Part shown: piece after piece, positions 1 through 64,000 of the stretch
How the letters are laid out: each line of letters begins with the position of its first letter
Position numbering within the stretch: position 1 is the stretch's first letter
NCBI GenBank assembly: GCA_039803205.1
Contig: JBDRYB010000001.1
Coordinates: 139,413 to 203,412 of the forward strand
DNA: 64,000 bases
Direction: 5' to 3'
DNA from: a candidate division WOR-3 bacterium
Lineage (GTDB): Bacteria; Hydrothermota; Hydrothermia; JBDRYB01
Program-made: the position numbers and the translations under genes
Notes under the pieces: generated by a model
What the model was told of the DNA's origin: nothing
Seen by the model: the letters and a program-made list of their open reading frames with translations, nothing else
The model's database searches: none

Positions 1-2
1 GC

Positions 3-249
3 TATTAGCGTCCACCTTTAGAGTTCGCCGAGCAGATCTGAGCGAGGCGAACCGGAACGAATCCACTCGCCCCGATGAGAAGCGAGTCAATAACTCTAGG
101 GCGCCGTGAGATATTAGCGTCCACCTTTAGAGTTCGCCGAGCAGATCTGAGCGAGGCGAACCGGAACGAATCCACTCGCCCCGATGAGAAGCGAGTCAAT
201 AACTCTAGGGCGCCGTGAGATATTAGCGTCCACCTTTAGAGTTCGCCGA
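3..249. repeat. Tandem repeat, 109-bp unit, ~2.3 identical copies
   Basis: TATTAGCGTCCACCTTTAGAGTTCGCCGA begins at 3, 112 and 221; the two intervening 80-bp stretches are identical. Confidence 0.95.
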
Positions 250-250
250 C

Positions 251-302
251 TTGACTTGCCATGCCCTCATCTTTGATAATATGCAAATGCACGAGGAGGT
301 GC
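251..302 (+). promoter_or_regulatory. sigma70-like promoter and SD of the 307 gene
   Basis: TTGACT (251-256), 18 bp, GATAAT (275-280); GGAGGTGC at 295-302. Confidence 0.6.
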
Positions 303-306
303 AGAT

Positions 307-1527
307 ATGTTGATGAGTCTATTCATAATATCCGCGTGGATGGCGTCCTTGCCCGATGGTACATCGGGTTGTTGCGGCGATAAGGGTCATAAGAGCGGAG
401 GAGCGAGGCCAGCCTTCTACACCCGAATAACCCTTAGAGGGAACTACATCCAGGCTTCGGCGGGCCTCAGGTTCACCCCCTCAGGCACCCTGAATCTCAC
501 GGGGCTTCCGGATGGGTCTGGCGCTTATGTCGCGAAGGCATACCTGATATACTCGGTAATCGCCTCTTCATCGGCGCCAGCCATGCAAATAGATGGCACT
601 CCGGTTAGCGGCCAGCTCGTTGGCACAGCCCCTTCCCCCTGCTGGTCAGACCCAAACATATACACATATATAGCCGATGTGACCAGCATTGTTAGGGCCA
701 AGGGCGACGGCGTCTATACCCTCTCAGGCTACTATAATCCGGATGGGGATCCGCCTCCTGGCGGGACGGATGGCGCTACCCTTGTCGCTATATACTGCGA
801 GCGTGATTATGCGGGAACCCCTCCAAGGGATATAGTCATATACCTCGGCGCTTATAGCCTGACTGATGGCGAGGAATGCGATACCTGGGGAGACATAACG
901 GATCTGGATACTCTCCAGTGGACAACATCCAACTTCAACGCTACCAACCCAGTGACATCCGCCAAGCTAACCCTTCTCTTCGCTGATGGCCAGGATTACT
1001 GGAGCGGGACATGCGGTCAGGAGATAGTCCGTTTCAACGGCCAGACCTTGCGCCAGGGCGCGACGGGCCTTCCGGGCGGGAACGGGAACCTCTACGATGC
1101 TGTTCATGTTGAAAATGCTACATCTCTGATCCCGGGCGGTTCAACCTCAGCGAGCAACTACTTTGAGGTAAAGTGGGACGAGTCAGGCTGTTCCGGTTGC
1201 GTTGATTGTATCACCGCTGTCGGGCAGATACTCATGGTCAGCTCCACCAACCCTGAGACATTTGACTGCCTCCCGCTTGAAACAGAAGAGGGCTGGGTTG
1301 ATAAGCCTCCGCTTTCGGTTAAGGGCACCGAGGTCATCCTAAGCCTGCCTTTCCCCATGTGGGGGGAGCTGGAGGTCTATTCTCCGACCGGGCAAAGGGT
1401 AAAGACCCTATCCTGGGGCAAGCTGGAATCGGGGCAGTGGAACCTGAGATCACTGGGGCCAGGAATCTACTACATCATCCTGAGGACAGAGGGCTTCGGG
1501 GCATCAGCGAAGGTGGTCGTAAGGTAG
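307..1527 (+). CDS. Secreted DUF3344-like beta-sandwich protein with T9SS-like CTD
   Basis: Short hydrophobic N-terminus; motifs AYLIYS and DGATLVAIY shared with 25654; CTD VYSPTGQRV..PGIYYIIL..KVVVR. Confidence 0.65.
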   Translation: MLMSLFIISAWMASLPDGTSGCCGDKGHKSGGARPAFYTRITLRGNYIQASAGLRFTPSGTLNLTGLPDGSGAYVAKAYLIYSVIASSSAPAMQIDGTPVSGQLVGTAPSPCWSDPNIYTYIADVTSIVRAKGDGVYTLSGYYNPDGDPPPGGTDGATLVAIYCERDYAGTPPRDIVIYLGAYSLTDGEECDTWGDITDLDTLQWTTSNFNATNPVTSAKLTLLFADGQDYWSGTCGQEIVRFNGQTLRQGATGLPGGNGNLYDAVHVENATSLIPGGSTSASNYFEVKWDESGCSGCVDCITAVGQILMVSSTNPETFDCLPLETEEGWVDKPPLSVKGTEVILSLPFPMWGELEVYSPTGQRVKTLSWGKLESGQWNLRSLGPGIYYIILRTEGFGASAKVVVR

Positions 1528-1528
1528 A

Positions 1529-1870
1529 CTATTCCTCGTATTCGGCGCCCTGACGCCCGTTTTCCCAGACCACGACCCTGATGAGACCGGGATAGATCGG
1601 CTTGAGCCTCTCGTAGATGTATCTGGCGATGAGCTCAGCGGAAGGGTTTTCCATGAGATCGTTCAGGAGCCTGTGATCCGGCAAGATCTCCCTCAGCTTG
1701 GCCCTCATTTCAGCGAAATCGTGCGCAATTCCGCTCTCAGCAAGCTCATTAGCCTTTACGAAAACCTCAACCTCGTAGTTGTGCCCGTGGAGAGCCTCGC
1801 ACTTGCCCTTATAGCTGGGCAAGTAATGCGCGGCCGAGAATTCCTCTTTCAGTCTTAGAACCCAGGGCAT
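1529..1870 (-). CDS. queD: 6-carboxy-5,6,7,8-tetrahydropterin synthase
   Basis: FSAAH, C-x3-HGHNY, DH..LND, NPSAE motifs. Confidence 0.92.
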   Translation of the reverse strand: MPWVLRLKEEFSAAHYLPSYKGKCEALHGHNYEVEVFVKANELAESGIAHDFAEMRAKLREILPDHRLLNDLMENPSAELIARYIYERLKPIYPGLIRVVVWENGRQGAEYEE

Positions 1871-1888
1871 ACTCTAGCGGGGTTCACG

Positions 1889-2566
1889 CTACTTTATCTC
1901 GTAATCATAGAGCCTCGCTGTAGGGATTACCTCGGAGTCCCCGTTCTCGTCCCTCGCTACGATGCCCGTTCCTGGTGAGACCCAGGAATAGGTCTTTATG
2001 GCGGCTATGAGCGTATCCCTGCTGTTCTTGAATATGGTATCCTCGTAGTGGATCACAAAGGAGGGATCAAAGCTCCCCGCAGGAACAGAAAGGGAAACCG
2101 AATCCTCAACCCGGCCCCATATGCTCAGGATCACGACATCGGTGGAATCAAACCAGGGCGGCAAGTTAATACCGGAGATGCTGTCCTCCCCGACCTTCCA
2201 CACCTGGCCCTTGGTGAGGTATTCCGGCATGAGAACCCCTTCAACCGTCATCTCTATGATCTGAAATGTGAATGTGTATACCATGTTCAGATTGCTATCC
2301 GCGTAGTAGACTATCGTGGTGTCCTTGTTCCCCATCAGGTAACCGAAGACAGCAAAAGCGGGGTAGCCATTGCATGTTGTGTCATAGAGAACCCTTGTGG
2401 TGTCAAATTTCCCGGGATCAGCGGCATCCTGGTATATCCACCAGTTCCCGACAGCGAGGGGGACGGACCGCTTAGGTTCCGGCGGAGGAGGCTCCTCCTT
2501 TTTGCCACTGCATGCTGTAAAAAGGGCCAGGGATACAAAACACGCCTTCTTGTAAAACCCCTTCAT
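1889..2566 (-). CDS. Lipoprotein with PLAVGNWW-Y and VPAGSF motifs
   Basis: Lipobox LFTA-C after a basic n-region; domain related to 26823. Confidence 0.7.
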   Translation of the reverse strand: MKGFYKKACFVSLALFTACSGKKEEPPPPEPKRSVPLAVGNWWIYQDAADPGKFDTTRVLYDTTCNGYPAFAVFGYLMGNKDTTIVYYADSNLNMVYTFTFQIIEMTVEGVLMPEYLTKGQVWKVGEDSISGINLPPWFDSTDVVILSIWGRVEDSVSLSVPAGSFDPSFVIHYEDTIFKNSRDTLIAAIKTYSWVSPGTGIVARDENGDSEVIPTARLYDYEIK

Positions 2567-2567
2567 A

Positions 2568-3110
2568 TCATTCCAAACCCGATGTGATGGCCAAGGTCAG
2601 ATGGTCGTAGTGCTTCCTGACGAGCTCCATGTTGTGATCGGAAACAGCGTATTCAGGCTTTGCCTTGGCCTCCATCTCCGCGAGCTCCTTTTCCATTTGG
2701 GCCTTGGTCTCAGGGGGCATCCCGGGAAGGTCCTTCGCCATCTCGGCCCTCATCTCCTCAATCGCTTTCTCCATAGCGCATGCAGAGTATGTCGCGGTTA
2801 TCGCACCGACGATCTTGAGAAACTCCGCTGATGATCTGAAACCCAGCTCCTTTACGGCCTTTTTCTGGCTAGGGGTAAGCTGGACCGAAGCAAAAGCGGT
2901 ATAGGGGTCCTTGAGGAGTTGTTCTGGGTCCATTCCCTTCTCAATTTCTCTCATCAGCTTGTTTATGCCGGAGTAGTTGTCAATAAATACGGTTATATCG
3001 TCCTCCGTAAGCTGATACGCCCTTATGTCCTCAGCTGTGACCTTTTCCTCTCTGGCACAGCCCGCAAGTAGCGCTAGGCCAATCAATCCTGCTCCTGCTA
3101 TTCTCAGCAT
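2568..3110 (-). CDS. Helical lipoprotein, unknown function
   Basis: Start re-assigned to ATG 3110 (GGAGG upstream); lipobox LLAG-C. Confidence 0.7.
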   Translation of the reverse strand: MLRIAGAGLIGLALLAGCAREEKVTAEDIRAYQLTEDDITVFIDNYSGINKLMREIEKGMDPEQLLKDPYTAFASVQLTPSQKKAVKELGFRSSAEFLKIVGAITATYSACAMEKAIEEMRAEMAKDLPGMPPETKAQMEKELAEMEAKAKPEYAVSDHNMELVRKHYDHLTLAITSGLE

Positions 3111-3227
3111 CTTTAGCCTCCCATGAGTCACGATCATATTTTCCAGCTGATCGCCAGGGTCTTTCAACCTGACCCCCCTCCTATGAGCCCATGCGCCAGA
3201 AGATCCGAGGGGTTTATAATTTTCAGG

Positions 3228-4874
3228 ATGTTCAAGAGAACCCTGATAACCTGTGCCCTTCCATACGCGAATGGGCCACTCCATATTGGCCAGATAGCTG
3301 GCGCGCACCTTCCCGCGGACATATACTACAGGTTCACGAGGCTAATGGGGCGCGAGGCTCTGCACATATGCGGCACGGATGACCACGGCGTCGCGAACAT
3401 CGTCACGGCTGAGAAACGGGGCCTCACCCCTGACCAGAGCACGGAGTTTTATTACCATGACTTCGTCAAAACCTTGAACAAATGGGGAATACGCTACTCA
3501 AACTTCTCCCAGACAAAGAGGCCCCTCCACCACAGGATCGCGCAAGGATTCTTCCTCAGACTCCACGAGAAGGGCTATTTTTACAAGCAGGATATTGAAC
3601 AGCACTACTGTGAGCGCTGTGGAAGGTTCTTGCCTGAAAGATACATCCAGGGAAAGTGCCCACACTGCGGGTTTCCTGAGGCAAGAGGCGATCAGTGTGA
3701 AGCTTGCGGCAGGTGGCTTGAACCAACCCAGCTCGTAGAGCCTCGTTGCACGGTCTGCGGTTCTCTCCCCGTTGTCAGGAAAACATGGCACTATTACTTC
3801 AGGCTCTCCGAACTGGCTCCCCGTCTCAAGGAGTGGCTTGAGTCAAAAACGGACTGGAAACCCAATGTCAGGAACAAGGCCCTTTCCTGGCTTGAGGAGG
3901 GGCTTGCGGACAGGCCAATAACGAGGGACCTCTCTTGGGGCGTTCGGGTTCCCCTTCCGGAAGCGGCAGGGAAGGTTCTCTATGTGTGGTTTGACGCTCC
4001 AATCGGATACATCACATCAACAGCGGAGTTCTGCGAGGAAAGGGATGAGTGCTGGAAGGGGTGGTGGCAATCCCCTGAGACCCGGATCCTGCACTTCATA
4101 GGCAAGGACAACATCGTGTTTCACGCTCTCATATGGCCTGGTATGCTCATGGCCCACGGGGATTATCAGCTCCCGGACAATGTCCCGGCGAACGAGTTTC
4201 TGAATTTGATGGGCAGGAAGCTCTCAACATCCCGCGGGTGGGCTGTATGGGCAGAGGATTTCGTTGATGCCTTTGGAACGGATTACGCGAGATACGGCAT
4301 AGCCCAGGTCCTCCCTGAGGCAAGGGATTCTGACTTTGACTGGAGGCTCTTTGCATCTGGTATAAACCACAATCTGGTCAACACATACGGGAACCTGGTT
4401 CACAGGTCCCTCTCCTTCATAAACCGATTCATGGGGGGCAGGATCCCGAGCCGGAAGATTGACCCTGAGGTAGCGAACAAGATCAAGGAGTATCACGAAA
4501 CCACAACAGGCTTCATGGAGACATTCCAGTTTCGCAAAGCCCTTTCCGAGATACACGAGCTCGCGCTTTACGGAAACGAATACTTCAACCGGCAGGCGCC
4601 CTGGAAGGCGATAAAAGAAGACCCTGCATCCGCAGAGACCTGCTTATACTCAGTTGTCCAGGTGATTCGTGCCCTCTCAATCCTATACGAGCCCTTTATC
4701 CCGGTCTCCTCAAGGGAGATAAGGGCCATGCTGGGCCTTTTGGACCTCGCATGGCAGGATGCGACCTCGGAGGATGTCAACCTGCGGGGCGCTTCGCTTG
4801 CCGCCGAGCTGAAACCCCCTTTCCAGAAGATAGAGGACCAGAGAATTGAGGAGGAGATGAGGAAGCTGGGATAA
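3228..4874 (+). CDS. metG: Methionine--tRNA ligase (no C-terminal tRNA-binding extension)
   Basis: ALPYANGPLHIG, four CxxC knuckles, YVWFDAPIGY, IGKDNIVFH, KLSTS; start at ATG 3228. Confidence 0.96.
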   Translation: MFKRTLITCALPYANGPLHIGQIAGAHLPADIYYRFTRLMGREALHICGTDDHGVANIVTAEKRGLTPDQSTEFYYHDFVKTLNKWGIRYSNFSQTKRPLHHRIAQGFFLRLHEKGYFYKQDIEQHYCERCGRFLPERYIQGKCPHCGFPEARGDQCEACGRWLEPTQLVEPRCTVCGSLPVVRKTWHYYFRLSELAPRLKEWLESKTDWKPNVRNKALSWLEEGLADRPITRDLSWGVRVPLPEAAGKVLYVWFDAPIGYITSTAEFCEERDECWKGWWQSPETRILHFIGKDNIVFHALIWPGMLMAHGDYQLPDNVPANEFLNLMGRKLSTSRGWAVWAEDFVDAFGTDYARYGIAQVLPEARDSDFDWRLFASGINHNLVNTYGNLVHRSLSFINRFMGGRIPSRKIDPEVANKIKEYHETTTGFMETFQFRKALSEIHELALYGNEYFNRQAPWKAIKEDPASAETCLYSVVQVIRALSILYEPFIPVSSREIRAMLGLLDLAWQDATSEDVNLRGASLAAELKPPFQKIEDQRIEEEMRKLG

Positions 4875-4982
4875 GGCGCTCGCATCCCTCTTTGAGTATT
4901 CAAAGAACAGCCTCTCTTTTCTGGAACCCTACTGTGCGCGTCCTTGATCCTGGGGCCTTTTATGCGTGATAATTTATCAATC

Positions 4983-6533
4983 ATGAAGGCATTGAAAAGG
5001 TTTTTGCTCCCTGTTGCAGCTCTTGTTATAGGCCTGGCCTCTGGATACGCTATAAGGGCCGAGGCCGCGGAGACCCAGACCCCAACCCTTAAGCAGATGC
5101 TGGACCTTATGGACGCGACCCTCAAGTATATATCAGAGTATTATGTTGAGCCAATTGATAAGGCTGAGCTGGTCCAATCTGCCCTCAAGGGAATGCTTTC
5201 ATCCCTCGATCCTTACTCGGAGTTCATGACGCCGCAGGACAAGGAGCAGCTGGATGAAGAGACGCAAGGCGAATACTCCGGCATAGGAATGCAGGTAGGC
5301 CTGAGAGATGGCTGGCCCACGGTTATAGCGCCATTTGACGGTTCTCCAGCGCAGAGGATGGGTCTCAGACCAGGTGACAAAATAGTTGAGATAGAGGGTG
5401 TGAGCACCTACGATATGAGCTTGAATGAGGTGGTTAAGAGACTCAGGGGTCCACAGGGCACAAATGTAACGATAAAGGTCCTGAAACCCGGAGTGAATGA
5501 CCCGGTTGAGGTGACATTGACCAGGGAAAAGATAAAGATACATCCTGTTCCCTACTATGACATCCTGGAGGGAAACATAGGGTATATAAAGATGACCTCT
5601 TTTTCCGCGGATGCCGCGGGGGAGCTTTCGGCCATAATAGATACCCTGAACTCGCGGGGCATGAAGGGCCTCATCCTTGACCTCAGGGGCAACCCAGGGG
5701 GGCTTCTCAGGGAGGCTGTTGATGTTTCGGATGTGTTTCTCTCCAAGAACTCCCTTATCGTCTCAACAAAGGGCCGAGGCACAGAGGATGTGATAAACTA
5801 CTTCGCTCAGAGACCTGAACGCCTAGCGCTTGAGACCCCGATGGTGGTCCTGGTTGATCAGGGTTCAGCAAGCGCCTCCGAGATAGTGGCGGGCGCGCTT
5901 CAAGACTGGGATAGGGCCCTCATCATAGGAGACACGACCTTCGGGAAGGGGCTCGTTCAAAGGGTATTCCCTTTGAGCGGGGACTACGCCATACGACTCA
6001 CCACCTCCAGATACTACACCCCTTCCGGAAGATGCATAAATAAGGTGACAAGGCTTGGCGGCAAAGAGACAAAGGATACCTCAAATTTGGTATTCTACAC
6101 GAGACGCTTTGAGAGGGAGGTCAGGGGCTCCGGCGGCATAGTTCCGGATGTGGTAATAGAGCCTGAGAAGACATACAGCCTCACAGCGAAGGCCGCATCC
6201 GATGGAGCGGTGTTCGCCTTTGCGGTGGATTACACCAACAAGCACAAAACCCCTCCCGCATCAGGCAAGATAAGCCTCACGAGCGCTGATATGGCTGATT
6301 TCAGAAAATTCCTCGCCGGGAGAAAGATAACCTTTACGGAGTGCGAGTGGGAGGAGGCTGAGCCCCAGCTTAAATACTGGCTTGAGCAGGACATAGCCGA
6401 GAAATATTGGGGAATGAAGGGGCGCTATCGGCAGTCCTTGGTTGGCGATCCGGTTGTCCAGGAGGCAATAGAAAGGCTGAGGAGCTCAAAGAAGACAGAC
6501 GACCTCTTTCTCACGGCCGGGTCCGGAAAATAA
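4983..6533 (+). CDS. ctpA: S41A carboxy-terminal processing protease with PDZ domain
   Basis: LDPYS, GIG, DLRGNPGGLL, SASASEIVAGALQD, TFGKGLVQ; start at ATG 4983. Confidence 0.9.
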   Translation: MKALKRFLLPVAALVIGLASGYAIRAEAAETQTPTLKQMLDLMDATLKYISEYYVEPIDKAELVQSALKGMLSSLDPYSEFMTPQDKEQLDEETQGEYSGIGMQVGLRDGWPTVIAPFDGSPAQRMGLRPGDKIVEIEGVSTYDMSLNEVVKRLRGPQGTNVTIKVLKPGVNDPVEVTLTREKIKIHPVPYYDILEGNIGYIKMTSFSADAAGELSAIIDTLNSRGMKGLILDLRGNPGGLLREAVDVSDVFLSKNSLIVSTKGRGTEDVINYFAQRPERLALETPMVVLVDQGSASASEIVAGALQDWDRALIIGDTTFGKGLVQRVFPLSGDYAIRLTTSRYYTPSGRCINKVTRLGGKETKDTSNLVFYTRRFEREVRGSGGIVPDVVIEPEKTYSLTAKAASDGAVFAFAVDYTNKHKTPPASGKISLTSADMADFRKFLAGRKITFTECEWEEAEPQLKYWLEQDIAEKYWGMKGRYRQSLVGDPVVQEAIERLRSSKKTDDLFLTAGSGK

Positions 6534-6993
6534 CCCCGAGGCCTCTGAGCCACTTATCAATGAGCTGGGATGTGTATTCATCCAGGATCTCGTAGAACAT
6601 CTCCATGACCTCCGGCCTGGAGATGCATATGGTATCGAACTTGTCCGCGAAATCGCCGGATGCCGTGGCTTCGGTAATGGCCTGGGATATCTCAGGGTCA
6701 TTGACCTTCTCGGCGAGCCTGGAAACCACAGCGAACATGTCCGAATCGGACAGATGAGGTATGGGAACGAACCTGCCATTTCCGGAGCATATCTCAGCGG
6801 CCTTCTCGGCAAGGGCCTTCTGAGAGGGGCGAAGGCGATCGGTCTCGTCGTTCTCCACAGCGCTGAGCACATCCTCAGGCACGAGGATTATCTCCCCTGT
6901 TTCCGTATCAAGATAGTATTCATCAGACAGGGTAGCTCCCATCTGGACCACCCTGATTATCATCTCTTTGTCTAGCGCCTCCCGTTTCATCAT
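6511..6993 (-). CDS. UPF0158-family-like protein
   Basis: YYLDTETGEI, RFVPIP, C-terminal WLRGLG; start ATG 6993 after TATTAT. Confidence 0.65.
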   Translation of the reverse strand: MMKREALDKEMIIRVVQMGATLSDEYYLDTETGEIILVPEDVLSAVENDETDRLRPSQKALAEKAAEICSGNGRFVPIPHLSDSDMFAVVSRLAEKVNDPEISQAITEATASGDFADKFDTICISRPEVMEMFYEILDEYTSQLIDKWLRGLGVIFRTRP

Positions 6994-7078
6994 GTCCAAT
7001 ATAATAACCGAAATCGCGTGGACGCGCAAGGGGAAGTGGCCCGAGCACGAGATTCTGGATTAGAATTTCCCTCCGGCC

Positions 7079-7993
7079 ATGAAAAAGAGAAGGCCTCCCA
7101 AGGTCAAGGACAAGGGACTCAAGAAGGCCGCGAGGGGCGGCCAGGGCTTCATGGCGAGGCTTTTCAACGCGAGCGATAAAAAGCGGATAATCTCAAGCTT
7201 GGCCGATAAAACCGACGCTCCCCCAGAAACAAACGAGCGTCCTTCATTGTCCACATTTCTTGACAAGATAATATGCGGTGACTCGGAGGAGATACTGAAA
7301 ATGATCCCTTCTGATAGCATAGACATCATAATCACATCTCCCCCATACCAGTTCGGGCTTGAATACAAAGGGATAAGCGATGCTCTTCGCTGGGAGGATT
7401 ATTTTGCTAAATTGGGAAGGATATGGGCAGAGTGCGAGAGGGTTCTGGTTCCCGGCGGCAGGATAGCGGTGAATGTTCAGCCACTTTTCTCTGACTATGT
7501 GCCCACCCATCACATAATATCCCTCCAATTGATGAGCCTCGGCCTGCTCTGGAAGGCAGAAATACTCTGGGAAAAGCACAACTACAACGCCAAATACACA
7601 GCCTGGGGCTCCTGGTGTTCGCCCTCAATGCCATACATAAAATATACCTGGGAATTCGTGGAGGTTTTCGCTAAGGCCACGCACAGAAAGGAGGGCAGGC
7701 GAGAGGACATTGATATAAGGCCGGACGAGTTTAAGCGTTGGGTCTATGGAAGGTGGGAGATAGCGCCCGATAACAGGATGGCGAAGCTGGGCCACCCAGC
7801 CGTGTTTCCCCAAGAGCTGGTGAGGCGACTGCTTTTGCTTTTCTCATACAGAGGCGATGTTGTCCTTGACCCGTTCGTTGGCACGGGGACCACCGCGCTC
7901 GTTGCCAAGAAAACCGGAAGGCACTACATTGGCATTGATATATCCGAGGATTATTGCAGGATAGCGAAGGAGAGGCTGGCCGATATCGGATAA
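7079..7993 (+). CDS. Site-specific DNA methyltransferase, beta class (N4-C/N6-A)
   Basis: ITSPPY precedes HPAVFP and VLDPFVGTGTT. Confidence 0.9.
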   Translation: MKKRRPPKVKDKGLKKAARGGQGFMARLFNASDKKRIISSLADKTDAPPETNERPSLSTFLDKIICGDSEEILKMIPSDSIDIIITSPPYQFGLEYKGISDALRWEDYFAKLGRIWAECERVLVPGGRIAVNVQPLFSDYVPTHHIISLQLMSLGLLWKAEILWEKHNYNAKYTAWGSWCSPSMPYIKYTWEFVEVFAKATHRKEGRREDIDIRPDEFKRWVYGRWEIAPDNRMAKLGHPAVFPQELVRRLLLLFSYRGDVVLDPFVGTGTTALVAKKTGRHYIGIDISEDYCRIAKERLADIG

Positions 7994-8058
7994 TCTCCAT
8001 CAAAGAGCCTTTTCCTCTGGTTTGCGCCTGGTTCATCTCCGGCCTTAGAATCTGCTTC

Positions 8059-9015
8059 TTGAACACCGTAGAGAGGCTCAGAAAAGAGGTCTCGCGCGTC
8101 ATCGTTGGCCAAGAGAAGGTCCTGGAAAAGCTCGCCGCGGCCCTTTTTGCTGGCGGGCATGTTCTCCTTGTAGGTGTTCCCGGCCTCGCGAAGACCCTCA
8201 TGGTGAAGACCCTCGCCAAGGCCCTCGGCCTGAGCTTCTCGAGGATCCAGTTCACCCCTGACCTCATGCCAACGGACATAATAGGAACGGACATCCTTGA
8301 GGATGACCCTGAGACGGGCAGGAAGACCTTCCGATTTCACAAAGGGCCTCTGTTCGCGAATGTGATCCTCGCGGATGAGATAAACAGAACCCCACCAAAG
8401 ACACAGTCTGCTCTCCTCGAGGCCATGCAGGAGCTCTCGGTCACGGCCGGCGGCAAGACATATCACCTTGAGCCTCCTTTCTTCGTCCTGGCCACCCAGA
8501 ACCCCATAGAGCAGGAAGGGACATACCCATTGCCCGAGGCGCAGCTAGATCGCTTCGCTTTCCAGCTGAACCTTGATTATCCTGATGAACAGGAGGAGCG
8601 AGAGATAGTTGAGAGGACGACATCAGGACCGCTTCCTGAGCCTGAGCCGGTCCTAAACCGCGATGAGATAATGGCCGCGAGAGACCAGATACTATCCATG
8701 CCCGTGCCTCCCCATGTCCATTCATACGCGGTTCGTCTGGCGAGGGCAACGAGGCCATCGGACGGCGCATCCGATCTCGTCAAAAAGTATGTTCTCTGGG
8801 GTGCAGGGCCAAGGGCGAGTCAATGGCTAACCTTGGGAGCAAAGGCCCTCTCGTGGCTCAGGGGGGATCCTGTTCCGACAACTAACCATATGAGGGAGAT
8901 AGCGCACGATGTCCTGAGGCACAGGATCATTTTGAATTTCCACGCGGAGGCCGATGGCATAACGGTTGATTCCCTAATTGATGAGCTTCTGAGAAGGGTT
9001 CCGGTTGAGCCCTAG
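8059..9015 (+). CDS. moxR: MoxR-family AAA+ ATPase
   Basis: GVPGLAKT, RIQFTPDLMP, ADEINR, ATQNPIEQEGTYPLPEAQLDRF; probable TTG start at 8059. Confidence 0.9.
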   Translation: MNTVERLRKEVSRVIVGQEKVLEKLAAALFAGGHVLLVGVPGLAKTLMVKTLAKALGLSFSRIQFTPDLMPTDIIGTDILEDDPETGRKTFRFHKGPLFANVILADEINRTPPKTQSALLEAMQELSVTAGGKTYHLEPPFFVLATQNPIEQEGTYPLPEAQLDRFAFQLNLDYPDEQEEREIVERTTSGPLPEPEPVLNRDEIMAARDQILSMPVPPHVHSYAVRLARATRPSDGASDLVKKYVLWGAGPRASQWLTLGAKALSWLRGDPVPTTNHMREIAHDVLRHRIILNFHAEADGITVDSLIDELLRRVPVEP

Positions 9016-9016
9016 C

Positions 9017-10456
9017 CTACCTCGTTATAACCAACTTCTTAACCCGCCAGATGTTCCCAGCGCTCAATCTGAGGAAATAGACCCCTGGATTGGATTTTGG
9101 AGAAAGATGTAGCTCGTGTGAACCCGGGCCAAGTTGCCCTGAGAACAACCCTTCGGCGAGCCTTCCATCGGACGAATAGAGGCTTATCTCAACCCGTGAT
9201 TCCTCATGGAGAGTGAGGGAGACCAGGGTGCTACCTCGGCAAGGGTTGGGCTCCGGGCCAAAAAGAACAGGCTCTTGGCGGGCAATCTCCTCGACGCCAG
9301 AGCTCTTTGATTGCATTAGCCTCATCATCCAATCCCCATATGTGTAGTTTGTCCAGCCGAGGTTGCTGAGGAAATACCAGCTCCTGCCATCCGTTGGCGG
9401 ATCGAAATCACACCCCACGCCAGGAGCCTCCGGGGTATCCGGTTGCCAGTGAGCGACGAGCCATATGTCCTGGGTTGATGGGAGATATATGGGCGGGTTT
9501 ATGGAGAACTCAGCCCAATCGCCTATGAAATTGTTTCCGTGCAGGTTGTATGTGATAAAGAGGGGATTGACTGTGTCGGGGAGGCCGCCCAGGTTCCGAC
9601 AAACCATCACATAGTCAAAGGATGTGCATGTGCTCACGAATATCCTGCCTTTTGTTATGTAAAGGGGAGGGCTTATTGTTGGGGTGAAACGGACTGCCAT
9701 CTTGTTGTTGTAGTAGTCAGCAGAGGGGATCATGAACTGATCCACTATGCCCTGGTCGTATATGATCTCGTATGTGACCCTGAAATCCTCCCTCAGTGTG
9801 TCGTTAGTTGGATAGAAGTCCTGGCTCAGGGCCGTTATGAGCTCAGCCGTGTATGTGCCCGTGTCCGACGGGGTCCACTGAGTTGCCAACTGCACCGCCT
9901 TCTGGGAGTCAGGCATGATGGGGGATGTGGTTGTATTGCCCGAATAGACCAAGCTTCCCCCGGGGGCGTAGATGTTGAGCCTCAAGGGTATCCCTTCGGT
10001 ATATGAGCCCTTGTTTCTAACTACAACGATAGGTTGAATGGGTATGTTGACGGAGTTCTCATAGTATGGCCAGAAGACATCCTCAGCCTGGGCATCGTGA
10101 TAACACCTCACATATATGAGAGCGGTGTCATCTCCGCCATAGCTGTCTCCGGATAGCTCGGTCCAGGCGTATGCCTTGTATGTGCCGAAAGCAGGGGGCG
10201 TCCAATTCGGTGAGAATGTTATGTCTATGTAGCCTCCTGGCTGAAGGTTGCTCACGCTTGAGGAGGATTGATATATGTTCTGGCCTCCGGAGCTATCAAT
10301 CTTGAAATACACGGGGAAAGATGCTGGCACATCCCCATAGTTCCTGAACCTTGCCTGGACCGGATACGGATTCCCCAGCTGGGCATACTGGCCCGGGGAA
10401 AGTATCCTCTCACAGCCCACATCGGGCGCTGAAAAAAGAACTATCCAAATCATCAT
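9017..10456 (-). CDS. Secreted protein with two CARDB-like Ig domains and T9SS-like CTD
   Basis: Repeated V-N-G..WTP..G.Y....D....ND units; PNP..YSSDGRL..GVYFLRL..KKL; SD GGAGGT before ATG 10456. Confidence 0.75.
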   Translation of the reverse strand: MMIWIVLFSAPDVGCERILSPGQYAQLGNPYPVQARFRNYGDVPASFPVYFKIDSSGGQNIYQSSSSVSNLQPGGYIDITFSPNWTPPAFGTYKAYAWTELSGDSYGGDDTALIYVRCYHDAQAEDVFWPYYENSVNIPIQPIVVVRNKGSYTEGIPLRLNIYAPGGSLVYSGNTTTSPIMPDSQKAVQLATQWTPSDTGTYTAELITALSQDFYPTNDTLREDFRVTYEIIYDQGIVDQFMIPSADYYNNKMAVRFTPTISPPLYITKGRIFVSTCTSFDYVMVCRNLGGLPDTVNPLFITYNLHGNNFIGDWAEFSINPPIYLPSTQDIWLVAHWQPDTPEAPGVGCDFDPPTDGRSWYFLSNLGWTNYTYGDWMMRLMQSKSSGVEEIARQEPVLFGPEPNPCRGSTLVSLTLHEESRVEISLYSSDGRLAEGLFSGQLGPGSHELHLSPKSNPGVYFLRLSAGNIWRVKKLVITR

Positions 10457-10476
10457 TACCTCCCAAAACTCGCCCA

Positions 10477-10510
10477 TTTTATAAACCGGAATCTGACACG
10501 AAGCTGACAC
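10477..10510 (-). promoter_or_regulatory. Direct-repeat (GTGTCAG-N4-GTGTCAG) promoter of the 9017 gene
   Basis: CTGACAC at 10493 and 10504 (11-bp period), followed on the minus strand by TATAAAAT. Confidence 0.45.
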
Positions 10511-10526
10511 AGCTTGTCCTGTGCCC

Positions 10527-12053
10527 TCAGAATCTCAGTATCTTCACGCTATAGGTTCCTCCCGGATGCCTTAGTAGGGCTATGAAAACCCCTCCGGTCT
10601 CAGCTTTGGGGGAAAAGCTATAGCTTCCCCCTTCCAGAACGCCATTGTAGATGTTTCGAACGAGCCTACCGCCCGTGTCATAAAGCGAAAGGGTTATCTC
10701 AAGGCTGGATGGCAGAAAGAGGTATAGGCCGTTTCCTTGGGGCCTGAATTCCAAGTTGGGGCGCCCTTTTACTTCACCAGTGCTCAAAACCTGGCCGCAC
10801 TCAGTGTTGTCCCCGGGGTCATCAAGCGCAAAGAAGGAATATCCGCTGGCATCCGGATGGGTTCCGACCACGATCTCGGCGCATCCATCATCATCTATAT
10901 CAGCGGGAACCGGCGAGTGAACATCCTCGGAGATGGGTTTTTTCCAGAGCAGAGAGCCGTCCCCCGCTCTCAAGCAATAAAGGGTATCGGGGTTAGCGCC
11001 CACATTCGGGACCAGGACCTCAAGCCCACCAACCCCATCCACATCAACGAGGGAAAGAGGGCAGTGAACGGGCTTTGCGGTCGTGAATTCCCATATTTTG
11101 ACCCCGTTTCTGTCCAGGCAATAGACCCTCTTGTCATAGCTCGCTGTTATGACCTCAGGGTAACCATCCCCATCGCAATCCCCGATAGCAGAGGAGGTTA
11201 TTATTATGTCGCCGGCTGTGAAGCTCCACTTCTGGGCTCCATCCGAACCCGCCAGGCAATAGAGCTTTCGGTCCTGAGAGCCTATTACAACCTCCACTCC
11301 TCCATCCTTATCCAGATCCGCAATCGCTGGAGAGCCATCAATCTGGCCCGTGGTCGCGAACTCCCACCTCCTTGTCCCGTCTGAGCCCGAAAGGCAATAG
11401 ACCTTACCATCGTAGCTCCCAAAAACGACCTCCATCATCCCGTCCCCATCGCAATCAGCAACGGCCGGGGATGAGCGCACTGAGCCGCCTGACCTGAATC
11501 TCCATTTTTTCGTGCCGTCTCCTGCTCTGAGGCAATAGAGAACGCTGTCCATGCTCCCTATGAGCACTTCAATCTCCCCGTCCCCGTCGCAATCGGCAAG
11601 GGCCGGAGAGGAATGGGTCTCGGCCCCTGGCGTGGTCTCGGATGACCACTGGAGAACGCCGGAAGCGCCATCAATGCAGAGTATGTATCCATAACCCCCG
11701 ACAACCACCTCCATCTGAGGGTCACCATCCAGCTGGGCTATGGCGGAGGATGAGCTCAGCTGAGCGCTATAAACATAGTATTTCCATTCCTCCGCACCTG
11801 TTGTCCCATCAAAGCAATGCAGATACCTGTCGTAGCTCAGGGCGAGAACCTCGGATTTTCCGTCATTGTCAACATCCCCCACAGCGGAGAACTGCCACTC
11901 AACCCAAGCGTTCGTGGGAAACCTCCACTTTACCACGGGTTCCGTGCTCATCGCGCCCTTCATGGTTTGAAGGGAATGGTGAGCTGGCTCTCCTCCCCAC
12001 ATGGGCCAGGTGCCGTAAACTGCCCCCAGAAGGGCCATTATTAAGTAAGGCAT
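10527..12053 (-). CDS. Secreted FG-GAP/PQQ-like beta-propeller with CTD (class A)
   Basis: SSPA-x-ADxDGDG..EV..GS.D...YCL..DG..KW.F repeats; start ATG 12053 with GGAGG. Confidence 0.85.
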   Translation of the reverse strand: MPYLIMALLGAVYGTWPMWGGEPAHHSLQTMKGAMSTEPVVKWRFPTNAWVEWQFSAVGDVDNDGKSEVLALSYDRYLHCFDGTTGAEEWKYYVYSAQLSSSSAIAQLDGDPQMEVVVGGYGYILCIDGASGVLQWSSETTPGAETHSSPALADCDGDGEIEVLIGSMDSVLYCLRAGDGTKKWRFRSGGSVRSSPAVADCDGDGMMEVVFGSYDGKVYCLSGSDGTRRWEFATTGQIDGSPAIADLDKDGGVEVVIGSQDRKLYCLAGSDGAQKWSFTAGDIIITSSAIGDCDGDGYPEVITASYDKRVYCLDRNGVKIWEFTTAKPVHCPLSLVDVDGVGGLEVLVPNVGANPDTLYCLRAGDGSLLWKKPISEDVHSPVPADIDDDGCAEIVVGTHPDASGYSFFALDDPGDNTECGQVLSTGEVKGRPNLEFRPQGNGLYLFLPSSLEITLSLYDTGGRLVRNIYNGVLEGGSYSFSPKAETGGVFIALLRHPGGTYSVKILRF

Positions 12054-12066
12054 CTCAAAAACCTCC

Positions 12067-13602
12067 CTATCTGAGAACCACTTTAGCCGTTCGCAAACCC
12101 CAAGGGCCTCTGAGAACACCAAGGTAGACCCCTTCTGCCTCAGGCCTTGGGATGAAGGTGTGTCCTCCGGGGCCCAAAGAGCCATTGTAGAGGTTCTGAC
12201 ACAATCGCCCTCCGGCATCGTAAAGCGCGAGGGAGATCTGGACCTCACTTGGAAGGAAGAGGTAAAGCCCGCGGCCTCTGGCTACGAAAAACGGCCCCTT
12301 CGCTTGGGTTTCTTCTTCCAGCTTAAGGGGCCCGCAACCTTGGGTGTTCGCGGGGTCATCAAGAGCGAAAAGGGAGTATCCGCCAGCGTCAGGATGGGTT
12401 CCCACAACTATCTCAATGCATTCATCCCCGTCTATGTCAGCCGGAAAAGGCGAGTGAACATCCGAGACAACCGCCTTCTTCCAGAGAACTGACCCGTTCT
12501 CCGCGTTCAGACAGACCAAGGTATCCGAGAGGGCGTTGGGGACGAGAAACTCAAGCTTGTTGTCCATGTCAACATCCGCCAGCGAGCCAGGGGTGTGAAC
12601 GCTTCCCATCTGGGTCTGATAGAACCACTTCATTGCTCCCCCTGAGCTTATGCAATAGACCCTGCCCTCCGGGTCCGTGTTTCCTATGATGACCTCCATC
12701 TGCCCGTCCCCGTCAACATCAGCAATTGCTGGAGATGACCTCAACGCGCTTCCGGTCGTGAACGCCCACTTCTGGGTTCCGTCTGACCCGCGCAGGCAAT
12801 AGACATTGTTGTCGCAACTGGCTATTATCACCTCCGTGAGCCCATCGCCATCAAGGTCCGCTATGGCAGGAGAACCATAAACATAGTGTCCTGTGTGGAA
12901 TTCCCACTTCTTGGTGCCTGATCCGCTGAGACAATAGACGCTGGAGTCAAGGCTCCCAAAAACAACCTCCATCGCGCCATCCCCGTCGCAATCCCCAACG
13001 GCGGGGGAGCTGAAGATGTAGCCACGGGCATTGAAACGCCACTTCTCAGAGCCATCAGAGCCCCTGAGACAGAAGAATATCCGATCAGCTGTGCCGAAGA
13101 GGACCTCCATGAAACCATCGCGGTCGCAATCAGCAACAGCGGGCGAAGAGTGCACCTGGAGGGTAGTTGCGAACCGCCATTCCTCGGCTCCTGTCCTTGC
13201 ATTTATACAATAAAGCTTGGGATACTCATCCGTGCCTATGAGGACCTCCAGCTCCCCGTCCCCATCGCAATCCGCGACAGTGGCTGAGGCACCTATGGTG
13301 CTGTATGGGTCGCCATCCATGGGAAATATCCAGCGAGGGGTTCCGGTGCTCCCATCCAGGCAATAAAGGTTCCTGTCAAGGCTCGCGGCTATCACCTCTG
13401 GCATCCCATCCCCGTCGCAATCAGCAACAGCCGAAAACTGCCACTCAACCCAGGCGTTCGTTGCGAGCATCCACTTGACAACGGGCTCAGAGCTCATGGC
13501 GCCACGCATGGTTTGGAAACCCGAATTGGAAAGGTCCCCTCCCCACATGGGCCAAAAGCCATAAACGGCACCTAAACAAACGGTTATGGTAAAGCAAAGC
13601 AT
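12067..13602 (-). CDS. Secreted FG-GAP/PQQ-like beta-propeller with CTD (class A)
   Basis: Same repeats and WPMWGG N-terminal motif; start ATG 13602 with GAGGAGG. Confidence 0.85.
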   Translation of the reverse strand: MLCFTITVCLGAVYGFWPMWGGDLSNSGFQTMRGAMSSEPVVKWMLATNAWVEWQFSAVADCDGDGMPEVIAASLDRNLYCLDGSTGTPRWIFPMDGDPYSTIGASATVADCDGDGELEVLIGTDEYPKLYCINARTGAEEWRFATTLQVHSSPAVADCDRDGFMEVLFGTADRIFFCLRGSDGSEKWRFNARGYIFSSPAVGDCDGDGAMEVVFGSLDSSVYCLSGSGTKKWEFHTGHYVYGSPAIADLDGDGLTEVIIASCDNNVYCLRGSDGTQKWAFTTGSALRSSPAIADVDGDGQMEVIIGNTDPEGRVYCISSGGAMKWFYQTQMGSVHTPGSLADVDMDNKLEFLVPNALSDTLVCLNAENGSVLWKKAVVSDVHSPFPADIDGDECIEIVVGTHPDAGGYSLFALDDPANTQGCGPLKLEEETQAKGPFFVARGRGLYLFLPSEVQISLALYDAGGRLCQNLYNGSLGPGGHTFIPRPEAEGVYLGVLRGPWGLRTAKVVLR

Positions 13603-13632
13603 GGCAAAAGCCTCCTCTTTTTCAATGCATGT

Positions 13633-13667
13633 ATTATTATGAAAAAATCTCCAAAAAATCTCCAAAT
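13633..13667 (-). promoter_or_regulatory. SARP-type direct-repeat promoter (copy 3)
   Basis: ATCTCCAAA at 13647 and 13658; minus strand TTTGGAGA-TTT-TTTGGAGA then TAATAAT. Confidence 0.7.
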
Positions 13668-13695
13668 ATCGCGCCCAAAGCCTCATGAAACAAGG

Positions 13696-13738
13696 GATCC
13701 CGGCCGCGCCAAGAGGTGCGTTTCACGCGACCGGGTCT
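13696..13738 (-). terminator. Intergenic hairpin with GCACCUC loop (hp1)
   Basis: CCCGGUCGCG/CGCGGCCGGG stem with a G-U pair on the minus strand, followed by CUUGUUUC. Confidence 0.6.
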
Positions 13739-13793
13739 GAGAGCTATCTCAGCGGATCAGCGGCATTTTCAGCAGTAAGGCTCCTTGGCATTT

Positions 13794-15362
13794 TCATCTT
13801 ACAACAGCCTTACCCTTAAACCCCTGCCCTCCTGCTATCCAGAAATAGACCCCTTGGCCAAGCGGGAACCAGCTTTTTCCTCGGATCAGTCGCTCAGAAC
13901 ACACGAGCCTGCCATCGCCGGAATAGACCCTGATGTCCGCGTCCTCATGGGATACAAAGAGAAGGCCGCCTGGGAGGGCAGTTGCGGTTATCCAATGTTG
14001 GGAAGGATTGTAGCCTTCCTCAACGCCCTCATAGAGGGCCTCGCAAAAGTTGGCCCTGTGGAGAGGGAGGTCAGAGACCGTCATAGATGCTGTTCTGTCT
14101 GTAACCGTGGGGGTCCAAGGGTTCGTGTTGTCGGTTACGGGAGTTGTGTTGACTGTCGGCACAGCTAAGTCAGGATAGCACGCCGGAACGCAGGCCCCAT
14201 AGCTATGGTTGCCGCTCGGGTCCAGCTTGAGAAGGAGGAGATCCCCTTTGGCCGCTCCCGCGCTCTGGGTCTGGCCAAAGATCGCGTAGCCGCCGTCCGA
14301 GGTTTGGACCACGGAATAGGCTATATCAGAACCAAGGCCTCCGCATGTCCTTGCCCAAACCATGTTCCCTTCAGGGCTGAGCCTAACAACAAAGAAATCG
14401 TCCGAGCCTGTCCCATAACTCGTTGTCTGACCAACGCAAACGAGCCCTCTGTCGGATGTCGGGGCCATTGACCAGAGGAGGTCCTGCCTCCCCCCTACCG
14501 AGCCACCCGCTAGCTTTGCCCAATTTCTCGTCCCATCAGGATTGAGCTTCAAGACGAGGAAATCGTTGTTGCCCGCGCTCGCGAGGGTATAAGCCCCGAC
14601 AAAAACCGTATCTCCAACACATCCTACGGAATAAGCGTAATCCGGAAAACTAGCGACCGTTGACCCAAAAGCCTCTGCCCATTCCCTGGAGCCATCGGAT
14701 CTCATCTTCAACACAAGGATCTCATAAGAACTAACTGAGCCGTAGCTCTTGGTCTCTCCAACGAGCACGAACCCTCCATCGCTGGTCTGAGCTATGGCGC
14801 GCCCTTTTTCGGACCCCGTGCCGCCGAAGGTCTTAGCCCAAACCAAAGACCCATCCGCATTCAGCTTGAGGGCGCAGAAATCCTCAGGGGTGCCAGCCGC
14901 GCTGACTATGAACCCACCGAGAGCGAATCCGCCTTCTGCGGTCCGGATCACCGAGTAGGCTTCCTCCGGTTGGGCCCCTCCGTATGTCTTTGCCCACAGG
15001 AGACCTCCGGAGGAGTTAAGCCTGAGAAGCATGATATCATAGCTGTTGAAGCTCAGGGTGAAACCCGCTATGACAAAACCCCCATCTGATGTCTGAGCTA
15101 TTGAATAACCCCTGTCTCCGCGGTCGTTCACGGTGGGAGAAAATCTCTTCGCCCACAGAACATCCCCGGCCGGGCTCAGCCTTACCGCGATGATGTCCTC
15201 GTATCCCGTGGCCTTTGTGTAACCAGTGAAGGCATACCCACCATCGGATGTCCTGATTAGGGAGCTAGGATAGCCCGTATAATCAGCCGAGTCGCTCCCA
15301 TACATCCAAGCGAAGGTGCTCTGTGAGGTCAAAATCCACGCTAACGCAAAAGCGCTCGTCAT
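13794..15362 (-). CDS. Secreted beta-propeller with W-x-K-T-x-GG repeats, Thr/Pro stalk and short CTD (class B)
   Basis: S-x2-QT-x-DGG(F/Y)..G.T.S.G....D....KL...G...WAKT.GG repeats; ends KGKAVVR. Confidence 0.8.
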   Translation of the reverse strand: MTSAFALAWILTSQSTFAWMYGSDSADYTGYPSSLIRTSDGGYAFTGYTKATGYEDIIAVRLSPAGDVLWAKRFSPTVNDRGDRGYSIAQTSDGGFVIAGFTLSFNSYDIMLLRLNSSGGLLWAKTYGGAQPEEAYSVIRTAEGGFALGGFIVSAAGTPEDFCALKLNADGSLVWAKTFGGTGSEKGRAIAQTSDGGFVLVGETKSYGSVSSYEILVLKMRSDGSREWAEAFGSTVASFPDYAYSVGCVGDTVFVGAYTLASAGNNDFLVLKLNPDGTRNWAKLAGGSVGGRQDLLWSMAPTSDRGLVCVGQTTSYGTGSDDFFVVRLSPEGNMVWARTCGGLGSDIAYSVVQTSDGGYAIFGQTQSAGAAKGDLLLLKLDPSGNHSYGACVPACYPDLAVPTVNTTPVTDNTNPWTPTVTDRTASMTVSDLPLHRANFCEALYEGVEEGYNPSQHWITATALPGGLLFVSHEDADIRVYSGDGRLVCSERLIRGKSWFPLGQGVYFWIAGGQGFKGKAVVR

Positions 15363-15372
15363 GATGACCCCC

Positions 15373-16881
15373 CTATTTTACGATAAACTTGATGGTTTTT
15401 GTCCCTCCGTTGCACCTGAGAACAGCAAGGTATATCCCTATGGATCGCAATCTTAGAATAAAGGTATGGTCCCCTGCCGAGAGGACCCCCTCATAGAGCC
15501 TCTGGACAGGCCTTCCTTCGGCATCATATAGGACGAGCGAAACCCAAGCGCTTTTCGGGAGGAAGAGTTGTATTCCATTTGGTATTGGTTTCATCTCAAA
15601 TCCACCAGACTCCTCCTGAAACCCTATTGGACTGCATCCCTGGGTGTTGCTGGGGTCATCAAGGGCGTATATCATGCCGAGGTTGTATGTTCCAACCAGG
15701 ACCTCAACGCAGTTATCCCCATCTATGTCAGCTGGAACGGGAGAGTGGACATCCCCGTCCGGGTTGGTAACAAAGAGGCGTCTCCTCCAAAGCGTGGTCC
15801 CGTTTTCAGCGTTCAAGCAAACGAGGGTATCCTTCGTATAGTTGGGCACGAGGAACTCAAGCTTCCCATCGTTATCAATGTCAACGAGCGCTCCTGGGGT
15901 GTGAACCTGGCCAGAACAATAACGGTTCCACCTCTCGGTTCCCGTATGATCAATGCAGTAAACATAGAGATCTTGAGAGCCTATGACGATATCAAGCTTG
16001 CCGTTACCATCAACATCCGCAATAGCAGGGGATCCGCTCACGGCGTTCGCTGTCCAGAATGTCCACTTCTGGGTTCCGTTTGAGCCCCTTATGCAGTGGA
16101 GATAACCATCATGGCTCCCTATTATCACCTCCATCTGGCCATCAGCATCAAGGTCAGCAACCGCCGGGGAGGAACGGACCTCTCCGCTCGTGGAATACAC
16201 CCATTTCTGTGCTCCGGTTTGACCCGAAAGGCAATAGACTTTCCCGTCAAAGCTTCCGAAGATAATCTCATGTTTCCCGTCCCCATCGCAGTCAGCAACA
16301 GCTGGCGATGAGGATACATTCGCGCCCGTGAGGAACTCCCACTTTTTCCCTCCATCTGTGCCCCTTAGGCAGTAGAGCCTATCGTCAAGGCTTCCTATTA
16401 CTACCTCAGTCTTGCCATCGCCATCCACATCCGCCAGAGCAGGAGAGGACATCACGGCGTCGCCTGTGGTATATGCCCACTTTTGGCTCCCGTCCGTGCC
16501 GCGGAGACAATAAACATTGTGGTCATAGCTCCCGAAGACGATCTCTATCTTCCCGTCTCCATCAACATCCCCTGCGGCCGGAGAGGATTGGATGAGGTTC
16601 CCGGTCCCAAACTTCCATTCTAAAGCCCCTGTTATCCCATTAAGGCAATAGAGGGTGTCGTTCCAACTGCCCATTACCACCTCGGCAATACCATCGCCAT
16701 CAACATCCCTCACTGAGGCGAACTGCCATTCAAATGGCCCTGATGTCCCGACGAAGAAATACCACTTTATGACAGGCGTTGTTGTCATGGCGCCGCGCAT
16801 GGTCTGGAAGCTCCTATGGCTAGGTTCACCTCCCCACATGGGCCAGATCCCGTGCACCTGGGCTAAGAGCAAAATCATCAT
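15373..16881 (-). CDS. Secreted FG-GAP/PQQ-like beta-propeller with CTD (class A)
   Basis: Same repeats; SD AGGAGG. Confidence 0.85.
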   Translation of the reverse strand: MMILLLAQVHGIWPMWGGEPSHRSFQTMRGAMTTTPVIKWYFFVGTSGPFEWQFASVRDVDGDGIAEVVMGSWNDTLYCLNGITGALEWKFGTGNLIQSSPAAGDVDGDGKIEIVFGSYDHNVYCLRGTDGSQKWAYTTGDAVMSSPALADVDGDGKTEVVIGSLDDRLYCLRGTDGGKKWEFLTGANVSSSPAVADCDGDGKHEIIFGSFDGKVYCLSGQTGAQKWVYSTSGEVRSSPAVADLDADGQMEVIIGSHDGYLHCIRGSNGTQKWTFWTANAVSGSPAIADVDGNGKLDIVIGSQDLYVYCIDHTGTERWNRYCSGQVHTPGALVDIDNDGKLEFLVPNYTKDTLVCLNAENGTTLWRRRLFVTNPDGDVHSPVPADIDGDNCVEVLVGTYNLGMIYALDDPSNTQGCSPIGFQEESGGFEMKPIPNGIQLFLPKSAWVSLVLYDAEGRPVQRLYEGVLSAGDHTFILRLRSIGIYLAVLRCNGGTKTIKFIVK

Positions 16882-16908
16882 AATTAAAGCCTCCTTTTGG
16901 AGATGGAT

Positions 16909-16943
16909 ATTTTAAGAGAAAATCTCCAAAAGATCTCCAAAAA
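16909..16943 (-). promoter_or_regulatory. SARP-type direct-repeat promoter (copy 2)
   Basis: ATCTCCAAAA at 16923 and 16934; -10 TAAAAT on the minus strand. Confidence 0.75.
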
Positions 16944-16960
16944 GACACCTTAAATTATTG

Positions 16961-17012
16961 AAAAAAACAAAGCCCCGGCCGTGTGGGAGGTGCGTTTCAC
17001 GCGACCGGGGCT
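16961..17012 (-). terminator. Intrinsic terminator with GCACCUCC loop (hp2)
   Basis: AGCCCCGG/CCGGGGCU stem followed by UUGUUUUUUU. Confidence 0.8.
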
Positions 17013-17019
17013 ATAAGGG

Positions 17020-18546
17020 TTATCTTATGAGCTTTGCTGTTTTTATTCCTCCTTGATATCTTAGAACACCAAGATAGATGCCGCCAGGCTTTACACCTGG
17101 GATAAATGTGTGCCCCCCTTTGCTCAGAAGCCCATCGTAAAGATCCAAGATCATCTTTCCGCCAACATCGTATAATCTCAAGGATACAATAGCATCGTTG
17201 GAAAGGAAGAGATAAAGCCCATTACCCAAAGCTCGGAACTCAAGCCCTCTCTCAGGCGCACCCTCCATCATATCAACCGGCCCACATCCCTGTGCGTTTC
17301 CGGGATCATCAAGAGCAAATATCCGGTATCCCTGAGCATCGGGATCAAGGGTTCCTACCATAATCTCTATACACCCATCACCGTCTATGTCTCCCGCGAA
17401 TGGGGAATGAACATCATAGGGTAGCGGCTTTTTCCAGAGAAGGGAACCATTCTCTCCGTTCAAACAATAGAGGGTATCCACAGCATTCTTAACATTTGGA
17501 ACCAGAACCTCAAACCGACCGTCACCCTCCACATCCGCGATACACAAGGGCGTATGGATATAGCCTCCCGTGGAATACGACCATTTCTGGGTTCCGTTTG
17601 AGCCTCTTAGACAATAGACCTTCTGATCCCAGCTCCCAACAACAACCTCAATAGCGCCATCGCGGTCCACATCCCCTATAGCGGGCGATGAACGCACGAG
17701 ATAACCGGTTGGGAACAACCATTTCAGTGCTCCGTTTGAACCTGAAAGGCAATAGACCTTATAATCCTCAGAACCAACAATCACCTCCAGGGCTCCGTCA
17801 GCATCAACATCCGCTATTGCTGGAGATGACCATACATAATCCCCTGGCGTAAAAGACCACTTCTCGCTACCATCAGAGCCCCTGAGGCAGTAGATCTTGT
17901 CGCTCCCAACTATGACCTCTTTTGCGCCGTCTCCATCCACATCTGCTGTGGCGGGTGAGGAACGAACATAACTGCTAGTTGCAAAAACCCATTTCTGGGT
18001 TCCATCGGATCCGCGCAGGCAATAGACTTTGCGATCGTCGGAACCAAAAACGACCTCCTTGGCCCCGTCGTTGTCTATGTCTTCCACAACAGGGGAGGAT
18101 TCAACCCAGTTGCCGGTTGGGAAGGCCCACTTCTGCGTCCCGTTTGATCCACGGATGCAATAGAGTTTATTGTCGTTTGAGCCAACTATAACCTCAAGAG
18201 CGCCGTCTCCATCCACATCTTCCACGCAGGGGGATGACTGCACATCGTTTCCTGTGGAAAAAACCCATTTCCCTGTTCCATCGAAGCCCCTGATACAATA
18301 AACCTTGTTGTCCCAGCTCCCCATTATAACCTCTGGTGCTCCGTCGCCATCGCAATCCGCTATGGCCGAACCCTGCCACTCAACCATTCCCTCGCTCGGG
18401 CCGGTCAGGAATCTCCATTTTACGACGGGTTCGGTGCCCATGGCACCGGACATAGATTGAAGGCCCTGATGGCACGGATCGCTCCCCCACATGGGCCATG
18501 AACCATAGTCTGCCCCCATACATACGGCTATGCTAAAATAAAACAT
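17020..18546 (-). CDS. Secreted FG-GAP/PQQ-like beta-propeller with CTD (class A)
   Basis: Same repeats and CTD. Confidence 0.85.
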   Translation of the reverse strand: MFYFSIAVCMGADYGSWPMWGSDPCHQGLQSMSGAMGTEPVVKWRFLTGPSEGMVEWQGSAIADCDGDGAPEVIMGSWDNKVYCIRGFDGTGKWVFSTGNDVQSSPCVEDVDGDGALEVIVGSNDNKLYCIRGSNGTQKWAFPTGNWVESSPVVEDIDNDGAKEVVFGSDDRKVYCLRGSDGTQKWVFATSSYVRSSPATADVDGDGAKEVIVGSDKIYCLRGSDGSEKWSFTPGDYVWSSPAIADVDADGALEVIVGSEDYKVYCLSGSNGALKWLFPTGYLVRSSPAIGDVDRDGAIEVVVGSWDQKVYCLRGSNGTQKWSYSTGGYIHTPLCIADVEGDGRFEVLVPNVKNAVDTLYCLNGENGSLLWKKPLPYDVHSPFAGDIDGDGCIEIMVGTLDPDAQGYRIFALDDPGNAQGCGPVDMMEGAPERGLEFRALGNGLYLFLSNDAIVSLRLYDVGGKMILDLYDGLLSKGGHTFIPGVKPGGIYLGVLRYQGGIKTAKLIR

Positions 18547-18561
18547 AACAGAAGCTTCGTT

Positions 18562-20112
18562 TCATCTGATTATCTTTATCGTCCTTATGTTTCCTTCTGC
18601 CTTCATTACCGCTAGATAGACTCCGCGGGAACTGATTTCGGGAAGAAACACATGGTCCCCGGATGCCATCTCTCCATCCCAGAGTATCTGAGTCAGCCTG
18701 CCTGAGGAGTCGTAGAGCTTCAAGGAGACCTGACCGGATGATGGCAAGTGAAGATGGATGGCGGGGCCCATTGGAATGAAGAGAACATCCTCGGGCGAGC
18801 CCTCCTCAGCTGTAACGACCCCGCAGTTTGATGAGCCTCCCACATCATCAAGCGCGTATACCTTGGAATCCCCGCAACCGACGATTATTTCAATACACCC
18901 ATCGTTGTCTATGTCCGCTGGAATAGGGGATTGCACATTCGGCCCAAGGGCCTTTTTCCAGAGAACAGAGCCGTTTTCGCCGTTCAAGCAGAAGAGGGTA
19001 TCCTCAGGCGCGCCTGAAACCCTCGTTCCAGCCAGAACCTCAAGCTTCCCATCCTTATCTATGTCTGCGAGGGAGACAGGGGTTGATACAGACGCGAGCA
19101 TTGGTGAGAGGTAGTTGCTCCACTTTATTGCCCCCGTCGCGCCGTTCAGGCAATACACATATCCGTTCAGGCTCCCCACGCAAACCTCCATAGCACCGTC
19201 CCCGTCGCAATCGCCGACTGCGGGAGACGATTGAACATCCCCGGATAGCTTCTGGCTCCACTTCTTTGTTCCGTCAGTTCCCCTCAGACAGAATATTGAA
19301 TCGCAATCAGAACCCACTATCACCTCTATGTCAGTTCCGCCGTCAACATTGAAGATCACAGGGGATGACTCCACCCACGAGGAGGGCGAGCTGCTCGTGA
19401 GATACTCCCATTTTTTCGTCCCGTCCGTTCCCCTTAGGCAATAGACCTTGTAGTCGTTTGCGCCCCAGACCACTTCCATCTTCCCATCGCCGTCCACATC
19501 TCCAACAGCCGGAGACGAGCGGGACTGATATATGATCACGAATTCCCATTCTACCGCGCCCGTAGCACCATTCAGCGCGAAGCACTTGGGACAGCCTGAG
19601 CATGTTGTCATGCTGGTAAAAACAATCTCCTTTTGGCCGTCACCATCCACATCGGCAATCGCTGGCCCAGACCATATTATCCCCTCGCTCGGGCCCAGAT
19701 AATTGAACCATTCTCTGGCCCCAGTAGCGCCGTTCAGACAGAATACCGTGTCCCCATCATTCCCAAAGACAACCTCTATCGCGCCATCTCCGTCCACATC
19801 CCCGACGGCAGGAGAGCTCCTTATCTTGCTCCTCGTGGAATAGCTCCACTTCTGAGCCCCGGTAATTCCGTTTATGCAATAGATGTGACAATCCATGGAT
19901 CCCACTATAACCTCTGGGAGTCCGTTCCCATCGCAATCAGCGACCGCTGAGAACTGCCATTTCACTGTGTCCCCTGTGGTGAACTGCCATTTCACATTGG
20001 GAGCCGTGCTCATCGCGCCCTTCATGGTCTGGAGAGCCTGGTGAGCTGGCTCGCCTCCCCACATGGGCCATGAACCGTAAACAGCACCTATGCATATGAC
20101 AAAGCTAAACAT
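18562..20112 (-). CDS. Secreted FG-GAP/PQQ-like beta-propeller with CTD (class A)
   Basis: Same repeats; SD AAAGGAGG. Confidence 0.85.
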   Translation of the reverse strand: MFSFVICIGAVYGSWPMWGGEPAHQALQTMKGAMSTAPNVKWQFTTGDTVKWQFSAVADCDGNGLPEVIVGSMDCHIYCINGITGAQKWSYSTRSKIRSSPAVGDVDGDGAIEVVFGNDGDTVFCLNGATGAREWFNYLGPSEGIIWSGPAIADVDGDGQKEIVFTSMTTCSGCPKCFALNGATGAVEWEFVIIYQSRSSPAVGDVDGDGKMEVVWGANDYKVYCLRGTDGTKKWEYLTSSSPSSWVESSPVIFNVDGGTDIEVIVGSDCDSIFCLRGTDGTKKWSQKLSGDVQSSPAVGDCDGDGAMEVCVGSLNGYVYCLNGATGAIKWSNYLSPMLASVSTPVSLADIDKDGKLEVLAGTRVSGAPEDTLFCLNGENGSVLWKKALGPNVQSPIPADIDNDGCIEIIVGCGDSKVYALDDVGGSSNCGVVTAEEGSPEDVLFIPMGPAIHLHLPSSGQVSLKLYDSSGRLTQILWDGEMASGDHVFLPEISSRGVYLAVMKAEGNIRTIKIIR

Positions 20113-20142
20113 GATCTAAACCTCCTTTCGTTCACGGCCTTT

Positions 20143-20176
20143 ATCTTAGAGAAAAATCTCCAAAAGATCTCCAAAA
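20143..20176 (-). promoter_or_regulatory. SARP-type direct-repeat promoter (copy 1)
   Basis: ATCTCCAAAA at 20156 and 20167; -10 TAAGAT 8 bp after the proximal TTGGAGA. Confidence 0.75.
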
Positions 20177-20254
20177 ACCACACCAAACCAAGGTGAAACA
20201 AGGGGAAAATATGGGTGGTTGACCATGGTTTTTCATGGGCAATAAAATATTCGG

Positions 20255-21838
20255 GTGAGGGATGTTGAGCTTTTTGAACGCGGACTTGAACTCTTCAACG
20301 CCAACAGAATAGCGGAATTCCAGGAATTCTTGCGGCAGATGAGGGAAGAGAACCCTCCGGTAGCATCCCTTTTGGAGATCCACCATGCCCTTCTTAGCCA
20401 CAATCCGGCAATAGTTCTCAGGAAGGCCAAGAGGATGTTCTCAACCTTCTCGGGGAAACCAGAACTAGCGGTAAGATTCTACATGAGGATGGGGGTGGCG
20501 CAAAAGATGATCGGGGAAATAGGCCTCTCAGACAGTTACTTTGCCAGGGCAAAGGAGCTCGCTGAGAAGATTGGGGACAGCCCAGCGGTAGAACACGCGA
20601 GGGTGGAGCTCCTTTACAACAGGTTCATGAAACAGGAATACGATTCCCTCTATAAGGACCTCGCTGGGCTAGACCCATCCGACCCCTTGTTTGATCATCG
20701 GCACATCAAGTTCATAATGGCCATGATCCTCGTGGTGCAAGGTGAGATAGGGAAGGCAAAAAGGCTCCTGGATTTGTTGGTGAGGTCTGATAGGGTGGGG
20801 GAATACATGAGGATTAGTATCCTTGAGATCAGGGGCATCATATCTAGGCTGGAAGGGAACCTTAATGAAGCTGTTGAGCTTTATGAGGAATCAGCAGAGG
20901 GTTACCTCTCTTTGGGATCGGCTTATGCCGCATTTCCTTGTGCGAAAGCGCTCCAGATAACCCGTCTCGCCAACATCAAACCTCCTCCTGGTGCCCTAAT
21001 AAAAAGATGTCTGAGAACGGCCAACAAAGGAGGCTGGGGGGAACAGGCCGCGGGGAAAGAGATTGAAGCACTGCTAACCGAGGATGAAGGCGAGGCCGCG
21101 CTCCGGCTATTTGAGGCCGCCAAAGGCTATTACAGGGTATATCAGAACATAGAGTCGGTCATGGCCGGGCTTCTGGCTAGCTACCTGGCCTGGAAAGTGA
21201 ATCATCCGGTCTTCATGGATGCCATGAGGTTCCTGGGGCCCATGCTCCCGCTTTATCCTGGGTTGAAAAAAGACCCAATAATAGGGGATTTCATGACCAG
21301 GGCAGAGGCTTTTCTTAGAGGAGAACAGAGGAATACCAAAAGGGGAATTAGGGCTTGGCTCATAGGCGACCTGAGAGTGGAGGTGAACGGTTCAGAGCTC
21401 TCCGTAACCAGATGGGGGAGCAAGCAAGCCATGATGGCGTTCATATACCTTCTGCTCTCCCCGAGGCACAGGATCCCCCAGGATCACCTGTTTTACCTTC
21501 TGTGGCCTAAAAAACCGTATACTTCAGAAACAAGAAGCCTGCTTTATCGCGTGATGAGCATCCTGAGAAAGAATCTCAGCGGCTCATTCCTGGTCAAGAG
21601 GGGGGATTTCTATCAGCTTGAGGATGTCTGGACTGATCTTGAAGAGATTGAGGACCTCATCCGAAAGGCCGAGGGGGCTGGTGATCCCCAGAAGACCAAA
21701 GAGCTCCTCTTTCTGGCCGGGGAGCTGGCAAAGGGGGAACTCTTGCCAGAATTTCCCTATGATCCCTATATTGAGGAATACAGGGGTTATTACGAGGGCC
21801 TCAAAAGGAGGATAGCCCGTGGGTCTAGTAAACCGTGA
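20255..21838 (+). CDS. Transcriptional regulator: N-terminal TPR-like region, C-terminal SARP-type wHTH + BTAD-like domain
   Basis: LIGDLRVEVNG..W.S..A...IYLLL...IP.D.L...LWP..L...LRK.L..FYQL..VWTD..E..GELLPE; leaderless promoter TTGACC-18-TAAAAT. Confidence 0.8.
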   Translation: MRDVELFERGLELFNANRIAEFQEFLRQMREENPPVASLLEIHHALLSHNPAIVLRKAKRMFSTFSGKPELAVRFYMRMGVAQKMIGEIGLSDSYFARAKELAEKIGDSPAVEHARVELLYNRFMKQEYDSLYKDLAGLDPSDPLFDHRHIKFIMAMILVVQGEIGKAKRLLDLLVRSDRVGEYMRISILEIRGIISRLEGNLNEAVELYEESAEGYLSLGSAYAAFPCAKALQITRLANIKPPPGALIKRCLRTANKGGWGEQAAGKEIEALLTEDEGEAALRLFEAAKGYYRVYQNIESVMAGLLASYLAWKVNHPVFMDAMRFLGPMLPLYPGLKKDPIIGDFMTRAEAFLRGEQRNTKRGIRAWLIGDLRVEVNGSELSVTRWGSKQAMMAFIYLLLSPRHRIPQDHLFYLLWPKKPYTSETRSLLYRVMSILRKNLSGSFLVKRGDFYQLEDVWTDLEEIEDLIRKAEGAGDPQKTKELLFLAGELAKGELLPEFPYDPYIEEYRGYYEGLKRRIARGSSKP

Positions 21839-23651
21839 ACTTCCTGGTAAGGCAACCCCACCGTGAGCACATCCTCAGGAAATAGACCCCCTGGCTCAGG
21901 CTGGAAACCGGAACCCTGAGCTCATGCCTGCCAGCGCTGGCATAACCCGAAAGGACATCGTAAATCAGCCTCCCTGAGACATCATATATCCTCAGGGTAA
22001 TCTCACCATCTTCCGGAATTGAGTATGAAACTGGAAGGTCCCCGCGGACCGGGTTGAGGGTAACCCTCAGAGATAGCAAGCCCTCTTCCGGAGGGCTCTC
22101 GGCAAGCTCCGTGTAGCGTATCTTCTTGAGGACCCACTCCCCTGGGTCAACCAAAAGGGTCTCTGGCCGGAACTGCACGAGCCAGCTGAAGCGCTCGGCC
22201 CGCTCGTTGACCCAGACCGTATCCCGGAATGTATCCGGCGCGTGAACCATCATTATCTCAACTGGCATGATGAAAACGGGCGCGTTTTGCTGAACCTGAT
22301 TGAGATATAGGTTCACCTCGTATTTGCCCCCTAGATCACGAGCGAACCAGTTGTAATAAAACTCAGGATAGCCTGCTTCGTAGATCCACTCCCGAAAGAA
22401 CCAGTCCAAGGATGAGCCATAAACAGCCTCGGCCTCAGCCTGGAAGTCCGGAATGGTTGCTGTGCCGCCGCCGTAGGCGTTCCGGTAGTTCTTCAGGGTG
22501 GTGAAGAACCCCTGATCCCCCATGACCCATCTGAGCATGTGAAGCACCCACGCGCCCTTCTTGTAGACCGTGTAGCCCCACATGTATTCGGCGGGGGGAT
22601 CGTAAATCGGGAATCTGGCCTGCGCGTCCTCGGAGAAATAAAGGTTCTTGAAGGACCTCATGACGCTGTCGCGCTTCGGAACCCCCCCAATGTGCTCAGC
22701 GTAAAGGGCCTCGCAGTATGAGGCAAAACCCTCGTTCAACCATACATGCGGCCAGTCCTGGCAGGTTACCCAATCCCCCCACCACTGGTGGCTGAGCTCG
22801 TGCGCGTATGTCAGGATATGCCGGCCATCTCCGGTGATCCAGTATGATCCCAAAGCAACCATGGTCTGGTGCTCAAGCGCGAACCCCCCTCCCCAGAGGT
22901 TGCTCTGCGCGTATCCGAACTTCTCGCTCCTGAAAGGGTAATCCCCGAAAACCGAGGAGAAGTAGTCCAGCATGTCAGGAACACTCTGAACATCCGCTCG
23001 CATCTTGTCCTCAAACAGGTTAAACGGGTAATACCACAGCGGCATGCCTTGCCAGGAGTCCGTGAACTTGGCATACTTATCCGAGGCTGAAACAGCAACG
23101 AGGTAATTGGCAATGGGGTAATGGACTGACCAGTAGAAGGTCTTCCAGTCCCCTTGATCATCCACCGAATCAAGGGTCCCATTCGCGGCCAGATCAAATC
23201 CCTTCGGGACCGTGTATGCGAAACGAGCGCTATCCGCCTTGTCTCCGTTGTGGTCGTAACAGGGATACCACTGGTGAGCGTCCTTGACGCCATCAGGGGA
23301 GAGACAGGCCGAGAAGGCGCCCCAATAGTTGAAATAAAGCCCAGCGGTTGGATGGCCGTGGTAAAATACCTCAAGGGTAAAATCCTGCGGAACAGGGCCT
23401 CGGACCCAGACGGTATCATCCCTCCTGGTAAAATCAGCCAACAAGCCGTTGAGCCTGATGCTGTCTATGTTTAGCGCTGAGCCGAGGTGAAAGTCCACAG
23501 AATCAAGGGCTGAAATAGCGCGGCCTTTTATTTCGCCCATACCGAAGATGGTGTCCGGAACGGGGTCCAATGTCAAATAGATCCCGTAAAATCCCACATC
23601 GTAGGAATGGGGAAAAACCTGCGAGAGAAAGGCTAAAAACAATCCGGTCAT
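21825..23651 (-). CDS. Secreted M1-family aminopeptidase with CTD
   Basis: FALEHQT, HELSHQWWG, WLNEGFA, YKKGA; CTD NP..YDVSGRL..GVYFLR. Confidence 0.9.
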   Translation of the reverse strand: MTGLFLAFLSQVFPHSYDVGFYGIYLTLDPVPDTIFGMGEIKGRAISALDSVDFHLGSALNIDSIRLNGLLADFTRRDDTVWVRGPVPQDFTLEVFYHGHPTAGLYFNYWGAFSACLSPDGVKDAHQWYPCYDHNGDKADSARFAYTVPKGFDLAANGTLDSVDDQGDWKTFYWSVHYPIANYLVAVSASDKYAKFTDSWQGMPLWYYPFNLFEDKMRADVQSVPDMLDYFSSVFGDYPFRSEKFGYAQSNLWGGGFALEHQTMVALGSYWITGDGRHILTYAHELSHQWWGDWVTCQDWPHVWLNEGFASYCEALYAEHIGGVPKRDSVMRSFKNLYFSEDAQARFPIYDPPAEYMWGYTVYKKGAWVLHMLRWVMGDQGFFTTLKNYRNAYGGGTATIPDFQAEAEAVYGSSLDWFFREWIYEAGYPEFYYNWFARDLGGKYEVNLYLNQVQQNAPVFIMPVEIMMVHAPDTFRDTVWVNERAERFSWLVQFRPETLLVDPGEWVLKKIRYTELAESPPEEGLLSLRVTLNPVRGDLPVSYSIPEDGEITLRIYDVSGRLIYDVLSGYASAGRHELRVPVSSLSQGVYFLRMCSRWGCLTRKFTVY

Positions 23652-23731
23652 GGCGATATTCTAAGCTAAAGAGGAGCTCTTCTGCAAGGAGTTTGACCCT
23701 GACTGGGGCAAAACCCTATACTATCCCCGCC

Positions 23732-24355
23732 ATGAAAAGGTTTGCTATTATATCATCCCTGGCAATAGCGGGGACAGGTTGCGGGCTGTTCTATCACAAG
23801 GAAGTAGTGGAGGTTCCCAACCCAGCGGTTCTGACCGATCCCGAAATAGCCAAAGAGGCCTCGGGCGCGAGGCTTGTTTATCAGGACATAGCGACCGCCA
23901 AGACCGAAAAGGGGAAATTTCTCGGCGCAGAGGGCTCTGCCGTGAAGGTTCTCAGCCATGGCACCGAAACAGAGATCAATCCGAGCCAGATGACAAACGC
24001 TCGGCTTGAGATGTCTGCTAGCAAGATGACCCCTCTGACATGCTTGGGTTCCACATGTTTGGGCGTAGGCCTTGGTGGATTCCTGGGCTATCTGGTGGGC
24101 AAGGACATCTACGAGGACGCAATTGGGGAGGGGCCGAAAGATTGCGTGGAGGTCCTCATTTGGCCGCTGATAGTCTTAATTACAATAGTTATTGCAATTA
24201 TGGCAGGGGTAGTGGTGGCTGGCCTCGTTCTCCTGCTCAGCCTCATTTTCGGCAATGTGATCCTGCCAAATCTGTTCCTGAATTCAAAGGTAAGGGAGAT
24301 AAAAGCGAGAGCCAGAAGGCTCAGAAACCTGATAGCGATGAAACCAGGGGGTTAG
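23732..24355 (+). CDS. Putative lipoprotein with C-terminal transmembrane helices
   Basis: MKRF..AGTG-C lipobox-like start at ATG 23732; two hydrophobic segments. Confidence 0.6.
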   Translation: MKRFAIISSLAIAGTGCGLFYHKEVVEVPNPAVLTDPEIAKEASGARLVYQDIATAKTEKGKFLGAEGSAVKVLSHGTETEINPSQMTNARLEMSASKMTPLTCLGSTCLGVGLGGFLGYLVGKDIYEDAIGEGPKDCVEVLIWPLIVLITIVIAIMAGVVVAGLVLLLSLIFGNVILPNLFLNSKVREIKARARRLRNLIAMKPGG

Positions 24356-24397
24356 CCGGTTTCAATACCTTTTTAGCCGTCGCGAAAAGGATTGAAC

Positions 24398-25537
24398 CTA
24401 CCTCAACATCCACCCAGCGATTATCATGCGCATTATCTCGGATGTCCCCTCGTATATCTCGGTTATCCTCGCGTCCCTGAGATGGCGTTCTGCTGGATAA
24501 TCCGTCGTGTAGCCGTATCCACCGTGTATCTGGAGGCACTTCGTCGCGCAGAAGGAGGCGGCCTCGGAGGCCTTGAGCTTTGCCATTGCGGCCTCACGGG
24601 TGTAGCGCTCCCCTTTGTCCTTCAACCAAGCGGCTCGGAGGGTGAGCAATCTGGCGGCCTCATATGCTACCGTCATGTCAGCAATCATCCACTGGATAGC
24701 CTCAAATTCGGCTATGGGCTTCCCGAACTGGACACGCTCCTTTGCGTGGGCTATTGCCTCTTCTATGGAGGCCCTGGCTATACCGAGTGCCTGGCCAGCA
24801 ACCCCTATCCTGCCAGCGTCAAGGGTTGACATGCATACCTTGAATCCCTCGCCCGGATTGCCGAGGGTGTTTTCCTTTGGTATCTCACAGTTCTCAAATA
24901 TGAACTCAGCGGTTGAAGACCCTCTTATCCCAAGCTTGTCCTCAAGCTTGCCGACCTCAAATCCAGGGGTCCCTTTCTCAACTATGAGGGTTGTTAGGCC
25001 CTTCGCTCCCAGGCTCCTGTCAATTGTTCCCAAAAGAACAACATAGTCCGCCTCCTTGCCGTTTGTGACGAATATCTTCCTGCCGTTGACGAGCCACCTG
25101 TCTCCCTTGTCCTGGAAAATTGTCTGGGCTGAGGCCGGATCGGAACCAGCGCCAGGCTCTGTCATGGACAAAGCGCCAAGCTTCTTGCCGGAGGCAAGCG
25201 GAACAAGATACTTCCTCTTCTGCTCCTCGGTCCCAAATGTGTATATGGGATGACAAGCGAGGGAGTTGTTGACCGAGACGATTATCCCGGTTGAGGCACA
25301 GACACGGCTTATCTCCTCCATGATCAGCACATAGCTCACATAGTCCATGCCAGCGCCGCCGTATTCCTCGGGTATCGCTACCCCCATAAAACCGAGCTCC
25401 CCGAGGAGTTTTACCGCCTCTGCTGGGAACATGTGCTCCTTGTCTATCTTGCTTGCTATGGGTCTAAGGTGGCGCTCCGCGAAATCCCTCGCGGCCTCCT
25501 GGGCCATCCTCTGGGTCTCTGTGAATTCAAAGTTCAT
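24398..25537 (-). CDS. Acyl-CoA dehydrogenase (short-chain/butyryl-CoA type)
   Basis: PEEYGGAG, TEPGAGSD, KLGIRGS, RVQFGKPI, QIHGGYGY, IYEGTSEI. Confidence 0.93.
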   Translation of the reverse strand: MNFEFTETQRMAQEAARDFAERHLRPIASKIDKEHMFPAEAVKLLGELGFMGVAIPEEYGGAGMDYVSYVLIMEEISRVCASTGIIVSVNNSLACHPIYTFGTEEQKRKYLVPLASGKKLGALSMTEPGAGSDPASAQTIFQDKGDRWLVNGRKIFVTNGKEADYVVLLGTIDRSLGAKGLTTLIVEKGTPGFEVGKLEDKLGIRGSSTAEFIFENCEIPKENTLGNPGEGFKVCMSTLDAGRIGVAGQALGIARASIEEAIAHAKERVQFGKPIAEFEAIQWMIADMTVAYEAARLLTLRAAWLKDKGERYTREAAMAKLKASEAASFCATKCLQIHGGYGYTTDYPAERHLRDARITEIYEGTSEIMRMIIAGWMLR

Positions 25538-25653
25538 CTCCAGAACTCCTTCTCTTAGAGTTCATAATTATAGGAGAGGGTAAGACCGAGAAACAACTTG
25601 TATCCTTTGACACAAGACTACTATAATATGTCCAAGCCTATAGGAGGTGTATT

Positions 25654-26766
25654 ATGATGATGTGGTTTTTCCTCAGCGTGCCATTTGGAGGCACGAATAT
25701 GGGTCCGGATCTTTCGGCGGGCGAGGGTCCTGATGCGGGGGTCTACGCGACAGACTTCACCCAGTATGCAAAGCATGTGCTAAAGGGCAACTTCACATCT
25801 ACGGCCGCAACCGCCTATATGAGCGGCGGGAGCGTGACCATGAACCTGAGCACGATTCCCGCTGGAGCCCATGTTGCCGCGGCGTATCTCTTTTGGGCAG
25901 GCCAAACCAACGCTCTGGACGAGTTCGCGAACATAAACTTCGCCGGGAATCCGATAACTGGGGCTGTTATAGGCTATGACTGCTCGGATTGCTGGAACAC
26001 AGCCTACGCTTCCCTCTATGCCTGCGATGTGACGGGTTATGTGACTGGAAACGGCTCATATGTAATAAACGGATTCAACTCCCTGGGCGATCATATCCCT
26101 GGGGTGGATGGATTCACCCTTGTCGTGGTCTATACTGACCCCACCCCAACTGTTATGAGGGTCGTCTCCATATGGACAGGCTACATAGACCTTGAGGGTT
26201 GTGGCCCTTCCGATACCTTTTGGGTTCAATCCGGATTCCAGGCCACAAACCCAATAGGCGACGCGAAGGCCGCTCTTACCATAAACGATCCTCAGGATGG
26301 GATGAAGAACTTCGCTAACTTCAACGGCAACTTCGTGGCTTACTTTGACGGAACCAATCCCGGGAACCATTGGGGCCACTGGGAAGGTGATGTATCGGCC
26401 TGGATGTCCGGCGGCGACAACTCTGCTACCTGGTATGTTGAGAGGGCTTGTCCAAGCGGTTGTGATTGCATAGCTCCGGTCATGTCAGTCATAAGCGTCA
26501 CAACTACCGAGTCCGGCACCAACGAAAGCCCGGCAGAGAAGAACCAGAAGCCCGTAATAGCCGGGGTGGTTCCGGGAGGCATAAGGCTTTTGGGGGCTCC
26601 GGGCGCCACGGTAAGAGTGAACCTCTACGATGTGATAGGCAGAACCGCCTACTCTGACAACATCAGTCTCTCAGAGGAAGGGATGGGGTTCATCCCATCA
26701 GGAAGGGGGATCTGGTTCGTGATTGCTGAGGGATACGGCGTTGTAGGAAAGGCAATGGTTCCGTAG
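25654..26766 (+). CDS. Secreted DUF3344-like protein with short CTD; paralog of 307
   Basis: AAYLFW, DVTGYV.GNGSY, DGFTLVVVY, CPSGCDC; ends GKAMVP. Confidence 0.65.
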   Translation: MMMWFFLSVPFGGTNMGPDLSAGEGPDAGVYATDFTQYAKHVLKGNFTSTAATAYMSGGSVTMNLSTIPAGAHVAAAYLFWAGQTNALDEFANINFAGNPITGAVIGYDCSDCWNTAYASLYACDVTGYVTGNGSYVINGFNSLGDHIPGVDGFTLVVVYTDPTPTVMRVVSIWTGYIDLEGCGPSDTFWVQSGFQATNPIGDAKAALTINDPQDGMKNFANFNGNFVAYFDGTNPGNHWGHWEGDVSAWMSGGDNSATWYVERACPSGCDCIAPVMSVISVTTTESGTNESPAEKNQKPVIAGVVPGGIRLLGAPGATVRVNLYDVIGRTAYSDNISLSEEGMGFIPSGRGIWFVIAEGYGVVGKAMVP

Positions 26767-26822
26767 TTGAAATCCGGGACCGGATCGCCTCATAGTATCC
26801 GACCAAATGTAGGAGGATTGCT

Positions 26823-27794
26823 ATGTTTGCGATGATCTGGATCTGCTTGGTCCAATCCCCGAGCGAGTATCTTGGGATAACCGTTGGCAAGATGGGAACA
26901 TACAATGGCCGATGGCGCCACGAGAGCTATACCGGAGGAACGGACACCGCTAGGTTCCTGGACAGCATGAGGGTAACGGAGACCTTCGTCTATAACGGGC
27001 ACGAGGCATTCAGGATATTAAATGTGAGGCACACTACGGCCGGCGTTGATATAGACACCGCTTTTACGGACTCGGTCTGGAACGACGCGCCCTGGCTCAT
27101 GGCACGAGGAAGGGTTTCTGACACCATATCAAGGGATGTGTTCTATTTCAGGACGCCCTTTACCAAGGGGGATAACTGGTCAACTGGGATAGAGGGAACC
27201 TATAGGGATAACTTTGATGGATACTCTGGCCTTGACCTAATGGTGATAAGGAGCGAGATCATGACGGTTGAGGATTCTGAGGTGGTAAGCGTCCCAGCAG
27301 GCACATTCTTCACATGGAGGCTAAAGAAGCACACCAAGGGTTGCATAACGGAGCCATCCAATCCCCTTCTGGATTCCGTGCCGTTTGAGCGGGTTCTCTA
27401 TATGTGGTGGTCCCCTGGAAACAGCGTGGTGAAGGACACAACCGTAACGGTCGCTACTGCGTATGTCCTGGGTAATCCCATCCCGGATAAGACATACGAG
27501 TCAAGGGTTCTGAGTTTTATCTCAGGGATTCGTGATGCAGCTGTTCAGCCCAGCCCGCTGAGACTCGTCTCTCCCAACCCGGTTCGCAACTCCCTAACGC
27601 TCTCAAGGCCGCCTACAGGAAGGCTTGATGTTTATCTCTATGACCCGACGGGCAAGAAGGTTCTTTCGGAATCGGATAGCGATGGCCCGGAGATGAGCCT
27701 AGATCTAAGCGGAATACCCTGCGGAGTCTACCTTCTAAGGGCGGTTCTGGACCAGAAGCCAACCCTGTTGACGCGGATCGTTAAGGTAAAATAG
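26823..27794 (+). CDS. Secreted protein with VPAGTF domain and CTD
   Basis: VEDSEVVSVPAGTF; PNPVR..YDPTGK..GVYLLR..RIVKVK. Confidence 0.7.
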   Translation: MFAMIWICLVQSPSEYLGITVGKMGTYNGRWRHESYTGGTDTARFLDSMRVTETFVYNGHEAFRILNVRHTTAGVDIDTAFTDSVWNDAPWLMARGRVSDTISRDVFYFRTPFTKGDNWSTGIEGTYRDNFDGYSGLDLMVIRSEIMTVEDSEVVSVPAGTFFTWRLKKHTKGCITEPSNPLLDSVPFERVLYMWWSPGNSVVKDTTVTVATAYVLGNPIPDKTYESRVLSFISGIRDAAVQPSPLRLVSPNPVRNSLTLSRPPTGRLDVYLYDPTGKKVLSESDSDGPEMSLDLSGIPCGVYLLRAVLDQKPTLLTRIVKVK

Positions 27795-27866
27795 GGACGA
27801 GGCCGGCCTTAGGCTCATGGCTGAGGCTGGTTATGCCTGCAGCTGAACAGGTGAGAAGACCCAATC

Positions 27867-28457
27867 TCACGGATAAATCCTCTCCCCCATCTTCTTAGGG
27901 TGGTTGTCATATATCTCGGCTATTGTGAAAATGTAAACAGGGGTATGACTCCAATCATCTCTCCTGCCGTGAAAGACATCGTGAAGCCCGTTCACGAACC
28001 TGAACAGGAGGCCCTCATGGAAGCATCTCGCAGTGCATCTGAGCTCGTATGTTACCGAAGGGGGCTCGTAGAAGAGCAGGGTTGCCGCCCCGCCGTCTTT
28101 CAGGTTCTGGTATGTGTGGCGCCTCGCGAGCTCAATCGTGGATATTCTTGTTGGATCAACCTTTTCCGGAACATATATCTCATCAAGGAGGAACCCCGTA
28201 GATGTTCTGGGCGCTGGTCTCGGGTGCTCCTTCAAGTATGCCTCTATCTTTTGAAGGGTGTCGGGAAGAAACTCCTCCCTGTGGACAACCCCAACGCCCT
28301 TTATTGAGGCGTTCAGGCCCCCTGGCCCCGATGAGACAACAGCGGGCGTGTGCCTCATGAAACCCACAAGGGTATCCTTCCGGGTTAGGCGGCCCTCGGC
28401 CATCCTGAGAAGGAGATCCCGTCGCTCATTGAAGAACCACCTGAAAAACTCATCCAT
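27867..28457 (-). CDS. Hypothetical protein, possibly FMN-binding split-barrel (pyridoxamine-phosphate-oxidase-like)
   Basis: NASIKG, HTYQNL, TLLFY..YELRC, EIYDN pattern. Confidence 0.45.
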   Translation of the reverse strand: MDEFFRWFFNERRDLLLRMAEGRLTRKDTLVGFMRHTPAVVSSGPGGLNASIKGVGVVHREEFLPDTLQKIEAYLKEHPRPAPRTSTGFLLDEIYVPEKVDPTRISTIELARRHTYQNLKDGGAATLLFYEPPSVTYELRCTARCFHEGLLFRFVNGLHDVFHGRRDDWSHTPVYIFTIAEIYDNHPKKMGERIYP

Positions 28458-28458
28458 C

Positions 28459-29304
28459 TCAATCCATCCTGAAGACCCCAGCCTCGCCGCCTATGCTCAG
28501 GTAATAGATCCCCTCCTTTCCAAACTTGGGGCTGAGCCTGTCTTGTCTTCCGGGGAGCTTGTCTGATGTGCCAGAAAATACATCAAGGATATAGATCTCC
28601 GATGAGAGGATTACATGGCCATCGTCGCGAGAGACCTGATAGACAACCCTCTTGCCGTCAGGGGACCAAGAGGGCGCCTCACCCGGGGAAATGAGTCTTT
28701 GGACCCCGGACTCAAAGTCCCAGAGCCAGAAACCCGGTCCAGCCCTGGATACTAGGAGCCTTGTTCCGTCCGGAGACCAGATGGGGCCAAAGAGCGCTAG
28801 GCGTTCCGGGTCCGAGAAAAGCGTATCGGTCTCCCCTGTGGCCGGATCGAACTCAAGGAGGAACCTGCCCTCTATGTCCGTGTAGGCAACCCTGCCGGTC
28901 AGAGGATTCGGGGAAACGGTTGCCACGAGGGAAAAACCAGGAAACCTTTTGTCCCCAACGAAGAGAAACCCGTCTCCTGTATACACGAGCTCATCCTTTA
29001 GCCAAGCGGGGTAGCCCGGACGAGCGAAGCGCTGGCTCTGCCAGCTCAGCTTTGTTCCGGATGCGACTGCGATCCTTCCAGCCCTTATGAAGGCCAGCCG
29101 GGATCCATCCGGAGACCAGGAGACCCCCCACGCAACGACGCTGTCAGTAACCCCCTGAACCCCATTGTCCTCGGACAAAATGTAGAGAACACCATCCTGG
29201 GTTACTGCCGCGAGGGCCTGGCTCGCTGGGGAGGGGGCGAGAAAGGCTATATCACCGTGAAGGCCAAGAAGGGTGTCCGTGCCCGCCAAAAGGAGAAAAA
29301 GCAT
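28459..29304 (-). CDS. TolB-like/PD40 beta-propeller protein
   Basis: Three WSPDG repeats. Confidence 0.75.
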   Translation of the reverse strand: MLFLLLAGTDTLLGLHGDIAFLAPSPASQALAAVTQDGVLYILSEDNGVQGVTDSVVAWGVSWSPDGSRLAFIRAGRIAVASGTKLSWQSQRFARPGYPAWLKDELVYTGDGFLFVGDKRFPGFSLVATVSPNPLTGRVAYTDIEGRFLLEFDPATGETDTLFSDPERLALFGPIWSPDGTRLLVSRAGPGFWLWDFESGVQRLISPGEAPSWSPDGKRVVYQVSRDDGHVILSSEIYILDVFSGTSDKLPGRQDRLSPKFGKEGIYYLSIGGEAGVFRMD

Positions 29305-29307
29305 GAC

Positions 29308-30108
29308 TTACTCCAGGCTGTATCCCCGCGTATATGTGAGGGTCATTCCAACCCTCACTGTGGCTATGGTGTTCGTGTATCTCACATAGTCATAGCCGAG
29401 GCCCAGATCCTCGTCTATGTCAAACTGGGCCTCGTTCAGGTTGATGTCAGTCATGCCCCAAAAATCCAGCCAGGACCAGGGTTTCAGCTTGAGGCCGAGG
29501 TTCAGCTCCACCTCGGGGATGAGAGCGTCCGAGGCTATCTTGTTGTCGTCCTCGTAGGAACAGGAATAGAAGCCTATGTAACCGCCTATCCAGGGCAAGA
29601 TCCCTCTGTTTGGCCTGTTGAACCTGTCGTTCTCCAGGAACAACTTGCCCTCAAGCCCAAAGGAATTCCCGCCCACAGAGTTATCTACATTAAGGTAGTC
29701 GTAAAGCAGGGCGACCTTGGTGCTGTTGAATTTCTCATATCTTATATCAAATCCGAGATAGGTATGGGTCTGGGGGTTCATGAACCTCTTTATCATTATG
29801 TAGAATGCTGTCCTGGTTGAAGGATCGTAGACCACATCGTCCTTTGTCTCCCAGTTCTTAAGGGGTATCTGTTCGTAGAGTATCTCCGCCCCCCATTCGT
29901 TTCTCCTGAACCCTCCCAGAGCGCCCCAGGTAAGACCCATTGCGTTCCAGCGGTTCCAGGAGCCTCCGTGGAACTCGTCCCGGCTGCTATATACTATCTG
30001 CCTGCCCCAGTATGCTCCGTTTCCCCAGCCTGACAAGTAGAAGCGGGTGACATCCGTGCCTTCCTCCCAGAAGGGCAGAACAGAAAAGATAAACAAGGGC
30101 ATCATCAT
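29308..30108 (-). CDS. Putative outer-membrane beta-barrel protein
   Basis: Alternating aromatic/Gly strands and terminal VRVGMTLTY; start near ATG 30108 after AAAGGAGG. Confidence 0.55.
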   Translation of the reverse strand: MMMPLFIFSVLPFWEEGTDVTRFYLSGWGNGAYWGRQIVYSSRDEFHGGSWNRWNAMGLTWGALGGFRRNEWGAEILYEQIPLKNWETKDDVVYDPSTRTAFYIMIKRFMNPQTHTYLGFDIRYEKFNSTKVALLYDYLNVDNSVGGNSFGLEGKLFLENDRFNRPNRGILPWIGGYIGFYSCSYEDDNKIASDALIPEVELNLGLKLKPWSWLDFWGMTDINLNEAQFDIDEDLGLGYDYVRYTNTIATVRVGMTLTYTRGYSLE

Positions 30109-30216
30109 TTCTTGCATGCCTCCTTTGTGCCGGCAATTATAAACCACCGGCTCCTGCTGGTTCAAGGCGCGCTTGAATCCAGATTCCACTGAGGGAGATA
30201 ATATAGCCCAGTATCC

Positions 30217-31740
30217 ATGAGATCAAAAGCCTTTCTGTTTTGGTTTCTCCCCATATTCGTTGCTCTTTGGGCAATTGCAAACCTGCTAGTCCTCCAGACC
30301 TGGCCCAATATCCTTGCCTTTGGTGATGAGGCCTGGTTTTCGGATGTCGCTTGGAGATTCGCGAGAAGTCTCAGGCTTGCCAATACCATATTCCCTTTCA
30401 CCTCGTTTGAGAAAGGGCTCGGCGTTCCAGCCGAGACCATCTATTACGGGGTCCTGGCCGCATTTTTCAGAGCTCTAGGGCCAGGTCTTTTTCAGGCAAG
30501 GCTCCTTTCGCTTATCTCCGCTACATCTGCGATTCTCATCTTGGGCTACCGGCTCAGGGACAACATGGCCTGGATCCCGGTGGCCCTCTCGCCCTCGCTC
30601 CTTCTTGCCTCTCACACCGCGAGGCCAGAGGCCCTGGGATTAATGCTCATCTTAACCTGTATCCTCTCCGCGCTTTCGGATTCCTGGGTTATCCTGGCGC
30701 TACTCTGCGGAGCCTCAGCCTTCATCTCGCCGATAGTTGGGTTTTGGGCAGGGAGCGCCTTCTTGGCTTGGCTTGTTCTGCCAGGGTTGTGGAGAAAGAA
30801 GCTCTGGGCTTCAGGGCTTCTTCTTCTCAGCTTCCTGGCCTGGCTCGGCATCACCGCTTTGATCAGCGGGCCCTGGCTCCTCATACCAGAGGTATCAGAG
30901 AGCTACTATGTCCCGGTCCTGAGGAGCGCAAACCCGATATTTCTCTTGAAGGCGATCCTTAAAAAGACCTACTGGCCTCACATCTTGGGATTCAGGGACC
31001 CTATCATAACCCTCATGTTCGCGGTAGGGCTTATTTCCATCCCTGTCAGAAGGTTCAGGCTTCAAAAGGAAGACAATTTTGCCTGGCTCTTTCTCGTGTT
31101 CGGGATAATCCTTTCAGGCCTAGGCATCTCAAGGACCCCTGACTATTATCTCGTCTACCTGCTGCCGCCAGCTGTTCTCTTGGGTAGTCTCGCATTGAAA
31201 CACCTCAGAACCGCCCATTCCGCGCTGATAACAAGCGCTATCGCCCTGGCTGGGCTCGGAAAGACCATCCTCTGTGTGGTCGCTCTTCTGGCATCAGACC
31301 CGCCCTCCCGCCTCACGGCCCTCAGGGAAAATATCCCCCAGGATGCTGTCGTGATAGGCCCAGCGAACCTCTGGTATGTTCTATATGACAGGAAGCTCGC
31401 TGTCCCTTTTTTCGGAAGGTTCACAAACCGCGAGGAGTTTCTCGCTCTGGTGGACTCCATCTCGCCCGAGCTCGCGATATTCTATGACTCAGACACATCC
31501 GGCTGGTTGTGGGAGAGGGTCTCCGAACCGGAGCCAGTTAAGGTCATTCCTTTTAGGGGATACATGATATCCGGAGCATCGGGCTCCCCGGTTCCCGTTC
31601 AGGAGATAAGGCTCTATCGCCTGAGATGCGGCGCGGCCGAGGGCACAAAACAGGATGATGCACCCTCAATCCATGGGAGGAGTGCCCTCGCTCCAACCCC
31701 CTGGCCGAGCTCAACGCTCTCGGAGACCGAAAGCCCCTGA
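30217..31740 (+). CDS. GT-C fold (ArnT/PMT-like) membrane glycosyltransferase
   Basis: GDEAWF after TM1, ARLLS, ARPEA, multiple TM helices. Confidence 0.7.
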   Translation: MRSKAFLFWFLPIFVALWAIANLLVLQTWPNILAFGDEAWFSDVAWRFARSLRLANTIFPFTSFEKGLGVPAETIYYGVLAAFFRALGPGLFQARLLSLISATSAILILGYRLRDNMAWIPVALSPSLLLASHTARPEALGLMLILTCILSALSDSWVILALLCGASAFISPIVGFWAGSAFLAWLVLPGLWRKKLWASGLLLLSFLAWLGITALISGPWLLIPEVSESYYVPVLRSANPIFLLKAILKKTYWPHILGFRDPIITLMFAVGLISIPVRRFRLQKEDNFAWLFLVFGIILSGLGISRTPDYYLVYLLPPAVLLGSLALKHLRTAHSALITSAIALAGLGKTILCVVALLASDPPSRLTALRENIPQDAVVIGPANLWYVLYDRKLAVPFFGRFTNREEFLALVDSISPELAIFYDSDTSGWLWERVSEPEPVKVIPFRGYMISGASGSPVPVQEIRLYRLRCGAAEGTKQDDAPSIHGRSALAPTPWPSSTLSETESP

Positions 31741-32657
31741 ACCAGATAAAGCCAGTTCTCGTCCGCGTTGGACCAACGGGTGAGCCAAAGCCCATTCGGC
31801 TCTCCGGCAAGCCCCATCATCCCTGGGCCCATGGGGAGACTGTCCAGGAGGGTCATGCTCGGTATGCCGTAGGCCAACAGGGTTCCGTCATAACCAATAA
31901 CATATCCCCAATCCCCAAGAATGGTTATAGCGCCAGGACTGTGCCCAGTGAAAAGGACCGAATCAATGGGGTTCAGGTTTCCCGGATCAATAACCACAAC
32001 CTTTCCCCAGACACTTCCCCCGTAATCAGGGTAATCCCCCGTAATGAGGACATGGAGCCGCCCCTGACCATCAACCGCGCAGAACTGGGGATTCACATCA
32101 AGAGCAACCGAATCCACGGCTCCGGTTGCGGGATCATACTCGTATAGCGCTCCAGGGCCGTAGGTATAGCTTCCGAGATCGTAGCCCGTGCAAACCACAT
32201 ATATCCTTCCGCCAAAAGCGAGAACGCCCTCGGGGGCCTTCCCAACCCTTACCGAATCAACGAGGGAGTTGTTCTCCAGGATATAGAGCATGTCGGACGC
32301 GAATCCGGATATGTATATCTTTCCATCAAGCATCGCACCACCGTATGGGTTGGATCCCGGTGGCATGGGTATGGTTGCCACGAGCTCAGGCGGAACGGTT
32401 GGCCGGTAGATCATCACGGACGGGGTGCCTGAGAACCCTGAGTTCACGAGATAGAGGTAAGTCCCGTCGGAGAAGAGGATGTTTGGGGTAGCGCCAGCTG
32501 GGACCGGATCAACGAGGCTGTCCTCGTTTGGCAGATACACGGCTATTGCCTCTGCCATGTCCTCCACGATATATACCGAGTATTGGGGTTGGGCCTCTGG
32601 CTCCCTGTGGCAAGAGAGTGCCAAGAGGACCGCGCTCATATATTTAATCCTTCTCAT
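31614..32657 (-). CDS. YncE/BtuG-like beta-propeller lipoprotein
   Basis: Lipobox LALS-C; YLVNSG, VGKAPEG, IYVVCTG blades; directly downstream of the riboswitch-controlled receptor. Confidence 0.7.
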   Translation of the reverse strand: MRRIKYMSAVLLALSCHREPEAQPQYSVYIVEDMAEAIAVYLPNEDSLVDPVPAGATPNILFSDGTYLYLVNSGFSGTPSVMIYRPTVPPELVATIPMPPGSNPYGGAMLDGKIYISGFASDMLYILENNSLVDSVRVGKAPEGVLAFGGRIYVVCTGYDLGSYTYGPGALYEYDPATGAVDSVALDVNPQFCAVDGQGRLHVLITGDYPDYGGSVWGKVVVIDPGNLNPIDSVLFTGHSPGAITILGDWGYVIGYDGTLLAYGIPSMTLLDSLPMGPGMMGLAGEPNGLWLTRWSNADENWLYLVQGLSVSESVELGQGVGARALLPWIEGASSCFVPSAAPHLRR

Positions 32658-32659
32658 CT

Positions 32660-34213
32660 TTACCTCCAGGTTATTTCCAAGACGAACCTTCTGCCCGGTA
32701 TGGGATACCCGGCTATTTGCTGTGGGGTCTGATCCGAGAGGTTTAGAAACGATAGGGAGATACCGAAGCGCTCTCTAGTCAAAGAGGCTCCGGCATCCGC
32801 CAAGAGGAAACCCTGCAGCTCCCTAACGCCTCCCGGGGTGGTCACCCTTGGGCCAAGGTAATTCAGGCAAAGCCATAAATTTCTCCAGGAGAGCCTCGCG
32901 TGTGCCTTCCAGTCCGGAACATGCGCGAGGCGCCTCGCGCTCCAACGAACAGGATTCCAGGAAACCGTAGCCTCAAAGAAGGCCTCCCTCGCGGAGAACC
33001 CCGCCTCCGGAGCCATAACCCGATCCAGATTCACTGGGCTCCACCTATCCCCCGGAACCCAGGCTATGTAATCATCAACGAGCTTGAGAGAGGCCCAAGC
33101 TCTGAGGTTGTCGGACTCAAGGCCGAGCTCTCCGCCCCACATCTTTTCGGGCCTGAGGAGAGGATTGCCCTTCGCGAACCCATCATCTGGCCAGGCAAGG
33201 TCGTTTATGGCAGGGGCGACTGCATCGCAGAAACCCGCGGCCCTGAACCAAGAGATCCTCAAGCCAGCCTCTCCAACCGGAAAGGCGTTCAGGGTTTCGG
33301 GGCCCTTCCAGAGCACTCCGCCGAGCTGGCAGAACCACCTTTCTCGGATGAGCGCGACCTTTGGCCTCGCGGAATAGGTCACAACGCCAAGCGCGCTCGG
33401 CCTCGCCAGCTCAATGCTCAAACCCAATTTGGAAAATCTCATGCCTATGTTCGCGGCTGTGGTCCTGGAAACCCTGACCTCATCCGAATACGCGATCGCG
33501 TCCCTCAGACCGAAAACACACAGTTCCCCGTAGCTCAAGGAGATGAGCGCTATTGTGTCGGAGAGCCGCGCGGATGGGGTTGGGGAGCCTATGGGGCCAG
33601 GCGATCCCCTCTCTGTCGCGCTAGCTAATAGGCTGGCTGAGAGGTTTCCCGATAGGAATGCCCCTGTAGCCCCGATCTGCTTCTCATCAGAGTTCCTTCT
33701 CCTTGCCTCTCTTCCGAACTCATCCGCGTAGGGATAGCAGTTATCGGCTCTCCTGTATGATAGTCCCCAGAGGGCCGGCCCCATCCGTAAGAATCCGGCC
33801 CCCCCGAAAAGACCAAAACTCCCAGCGAAAAGCCGGGCCTCGGAGGTATCAGGCAACCATAGCCTGATCTCCGGGGACCCGGAAAGCATCAGGATGCCGC
33901 GGCCCATTAATGGCATTGGCAAGAGGGAAAGGTCAACGGTGCCGCTTGCGGGAGAATTCACGGGAACCCCAGCGAGGAGGACCCTCGTGTGCCTGGATGG
34001 GAGGCCGGAGAGCCCAGGGGTCATCATGCCCCCATAATCGTAGAGCCCAAATTGCCTGAGGGTAGCGGAGGGTTCTGTCCCAACCATCAAGGACTCAGCC
34101 CTTATGCCAGGCAAGGAGGCGGTTGCGATCACCTCCTGAACCTGATAAACGGGCAAGGAATCCTCATCAGGCGAGGCTCCTGCGATCGCACAAGCTATCA
34201 AAAACATCCCCAT
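32660..34213 (-). CDS. btuB: TonB-dependent receptor, probable cobalamin transporter
   Basis: Plug motif HTRVLLAGVPVNSP..GTVDLS, GNPLLRPE, NLSD..YPIPGR; cobalamin riboswitch upstream. Confidence 0.7.
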   Translation of the reverse strand: MGMFLIACAIAGASPDEDSLPVYQVQEVIATASLPGIRAESLMVGTEPSATLRQFGLYDYGGMMTPGLSGLPSRHTRVLLAGVPVNSPASGTVDLSLLPMPLMGRGILMLSGSPEIRLWLPDTSEARLFAGSFGLFGGAGFLRMGPALWGLSYRRADNCYPYADEFGREARRRNSDEKQIGATGAFLSGNLSASLLASATERGSPGPIGSPTPSARLSDTIALISLSYGELCVFGLRDAIAYSDEVRVSRTTAANIGMRFSKLGLSIELARPSALGVVTYSARPKVALIRERWFCQLGGVLWKGPETLNAFPVGEAGLRISWFRAAGFCDAVAPAINDLAWPDDGFAKGNPLLRPEKMWGGELGLESDNLRAWASLKLVDDYIAWVPGDRWSPVNLDRVMAPEAGFSAREAFFEATVSWNPVRWSARRLAHVPDWKAHARLSWRNLWLCLNYLGPRVTTPGGVRELQGFLLADAGASLTRERFGISLSFLNLSDQTPQQIAGYPIPGRRFVLEITWR

Positions 34214-34295
34214 AACCTCTTATGGGGAGCCATACGGGAAGGCCAGAGAGTTATGCATTTGCCCCTTTCCCCGGAGGCTCCAACTCGTTGGTTTT

Positions 34296-34452
34296 CGGGC
34301 AAGGTTTTCCGGCTTCCGGCTCAGAGGCCCTCGCCTTCCCAGGAGAGCGGCTCTCACCTACAACTCCCAGTGGCATTCTGAGGGCCCCTATCTGCCAGTC
34401 ACGGCTGCGGGGACAGCCCGGGATTCTCACCCGGTTCCCTTGAACCCAGGAG
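34296..34452 (-). ncRNA. Cobalamin riboswitch
   Basis: Minus strand AAGGGAACCGGGTGAGAATCCCGGGCTGTCCCCGCAGCCGTGA ... GCCACTGGG ... GGGAAGGC ... AAGCCGGAAAACCT (B12 box). Confidence 0.9.
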
Positions 34453-34524
34453 GAAAATTATAGACCATAACCCCGCAGGGATGCAAGTTGAATTCGCGGC
34501 CTCTTTTGCCTTAACCTTATAGCT

Positions 34525-36366
34525 ATGCTATGGGAGATCTTTTGCCTGGGTATACTCAGCCAACAGCCTGATACCTCAAAAAAAGACACGATGTTCGGCG
34601 CCGGAACCGAAATGGAAGAGGAGGTCACGGCTATTGGCGAATACAGGATAAAGGACATGCGGATGCCCCTTTTGGACCCTCCTTTCAACGCCATAGAGGC
34701 AATAAACCTTTCCCTCGCTCAACAAGGCGCACCGGAGGATGTGATCTCAGCCGCTTCATCCCTCTCATCAAGGGTAAGCGCGCTTGACACGGCCGGCGCG
34801 CTTAGGGTTGCCCAGGGGGTTAAGGTCAAGGGGGAGTACGCCAAATCCGGCGAGTTTCTTGCCGCTGTAGCGGATTACTCCTTCGGGAGATACTGGCTCT
34901 CAGCAGGGGATCTGAAGGACTTCGTAAACAAAAACCGAGGATTCCCTCTGGGCCGGGAGGCGAGGGCCTTGGCTGTCCTCTCATACCTATACTGGGGCAG
35001 GTTCGCGGAGGGCCAAGCAGTTGGCTCTGTGTATGTGAAGGAAGGAGAAGAGGATGTTGAGAGGGGTTTCTGGAACGGTTGGACGATCTGGGCCACCGGA
35101 ATGTGCAGCTATTTCAAGGGGGACTATGAGGTCGCGGAACGCTACTTCCTGGAGAACATAACCCACAATTCGGATTCCCTTGTGGTTCTTTACTCAAGGC
35201 TCGGTGCTGGCTGGTGCAACCTTCACGAGGCCAGGCCCCAGGACGCCAAGGCGCAGTTAGAGATAGTTCTCCTGAGCGCGCCTGAGGGGTCCGATCTCGC
35301 GAGATGCGCTGAGCTGGGCACAGCAATAGCGGTCTTCAATATGGGAAAATATCAGGATGCCTACAAAAGGCTCAACGAGATAAGCGTGCCTTTGCCCAGA
35401 AATCCGTATCTTGCCGCTGAGATACTCTATCAGAAAGGGACTATGGGTGAGGTGATGAGGGATTATGCGGGGTCAGAGCGCTCATGGCGTCAGGTCATAG
35501 AGGATTACGGCAACCTTCCGCAGGCCGCGGACGCGGCTTTCAGGCTCGGTCAGTCATACGCGGCCGGCGGCGACAACGAGCACGCTACAGCCATACTTGA
35601 GTGGCTCGTGAAGCAGTTCCCGGATTATCCGAAGAACGACAGGGCAATATACATGCTCGCCGAGATGTATTTCTCCCTGAAGGATTTCAGGAGCGCCCTG
35701 ATGAAGTTCAAGGAGTTTCTGGCCCGGTTCCCCAACAACCGGCTCGTGCCTGATGTGAGGGAGCGCCTGGCGCAGACATACTACGCCATCGCGCTTGAGG
35801 ATGAAAGCATACTTCCGGAGTTTGAGAGGGAATTTCCAAACTCACAGGAGCTCGCTGAGTCATACTATTACTGGGCCGTGAAACACTACGAGGAGGGAGT
35901 TGCAAAGCAAAACAACTCTGAATACGATACATCCGCGGCCCTATTCCACAAGATGGCGCTTCTTTTCCCAAAGCACAGGAGGGCATCGGACGCCTTGTTC
36001 TATGCGGGGCAGATCTACTTCAACCAGAAGAAATACTCCCTCTCCGCTGACCTCCTTGACAAGTTCATAAGATCCTATCCGGAAAGCGAGCACAGGAATG
36101 AGGCCGCGGTCCTGGTGGGAATGTCCTATGTGATAATAAATAGGCCCATGGAAGCGGTGGGGCTTTTGACCGATCTCCTGAATACCTCTTCTGAGCCCGC
36201 TGATCGGGCGGTTGCCCATCACTACCTCGGGCTAGCCTACATACAGCTGGGAGATGTAGAGAAGGCCTTAGATCATCTGAATGATGCCGCTCTCATTTAC
36301 CAAGACCTGGGCAGGATGGAGGACCTTGAGACCATAAACAAGATCAAGAAGGAGCTGGTCAAGTGA
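34525..36366 (+). CDS. Exported TPR protein (BamD/CpoB-like repeats)
   Basis: Repeated A-x-Y-x-LG/A..F/YP-x-S/N TPR units. Confidence 0.75.
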   Translation: MLWEIFCLGILSQQPDTSKKDTMFGAGTEMEEEVTAIGEYRIKDMRMPLLDPPFNAIEAINLSLAQQGAPEDVISAASSLSSRVSALDTAGALRVAQGVKVKGEYAKSGEFLAAVADYSFGRYWLSAGDLKDFVNKNRGFPLGREARALAVLSYLYWGRFAEGQAVGSVYVKEGEEDVERGFWNGWTIWATGMCSYFKGDYEVAERYFLENITHNSDSLVVLYSRLGAGWCNLHEARPQDAKAQLEIVLLSAPEGSDLARCAELGTAIAVFNMGKYQDAYKRLNEISVPLPRNPYLAAEILYQKGTMGEVMRDYAGSERSWRQVIEDYGNLPQAADAAFRLGQSYAAGGDNEHATAILEWLVKQFPDYPKNDRAIYMLAEMYFSLKDFRSALMKFKEFLARFPNNRLVPDVRERLAQTYYAIALEDESILPEFEREFPNSQELAESYYYWAVKHYEEGVAKQNNSEYDTSAALFHKMALLFPKHRRASDALFYAGQIYFNQKKYSLSADLLDKFIRSYPESEHRNEAAVLVGMSYVIINRPMEAVGLLTDLLNTSSEPADRAVAHHYLGLAYIQLGDVEKALDHLNDAALIYQDLGRMEDLETINKIKKELVK

Positions 36367-36375
36367 GCCCTTACC

Positions 36376-37752
36376 TTAGCAGTCGCCCCTTCTGATCGCG
36401 GCCGCGCCGGCCACCAAAGCCGCAAAAGGCGCCCAGGCGACCCGGAACCGGGCCATGGACCCTGGCCCGGGAAGGAGAACGAGGTAGGCAAGGTATAGCA
36501 TCGGGAAAATAACCATGGGGTTCCTCCGCCCGCGCCAAGCCCCAAGAACGAATAGCAGGTATATTCCGAGCAGAATAGCCGCCTGGGGAATCCAGAGTAG
36601 AAGCGTGGCCTTTTCCCTACGCCAGAGCCTAGCCAGCTCATCCCTGAACGCGGAAAAGCCTTGTCCGGCAAGCCTCAGGTATAGATCCGAGTGTACCCAC
36701 CTACCGGTAAGGATGTAGGAGGTGTTTATCGCTGGCATAAGGCCACGGGGCAGGCCTTTGAGATACACCAGAAAATAATCAACCGGATGCTGAAGAATGT
36801 AATCCGTAGATCTCTCGGCCATGAGCCTTGCCGCGAGCATGGGGTTTGAATCCGCCTCAGCGAGAATGGCCCCCATTTCCCTCACTATTTCCGAATCCAT
36901 GGTCAGAAAATCCTTGCCTTCAATCCTGGCCCTAACAGCCGCATAGTGATACCTCATCAGGGTATAGCCCTGAATGCTGGTAAGCTCTGGGACACGGAAC
37001 TCCAAATAGTTTCTCAGATACCAGAGGCCAATCCCCCCTAAGTAAATTATCAGAGCAAGGCCCGCGCTGAGGGTTCTTTTCCAGGCCCTCCGGACGATAT
37101 AAAAAAGGCAAAGGCCCAGAAATAGCAGAGGGAAAAGGTAAAGCGATGTGGGCTTGGTCAGGGTAGCTGAGGCAGAGGAAACCCCAAGTAGCAGTGCAAA
37201 CAGAGGGTGAGGTTTATCCCACCAAACAAAAAGAAGAAGCAGGGAAAGCACGAGGATGAACGCGAAAAGGGTCTCAGCCATGACCCCAGAGGCCATGAGA
37301 AAGGAGGAAGGCTCACAAGCGAGCGCCAGAGCGGCAAGAAGCCCACCCTTTTGCCCCCAGAGCCTTTTCCCGATACAGAATACGAGGGCCACCGTGAGGG
37401 TTGAAAGGATGACCTGGAATAGGGTTGCGGCCGTAGTGGAGCATCCCGTAGGCCAGTAAAAGAGCGCGAGAAAGAGGGGATAGCCAGGGGTTCTGTCGGG
37501 GTCCGGATCCGAGACAGAGGTTTCTGCGCCACAGTTATGGGGGTTTGGGCAGATCACATAGGAGGCCATGGGCCAGGTGCTGAAGGCGTGGTGTTTAACG
37601 AGATTGGTCGCTATATAGTGATACTGATATGTGTCTGTGCCTTCCCCTCCCCAGAGATACCTCTCAGGGTGCCGTATGCCAAAACTCCAAGGAATGAGCC
37701 TGAGGCAGAGCGCGAGGCCCAGGGTTAGCCAAAGCCACCTGAAGTTGAACAC
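36376..37752 (-). CDS. GT-C fold (family 39/83-like) glycosyltransferase
   Basis: D..QY..IA.NL, RTPGYPLFLA, MAETLF, RNY, RFR; paralog of 54576. Confidence 0.75.
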   Translation of the reverse strand: MFNFRWLWLTLGLALCLRLIPWSFGIRHPERYLWGGEGTDTYQYHYIATNLVKHHAFSTWPMASYVICPNPHNCGAETSVSDPDPDRTPGYPLFLALFYWPTGCSTTAATLFQVILSTLTVALVFCIGKRLWGQKGGLLAALALACEPSSFLMASGVMAETLFAFILVLSLLLLFVWWDKPHPLFALLLGVSSASATLTKPTSLYLFPLLFLGLCLFYIVRRAWKRTLSAGLALIIYLGGIGLWYLRNYLEFRVPELTSIQGYTLMRYHYAAVRARIEGKDFLTMDSEIVREMGAILAEADSNPMLAARLMAERSTDYILQHPVDYFLVYLKGLPRGLMPAINTSYILTGRWVHSDLYLRLAGQGFSAFRDELARLWRREKATLLLWIPQAAILLGIYLLFVLGAWRGRRNPMVIFPMLYLAYLVLLPGPGSMARFRVAWAPFAALVAGAAAIRRGDC

Positions 37753-37871
37753 ACGGAAATTATAGGCTTAGGGTGAATCTGAATTCAAAAACCTAAACAA
37801 AAAGCCCTTGGACCAAGGGAACCGTAGCTCTAAGGATGCAATCCCAGCCCCCCAGCCATTATACTCTCAGG

Positions 37872-38315
37872 GTGGTAATTAGGCCAGCCAGGCCGGAGGA
37901 TATTGAGCCTGTCCTCGCGATAGAAAAGGCCTCTTTCCCCGAATCATCCTGGAGCAAAAACGCCTTCCTTTCCGAGCTCGTGAAAACGGGGACCCGGTTC
38001 TGGGTCGCTGATGATGGCGAGGTCGTCGGCTACATCGTTGTCTGGGACATGGTTGATTACCTTTATATTGCCAACATCGCCGTCCGGGAGGACAAGAGGG
38101 GCAGGGGCATAGGGAAGTCCCTCATGCGCGCCTGTTTGGATGAGGCGATTGAGACCCGCAGAAAGGCAATACTCCTGGATGTCAGGGTTTCAAACCAGAG
38201 GGCGAGGAGATTTTACGAGGGCCTCGGTTTCGTGGAGATGAGGCTGAATCCCAGGTTTTACGGCACTGAGGACGGGATAACATACATCCTGATGCTGGAG
38301 GGCCGGGGCCATTGA
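37872..38315 (+). CDS. rimI: Ribosomal-protein-alanine N-acetyltransferase
   Basis: IE..SF...W, NIAV, RGRGIG, LDVRVSN..A..FY..GF, R/FY..EDG; GTG start 37872. Confidence 0.85.
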   Translation: MVIRPARPEDIEPVLAIEKASFPESSWSKNAFLSELVKTGTRFWVADDGEVVGYIVVWDMVDYLYIANIAVREDKRGRGIGKSLMRACLDEAIETRRKAILLDVRVSNQRARRFYEGLGFVEMRLNPRFYGTEDGITYILMLEGRGH

Positions 38316-38327
38316 TTAAAACGACCC

Positions 38328-38352
38328 TTAGTGGGGCTGGAAGCCCCGCTAA
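38328..38352 (+). terminator. Hairpin after rimI
   Basis: TTAGTGGGGCT/AGCCCCGCTAA stem, no U-tract. Confidence 0.35.
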
Positions 38353-38375
38353 CGGAAAGCGTATAATTTTCAGCC

Positions 38376-39518
38376 ATGAAATACGCTATCGTGGGCGCGG
38401 GGAGAATGACCAAGGCTGTCCTCCGCGACCTTCTTAGGCACCCTGACACAGAGATCGTTCGCCTGGGTGATGTTGATCCGGAAAGGGCAAACGCGCTGGC
38501 AGGGGTTTTCCGTGATAAAAGGATAATCCCATCCCGGCTTGACGCACGGGATCCAAACCAGCTGGATCCCTTTCTTGAAGGCACCGATGTCTGCGTTTCT
38601 GCGGCCAGCTATTCGGTTAACCTTGAAGTAACCCGGGCCTGCATTCGCGCGAAAACCCACATGGTTGACATGGGCGGGAACAACAGCGTAGTAAATGCGC
38701 AAAAGGCCCTTTCGGATGACGCCGCAAGGGCTGGCGTAACGATCGTCCCGGACATGGGGCTAGCGCCCGGACTAGCTGATGTTCTCGGTGGGTCGTTCGC
38801 GGAGGAGCTTGATACCGTGCACGAGATACGCCTCAGGGTTGGCGGGCTTCCTCAGAATCCAAGGCCCCCTCTGAACTACGGCCTCATTTTCTCGGTTGAG
38901 GGCCTAATAAACGAGTATGTTGAGCCCTGCCTGGTCATAAGGAACGGCAAAAAGCAAGTAGTCGAGCCCCTTACGGATGTTGAGGAGATATTTTTTCCCG
39001 AGCCTTTCGGAAGGCTTGAGGCGTTTAATACCTCCGGAGGCTCATCAAACCTCCCGGATATGTTTGAGGGCAAGCTAAGGGAGCTTGATTACAAGACGAT
39101 CCGCTATCCTGGCCACTGCGAAAAGATGAGAACCATCCTTGAGCTCGGCCTGATGAGTCACGGCCCCATAAAGGTTGATGGGGTTGATGTTAGTCCGAGA
39201 AGGGTTCTTGAGACCCTAATTGAGATGACCGTCCCCCACATAGAGGACGATGTAACTCTGATGAGATGCTGGGCTATTGGCGAGAAGGATGCAAGGCCTG
39301 TTCGGATTGAATACGAGATGATAGATTATGCCTCAGAGGGCCTCACATCCATGATGAAGACGACGGGTTTCCCGGTCTCCGTTACCGCGCGGATGCTCGC
39401 GGACGGGAGGATCTCCAAAAGGGGTGTCCTCTTGCCTGCCGAGTGCGTTCCGGTCTCAGATATGATAAGGGAGCTCGCTGAGCTCGGAGTCAGGATAGAA
39501 AAGAGGGTTATCGTGTAG
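38376..39518 (+). CDS. Saccharopine dehydrogenase family (lysine 6-dehydrogenase-like)
   Basis: IVGAG, DMGLAPGL, VGGLPQ.P, FSVEGLINEY, KTIRYPGH. Confidence 0.85.
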   Translation: MKYAIVGAGRMTKAVLRDLLRHPDTEIVRLGDVDPERANALAGVFRDKRIIPSRLDARDPNQLDPFLEGTDVCVSAASYSVNLEVTRACIRAKTHMVDMGGNNSVVNAQKALSDDAARAGVTIVPDMGLAPGLADVLGGSFAEELDTVHEIRLRVGGLPQNPRPPLNYGLIFSVEGLINEYVEPCLVIRNGKKQVVEPLTDVEEIFFPEPFGRLEAFNTSGGSSNLPDMFEGKLRELDYKTIRYPGHCEKMRTILELGLMSHGPIKVDGVDVSPRRVLETLIEMTVPHIEDDVTLMRCWAIGEKDARPVRIEYEMIDYASEGLTSMMKTTGFPVSVTARMLADGRISKRGVLLPAECVPVSDMIRELAELGVRIEKRVIV

Positions 39519-39778
39519 GCCCGAGCTCGCTCAAGCCCAACTTTGACACCAGAACCCTGATCTTTGGGGCTTTGCCTCTGAGTTCCGTATAAAATCAGGT
39601 TTTTTTATTTTCTGAGGACAAGCTCATAGCCACCCTTTCAGGGTTCAGCGGGAAGGTCAGGTTTTCAAGGCATACGGGAGATGGAACTCCGGAAGGGCTT
39701 AGGCCCAAAATCAGCTAATGGGTTCCGAAAAAACGGGTGTTGCTATTACCTACTGATTAGCTATATAATATAAAAGCT

Positions 39779-41749
39779 ATGCTTTTGGCTTTTCTGCTAT
39801 CAACAACCCTCCACGGCATGATCGCGGACGCGGAGACGGGTAACCCTCTTGCTGGTGCCGCGGTTGTCGTCGAGGGCAAGGGTGTGGGCACATACTCTGA
39901 TGAAAGTGGCCATTTTATGCTCACGAACGCGCCCGATCCCCCAATAACTCTCCTCATAAGCATGCTTGGATACCAAACCGAGAGGATTGAGCTCTTGGAA
40001 ATTCCCTCTCACCTCTCAGTTGGTTTGAAACCAGCCGCAATAGGCTCGGAGGAGATAGAAATAATCTCCTCACCAACCCTCCACGATATGAGTCAGTCTC
40101 CTGTGCCAACGCAGAAGCTTGATGCCATACGACTTCAATCAGCAAACCAGACCTCCCTCCAGGATGCGCTAAGGCTCTTGCCCGGCATAACGGTATCAGG
40201 GGATCAGTCATCTGGGGCCGCGGATGGTTTCAGCCCTCGTCTCCAAGGGCTCCTTGCCCACCACACCTTAGTTCTCCTCGATGGCAAGCGCTTGTTCTGC
40301 CACGATGGGGCTGGCTCCAACATCTCCTCGGTTCCCCTACTACTGGTTGAGAGGATTGAAGTGATAGAAGGTGCTTCCTGTGCCATTCACGGCTCAGACG
40401 CTCTGGGAGGGATAATCAACATCATAACCAAAAAACCCTCTCCTGAGCCCATGCATGCTTTCAGGGCCAATTATGGCACATATGGGAACCTGGAGGTGGG
40501 CGCCGCTTTCGGCGGGCCCGGCCCAGCTGGTTCTGCCTACATTCTGAGCATGGGCCAAAAGGCCTACGAAGGCAGAAGAGAGTCCGATGCCTACGAGAGG
40601 CTGAGCGCCTCCTGGAAGTCCGCGTGGAAGGGCTTCAGGCTGAACGGGGATTACAGCGAGGGGACATTGGGGCGTGAGAATCCGGAGCGTTTCTGGAACA
40701 CAATAGGTGAGGCGGGGTTCACTTGGATGGCTGGGTTCTCCCACAACGAGTTAAGCGCCTACGCTAACCACTATGGGAGGGCATATGGCTCATCTGATGC
40801 GACAAACCTCGTTGCGGAGATAAAAGGGGAATCTCACCTTGGGGTCTCATACCATAACCTGATGATGGGCGCGGTCCTCAGGCAGAACCAGTTTGAGCGC
40901 ACAGGCCTTTCTTTGTCCTCTGAGTCATTCTATGGATTTTACTTTGAGGACGACGCGAGGCCGCGAGGATGGCTCAATCTCGATCTGGCCGGCAGGCTCG
41001 ACCGTTATCCAATCGGTGGTTTCCAGCTGACACCTAAGGCCGGTTTCCAACTGGAGCCGAACCGGAGCCTCGTAATAAAGGCTTATTTCGGCAGAGGATT
41101 CAGGGCCCCCAGCCTCCAGGATAGATACGAGGAAAATGTCCCCGCCGGCAGTTATTACAGACAGGGGAATCCGAACCTCGTTCCAGAAATAGCCACGAGC
41201 TACTCATCCGGAATTAAGTTCTCGCCCATCAGCTTCATGAGCTTGAGCGTTTCAGGTTTTTACAACAAAGTAAGCAACATAATGGTCCCTCTTCCTACCG
41301 GAGATTCCCTGGACGGATTGCCTGTCCTCACCCTGCAAAACATCCCCAAGGCCCATTCATGGGGAGTATCACTGAATCTGAGGCTGGAAAGGGAGCCGGC
41401 CTGGGCTGACCTCTCCTATACTTATCTGAACACCAGGGACGACAGCACGGGGATGCCCCTTGGATATGAGCCAAAACACACCCTCTCTGGCCAGCTCACC
41501 TTTGAACAGAGAGGTATTGGCGCGAGCCTCACTGGCGAGTTGGTGAAGGATAGGCTTTATGTCGGAGGGCTAAGGCTTCCGGATTATTTCCTGCTCAACC
41601 TGAACCTTTTCGCGAGGCCACTGAACGGCGTTCAGGTCAACTTTGGGGTTCAGAACCTCCTTGATGAGAAGAACCTCACCTCTGCGGATGGCAGTGCCTC
41701 CCTGTGGGCAGGAAGGGCCTTTGGCGGAGGCATGAATGTGAGGTTCTAG
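39779..41749 (+). CDS. TonB-dependent receptor with N-terminal carboxypeptidase-regulatory-like domain
   Basis: DAETGNPLAGA, LVLLDG, ERIEVIEG..GSDALGGIINIITK, FRAPS, GNPNLVPE, terminal F. Confidence 0.9.
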   Translation: MLLAFLLSTTLHGMIADAETGNPLAGAAVVVEGKGVGTYSDESGHFMLTNAPDPPITLLISMLGYQTERIELLEIPSHLSVGLKPAAIGSEEIEIISSPTLHDMSQSPVPTQKLDAIRLQSANQTSLQDALRLLPGITVSGDQSSGAADGFSPRLQGLLAHHTLVLLDGKRLFCHDGAGSNISSVPLLLVERIEVIEGASCAIHGSDALGGIINIITKKPSPEPMHAFRANYGTYGNLEVGAAFGGPGPAGSAYILSMGQKAYEGRRESDAYERLSASWKSAWKGFRLNGDYSEGTLGRENPERFWNTIGEAGFTWMAGFSHNELSAYANHYGRAYGSSDATNLVAEIKGESHLGVSYHNLMMGAVLRQNQFERTGLSLSSESFYGFYFEDDARPRGWLNLDLAGRLDRYPIGGFQLTPKAGFQLEPNRSLVIKAYFGRGFRAPSLQDRYEENVPAGSYYRQGNPNLVPEIATSYSSGIKFSPISFMSLSVSGFYNKVSNIMVPLPTGDSLDGLPVLTLQNIPKAHSWGVSLNLRLEREPAWADLSYTYLNTRDDSTGMPLGYEPKHTLSGQLTFEQRGIGASLTGELVKDRLYVGGLRLPDYFLLNLNLFARPLNGVQVNFGVQNLLDEKNLTSADGSASLWAGRAFGGGMNVRF

Positions 41750-41781
41750 TGGCACTCAAACGGGTCGGCCGATGCGGAGAT

Positions 41782-43308
41782 CTACCTGATTATCCTTGTG
41801 GTCCTTATCCGTCCCTGATACCTGAGCATGGCGAGACAGACGCCCTTTACACTTGGATTTGGAATGAAAGTGTGGCCGCCCCGGCTCAGGAGGCCCTCAC
41901 ATAGCCTCTGAACAAGCCTCCCTGAGGCATCGTAGAGATCCAAGGAGACCTCTCCGTCCTTCGGGAGGAAAAGGTATAGCCCCTTGCCCATTGGCCTGAG
42001 AATGAGAGTCTCTTCACCAAAGAGATCCTCTCTCTGGTAAAGCGAACCGCAACCACTCGCATTGTAGGGGTCATCTATGGCGAATATCCGGTAGCCCTGA
42101 GGATCGGGATCAAAAGTCCCTGTTATTATTTCTACACAACCGTCGCCGTCTATGTCTCCGGCAAAGGGCGAGTGAACATCACGAGCAAGAGCTATCCTCC
42201 AGGCTATTGAACCGTCTTCAGCGTTAATACAATAAAGGGTCTCAGTGCTAGCTTGAGAGGCTAAGAACTCTATGTTTCCGTCTCCATCTATATCTCCCGA
42301 AACTCCGGGCAAATGCACTGCTCCAGGAAGCGGCGTAGACCACTTCTGCGTCCCGTCTGAGCCTCTGAGACAATAGATATTGCAGTCAAAACTACCTATA
42401 ATCACCTCCATAGCACCGTCCTGGTCACAATCAACGAGGACAGGAGAACTATACACATCATTTCCCGTAGTGAAACTCCACTTTTGCGCGCCATCCGATC
42501 CGCTCAGGCAATAGAGTTTATCATCCCTGCTACCCACCAACACTTCTATTAATCCATCTCCATCACAGTCACCGAGAGTGGGTGAGCTATACACATTGCC
42601 CCCTGTAGTAAAAGACCATTTTAGTGTCCCGTTTGAGCCCCGAATGCAGTAGATCTTGTAGTCAATACTACCCACCACAACCTCTTTTGCGCCGTCCCCA
42701 TCAATATCCGCAATTGCTGGAGAGCTAGTTAAAACTATAGTGGGTTCCCCCGAGAAGCTCCATTTTTGGGTTCCGTTTGAGGCGCGAAGGCAATAAATGT
42801 AGCCATTGTTAACAGCCGCTATAACCTCTTTTTGTCCATCTCCGTCAACATCTACAATTGCGGGAGCACTTTCTATTCCGCTAGGAGCCGTAAATTTCCA
42901 TCTCTGAGTTCCATCTGACCCGGCTAAGCAGTAGAGGTTGTGATCATTTGAACCTATAACTACTTCGAGATTTCCATCGTTATCAACATCGCCCACCGCT
43001 GATGATGCATCAAAAATGCCTCCTGCCGTGAAGGCCCACTTCGGGGTTCCATCTGAGCCCCCGATACAATAGACCTTCCCGTCATGACTGCCCATGAGCA
43101 CCTCAGGGTTTCCATCGTTATCAACATCAGCTATAGCTGAGAACTGCCACTCAACCGCGTTTCCCGTTGCGAAGCGCCACTTTATTACCGGGGTTGTTAT
43201 GGCGCCTTTCATGAGCTGGACAGAGACATGCGTGGGATCTCCGCCCCACATGGGCCAGGTTCCATAGACCTGGCTTAGGATCACCATGATATATCCTGCT
43301 GCAGTCAT
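41782..43308 (-). CDS. Secreted FG-GAP/PQQ-like beta-propeller with CTD (class A)
   Basis: Same repeats as 10527-20112; start ATG 43308 with GGAGGTG. Confidence 0.85.
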   Translation of the reverse strand: MTAAGYIMVILSQVYGTWPMWGGDPTHVSVQLMKGAITTPVIKWRFATGNAVEWQFSAIADVDNDGNPEVLMGSHDGKVYCIGGSDGTPKWAFTAGGIFDASSAVGDVDNDGNLEVVIGSNDHNLYCLAGSDGTQRWKFTAPSGIESAPAIVDVDGDGQKEVIAAVNNGYIYCLRASNGTQKWSFSGEPTIVLTSSPAIADIDGDGAKEVVVGSIDYKIYCIRGSNGTLKWSFTTGGNVYSSPTLGDCDGDGLIEVLVGSRDDKLYCLSGSDGAQKWSFTTGNDVYSSPVLVDCDQDGAMEVIIGSFDCNIYCLRGSDGTQKWSTPLPGAVHLPGVSGDIDGDGNIEFLASQASTETLYCINAEDGSIAWRIALARDVHSPFAGDIDGDGCVEIITGTFDPDPQGYRIFAIDDPYNASGCGSLYQREDLFGEETLILRPMGKGLYLFLPKDGEVSLDLYDASGRLVQRLCEGLLSRGGHTFIPNPSVKGVCLAMLRYQGRIRTTRIIR

Positions 43309-43342
43309 CTTAACACCTCCGTGTGGTTTTTTGTTCCCAAGG

Positions 43343-43398
43343 AAAAATAAGGCCAGCCGGAGCAGAAACGGGAGGTGCAAGGATTCTCCGGCTGGCCT
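43343..43398 (-). terminator. Hairpin with GCACCUCC loop (hp3)
   Basis: 13-bp stem AGGCCAGCCGGAG/CUCCGGCUGGCCU followed by UAUUUUU. Confidence 0.75.
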
Positions 43399-43402
43399 GG
43401 TC

Positions 43403-44923
43403 TCATTTTACAACCGCCTTCCCTTTTTGGTTTCCTGCTTTCCAAAAGTAGACCCCTGGCTCAAGGGTCAGCTTGTTCTCTCCCTTTTGGAGTCGCCTCG
43501 CGTAAACAACCCTTCCATCGGAGCTGTATATGTTTATTATTGTCTCCTCGTTCAAGAAAAACAGGGCGCCGCCGGGCGTAGGAGAATAAACTATCTCTGG
43601 CCTTGAAGGGTTGGAGACCTCCTCCGGGTTTAACGGAAGGCATACATCAGTTACGCTTAAGGTAGGAGTTGTTGAGGCTATACTGGGAGATGATATGCTT
43701 GGGGAACAATCCGTGCCAACATTCAGAGAGGATATGTTGGGGACTATATCCATAACGGTGGGCTCGCACTCCTGAACGCATCCAGGGTAGCTTCCATCAG
43801 AATTTACCATAAGAACAAGGAGATCATACCACCCTGCACCGAAGCTATCAGTGTATCCAGCAATCACATAGTTTCCGTCCGGGGTTTGAACTACAGAATG
43901 CGCTTCATCAAAGCCTAGGCCGCCGAACTTCCTGGCCCACTCTAAAGAACCATCGGGGGTTATCCTTAAAAGAAGGAAACTCCGGCCGCCGATGCCGGAG
44001 CTTTCTGTGTATCCAGCAACCGCATAGGTTCCGTCAGCGTTTTGGATTATGGACCAAGCTCCATCATAATGAGTGCCACCGTATGTCTTGGCCCAGGCCA
44101 GAGAACCATCAGAATTGAGCTTGAGGATGAGGAGATCGTATTCGCCCGCCCCAAAACTCAGAGTAGCACCAACGACCATAAACCCCTCATCCACCGTCTG
44201 AATTATGGAATATCCCTCGTCAGAAGCCGGCCCTCCTAACATCTTGCCCCACTCAAGAGAGCCATCGGGGTTGAGCTTGAGCACGAGAACATCATAATCG
44301 CCGCCAGCATAGCCATTTCCTCGGCCTGCTACTGCGTAACCGCCGTCCGCAGTCTGAATTATGGAGAAAGCTTCATCGGTGCGCGTTATCTCCCCGTATG
44401 TCTTGGCCCAGGCCAGAGAACCATCAGAGCTCAGCTTTACAACGAGGAAATCTATCATAAAGGAGTAGCTATCCGTCCATCCGGCGAGCGCATAGCCTCC
44501 GTCTTGGGTTTGGACTATAGAATAAGCATACTCGCTTAATTGGTCTCCCAATGTCTTGGCCCAGATGAGCGAACCGCTAGAGTTAACTTTGAGAATGAGG
44601 ACATCGTTATTTCCCGCGCCGAAACTCTCCGTAGAACCAACTACCACATATCCTCCGTCTGAGACCTGTTTCACGCAGAACCCCCCTTCATAGTTGTTGC
44701 CCCCAAATGTTCTGGCCCAGACCGGAGAACCGTCGGTGTTCACCTTAAATAGCAAGAGATCGTAATCACCCGCGCCAAAGCTCTTCGTAGCCCCTACTAT
44801 AGCAAACCCCCCATCTGTTGTCTGCGCAACAGACCAAGATTCGTCCCAAGAGATACCGCCATATGTCTTAGCCCAAAGGCTTTGTCCCATCAAGGTGGTC
44901 GCTATGATATATGCGCTTATCAT
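43403..44923 (-). CDS. Secreted W-x-K-T-x-GG beta-propeller with stalk and short CTD (class B)
   Basis: Repeats as in 13794; ends KGKAVVK. Confidence 0.8.
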   Translation of the reverse strand: MISAYIIATTLMGQSLWAKTYGGISWDESWSVAQTTDGGFAIVGATKSFGAGDYDLLLFKVNTDGSPVWARTFGGNNYEGGFCVKQVSDGGYVVVGSTESFGAGNNDVLILKVNSSGSLIWAKTLGDQLSEYAYSIVQTQDGGYALAGWTDSYSFMIDFLVVKLSSDGSLAWAKTYGEITRTDEAFSIIQTADGGYAVAGRGNGYAGGDYDVLVLKLNPDGSLEWGKMLGGPASDEGYSIIQTVDEGFMVVGATLSFGAGEYDLLILKLNSDGSLAWAKTYGGTHYDGAWSIIQNADGTYAVAGYTESSGIGGRSFLLLRITPDGSLEWARKFGGLGFDEAHSVVQTPDGNYVIAGYTDSFGAGWYDLLVLMVNSDGSYPGCVQECEPTVMDIVPNISSLNVGTDCSPSISSPSIASTTPTLSVTDVCLPLNPEEVSNPSRPEIVYSPTPGGALFFLNEETIINIYSSDGRVVYARRLQKGENKLTLEPGVYFWKAGNQKGKAVVK

Positions 44924-44970
44924 GAGTTAATCGCTCCTTTTACGACAAAAGATGTGGCTTTCTGAGGAGA

Positions 44971-45021
44971 TGGGCTGGCTCCGGGTATTCCGGGAGGTGC
45001 GAGGGTTCCAGAGCCAGCCCA
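44971..45021 (-). other. Hairpin with GCACCUCC loop (hp4), no U-tract
   Basis: UGGGCUGGCUC/GAGCCAGCCCA stem, extended by a U-G pair on the minus strand. Confidence 0.7.
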
Positions 45022-45027
45022 CAAACC

Positions 45028-46530
45028 TCATCTTACGATGGCTTTCCCTTTGTATGTTGTAACCTGCCACAGGTATACCCCTTGTTCAAGCCCTATACGG
45101 GTTTCGCCCTTCCTGAGTTCCCCTGAGTATACAAGTCTTCCATCTGGTTTATACATCCTTATACTCACCTCCTCTGAGGCGACGAAAACCAATCCACCCG
45201 GGACTGCGTGGCAGGTTATTCCTGGTTTCTGCACCGTGATGCGGTCTTTTAGGTTTAGAGGCGGGCACATATCTGTTATCGTTAAACTAGGAGCAGTTAT
45301 AGATAGGTTTGGAACTGAGATATCTGGAGAGCAAGGCGCCGCCCCTGATACCGAGAATACGCTTATGGAAGGCGTTGAGACGATCGGATTACAAGGGATA
45401 GCGCATCCCGGGTAGTTCCCTGAGGTGTCCAAACTAAAGGCAAAAATGTCAAAGACCCCATCGCCATGTCGGCCTGCTACCGCAAACCCTCCATCATTAT
45501 TTTGGATCACAGAAGATGCGTATTCCCAAATCCCTCCCCCTACGGTTCTACCCCAGGCGACCGAAGCATCTGAGTTCAGCTTGATGAGAAGGGCATCATC
45601 ATTGCCAGCCCCAAAACTCCCTGTGGAGCCGGCCAAAACATAGCCTCCGTCAGCGGTCTGAATCAGGGAATAAGCGTGGTCAAAGGAGGACCCTCCGTAT
45701 GCCTTTGCCCAACTCAGAGAACCATCTGGGTTCAGTTTTAGGAGAAGAGCCTTGGGATAAGTGCCGAAGTTGTAGGATTCCCCTGCTACCATGAGTCCGC
45801 CGTCTGCTGTTTGAGCTATAGAGTATGCGAAATCATTGTAGTCTCCTGTGCTAAATGCCCTCCCCCAGGCGGGCGAGCCGTCCGAGTTCAGCTTCAGAAC
45901 AAAAATATCAAAACCAGTTAAAGAAAAAACCCCGTGGCCAGTCACAGCATATCCGCCGTCCGATGTCTGGATTATGGAGTAAGCAGTGTCAACATAATTA
46001 GTGGCTCCGAAAGTCCTCGCCCAGGCAATTGAGCCGTCAGGGTTCAACCTGAGGATAAGATCACTGCCACTTATATCACCGCCGAAGCTAATTGTGTTGC
46101 CAGCAAGAGCGTAGCCACCGTCTGATGTCTGAGTTAAAGAATGGGCCTCGTCAGAGCTTGTTCCTCCGTATGTCCTGGCCCAGGAGAGGGAACCATCGGG
46201 TTCCAATTTGATGACGAGGAAATCAGAAGCTCCCGCGCCAAAGCTCCTTGTATATCCCCCAACCAGATACCCTTGGTCTGAGGTTTGGATTACCGAGAAA
46301 GCCCTATCATCATCCGGTCCCCCGTATGTCCTGGCCCAGGAGAGGGAACCATCGGGCCCCAGCTTGATGACGAGGAAATCACAATTACCTGCCCCAAAGC
46401 TACTAGTATATCCTGCGATGACATAGCCGCCTTCCGCAGTCGGAGCTATAGAGTAGGCCAAATCCTGACTAGCTCCTCCATAAGTCTTGGCAAAGAGGCT
46501 CTGAAGTATCGTTAGGATTAACCATGTCAT
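45028..46530 (-). CDS. Secreted class B beta-propeller
   Basis: WARTYGG repeats; ends KGKAIVR. Confidence 0.8.
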   Translation of the reverse strand: MTWLILTILQSLFAKTYGGASQDLAYSIAPTAEGGYVIAGYTSSFGAGNCDFLVIKLGPDGSLSWARTYGGPDDDRAFSVIQTSDQGYLVGGYTRSFGAGASDFLVIKLEPDGSLSWARTYGGTSSDEAHSLTQTSDGGYALAGNTISFGGDISGSDLILRLNPDGSIAWARTFGATNYVDTAYSIIQTSDGGYAVTGHGVFSLTGFDIFVLKLNSDGSPAWGRAFSTGDYNDFAYSIAQTADGGLMVAGESYNFGTYPKALLLKLNPDGSLSWAKAYGGSSFDHAYSLIQTADGGYVLAGSTGSFGAGNDDALLIKLNSDASVAWGRTVGGGIWEYASSVIQNNDGGFAVAGRHGDGVFDIFAFSLDTSGNYPGCAIPCNPIVSTPSISVFSVSGAAPCSPDISVPNLSITAPSLTITDMCPPLNLKDRITVQKPGITCHAVPGGLVFVASEEVSIRMYKPDGRLVYSGELRKGETRIGLEQGVYLWQVTTYKGKAIVR

Positions 46531-46564
46531 AATGAAACCTCCGTGGCTTTGTTTGCAGGTATCA

Positions 46565-48034
46565 TTACTTCACGATCCCTTTTCCTCTGTATGAACCTGC
46601 CCTCCATATGTAGACTCCCCTTCTGAGATCTATTCTGGTAGAACCCTTACGAATCCTTCCAAAATAAACAAGTCTGCCATCATAGGCATAGAGATCGATC
46701 TCGGATTCTATTACGGATCTGAAAACCAGGCCACCCGGAACTGAGAAGCAGGTAATCGGAGAGAGGGGGGGTTCTGTCTCCCTATCATAAAGAGAAGGGC
46801 AAAGGTCATTGGATACCAGAGAAAGGCTAATAGGACTCATAACCGGATTCCCCACCGAGATAGCCCATGCAGCTGTGGGAACCTGTGGAGAGGAGATATT
46901 TAATGTGGGTTCCATGATGATGGGGTTGCAATCCTGGACACAGCCCTGATAGTCACCGTTAACTCCTATTCTCATAACGATAGCCCGGCTAGATGTGGCA
47001 GAGATGGGGTAACCGCAAATGATGAATCCGGCGGCATTCTGACGGATGGAATATGCCCTTTCTTCGCCTCCGGCTCCAAAAGTCTTAGCCCATTCCAAGC
47101 TCCCGTCCGAAGCCAGTTTCGCGATAATGAAATCCGTGATACCACTACCGAAGCTCTTAGTCCAGCCCGCTGAGGCACACCCCCCATTATCTACTTGCGT
47201 TACTGACCATCCATACTCGTAGTCCGAACCCCCAAGGGTTTTCGCCCAGATCAAGCTCCCGTCAGAAGAGAGCTTGAGGATGGCCATATCGTAACTGCCA
47301 GCACCGTAGGCATTGGTGAATCCTGTTACATAGAGACTGAGATCAAATCCGATATCAACCCCATGGAACTCTAAGCCGTCAAACACTCTAGCCCATTGGG
47401 GGTTGCCATCCCACTGGAGTTTTAGCACTATCCCACCCTGATCCTTGCGCCCCACCACGATATACCCTCCATCCGAGGTCTTAGTAAGGCTGAAACCGTT
47501 TTCGATACCAGCATCACCGTACTGCTTAGCCCACTGAAGAGAACCTGTAGAGTTCATCTTGATAACGGTGATCTGGGGATCCAAAGCCGCGTCCCAGGTG
47601 TATCCCGCTATTACGAGTCCGTTATCCGGGCTCTCAACCAAACCGAAAGCGTAGTCATAACTATTTGTCCCCCCCACTATCCTTGCCCAGCGGAGCGCCC
47701 CGTCTGATCCGAGCTTTAGGACTATGAGATCATATCCTCCGCCAAAACTGTTGGTATACCCGGCTACACCGAAGTCCCCATCGGAACACTCTATTATTGC
47801 CTCTCCTCTGTCATCTCCTGAATCCCCAAAGACATTAGCCCACTCTACACTCCCGTCTTGGGATAGCTTGAATACCAGGAGGTCCCTAGAACCTCCCCAT
47901 GTGGTCGTGTAATTGCCCACAGCGGCATATCCCCCATCAGCGGTAGGGGTTATCCAATTGACTTCTATATGGGGAGGTCCGTATTCCTTAGCCCAAACCC
48001 CAATTAGGATATCCAGGAAAAACCATCCAAGCAT
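46565..48034 (-). CDS. Secreted class B beta-propeller
   Basis: Same repeats; ends RGKGIVK. Confidence 0.8.
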   Translation of the reverse strand: MLGWFFLDILIGVWAKEYGPPHIEVNWITPTADGGYAAVGNYTTTWGGSRDLLVFKLSQDGSVEWANVFGDSGDDRGEAIIECSDGDFGVAGYTNSFGGGYDLIVLKLGSDGALRWARIVGGTNSYDYAFGLVESPDNGLVIAGYTWDAALDPQITVIKMNSTGSLQWAKQYGDAGIENGFSLTKTSDGGYIVVGRKDQGGIVLKLQWDGNPQWARVFDGLEFHGVDIGFDLSLYVTGFTNAYGAGSYDMAILKLSSDGSLIWAKTLGGSDYEYGWSVTQVDNGGCASAGWTKSFGSGITDFIIAKLASDGSLEWAKTFGAGGEERAYSIRQNAAGFIICGYPISATSSRAIVMRIGVNGDYQGCVQDCNPIIMEPTLNISSPQVPTAAWAISVGNPVMSPISLSLVSNDLCPSLYDRETEPPLSPITCFSVPGGLVFRSVIESEIDLYAYDGRLVYFGRIRKGSTRIDLRRGVYIWRAGSYRGKGIVK

Positions 48035-48049
48035 CTCGTTCCTCCTTCC

Positions 48050-49552
48050 TCACCTTACAACTGCTTTACCTTTGTATTGTCCGGATTCCCAAAGATAGAC
48101 TCCCTGGTCCAGGTTTATACGGTTTTCGCCCCTTAGGAGATCACCGCAATAAACGAGCCTCCCATCAGAAGAATATACTCTGAGGCCAGTAGCCATCTGG
48201 CTTATAAAAACGAGACCACCGCTTACAGAAGCGGCTACCACATGGGGCGAGAAATTAAAGGTGTCCTCGCTTGAACCCTCGTAAACAGGGACCGAGGCGC
48301 AGAAATCTGCCTGTGTGGGAGTAACTGGATCGAAGGTAGCGTTATAGTTGTTGGAGGTTATGGATACCGTGGTTGTGGTTATTCCAGGAACATCCTCAAC
48401 GGCTACCACATCGTTCGGGATAAGGGAGGCATCCGACACGCAGTTGGGATATTCCCCGTTTGCCGCTATCTTCATAACAAACATATCCTCATCAGTTGAT
48501 ATACTACCCTTGCCAGCAAAAACCAAGGTCCCGTCCGATGCTTGGATGACATCCCGGAAGTGCCACCATCCAGATGGACTCGCTGGAAACCTCTTTTGCC
48601 ACCTCAATGTCCCGTCCGGCCCTATTCTGAGAGCCACGCCTCCGTTTCCACCCGCCACCACATAGTCACCGCCAGAAAGCTGTATTCCAGAATAACCCCA
48701 CTCATACCCTGAGGTGCCAAAGGATTTCGCCCACTCCAAGGCCCCATCGGAGGCTACCTTCAGAACGAGGATGTCGTTTTGGCCAGCCCCAAAGCTATAT
48801 GTGGTTCCAACGACCAAGAAGCCCCCATCAGAGGTTCCGGTTATGGAATGCCCGGCATCATAATTCGTGCCGCCATAGGTTTTTGCCCAAATTACAGTTC
48901 CATCCGTGCCAACCTTAATCACTATCACATCTCCTTTGGGGTCCCCAAAGCTCTTAGTGTAGCCCGTTATCGCGTAGCCACTGTTATCAACCGCCTTAGC
49001 AACAGAATAGCCATAGTCTTCGCCGCTTCCTCCATAGGCCTTTGTCCAATTTATGCCCCCGCTACTACTGAGTTTCGCGAGCGCGATGTCCCAGTTGTTT
49101 CCGCCGAAGGTACCTGCAACTAGGAAATCGCTAGCCGAACTCTGGATCAGATCCTCGGCATATATGTTGCGATTCGCGAGAGAGTAGGTCTTTATCCACT
49201 GCAAGGATCCGGATGAGCTCACCTTGGCCAAAAGAAAATTCCAATAGAAGAATGGGGATTCTTGCCCGCAAACCAACAAGCTCCCGTCTGAGAGCTGGAG
49301 CACGGATACGGCCCGATGGTTATTCCCGCTCAGCCACCTACACCATTCTCTCGTCCCGTCCTGGCTAAGCTTCAGAAGCATGAGATTCTCAAACCCATTT
49401 GATTCTTCGTATCCTGCTACCGCATATCCGCCATCTGTTGTCTGGATCAATGAAAAGGCCGCTTCGTTCATATACGGGTCCCATCCTTCCCAGCCATATC
49501 CTTTGGACCAAAGAGTCTGGCCCAGCGCAACAAAGATGATTATCCCTGACAT
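48050..49552 (-). CDS. Secreted class B beta-propeller
   Basis: Same repeats; ends KGKAVVR. Confidence 0.8.
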   Translation of the reverse strand: MSGIIIFVALGQTLWSKGYGWEGWDPYMNEAAFSLIQTTDGGYAVAGYEESNGFENLMLLKLSQDGTREWCRWLSGNNHRAVSVLQLSDGSLLVCGQESPFFYWNFLLAKVSSSGSLQWIKTYSLANRNIYAEDLIQSSASDFLVAGTFGGNNWDIALAKLSSSGGINWTKAYGGSGEDYGYSVAKAVDNSGYAITGYTKSFGDPKGDVIVIKVGTDGTVIWAKTYGGTNYDAGHSITGTSDGGFLVVGTTYSFGAGQNDILVLKVASDGALEWAKSFGTSGYEWGYSGIQLSGGDYVVAGGNGGVALRIGPDGTLRWQKRFPASPSGWWHFRDVIQASDGTLVFAGKGSISTDEDMFVMKIAANGEYPNCVSDASLIPNDVVAVEDVPGITTTTVSITSNNYNATFDPVTPTQADFCASVPVYEGSSEDTFNFSPHVVAASVSGGLVFISQMATGLRVYSSDGRLVYCGDLLRGENRINLDQGVYLWESGQYKGKAVVR

Positions 49553-49593
49553 AGTTCACGCTCCTTTCGTTTTTGGTTTCGCATAGCGCCTAT

Positions 49594-49627
49594 ATTTTAC
49601 GGAAGGGTCTAGAACAAAACTAGAACA
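49594..49627 (-). promoter_or_regulatory. SARP-type direct-repeat promoter of locus 2
   Basis: CTAGAACA at 49609 and 49620; minus strand TGTTCTAG-TTT-TGTTCTAG, 9 bp, TAAAAT. Confidence 0.65.
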
Positions 49628-49681
49628 GATCAGCGGCAGAACTTGACTTCGTCTGAAGGTATGCCTTAAAATTAATTTCTC

Positions 49682-51253
49682 ATGGACACATACGAATTGG
49701 TCGCTGATGGACTGAATTTTCTTAGAGACGCCAAGGATTCGGCAATGGTGGAGGATTATCTTCTCTCGTTAAAGGAGGTTGACCCCCTCGCGTGGCTTAT
49801 TTTGAAAGCGAGATACGCGTGTGCGCAATGGAGGAGCGGTGAGGCTTTACAGAAGGGGAGGAGCTTACTCTCAAAGGTCGCTGGCGACGCGCGTCTTACC
49901 GCTTTCCTGTTTAATCTTCTTGGAGTTGCACAGATGCGAACCGGAAATCTCTCGGCGGCCATGGGCTGGTTCTCAAAGGTTCTGGAAATTGATGATCCTG
50001 CGGTGAAAACTGAGGCCATGTCCGCCAGGTTGAACCTCATGGCCTGCAAATTCATGATGGGCGAATATGGATCTCTTTACAGAGACATAGAGCTAGCCAC
50101 CTCAGAATACTCTCTAGGAGACAACCCCAGGATCCGCTTTCTCAGCGCCGCACTCAGGCTGATCCAGGGGGAACCGGAAAAAGCATTCGGTATCCTCAGC
50201 TACCTCAGTGATGAGAAACTATCAATCAGCGAGCGGAATAACGGAATAGAGCTGAAAGGGTTGGTTCTGAGATTCTTGAAAAGGTTCCACGAATCCCGAA
50301 ATGCCTTTATAACTTCTATTCAGGGATATGCCAACTTCGGGAGCGCTTACGCGCCCTTTCCTTGCGCTAAGGCTCTGCAACTGAGCAGGTTTGCTGGCAT
50401 TGAGCCTCCGCCTGTGGCTCTGGTAAGGAAATGTTTAACCCTTGCTAAAAAGGGTGGTTGGAGCGAGCAGGCCGCAGCTCAGGAGGTTAAAGCCCTCCTC
50501 ATAGAGGATGACAGAGAATGCTCCGAGGCCCTGTTTGCCGCAGCTCAAGGATACAGTAGGGCAAATCAACTCTTTGAGGCGTGTCTAACAGGTCTATCAG
50601 CCGCTTACCTGGCCTGGAAAACCGAATCCTCAGTTTTCCCATCAGTTCTGAAGTTTCTTGCTCACCTAGCGCCTTTGCACCCTGGGTTTAAGTGCGATCC
50701 TATTCTGGGGAAGTTCTTTCAAAAAATTGAGCCCCTGCTTTTTGATGAGGGAGGGGAAAACCGCGGTATAAGAGCTTACCTTATTGGTGGGCTGAGGGTA
50801 TATGTTGGCGGTGAGAAAATACACCCCCTGAACTGGCGGTCAAAGCGGGCCGCAAAAGCTCTAATCTATTTACTTCTGTCGCCAAACCACAGGATACCCA
50901 CTGACCACCTTTTCTATCTTCTCTGGCCCAGGAGGGACTATAAGAAGCCTGGGAACAAAGCGCTTCTATACAAAGCGATATACACCATAAGAGAGGCCCT
51001 TGGGGATCGCGCGCTCCTGACAAAGCGCCACGATTTTTACCAGCTAGAGGATGTTTGGACAGACCTGTGTGAGATTGAAAGCCTTATGAGGCTAGCTGAT
51101 ACAGCGCGCGATCCTGCAGAAAAAGAGGAGTATCTCGCCAGAGCACGAAAATTTGCGGGGGGCGAACTCCTCCCTGAGCTTCCATATGACCGGCACATTG
51201 AGGAGTTCAAGGAGCACTATAAAAGGCTGAGGAAAAGGCTTGGCTTGGAGTAA
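49682..51253 (+). CDS. TPR + SARP-type wHTH/BTAD regulator; paralog of 20255
   Basis: Shared GSAYA.FPCAKALQ, KGGW.EQAA, IYLLLSP.HRIP.DHLFYLLWP, FYQLEDVWTDL; promoter TTGACT-18-TAAAAT. Confidence 0.8.
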   Translation: MDTYELVADGLNFLRDAKDSAMVEDYLLSLKEVDPLAWLILKARYACAQWRSGEALQKGRSLLSKVAGDARLTAFLFNLLGVAQMRTGNLSAAMGWFSKVLEIDDPAVKTEAMSARLNLMACKFMMGEYGSLYRDIELATSEYSLGDNPRIRFLSAALRLIQGEPEKAFGILSYLSDEKLSISERNNGIELKGLVLRFLKRFHESRNAFITSIQGYANFGSAYAPFPCAKALQLSRFAGIEPPPVALVRKCLTLAKKGGWSEQAAAQEVKALLIEDDRECSEALFAAAQGYSRANQLFEACLTGLSAAYLAWKTESSVFPSVLKFLAHLAPLHPGFKCDPILGKFFQKIEPLLFDEGGENRGIRAYLIGGLRVYVGGEKIHPLNWRSKRAAKALIYLLLSPNHRIPTDHLFYLLWPRRDYKKPGNKALLYKAIYTIREALGDRALLTKRHDFYQLEDVWTDLCEIESLMRLADTARDPAEKEEYLARARKFAGGELLPELPYDRHIEEFKEHYKRLRKRLGLE

Positions 51254-51341
51254 AGCCCTTTCTTCATCCCCTCTTGAAGATCTCGTAGATGTATCCTCTG
51301 GAGAAGGGGGCCTAGGGAAGGTTTTGGGTAAGGGTCAGAGA

Positions 51342-51677
51342 CTAGGGTTTATCATCCGGTTCCGGCCTCTCCTGGGTGAACTGGGGCATGAAACCGATCC
51401 TCTTGCCCTCCTCTTCTCCTGGTATCCTTATCTCGCCAAAACGGGCCTCGTATTTCCTTATGTTGTCCTCTATGGTCCGTAGGAGGAGTTTGGCGTGCTG
51501 GGGAGTCATGATGACCCTCGTCTCAACCTTTACCTTCTGCACGCCGGGCACGACACGGCCGAAGTCAAAAACGAACTCCGATGGGCTGTGGGTTATCAGG
51601 ACGAAATTTGAGTATGTCCCATCCCAAGCGTTTTCCGGAAGCTCAATCTGGAGATGCGGAGGGGGCAAATCCTTCAT
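51342..51677 (-). CDS. DUF3467-family protein
   Basis: GTYSN...THS.SEFVFDF, RVIMTPQHAK, YE.RFGEI. Confidence 0.8.
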   Translation of the reverse strand: MKDLPPPHLQIELPENAWDGTYSNFVLITHSPSEFVFDFGRVVPGVQKVKVETRVIMTPQHAKLLLRTIEDNIRKYEARFGEIRIPGEEEGKRIGFMPQFTQERPEPDDKP

Positions 51678-53701
51678 TTTCTCACCACCTTTGTTGAGAG
51701 CAATCCTCTGCCGCCAAGTTTTAACTCCACGATGTAGAGGCCAGCTGGCGCTCTTGAAAGATCAACCGAAACAGAATTGAGTCCGGGCTTTGTTATGGCT
51801 GATTCGCGGCACACGAGCCTTCCGTCAACTGAGTATGCTTTGAGATCCGCGGGAATGCCGCCGCAGGAGACAAATTCAATCCGGAAGATGTTCCTGGTTG
51901 GGGTTGGCCCCACGGATATGATCCTCGTGGCGATGCGATCCGAAGCGCCCTCGTCTATCCCGATGTGGACGATATGCTCGTCTATGATCCAGTTCTCGGG
52001 GTCAAACTGAAGCGTGGTAGGCTTGCCGGGGAGGGTAATTGAGAAGCCCTGGACATCAAGGCTATCCCAAAGGATGACCGTCGTATCAAGGGTGCCGTCC
52101 CTGAACCTCATGGGGACCGGCATCTTGAATGTCGGAACCCCGTAATCGTGGGACTGGGTCTGTTTTATGAGGACGCCGACCTGCCACATCCCTCCTCCTA
52201 TTGAATCCGCTTCCCAACCCACATCGTATTTAGGGTGCCCTGGCCTGTATAGCCACTCGTCAAAAAACCAGCCCAGGCTGAGGCCAGTGAAAGCCTGGTA
52301 TTCCTGGGTGAAGTCCCTCGTGAGCGCGTAGCTCTCAGCGTGGTTGTTCTTATAGTATCTCAAAGCGGCCCAGAAAGCGAGGGTGTCCCCTCCGAGCAGG
52401 TATTCCGTTATCTTCTTGAGGGAGTGAAGGACGCAACCTGCCTTGTCGTATGTCTCAACCGAGAACAGCTCCTCAAGGCTCTGGCCGGGGTTGTATATGG
52501 GAATAGGGGGCCATGTGTAGTATTGGAGGTAGATCCTCATTCTAACCGAATCAATCCAGTATTGATACATGTTAGGCCCCCAATACCAACCCCACCAGAC
52601 AGCCTCAGAGAAGGTGGCAAAGCCCTCGTTCAGCCATATGTCTGGCCATGTGCCGCATGTCACATAGTCCCCCCACCAGTGGTGGGAGAGCTCGTGGGCC
52701 TGGACCCAAATCGTTCTCAGCGAGTCCCCGTATATGCCGAACCCGGTGAATGTATTTGTCTGGTTCTCCATAGCTCCTCCGAGCTCGTCTATCTGGACCT
52801 GGGAGTATTTCTGATCCATGAAGGGATAAACCCCGTAGAGGGCCGAATAGCCCTCCATTGCCCTTGGAAGGAGCTTGTAGTCCAGCTCCGCGGCCGCTGA
52901 ATCAGCGTGGGATACATAGTGAACGATGGGAAGGGTATCGCCGGCCCAGATGAATGTATCCCGAATGGTAGCGTAATCGTAAGCGGCAAAGACTATGAGA
53001 TATGTGGCTATCTGGCGGTCATTGACCCATCTGTATGTCCACCATGTGAAGTTCTGGACTGAGTCCACGAGAACCCCGTTTGCCACAACACGCCAGCCCG
53101 CTGGAACAGTCGCAGTTATCTCAGACCTCGCCTTCTCGGAAGGAACATCAACGCAAGGAAACCAGTGCCTAGCTCCCCAGGGCTCATCATCAACATAGCA
53201 TATCGTATCCCCTATTGTGAGGCCGCCGGAGGAGATTATGCCCTCAGGATGAGTCGGGGGGCCGTGGTAAAAGACCGATGCCGTGTCTATCCTGCCAGGG
53301 GATGGGTTCGGTATAACGATGTTCAGGATCCTCCCGGTGTCGGAGCCTGAGAGGGACCAAATAGCCGGAGCGCCATCCAGAAGAACCGAATCCACAACAA
53401 GTCCGAGGTTTGGCGTCGCGCTCATTGAATCAACGAAGTTTAGCCTAAGGAAAACGGAATCCTCGGTTATCTGGAACTCCACATCACACCTGGCGTTCAT
53501 TATGCTATCGCCAACCGTGTCTATGGTCAAGTTTATGCTGTATTTGAGGATATCCCAGGGCAAGTCTGGCGGCAGGGTGTCAAGCTCCATTATGCCGAAG
53601 CGCTCCCTAAGGCGCAGTTTCTCATCCATGGCCCGGATCTCGTCTAGGCTTGGGATCCCATCAGGCCATCCGAGCGCAAAGAACAAAATAGCGTTCATCA
53701 T
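51674..53701 (-). CDS. Secreted M1-family aminopeptidase with CTD
   Basis: GAMENQT, HELSHHWWG, WLNEGFA, YDKAG; CTD YSVDGRL..GLYIV..KVVRK; ATG 53701. Confidence 0.9.
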   Translation of the reverse strand: MMNAILFFALGWPDGIPSLDEIRAMDEKLRLRERFGIMELDTLPPDLPWDILKYSINLTIDTVGDSIMNARCDVEFQITEDSVFLRLNFVDSMSATPNLGLVVDSVLLDGAPAIWSLSGSDTGRILNIVIPNPSPGRIDTASVFYHGPPTHPEGIISSGGLTIGDTICYVDDEPWGARHWFPCVDVPSEKARSEITATVPAGWRVVANGVLVDSVQNFTWWTYRWVNDRQIATYLIVFAAYDYATIRDTFIWAGDTLPIVHYVSHADSAAAELDYKLLPRAMEGYSALYGVYPFMDQKYSQVQIDELGGAMENQTNTFTGFGIYGDSLRTIWVQAHELSHHWWGDYVTCGTWPDIWLNEGFATFSEAVWWGWYWGPNMYQYWIDSVRMRIYLQYYTWPPIPIYNPGQSLEELFSVETYDKAGCVLHSLKKITEYLLGGDTLAFWAALRYYKNNHAESYALTRDFTQEYQAFTGLSLGWFFDEWLYRPGHPKYDVGWEADSIGGGMWQVGVLIKQTQSHDYGVPTFKMPVPMRFRDGTLDTTVILWDSLDVQGFSITLPGKPTTLQFDPENWIIDEHIVHIGIDEGASDRIATRIISVGPTPTRNIFRIEFVSCGGIPADLKAYSVDGRLVCRESAITKPGLNSVSVDLSRAPAGLYIVELKLGGRGLLSTKVVRK

Positions 53702-53824
53702 GGGCAAATTATAAATCCAGAGGGAGCTGGATTAAAAGCTTTTGGGGGTGGCCAACCCCGCAACCGGATGAAAAAATGGTGTAAAATGGCTCAAAAAACT
53801 GATCTCCCGCGGATCGTGCGTTCA

Positions 53825-54039
53825 AAGTCCTTGCCGGAAAAGGATTTATGCCATTCAGGCTCCGGATGGGGCATTTTGCGCTTTCTAATTCTAAAGTCCT
53901 TATCAGATAAGGACTTAGGTCATCTAGGTTCAGAATTTTCAGTCCGGCCGTGGAAGCCTGTTTTTCCGGCCCGGGAAAGGCAATATTGGCCAATCAGAAA
54001 CGGATACCGATCGCCGAAGTCCTTGATACACAAGGATTT
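53825..54039. repeat. Three AAGTCCTT-N7-AAGGA(C/T)TT palindromes
   Basis: At 53825, 53894 and 54017. Confidence 0.8.
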
Positions 54040-54193
54040 AGATGTGTATGGCTCTTTCCAAGGCCAGGCCTTGATTACAGCTTGACACAGCCCCGCGTCC
54101 CGCTCTATGCTTTTCGGTATGAACATAGGCTTTGATAGTTTGGGGGAAAGAGGAGCCTCTCCCACAAAAACAAACCATAAGGAGGTTAAATAG

Positions 54194-54469
54194 ATGAACA
54201 AGCAGCAGCTCATAAACACCATAGCCTCAAAGGCAGGCATAACAAAGAAGGATGCAGGAAGGGCGCTTGACGCGTTCATAAACGCTGTCAAGGAAACCCT
54301 GAAGAAGGGTGAGGAGATAAGGCTCGTTGGATTCGGCACCTTCCAGGTGCGCAAGAGGGCCGCTAGGCCTGGCAGGAACCCGCAGACCAAGAAACCCATC
54401 CAGATACCCGCTAAGAAGGTTCCGGCCTTCAGGGCGAGCTCAGAGCTCAAGAAGATCGTCAACAAGTAA
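54194..54469 (+). CDS. hup: DNA-binding protein HU
   Basis: [32 protein letters not shown]. Confidence 0.96.
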
Positions 54470-54507
54470 AAAGGGGTTGGTGGGGCTCCTCTCCCCCTTT
54501 TGAAAAC

Positions 54508-54532
54508 AAGCCGGGCTTTAGCCCGGCTTTTT
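54508..54532 (+). terminator. Intrinsic terminator of hup
   Basis: AAGCCGGGCT/AGCCCGGCTT followed by a T-run. Confidence 0.8.
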
Positions 54533-54575
54533 CATTAATGGGCCGGGGTGATATGGTGATATTATAATATCAACC

Positions 54576-55925
54576 GTGCGCAACGCCCTGATCTTTTTGG
54601 CCTTCCTTCTCTTCAGGCTCATCCTTTCTGTCCCAGCCCTCAAGGAGCCATCCATTAGCCTCCGGATAAACCCGGACGCGGATCACTATCATGCCCTGGG
54701 CCTCAACATGGCGAGAAACAGCTCCTTCAGCAGGGCCCCTTCGCCTCCATATGTGCCAGATGGGCTAAGGACCCCTCTTTACCCCACGCTAATAGGGATC
54801 TCTGATAAGATCACAGGGGATCCGATAAGGCCCGTTGTTTTTCTCCAGGCAATCCTCTGGGCCTTGATGGGTATGGGTATAATGATTTTCGCGGAGAAAA
54901 AATTCGGGTTTGCCTCTGGGCTCACATCAGGGCTTCTGCTCATAACCAGCCCGCTTAGCCTGAAATACGGCCCCAGCATCATGTCGGAGAACCTTTTCAC
55001 GCCCGCTCTGGTCGCGGGAGCGATGGTCTTTCTCCGTGCCAGGGAAAGCGGCTCGCTAAGGCTTTTCGCCTTATCCGGACTCATCTTTGGTCTCTCGGCC
55101 TTGGTGAGGCCCTCCTCGCTACCCCTTGGATTACTTCTGGCGCTTTTGGTGGGGCGGCCTTTCCCGAAAAAAGGCCTAGCTTTTCTGGGTTTGTGGGTTG
55201 CTCCGATTGGTATGTGGGTAATTAGGAACTGGCTCACCTTTGGTTTCCCCTTCTTCTCAACGGTCTTCTTTCTCAACATCATAGCGCAGAACGCTCCAAG
55301 GGTGATTGCCGTGGCCGAGGGGATCTCCCTCAAGGAGGCTGAAATGAGGGTCGCAGAGGACCTCCGCGAGAGATACCGCGCTGATGAGTCCTGGTTCTAC
55401 GATCCGGTTCGCCTCCGCACCATGCTTCCATACGGCCTGGAGGTAATAAAGGAGCACCCGAAGGAATACCTCTTGCTACACGCGAAGGGCACTGCCCTGT
55501 GCTTTCTCCCCCTGGATCCCGGTTCCCTCGGGATTACCCTGGGGTTCTGGGAGGCCTCACCCGTTGACCCGTTTGAGCTCATAAACCAAGCGATGATAAG
55601 GCCAGCCGAGGCGCTCAGGACAGCGAGGGAATCCTTTGAGAAATTCGGTCCCCTTGGGCTCACCCTCTTTGTCTTCATAATCTTACACACGCTCACCCTG
55701 TATGGCCTTGCAACAGCAGGCGCAATAAGATTGAGAGGAGAATTTGCCGCTGTGGCCCTCTCTCTGATCACGGTTGGTGCCTTGGTTTTCATGACAGGGC
55801 CTTTGGGCTCCCCTCGTTTCCGCTTGCCAGCCGAACCTTTTCTAGCGCTCCTTGCTGGCCGAGCCCTTCTGAGCCGAAAACCCTCTTTGGGTTGCAAGCG
55901 ATCCCATAAACAGCTTAAAATTTAA
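54576..55925 (+). CDS. GT-C fold glycosyltransferase; paralog of 36376
   Basis: DADHYH.L..N, RTPLYP, MSENLF, RP, RNW, RFRLP. Confidence 0.75.
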   Translation: MRNALIFLAFLLFRLILSVPALKEPSISLRINPDADHYHALGLNMARNSSFSRAPSPPYVPDGLRTPLYPTLIGISDKITGDPIRPVVFLQAILWALMGMGIMIFAEKKFGFASGLTSGLLLITSPLSLKYGPSIMSENLFTPALVAGAMVFLRARESGSLRLFALSGLIFGLSALVRPSSLPLGLLLALLVGRPFPKKGLAFLGLWVAPIGMWVIRNWLTFGFPFFSTVFFLNIIAQNAPRVIAVAEGISLKEAEMRVAEDLRERYRADESWFYDPVRLRTMLPYGLEVIKEHPKEYLLLHAKGTALCFLPLDPGSLGITLGFWEASPVDPFELINQAMIRPAEALRTARESFEKFGPLGLTLFVFIILHTLTLYGLATAGAIRLRGEFAAVALSLITVGALVFMTGPLGSPRFRLPAEPFLALLAGRALLSRKPSLGCKRSHKQLKI

Positions 55926-55927
55926 GC

Positions 55928-57895
55928 ATGGAGATACTTCTGAGCCTGTTGGCCTTTGAGAGCATACATCACGCGCAGATGGCCGAACACGAAGCCTTGC
56001 CATACATACCACCAACCCAAACCATTCCACTGTCCGGAAAGCATCAGGTTGACAGGACGGTCTACGGGTTCTATCCGTATTGGATGGGGACCGCTTATCG
56101 GAGCCTTGACTACGATCTCCTCTCGCACATAGCCTGGTTCGCTGTTTCCGTGAACTCAACTGGAAACATAGGCACATGGAACAACTGGCCTGGAGGATGG
56201 GCAGAGCTCGTTGATAGCGCGCACGCCCATGGGATCAGGCTTCACATGACCGCAACCTGCTTTGATCCTGATGTAATAAGGAGCATAATAACGAGCTACA
56301 AGGCTTACTGCTCCCATGTCCTGGTTGAGGCCGCGCTTTCCGGCGGCGCTGATGGCATAAACATAGACTTTGAATTCCCATACTCCTCGGATTCCCTTCT
56401 ATTTCTGGATTTCATCAGAATACTCTCGGATTCCTGTAGGGCGAGAGGGCTTGAGCTTTGCCTTTGTGTTGGCGCGGTTAACTGGAACGGGAGGTTCCTG
56501 GTTGACCGGCTCGCCCCCCTCCTTGACGGGATATTCATAATGGGCTACGGATACTTTTGGTCAGGCTCCCCAACAACCGGGCCCGTCTCTCCACTCACAG
56601 GCTACACCTATAATGTGACGAACTCAATAACCTACTATGTCAACTACGCTGGCGGCCCTGAGAAGATAATAATAGGATTGCCTTACTACGGCTACAAATG
56701 GAAGGCAAATGGCCCGGACCCAGGGGATTCAACCCTTGCAACCGGGACTGCTATGACATACGCCAACGCGGCGGATGAGTCCGAGACATACGGCCTTCTC
56801 TGGCACTCCTATTCCCAGACCCCGTGGTATAGATACTACACAACCGCCTGGTATCAGACATGGTTTGACAACGATTCCTCTCTGGACCTCAAGTATGACC
56901 TTGCTATAGAAAGAGGGCTTCAGGGGGTTGGGATATGGGCACTTGGCTACGATGGGGATAGGCCGGAGCTCTGGGAGGAGCTGGAGGAGCACTTCTTCGT
57001 GGCTCGGATAAACGCGAGGGTGGGGCCTGATTCCTGCCTAATAACATGCTCAGTTGATCCCTCGGATTCGGTTGTCTGGCAGGGGAAGGTCGGCCCAGGG
57101 CCCTCCGAGGTCACCGTGAGGAGGCGAGCCACATACGATATAGCGTTTCAATCAAGCCCAAGATACAACTCAGCCTTTGCGGAAAACATAGCTGTGAGGA
57201 GGGACACAGCCATAGGAGAGATAACGCTTTCCGCCAGGGACACCGAGTATGTCATAGACGATCTCGATCCCGAGTGCTTTTTCTCAGGCGCATGGAGGCC
57301 ATCTGAATACATATCAGGCTACTGGGGGCTGGGATACAGGTGGGCAAAGGGGGGAGCGCCGGCCAGCGTCCTCTTCATCCCGGAGGCTATAACCCATGGG
57401 GTCTATCGGGTCTTTCTGAGATACACATCCGCGCCCAACAGGGCCGAAGATGTTCCGGTCAGGGTTCAGTATGCCGGCGGGGACACCGTTATCACGGTTG
57501 ATCAGACATCTGGCGGCGGAGATTGGTTTTATCTTGGAGAATTTGAACTCGCGCCGGGCAGTTATGTCCAGGTGAGCAACGCCTTCTCCGATACAACAAA
57601 GGTGGTTATCGCTGATGCTGTGTGTTTCAGTAGGGCTGGCGCTGGCACGGTTGACGCTGGCGAGGAGGCCCCGTTCTCCGCGGCATACGACCCGAAAACC
57701 AGGGCCTTTTTAGCGCAAAGCCCATTACCAGCGGCTCTCTCGCTCTACGATGTCTCAGGGAGGCTGATAAGACAAGAGGGGTTCTCGGGAAAGCTCGTTT
57801 TGGGCATGGGGGATCTTCCAAAAGGGATATATTTCGCCTGGATGAGGGCTCATCAGCCCGAGCGCTCTCTCGTGCTCAAGTGCGTGGTGCGGTAG
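55928..57895 (+). CDS. Secreted GH18 hydrolase with golvesin/CBM-like domain and CTD
   Basis: DGINIDFE, IMGY, GLPYYG, GVGIWALGYD; IDD..W..S..G.Y, NRA..V, VDQ..W..LG.F, VIADAV. Confidence 0.85.
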   Translation: MEILLSLLAFESIHHAQMAEHEALPYIPPTQTIPLSGKHQVDRTVYGFYPYWMGTAYRSLDYDLLSHIAWFAVSVNSTGNIGTWNNWPGGWAELVDSAHAHGIRLHMTATCFDPDVIRSIITSYKAYCSHVLVEAALSGGADGINIDFEFPYSSDSLLFLDFIRILSDSCRARGLELCLCVGAVNWNGRFLVDRLAPLLDGIFIMGYGYFWSGSPTTGPVSPLTGYTYNVTNSITYYVNYAGGPEKIIIGLPYYGYKWKANGPDPGDSTLATGTAMTYANAADESETYGLLWHSYSQTPWYRYYTTAWYQTWFDNDSSLDLKYDLAIERGLQGVGIWALGYDGDRPELWEELEEHFFVARINARVGPDSCLITCSVDPSDSVVWQGKVGPGPSEVTVRRRATYDIAFQSSPRYNSAFAENIAVRRDTAIGEITLSARDTEYVIDDLDPECFFSGAWRPSEYISGYWGLGYRWAKGGAPASVLFIPEAITHGVYRVFLRYTSAPNRAEDVPVRVQYAGGDTVITVDQTSGGGDWFYLGEFELAPGSYVQVSNAFSDTTKVVIADAVCFSRAGAGTVDAGEEAPFSAAYDPKTRAFLAQSPLPAALSLYDVSGRLIRQEGFSGKLVLGMGDLPKGIYFAWMRAHQPERSLVLKCVVR

Positions 57896-57921
57896 GGGAG
57901 ATCATTGCCCCAGTCCCTTGA

Positions 57922-58947
57922 GTGAAACGCGATGCCATTCTGGTTTATCCTTATGCGGTGGATAACTCCCAGCTCAAAAAGGTCAAGCGCGGGGTCCAAG
58001 TAGCCCTCGTAGTCTTCGGCTTGGTCGCCATAGGGGTCCTCTATCTCACGGTTGACCCAAAGTTGACCCTGGAAGCCCTGCGGAGTTCAAGGCCAATTGG
58101 GCTTTTGGTCGCGGCTGGGCTCTGGACCGCGTGGTTCCTGACTGATGGGCTGAGGACCCGCTACCTGGCGAAGACCCTGGGCCAGCGCCTGCCGTATTCA
58201 ACTGCTTTGGACATGATCTCCGCTGGCATGTTCCTCGCGGTAGTGACCCCGTTTCAGGTCTCTGGCCTGCCCTATCAGCTTTGGATATTCAAGCAGGACG
58301 GCGATATAGACCCTGGCCCAGGCACCGCGCTCATAGTTCTCAGGGGGCTTCTCATATACCTCTTTGTCTTCAGCACAGCGCCTTTCGCGCTCTGGGTTTT
58401 TGGGATAAAGGAGCAGTCCGGATTCTTCAAGGCGGTTCTCATCTACTTCCTGGTCATAGCCTCGGTCTTCTTCTTGGTGTTTCTTCTCTCGCTCATTAAT
58501 CCGGAGGCTCTGCCGAGGGTTATAAGATGGAAAAGGGCGCAGAAGCCGATCGCTGGTTTCGTTGGGCAAATGAAGGAGATGCGGAGGGCAATAGGCACCT
58601 TCTTCACAGCAAAGAGGCCTGGCCCCCTCCTTGCGACCATAGGCTTATCAATACTCTGCCTGCTATTTTTCTGGTCAACCGTGCCCGCAGTCCTCTGGTC
58701 TCTCGGCCTCAGCTTTGATCCGCTAAAAGCGTTTCTCCTACAGGCGCTTTTACAGGGCGCTTTGCTCTACTCGCCCACGCCCGGCGCGGCAGGAATAGCA
58801 GAGGGCGCCGGAGCGGCTGTCTTCTCGTCGCTTTGTCCAAAGCACCTTCTCGGTGTCTTTATCGTTCTCTGGCGGTTTTTCACGGTCTACATGACCGCTA
58901 TAGTCGGCGGGTTCTTCTTCTTCAGGAGAGCTGGGAGGATGAGGTGA
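57922..58947 (+). CDS. Lysylphosphatidylglycerol-synthase-TM (UPF0104, flippase-like) membrane protein
   Basis: VTPFQVSG.P.Q, PTPGAAGIAE, LWRFFT.Y; start may be GTG 57958. Confidence 0.75.
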   Translation: MKRDAILVYPYAVDNSQLKKVKRGVQVALVVFGLVAIGVLYLTVDPKLTLEALRSSRPIGLLVAAGLWTAWFLTDGLRTRYLAKTLGQRLPYSTALDMISAGMFLAVVTPFQVSGLPYQLWIFKQDGDIDPGPGTALIVLRGLLIYLFVFSTAPFALWVFGIKEQSGFFKAVLIYFLVIASVFFLVFLLSLINPEALPRVIRWKRAQKPIAGFVGQMKEMRRAIGTFFTAKRPGPLLATIGLSILCLLFFWSTVPAVLWSLGLSFDPLKAFLLQALLQGALLYSPTPGAAGIAEGAGAAVFSSLCPKHLLGVFIVLWRFFTVYMTAIVGGFFFFRRAGRMR

Positions 58948-59343
58948 GGCTACTATGGAAAACGGAGATTTGAGCCCATTTTCTGCACGAAAGAGTCTCA
59001 ATAAGAGAAATGTGTGGCATGGGAGCTCCTCACTCCACAAGGACTTCCTGGTTTTTCAAACGGATCGCGAGACCTGTTTCTACCCGGAAATTTCTTATCT
59101 TTTCGGCCTATGAAATCAGCACTCAGAGGGAGTTTCAGATTCATGCAGGATCTGGGTTGAACCCGTGACCCCACTAGGCCATTAACCCGCACCACATCAC
59201 CGATAACCTAATCCTACTGGTATATTTCCCCCCTGTTTTGGCCATAGCTTGGCCGAAAACCGGCATTTTTGGCCTCCGGAACCAAAAACCATCAATCCAG
59301 ATCTTCCCGATAAAATCAGAGAATTCCACATTTTAGCTCAGCT

Positions 59344-59395
59344 AAGTTCTTGGGCCATAGGAACTTGCACCGAACTCCTTGCCGGACAAGGACTT
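59344..59395. repeat. Two further copies of the N7 palindrome
   Basis: AAGTTCTT-N7-AGGAACTT at 59344; AACTCCTT-N7-AAGGACTT at 59373. Confidence 0.7.
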
Positions 59396-59484
59396 AGAAG
59401 GGGTTGAAAGGGGGGCGGGTGAGGGTTGGGTGAGATTAAACGTGAGCTCTATACTATGCACATGAACGAAAAAGGGAGAAGCTC

Positions 59485-61299
59485 ATGAGGGCTTTATCAG
59501 GGGCCTTAAATATTATAGCTCAAGCCATGGCCCAGGCACGAGATATAGGAAGGAGAGTTTGGAAGGTCTTGGAGTCTCTCATTAGGAAGATTAGGGGTCC
59601 AAAGAACGGAGAAAAGAATGAGGGTGAAAAGGTTGAGGCTACAAAGAACGGGGAAAAGAATGAGGGTGAAAAGGTTGAGGCTACAAAGAACGGGGAAAAG
59701 AATGAGGGTGAAGATATTAAACGCTTTCCTCTTTATCCAGTCTACTTTGGGAGGGACAGCGTGTATTTCTTTCAGTATTTCCTCGCCGATGCCAAAGATA
59801 GTCTGGACATAATGACATACAGTGTGACTCCTGAAGCGGTAAGAGAAGTTTTTGCAAAAATTGGTCAGGGACTCCGGATTAGAATGATTGCAAATAGGTT
59901 CTCCAACTATGGTGAGATCAGAAGATTTTTTGAGGAGGAGAAGAAATGTAATTTTGAGTGCAGAAGATGGTCTCGGTGTCACGCAAAAATGATTATTAAG
60001 GACCGCAAAGCCGTGCTTCTGGGATCATCAAACCTTACAGTAGGGTCTGTCTCATCCAGGGGTTACAATTTCGAAGCTGATGTAATCCTCGAAGAAAATA
60101 GGGATATAAGCATAGTTTTTGACGCTGTATGGGATAATGTTCTTGATAAATTAAGCGATAGGTTGCCCCAAGGATTGGGAAATGTGCTTTTGAGTTGTAA
60201 TAAATTCGGGATACCAGAAAGGTTGATGAAACATATAGAGACTTGCGAGAAGATGATAATAGCAGTTCCAGCACTCATGATTGATAGGAAGGTATTCGGA
60301 GCCGTGAGGGAATTGAACGAGAAAGCAGATATTAAGTATTATTTGACTTGGCCATCTAGAGCATCCAGGGAAAATATAAAAATTCTACATAAGATAATGG
60401 AGGATAGCACGAAGAGCCTAAAACCACGAGGTAGAAAAATATGTGAGCTTGAGCGCAAGAGCAGGAATATTCATGCTAAAATATACATATTTGACGAAAA
60501 TATCGCTTTAATTTCCTCAGTTAACATGAGTCTTGCCTCATGGACTGAGAATTTTGAGAGTGGAGTTTTAATAGAGGATCCTGAAATTATTAAAGGACTC
60601 ATTGAAGAACTGGATAAGTTACCTCGAAGATATGAGGATAATATTACTGTCGATGAAGGCGGTGGTAATGGTGGAGGTGGCCCAGAAGACGAGCAACCTG
60701 AAAGTGTTAGCATCTATTTTGAACCAGAGGGCAAGAAGTATATCCCAGATATTGACAGACTCTTTGAAAAATACCAGCAAGATGTGGGCTCCACTAGAGA
60801 AGAATCCCCTGAAGGTGAAACGAGTCGCCAACCTGAAAAGGGAGGGAAGAAGAAGCAGGACAAGAAAATTCAATCAAGTGAAGAAAAAAGCAAATCCCCG
60901 GGCAAATCCGATGGGATTATCAATGAAAATAATAAATCTAATAAATCGAAAGAAAATAATAAATCGAAACAGGAAGGCAATAAGATAGAAACAGGAGGGG
61001 GTGGATCAGAGTCAAATGGGGAAAGATGTACCAATGGGGCAGATGAAGAAAAGCCTATGCGGAGGAGAAGTAGAAGAAGGTATAAGCCGTCCATTAAACT
61101 CACAGAAGGAACCGGTAAAGTAACAGTTATAGTGGGAGAGGAACATAAACACCCCAGATCCATTGACTGGATAGATGAGTTCTGTAAGTCTAAAAATAAG
61201 GATGTAATCATCCGTTTCAGACGTAAAAGTCAAAATGTCAAGCGACAAGTAAGAGTGGCTAAAAGGGCATTATTGAAACGATTGGAGAAAGCATTCTGA
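59485..61299 (+). CDS. Phospholipase D-superfamily protein with two HKD domains (probable nuclease) and low-complexity tail
   Basis: HAKMIIKD..GSSNLT..NFE and HAKIYIFD..SSVNMS..NFE; AT-rich sequence. Confidence 0.8.
   Translation: MRALSGALNIIAQAMAQARDIGRRVWKVLESLIRKIRGPKNGEKNEGEKVEATKNGEKNEGEKVEATKNGEKNEGEDIKRFPLYPVYFGRDSVYFFQYFLADAKDSLDIMTYSVTPEAVREVFAKIGQGLRIRMIANRFSNYGEIRRFFEEEKKCNFECRRWSRCHAKMIIKDRKAVLLGSSNLTVGSVSSRGYNFEADVILEENRDISIVFDAVWDNVLDKLSDRLPQGLGNVLLSCNKFGIPERLMKHIETCEKMIIAVPALMIDRKVFGAVRELNEKADIKYYLTWPSRASRENIKILHKIMEDSTKSLKPRGRKICELERKSRNIHAKIYIFDENIALISSVNMSLASWTENFESGVLIEDPEIIKGLIEELDKLPRRYEDNITVDEGGGNGGGGPEDEQPESVSIYFEPEGKKYIPDIDRLFEKYQQDVGSTREESPEGETSRQPEKGGKKKQDKKIQSSEEKSKSPGKSDGIINENNKSNKSKENNKSKQEGNKIETGGGGSESNGERCTNGADEEKPMRRRSRRRYKPSIKLTEGTGKVTVIVGEEHKHPRSIDWIDEFCKSKNKDVIIRFRRKSQNVKRQVRVAKRALLKRLEKAF
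59600..59712 (+). repeat. 42-bp in-frame tandem repeat (KNGEKNEGEKVEAT), ~2.7 copies
   Basis: CAAAGAACGG at 59600, 59642 and 59684. Confidence 0.9.
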
Positions 61300-61535
61300 A
61301 ATCCTCTGCCAGGTTTCTATGAGGTCATAAAAATTTTCTAACCCCAGAACCAGGTTTTCATCCATGATAGCCTTGCCTATCCTCCTCGCAATCGTTCAAA
61401 ACAAATCAGTGGACTCGGCAAAGTTGATCGTCCGCGCGAAATCCATTATAATATTCGCATCCTCACGGGTGCGCCTACCCGCATAACCCATGAGGATGGC
61501 AACTAGGCGGTAAGGCTTGGCGACTTTCCTTGTTC

Positions 61536-63371
61536 TCACACCCTTCCCAGCCACCTTCGGATGCCCCACTCAGCCCCAAGCAGGAGGACGGGAAGGATGA
61601 GGAGCCAGGGCAAATCCAGGAATCTCAAAGGAGGCGACTGCGTTCTCATCCCTTCGATGAATCTCCGAATGTCCTCCGGCGAGCGCGCGATGAAACCGCC
61701 CGAGCCCTCTGAAAGCCCCCTCAGGAAATTCGTATCAACTCCCCAATCGTAGGCCTCGGCCGGCCAAGGAGACACGGAAAACCCGACCGTTTTGCTCCCG
61801 ACAACCTCCCCGCCCCTGTAGAAATCCACCCTCAAGGAGTGATCCCCTGGCTCTAGGGCCAACGGGCCGGACTGGAAAACCCCCGGCCCTATCTTCCTCA
61901 TGGGCTCTCTCCCTATCCTCGGCCATATATCCTCTGCTGGTGAGCCATCCGCGAGCCTCGCCTCCGCGTTCACGAAACCGGGCTGGCCGTAGTGGAGGTC
62001 CTCTGCCCAGGCTGAGAGCGCCAGCCCCTCTGAGAGGGCTTTTGAAACGAAATCGGAGAGTATCAACCTGTATAGCTCGCCCCCTGAGGCGTTGTTCTGG
62101 GCCCAGAGAGCTGGCGATGCCACATAGAGCACGCCCTCCCTCCTGAAGACAATGGGCCAGGCCCCTGCCGAAAGCATGACCTCCTGGGCCTGGTTCGTTG
62201 GGACCCTCCAGAACCTCGTTAGGGGGGGAATGCCCCTCAGAACGCTGTCCGGAATGGGGGAACCCGGCGCTGGGCTGAGGTAGATCCCATCGCCAGCGTA
62301 TTCCGAGGCACCCGGTATTCCCCAGGGGTCGGAACTCATGAAGACCAAGCAGGGGCTTTTGCCGAGATACCTTCCGAGCTCCCTCCTGGACCCTATGAGA
62401 ACGAGGGCATCCGCGTCTCCCTCCGGACCCCCTGAATCCCTCACGCTGTCCCCCACGAGCTCAGCCCACCTCCCCCCTGCCACCCGGACGAAGGACCTCA
62501 AGCTTATTCCAGGAACCCCCTCAAGCGCTCTCCTCACAGCACCGACATCCGGCCACGGCCCGTCGGCTATCAGGAAAACCTCAAAGCCCCCTTTCTCAAC
62601 AGCGATTGACCTCGTCCTCGCGTTGTCATCTGGCGGATCGCCCTGAACATCTGGGGAGAAACTCGCCCTTATTCTCGCGAGGCCAGGCTTCCTCACGCTC
62701 AGCATTAGCCCTATGAAACCGCTTCCCTCGGATAGGGAAAGGGCGCTGTCCTTGACTAACTCTCCGTTCACGGATACCCTCAGCCTCCCGCGCCAGTCTC
62801 CGCCCCTCAGAGCGAATCTCACGGTTAACGGGAATTCCTGGCCGAGATTGACATGTCTCGGCGCCTCAAGGCCCAAAACCGAGAGGTTGAAGGCCCTTCT
62901 CTTTGGGGGCAGTAGCGCGAGGACAGGGGCCTTTGGCTCCGGTTCGCTCGTCGCGTTGTGAAGCCCATCTGAGAGAAGGATGTATGCATCCGCTCCAAGT
63001 GAAAAGGGAAGGCTCAGATCCGTGTAATCCGATGAATCGACGGAGAGGGGCGTCTTCGGGTCCCGGATCAGCCTCCCTGAGACCCCAAGGAGGGATTTCT
63101 CGCCGGGGAGAGAGCGAATCTCCCCGAGCAGGGAATCCTCCCAGGCCATAGCCTCCCCCATGCTCGGAGAGAGGTCAAGAACGACGAGAAGGTGCGGATA
63201 CTCGGCCTTGCCCGCGCCCAGCCTTGGATTGATGAGGAGGGCTATCAACATGGCAAAGGCCAAGGCCCTCATGAGGAGCAGATACCAAGGCCCACGCCTA
63301 TACAGGATGAACGAGGAGCCTATCCCTAGGATGAGGGAGAGAAGGAGGAGGGTCATGATGGTCTGGTTCAA
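61536..63371 (-). CDS. Membrane-anchored vWA-like + Ig-like protein (MoxR/BatA-partner type)
   Basis: N-terminal TMs, DLSPSM (MIDAS-like), LLSDG, DDN, L..LS..SGG, C-terminal EW..RR. Confidence 0.65.
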   Translation of the reverse strand: MNQTIMTLLLLSLILGIGSSFILYRRGPWYLLLMRALAFAMLIALLINPRLGAGKAEYPHLLVVLDLSPSMGEAMAWEDSLLGEIRSLPGEKSLLGVSGRLIRDPKTPLSVDSSDYTDLSLPFSLGADAYILLSDGLHNATSEPEPKAPVLALLPPKRRAFNLSVLGLEAPRHVNLGQEFPLTVRFALRGGDWRGRLRVSVNGELVKDSALSLSEGSGFIGLMLSVRKPGLARIRASFSPDVQGDPPDDNARTRSIAVEKGGFEVFLIADGPWPDVGAVRRALEGVPGISLRSFVRVAGGRWAELVGDSVRDSGGPEGDADALVLIGSRRELGRYLGKSPCLVFMSSDPWGIPGASEYAGDGIYLSPAPGSPIPDSVLRGIPPLTRFWRVPTNQAQEVMLSAGAWPIVFRREGVLYVASPALWAQNNASGGELYRLILSDFVSKALSEGLALSAWAEDLHYGQPGFVNAEARLADGSPAEDIWPRIGREPMRKIGPGVFQSGPLALEPGDHSLRVDFYRGGEVVGSKTVGFSVSPWPAEAYDWGVDTNFLRGLSEGSGGFIARSPEDIRRFIEGMRTQSPPLRFLDLPWLLILPVLLLGAEWGIRRWLGRV

Positions 63372-63682
63372 GCTTCGGGAGAAAAAATCCTCAGACCCAG
63401 CTCCTCAAACTTCTTGAAATCCTTGACATTATTTGTTACCAGGGGTATTCCCAGTTCCAGAGCGGTTGCGGCTATCCAGATGTCAGACCAGTGCTTGCGG
63501 GGCTTGAAGCCGGTTCTCTTAACAAGATGAATGGCCAAGGAAACAGCCCTGCGTATCAAGCTGGTAGATGAGTGATAGATTTCACATTTTGCCAGGAACT
63601 CCTTCCAGGTGGCAAGAAACTGGTGGCGGTTCTCGTCTGATTCCAACCAGAATTCTATCGTATCCAGCACTATAGCATTCAA
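63368..63682 (-). CDS. vapC: PIN-domain (VapC-like) protein, apparently shortened internally
   Basis: LDT..., SDIWIAATAL, LVTNNVKDF. Confidence 0.7.
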   Translation of the reverse strand: MNAIVLDTIEFWLESDENRHQFLATWKEFLAKCEIYHSSTSLIRRAVSLAIHLVKRTGFKPRKHWSDIWIAATALELGIPLVTNNVKDFKKFEELGLRIFSPEA

Positions 63683-63999
63683 CTCTCGTCCTCCTCGCTA
63701 CTTCCCCAAAGGATTTCTCTGATCTCTTGAAGTTGACTTTCGCTGGGCATATCAGGTATCATGCCCACGAATCTCTGGAAATCAGTGGGTTCAAGGTGTT
63801 CCTTGTCCTCCCAGGGAAAGAGCTCGGCCTCAGAGGCTATGGCCTCAATGCGAAAACGCAGTATCCTCTCCGTCTTCTTGTCTATCTCGGCAAAACCCTT
63901 TACCTTCACATTCCTCCTGAACGGGTGAAGGTGATGGTATACAGTTTCCTCAAGGGAAGGTGGATAAGAACACCTTATCTGACCGAGATGGGGGTTTAT
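63679..63999 (-). CDS. Hypothetical protein translationally coupled to the PIN gene; 5' end probably outside the window
   Basis: Frame has no stop from 63999 (INPHLGQIRCSYPPSLEETVYHHLHPFRRNVKVKG...); stop overlaps the PIN start. Confidence 0.55.
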   Translation of the reverse strand: MNPHLGQIRCSYPPSLEETVYHHLHPFRRNVKVKGFAEIDKKTERILRFRIEAIASEAELFPWEDKEHLEPTDFQRFVGMIPDMPSESQLQEIREILWGSSEEDES

Positions 64000-64000
64000 C

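Follow-up and report, generated by a model that had tools for sequence, protein, structure and literature searches.

The four G+C-rich hairpins are all located at internal junctions of two T9SS-cargo beta-propeller gene arrays, in one orientation and between same-strand paralogous genes, and their loops of 12 to 23 nt share the motif GCACCUC(C/U). Pairing preserved by compensatory change, together with a constant exposed loop sequence complementary to strong RBSs, suggests that the stem-loops tune expression along such arrays in a way not yet catalogued. Judged from the sequence, they may close and partition the array transcripts as terminators or stabilizers while the loop pairs with strong GGAGG(UG) RBSs, a reading to which we give slightly less than an even chance. 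The window analyzed is a 64-kb stretch from one MAG of the uncultivated candidate division WOR-3. To our knowledge, no member of this phylum has been cultured, and regulatory RNAs have not been described from it.

Gene arrays and hairpins

Array 1 (9017..20112, minus strand) consists of seven genes of about 500 aa, whose products are FG-GAP and delta-60/DUF5122 beta-propellers with a T9SS sorting tail. It is organized as three promoter-led units, which are separated by hairpins hp2 and hp1. Array 2 (41782..49552, minus strand) has five genes of about 500 aa, four of the delta-60/DUF5122 type and one of the FG-GAP type, with hp4 after the third gene and hp3 after the fourth. The final gene of each array is without such a hairpin.

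The original prediction placed four GC-rich hairpins just 3' of array genes, and both coordinates and sequences agreed, with 4 to 58 nt between stop codon and hairpin. All four are described here on the minus strand. hp1 (13699..13735) begins 58 nt past the stop codon of gene 13794-15362 and has a 10-bp G+C stem with one U-G pair and a 17-nt loop carrying GCACCUCU (13712-13719). hp2 (16971..17012), 7 nt past the stop codon of gene 17020-18546, has a 14-pair stem with one C-A mismatch and one U-G pair, and its 12-nt loop carries GCACCUCC (16986-16993). The same loop sequence is found in hp3 (43371-43378) and hp4 (44993-45000), both with 23-nt loops. hp3 (43350..43398) has a perfect 13-bp stem and begins 4 nt past the stop codon of gene 43403-44923; hp4 (44970..45022) has a 15-pair stem with two G-U pairs and begins 5 nt past the stop codon of gene 45028-46530. 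These two occupy homologous positions after homologous stop codons.

The stems comprise 10 to 15 pairs, including 9 to 11 G-C pairs. In 81-nt windows, the minus-strand fold energies of hp1 to hp4 were -33.5, -28.8, -31.1, and -38.3 kcal/mol, with z-scores of -2.6 to -4.9, placing the four among the most stable post-stop hairpins at the 47 gene ends compared. As had been proposed, the stems of hp1 and hp2 are alike, with 22 identical bases over the 5' arm and loop; the two are plain duplicates with flanks common to both. The stems of hp3 and hp4 are unlike those of hp1 and hp2, also as proposed, and are unlike each other.

The proposed preference for the minus (mRNA) strand held in part. On the plus strand, A-C mismatches take the place of the G-U pairs of hp1, hp2, and hp4, and three of the four hairpins folded better on the minus strand, but hp2 folded better on the plus strand (-33.3 versus -28.8). 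U-tails on the minus strand, another part of that argument, were found at hp2 and hp3 and weakly at hp1, but not at hp4. Overall, these results support the view that the elements are mRNA-sense RNA hairpins at gene 3' ends.

Unit boundaries and terminator traits

A direct-repeat promoter (TTGGAGAT-N3-TTGGAGAT, 11-bp period, overlapping a -35/-10-like promoter) occurs three times in Array 1 on the minus strand. The copy at 13647..13665 lies about 33 nt downstream of hp1 and indicates where the next transcription unit begins. The same module is found at 16922..16940, about 30 nt downstream of hp2, and at 20156..20174, preceding the first Array 1 gene. These three promoters place hp2 and hp1 at unit ends. 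The 20156..20174 copy, which has no upstream gene, has no hairpin upstream, indicating that the promoter module does not include the hairpin. Array 2 has a different repeat, GTTCTAG-N4-GTTCTAG (49609..49626, minus strand, 11-bp period), in front of its first gene. Because this repeat has no second exact copy, hp4 and hp3 are apparently internal to a single operon. A role of the loop as an additional site for the direct-repeat-binding regulator was ruled out by its opposite orientation and single copy.

All four hairpins have a G+C-rich stem after a gene on the mRNA strand, as terminators do, but their loops of 17, 12, 23, and 23 nt (hp1 to hp4) exceed the short terminator loop of about 3 to 8 nt. 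A consensus terminator scan listed none of the four whole; its only row at the hairpins was a 7-pair sub-helix in the hp1 3' arm (13714-13698). Canonical short-loop terminators were rare across the window. The sequence 3' of the stem is a U-tract in hp2 (UUUGUUUUUUU) and hp3 (UAUUUUU), is weakly U-rich in hp1 (AUCCCUUGUUUC), and has no U-tract in hp4 (CUCCUCAGAAAG). Because of the U-tracts of hp2 and hp3 (weak in hp1) and the position of hp1 and hp2 immediately upstream of the next promoter, the stem may act as an intrinsic terminator, an attenuator, or a block to 3'-exonucleases. hp4, being without a U-tract, may be merely a stabilizer or processing hairpin within the operon. The loop lengths of 12 to 23 nt are unusual for intrinsic terminators and argue against this part of the reading.

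Conservation of the loop motif

The 5' part of the loops has the consensus AA..(C/U)GCACCUC(C/U), and the G-C 5' of ACCUCC is invariant in all four. On the opposite strand, the loops read GGGAGGUGC. We call the motif anti-SD by the general bacterial consensus, which we take to apply to this host, whose 16S rRNA 3' end is outside the window. RGAGGTGC occurs five times in the 64-kb window (at 295, 13712, 16986, 43371, and 44993), a chance-level count (5.58 expected). Its placement is beyond chance, since four of the five sites are the four hairpin loops; the fifth is the RBS of gene 307-1527. Among the 56 hairpins in the window with at least 10 pairs, at least 7 G-C pairs, and a loop of 8 to 26 nt, CACCTC was in the loop of four, that is, only in hp1 to hp4. 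GCACCTC was the only 7-mer present in four loops of this set, and words outside the motif occurred in at most two. The predicted mean unpaired probability of the motif in the four loops was 0.82 to 0.98. In coding regions, CACCTCC was found 2 times in sense and 13 times in antisense orientation, so that it is scarce on the sense strand yet kept in the loops; the sense/antisense asymmetry of CCUCC words comes partly from repeat codons of the array genes.

Between hp3 and hp4, all 13 helix pairs are kept; 7 of them changed on both sides and none on one side only. Slid arms paired at 57.7% at most, and 8 of 500 shuffles matched the observed values. The arms are identical at 6 of 13 positions each, with a compensating change for every one of the 7 arm differences. 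The first 17 loop bases, by comparison, are identical at 15 positions (conserved block AAYCCUYGCACCUCCCG), versus none of the last 6, and the third codon positions of the adjoining coding ends are identical at 20 of 40. The stem that bears the motif in hp1 and hp2 is unrelated to the stems of hp3 and hp4. The prediction had been staked in advance on the loop being more conserved than the stems, and on the four copies available it came through (for hp3 versus hp4, 15/17 in the loop and 6/13 in each arm). Given the compensated stem changes and a loop identity above the third-codon-position level, both the helix and the loop sequence look selected, on an evidence base of four copies in one genome, equivalent to two or three independent lineages.

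Shine-Dalgarno sites and candidate targets

The loop was claimed to be the exact complement of GGAGGTGC at 295-302 and to match GGAGGTG before two further genes; both claims are correct, the latter sites being at 25643-25649 and 43314-43320. The SD at 295..302 (plus strand, GGAGGUGC) is the only full 8-nt loop complement in the window. It precedes gene 307-1527, a probable T9SS cargo whose sorting-tail match is below the curated cutoff. With the SDs at 295, 25643, and 43314, the loops form perfect duplexes of 7 to 8 nt. The best cis partner is the SD GGAGGUG of gene 41782-43308 (43314..43320, minus strand), which lies 50 nt downstream of the hp3 loop motif and forms 7 Watson-Crick pairs with the hp3 loop. 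The motif complements the strongest SDs of the window. A strong SD was present at 15 of 46 crude gene starts, 9 of the 15 being in the arrays.

Each loop was ranked against 47 start regions with RNAduplex. The top of the ranking was held by gene 307 and a doubtful start at 3308, and the SD of gene 307-1527 at 295-302 ranked first to third for all four loops. The downstream neighbor ranked 4th for hp3 and 8th for hp1 and was beyond the top 10 for hp2 and hp4, indicating no preference for the adjoining cistron or the own unit's first SD among these 47 regions. By reading, 5 to 6 bp can form with the own unit's first SD, 7 bp between hp3 and the next cistron, and only about 4 bp between the hp4 loop and its neighbor's SD (AAGGAGCG). 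Pairing of the hairpins with their own unit or next cistron was no better than pairing with unrelated SDs.

In the reading that we favor, the exposed CACCUCC-type loop would mimic the 16S anti-SD and pair with strong GGAGG(UG) RBSs, in this window mainly those before array and other T9SS-cargo genes. The most likely partners would be on the same transcript, either the next cistron (in read-through or polycistronic RNA) or the 5' SD of the unit; the main alternative would be trans action by a stable 3' fragment. Loop-SD pairing would lower translation and stability, and relative output would therefore be set along the array. The available part of a study in B. subtilis reports that aSD-like 8-mers pair with RBSs hundreds of nucleotides away, promoting decay and blocking initiation (PMC12697547), and that of another reports that intra-operon structures determine differential decay (PMC5927463). 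Generic SD pairing leaves the invariant G-C 5' of ACCUCC unexplained, which speaks against this reading, as does the lack of such a hairpin after the final gene of each array.

Alternative explanations

An unlikely but serious alternative, and the main idea of the original prediction, is that the hairpins give rise to trans-acting, 3'-end-derived small RNAs. The terminator fragment would accumulate, and its loop would repress distant SD-led mRNAs, such as those of gene 307-1527 and other T9SS-cargo genes, as C-rich loops do in Gram-positive sRNAs. This would agree with a loop that is both open and conserved and whose only perfect 8-nt complement (295-302), which ranks 1 to 3 for all loops, is at an unlinked, T9SS-cargo-like gene. 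The conserved G-C beside ACCUCC also fits GGAGGUGC better than the SDs of the neighbors, and the terminator-like U-tails of hp2 and hp3 would leave a stable 3' fragment. However, no promoter or processing signal delimiting a separate small RNA was seen in the sequence, each element has a single loop and is not preceded by a seed region, hp4 is without a terminator tail, and an 8-nt seed would fit any strong SD.

The lack of a specific SD partner in the duplex ranking would also fit a rather improbable reading in which an RNA-binding protein or an endonuclease would recognize the loop as a 16S-3'-end-like sequence. Such a factor, for example one that normally handles the 16S 3' tail, would process or stabilize the array transcripts without SD pairing. 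Consistent with this, the block conserved between hp3 and hp4 (AAYCCUYGCACCUCCCG, 15/17) exceeds the anti-SD core, and the G-C 5' of ACCUCC is invariant in 4/4 loops. Against it, the four loops have only GCACCUC in common, the window encodes no candidate protein, and the reading is purely inferential.

It is improbable that the hairpins are ordinary intrinsic terminators or 3' stabilizers whose loop likeness is a functionless coincidence or a remnant of tandem duplication. Consistent with this are the location of the hairpins, the U-tracts of hp2 and hp3, the duplicate nature of hp1 and hp2 (22 identical bases, flanks in common), and the homologous positions of hp3 and hp4 after homologous stop codons. 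Yet the stems, the 3' half of the loop, and synonymous sites are about 50% diverged, while the 17-nt loop block differs at 2 positions; at 50% divergence, at most 2 differences in 17 would have a binomial probability of about 0.001, for a window chosen post hoc. In addition, the same 7-mer occurs in hp1 and hp2 on an unrelated stem, and the loops are far beyond the length that terminators need.

We likewise assign little probability to an extension in which the hairpins would form a dedicated anti-SD system. The WOR-3 host appears to translate many housekeeping genes from leaderless mRNAs and to keep strong SDs mainly for T9SS cargo. Against this background, stable hairpins derived from cargo mRNAs, displaying a mimic of the 16S tail, could titrate or mask the GGAGGUG-type RBSs of the cargo regulon, acting in trans as well as in cis. 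Feedback of this kind would tie total cargo translation to the abundance of cargo transcripts, regardless of the remaining proteome.

A DNA-level element, that is, a recombination or mobile-repeat site (REP/MITE-like or with attC-like boundaries) with inverted repeats around an asymmetric core, is very improbable. The conserved asymmetric center between inverted repeats and the four sites in one orientation at the 3' ends of same-strand paralogs would agree with it, but the ORFs scanned encode no recombinase, integrase, or transposase domain, the stem sequences are not conserved, no attC R'/R'' cores were seen at the stem bases by reading, no copies occur beyond the arrays within 64 kb, and the mismatches are G-U compatible on the mRNA strand.

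A plus-strand RNA with an SD-like or GGA loop (a protein sponge or antisense transcript) hardly deserves consideration: the plus-strand loops do read GGGAGGUGC and hp2 folds better on that strand, but hp1 is no stabler there than shuffled sequence (z, -0.02), has A-C mismatches, and is without GGA, no plus-strand start codon lies at SD distance by reading, and no plus-strand promoter-like site was found at the four hairpins (9000-21000 and 41000-50500 scanned). CsrA-type GGA loops and small plus-strand ORFs were ruled out, hp1 being unstable on the plus strand and without GGA, and no start codon being seen at SD distance by reading.

Relatives and comparison with known systems

A genome-contig profile search with a 7-sequence alignment yielded at least 80 foreign loci (1,174,039 bases) from Bathyarchaeia, Ignavibacteria, Bacteroidota, Saccharibacteria, and others; none among the matches listed was labeled WOR-3. 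The window and these loci together contain 253 CACCTCY sites, of which six are in hairpin loops: the four of hp1 to hp4 and two in weak hairpins of foreign loci L080 and L034. CACCTC was in none of the 186 strong long-loop hairpins of the foreign loci listed. In a four-sequence MAFFT alignment, the hp1 and hp2 3' arms did not share columns with those of hp3 and hp4, so that only hp3 and hp4 were used to build a covariance model. This model found hp2 (17.3 bits, E 0.024) but gave hp1 only 7.7 bits (E 8.8). In the foreign loci listed, which are from other phyla (1,174,039 bases), covariance model searches gave no matches at E up to 1. No Rfam 15 family matched the hairpins at the gathering threshold in the whole window, and at E up to 10, the regions 13590-13800 (hp1) and 43300-45040 (hp3 and hp4) gave only chance-level snoRNA, lncRNA, and miRNA matches. 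Literature searches found no paper on this loop motif, which does not prove that none exists.

RNAIII, RsaE, and CcsR/cuckoo are regulatory RNAs with C-rich loops that target SDs; they are encoded by separate sRNA genes and have several such loops. The hairpins share with them unpaired C/U-rich loops complementary to GGAGG-type RBSs. They differ in that each is one hairpin, located 3' in an mRNA or between cistrons, and in that their motif (GCACCUCC) is another and longer one, and the analogy to RNAIII and cuckoo/CcsR would hold for the mechanism only. Rfam, which presumably includes the CcsR family, gave no match to the hairpins. In the icaR mRNA of Staphylococcus aureus, a pyrimidine-rich anti-SD motif in the 3' region reportedly pairs with the mRNA's own SD, controlling translation and decay, and the hbs mRNA of B. 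subtilis is also said to have a 5'/3'-UTR interaction. For icaR, a 3'-UTR/5'-UTR interaction is described in the available part of the source (PMC3868564). As in these mRNAs, an anti-SD motif is located in the mRNA 3' region and could pair with an SD of the same transcript. In contrast, the WOR-3 motif is in the loop of a stop-proximal G+C hairpin repeated at four array junctions, its complementarity to own-unit SDs is only 5 to 7 bp, and it is known from sequence alone.

According to the available part of the B. subtilis study, a distant aSD-like 8-mer can pair with an RBS, as proposed here, and aSD-like words are generally depleted and deleterious (PMC12697547). The WOR-3 word, in contrast to those described there, is conserved and structurally displayed, implying that it may be used. 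Rho-independent terminators and protective intra-operon structures, as far as the latter are covered in the available part of PMC5927463, resemble the hairpins in the post-stop G+C stem, the U-tracts of hp2 and hp3, the location at unit ends, and the potential to set differential mRNA stability within operons. Rho-independent terminators differ in having loops of 3 to 8 nt instead of 12 to 23 nt of conserved sequence, and hp4 is without a U-tract. REP/MITE palindromes have many dispersed copies, unlike the four WOR-3 copies, which are all in two arrays and have unlike stems; no further copies of this type were found in the window outside the arrays or in the foreign loci listed. By reading, the WOR-3 stem bases are without R''/R' cores, and none of the ORFs scanned showed an integrase domain. 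Integron attC sites have an R''/R' core consensus at the stem base.

If the loop truly pairs with RBSs, terminator-like hairpins would here double as a compact regulatory module, reused between paralogous secreted-protein genes. An anti-SD-like word that is normally counterselected within mRNAs would then be made useful by its display on a stable stem. At about 50 nt with one 8-nt loop motif, the hairpin would offer a simple handle on expression grading along T9SS cargo arrays, and it is a candidate new RNA family that could be traced by covariance model in WOR-3 metagenomes.

As to other RNA elements in the window, a scan for tRNA and tmRNA found none. The sole Rfam match at the gathering threshold in the whole window was a cobalamin riboswitch at 34281-34464.

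Position and structure of the hairpins

Two minus-strand runs of genes for beta-propellers of about 500 aa, FG-GAP-type and DUF5122 ('delta-60 repeat'), lie in the window: array 1 with seven genes (20112 to 9017) and array 2 with five (49552 to 41782). A T9SS C-terminal sorting domain is present in two neighbouring genes, 9017-10510 and 21825-23651. The remainder of the window is ordinary chromosome, with MetRS, peptidases, a TonB receptor and a cobalamin riboswitch. The riboswitch (34281-34464, minus strand, 83.5 bits) is located upstream of gene 32660-34213, which had no Pfam match.

Four GC-rich stem-loops, hp1 to hp4, had been predicted after array genes, and all four were confirmed at their sites on the minus strand: hp1 (13735-13699; 10 pairs, 17-nt loop), hp2 (17012-16971; 14 pairs, 12-nt loop), hp3 (43398-43350; 13 pairs, 23-nt loop) and hp4 (45022-44970; 15 pairs, 23-nt loop). 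When the sequence was read alongside the ORF ends, the hp1 stem began 58 nt past the stop codon of gene 13794-15362; the distance is 7 nt for hp2 (gene 17020-18546), 4 nt for hp3 (gene 43403-44923) and 5 nt for hp4 (gene 45028-46530). Array junctions free of hairpins measure 10-35 nt, and in them the next Shine-Dalgarno sequence (SD) comes immediately past the stop codon. The final gene of each array has no hairpin and abuts a convergent gene. In 81-nt windows of the minus strand, the fold energies of hp1 to hp4 were -33.5, -28.8, -31.1 and -38.3 kcal/mol, and the z-scores ranged from -2.6 to -4.9.

On the plus strand the loop motif reads RGAGGTGC. This form occurs at 5 sites in 64 kb against 5.58 expected, a chance number; four of the five are the hairpin loops, and the fifth is the ribosome-binding site at 295-302. 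Among the 56 long-loop G+C hairpins of the window, only hp1 to hp4 carry CACCTC in the loop, and GCACCTC is the sole 7-mer common to the four loops. The motif was predicted to be unpaired with a value of 0.82-0.98. A 58-nt spacer (13736-13793, minus strand) parts hp1, unlike the other three hairpins, from its stop codon; within it GAAAAUGCC is repeated directly, and another small hairpin (CUGAGAUAGCUCUCAG) lies immediately 5' of hp1.

A minus-strand RNA is indicated by the direction of the genes and by the U-rich tails that follow hp2 (UUUGUUUUUUU) and hp3 (UAUUUUU). The expected preference for this strand held in part: the U-G pairs of hp1, hp2 and hp4 turn into A-C mismatches in a plus-strand fold, in which hp1 did not exceed shuffled sequence in stability (z -0.02), and three of the four hairpins folded better on the minus strand. 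The exception was hp2 (plus -33.3 versus minus -28.8 kcal/mol), and the tail of hp1 is weak and that of hp4 absent.

Selection on stem and loop

The genes before hp3 and hp4 are tandem paralogues with homologous stop codons, and the two hairpins align without gaps. Seven of their 13 shared pairs are changed on both sides, six are unchanged and none is changed on one side only, and 26 of 26 cells pair. When the partner was shifted by 1-3 columns, pairing reached at most 57.7%, with at most one double change, and the observed values were reached in 8 of 500 shuffles. Identity between hp3 and hp4 was 15/17 over the first 17 loop bases, 0/6 over the last six and 6/13 in each stem arm; for the last 120 coding nucleotides of the two genes it was 76/120, and 20/40 at third codon positions. 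The near-duplicates hp1 and hp2 have 22 identical bases over the 5' arm and loop, and their stem, on which GCACCUC is likewise carried, is unrelated to the hp3 and hp4 stems. As originally predicted, the loop is thus conserved above the stems, clearly so on four copies in one window.

A covariance model built from hp3 and hp4 only recovered hp2 in the window scan (17.3 bits, E 0.024) and matched hp1 weakly (7.7 bits, E 8.8); nothing credible was detected in the window beyond the hairpins. These results indicate that the four copies in the window are a real, selected RNA hairpin family. Within the coding part of gene 61536-63371, a further hairpin at 61978-62031 shares its outer stem (GGGCUGGC/GCCAGCCC) with hp4 and has, on the sense (minus) strand, a 32-nt loop with ACCUCC. 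It matched the model weakly (14 bits, E 0.18 on the plus strand; 9.2 bits, E 3.5 on the minus strand), and its resemblance to hp4 may be due to chance.

With no match to the hairpins in Rfam, the family of four copies is uncatalogued there. In delta-60 gene loci from other, all distant, phyla, a CACCTC loop was found in none of 186 strong long-loop hairpins and the covariance model had no match in 1.17 Mb, in both cases among the matches listed.

Transcription units

An exact direct repeat, TTGGAGAT-N3-TTGGAGAT, occurs three times on the minus strand of array 1 (0.09 expected by chance): before the first gene (20156-20174), downstream of hp2 (16922-16940) and downstream of hp1 (13647-13665). 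Each copy overlaps a -35/-10-like promoter and is followed by a strong SD, indicating that array 1 consists of three units. The first unit ends with hp2 and the second with hp1, the next promoter lying about 30 nt downstream. Upstream of the promoter copy before the first gene there is no hairpin, which indicates that the hairpin is part of the upstream gene's 3' end and not of the promoter module. Array 2 has a different direct repeat, GTTCTAG-N4-GTTCTAG (49609-49626, minus strand), without another exact copy, so one operon appears to contain both hp4 and hp3.

The direct repeats of the array promoters have an 11-bp period, and their sequence differs between the arrays. Next to each array lies a divergently oriented gene for a TPR protein of about 525 aa (20255-21838 and 49682-51253, plus strand), the two being paralogues with 42% identity. 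The C-terminal part of the former gave a very weak, far sub-threshold match to the DNA-binding end of the SARP regulator AfsR (E 0.003). The divergent gene and the direct repeat may represent an array-specific activator with its operator.

Possible function and pairing partners

The hairpins are like intrinsic terminators in their stem, their position and, for two of four, a U-tract, but the short loop of a terminator is absent. The only clear short-loop hairpins resembling canonical terminators elsewhere in the window were at 54505-54532 and 38325-38355 (plus strand), and apart from these, classical intrinsic terminators seem scarce there. On the reading with the best support, the G+C stem would serve as terminator or stabiliser at the gene 3' end and would present an anti-SD loop, which would act on the strong SDs of the array mRNAs, in cis or in trans. 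Action in cis is somewhat more likely. In mechanism, the hairpins resemble the C-rich-loop sRNAs, a known class, and the 3'/5'-UTR pairing that reportedly occurs in the icaR and hbs mRNAs. They also resemble the long-range repression by aSD-like sequences measured in B. subtilis (PMC12697547), and protective structures within operons are known (PMC5927463).

In a survey of 46 genes with crude start calls, 15 had a strong SD, nine of them in the arrays and others before probable T9SS cargo genes (307, 26823). Strong SDs cluster on array and T9SS-cargo genes, given these crude starts. In coding regions the sense strand has few CACCTCC sites (2, versus 13 antisense; ACCTCC, 19 versus 38), an asymmetry partly explained by the repeat codons of the array genes.

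When the duplexes of each loop with 47 start regions were ranked, no specific partner emerged for any loop. The SD of gene 307 (GGAGGUGC) was among the top three for each of the four loops, alongside a doubtful start at 3308. The downstream neighbour cistron ranked 4th for hp3, whose loop forms 7 bp with GGAGGUG at 43314-43320, and 8th for hp1; for hp2 and hp4 it was beyond the top ten.

Directly upstream of gene 307-1527 is a 109-bp tandem repeat (window 1-250) with two full copies and a partial third running off the window start, each copy containing a 32-nt hairpin (43-74 and 152-183, minus strand). The units of the repeat do not differ from one another, and a CRISPR array was rejected for this reason. 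Nine of the 46 genes with crude starts have, in place of an SD, a TATAAT-like box 6-10 nt upstream of the start codon; these starts are at 20255, 23651 (minus), 37752 (minus), 38376, 39779, 49682 and 55928 and, less clearly, at 30189 (minus) and 54576. This suggests that these genes have leaderless mRNAs.
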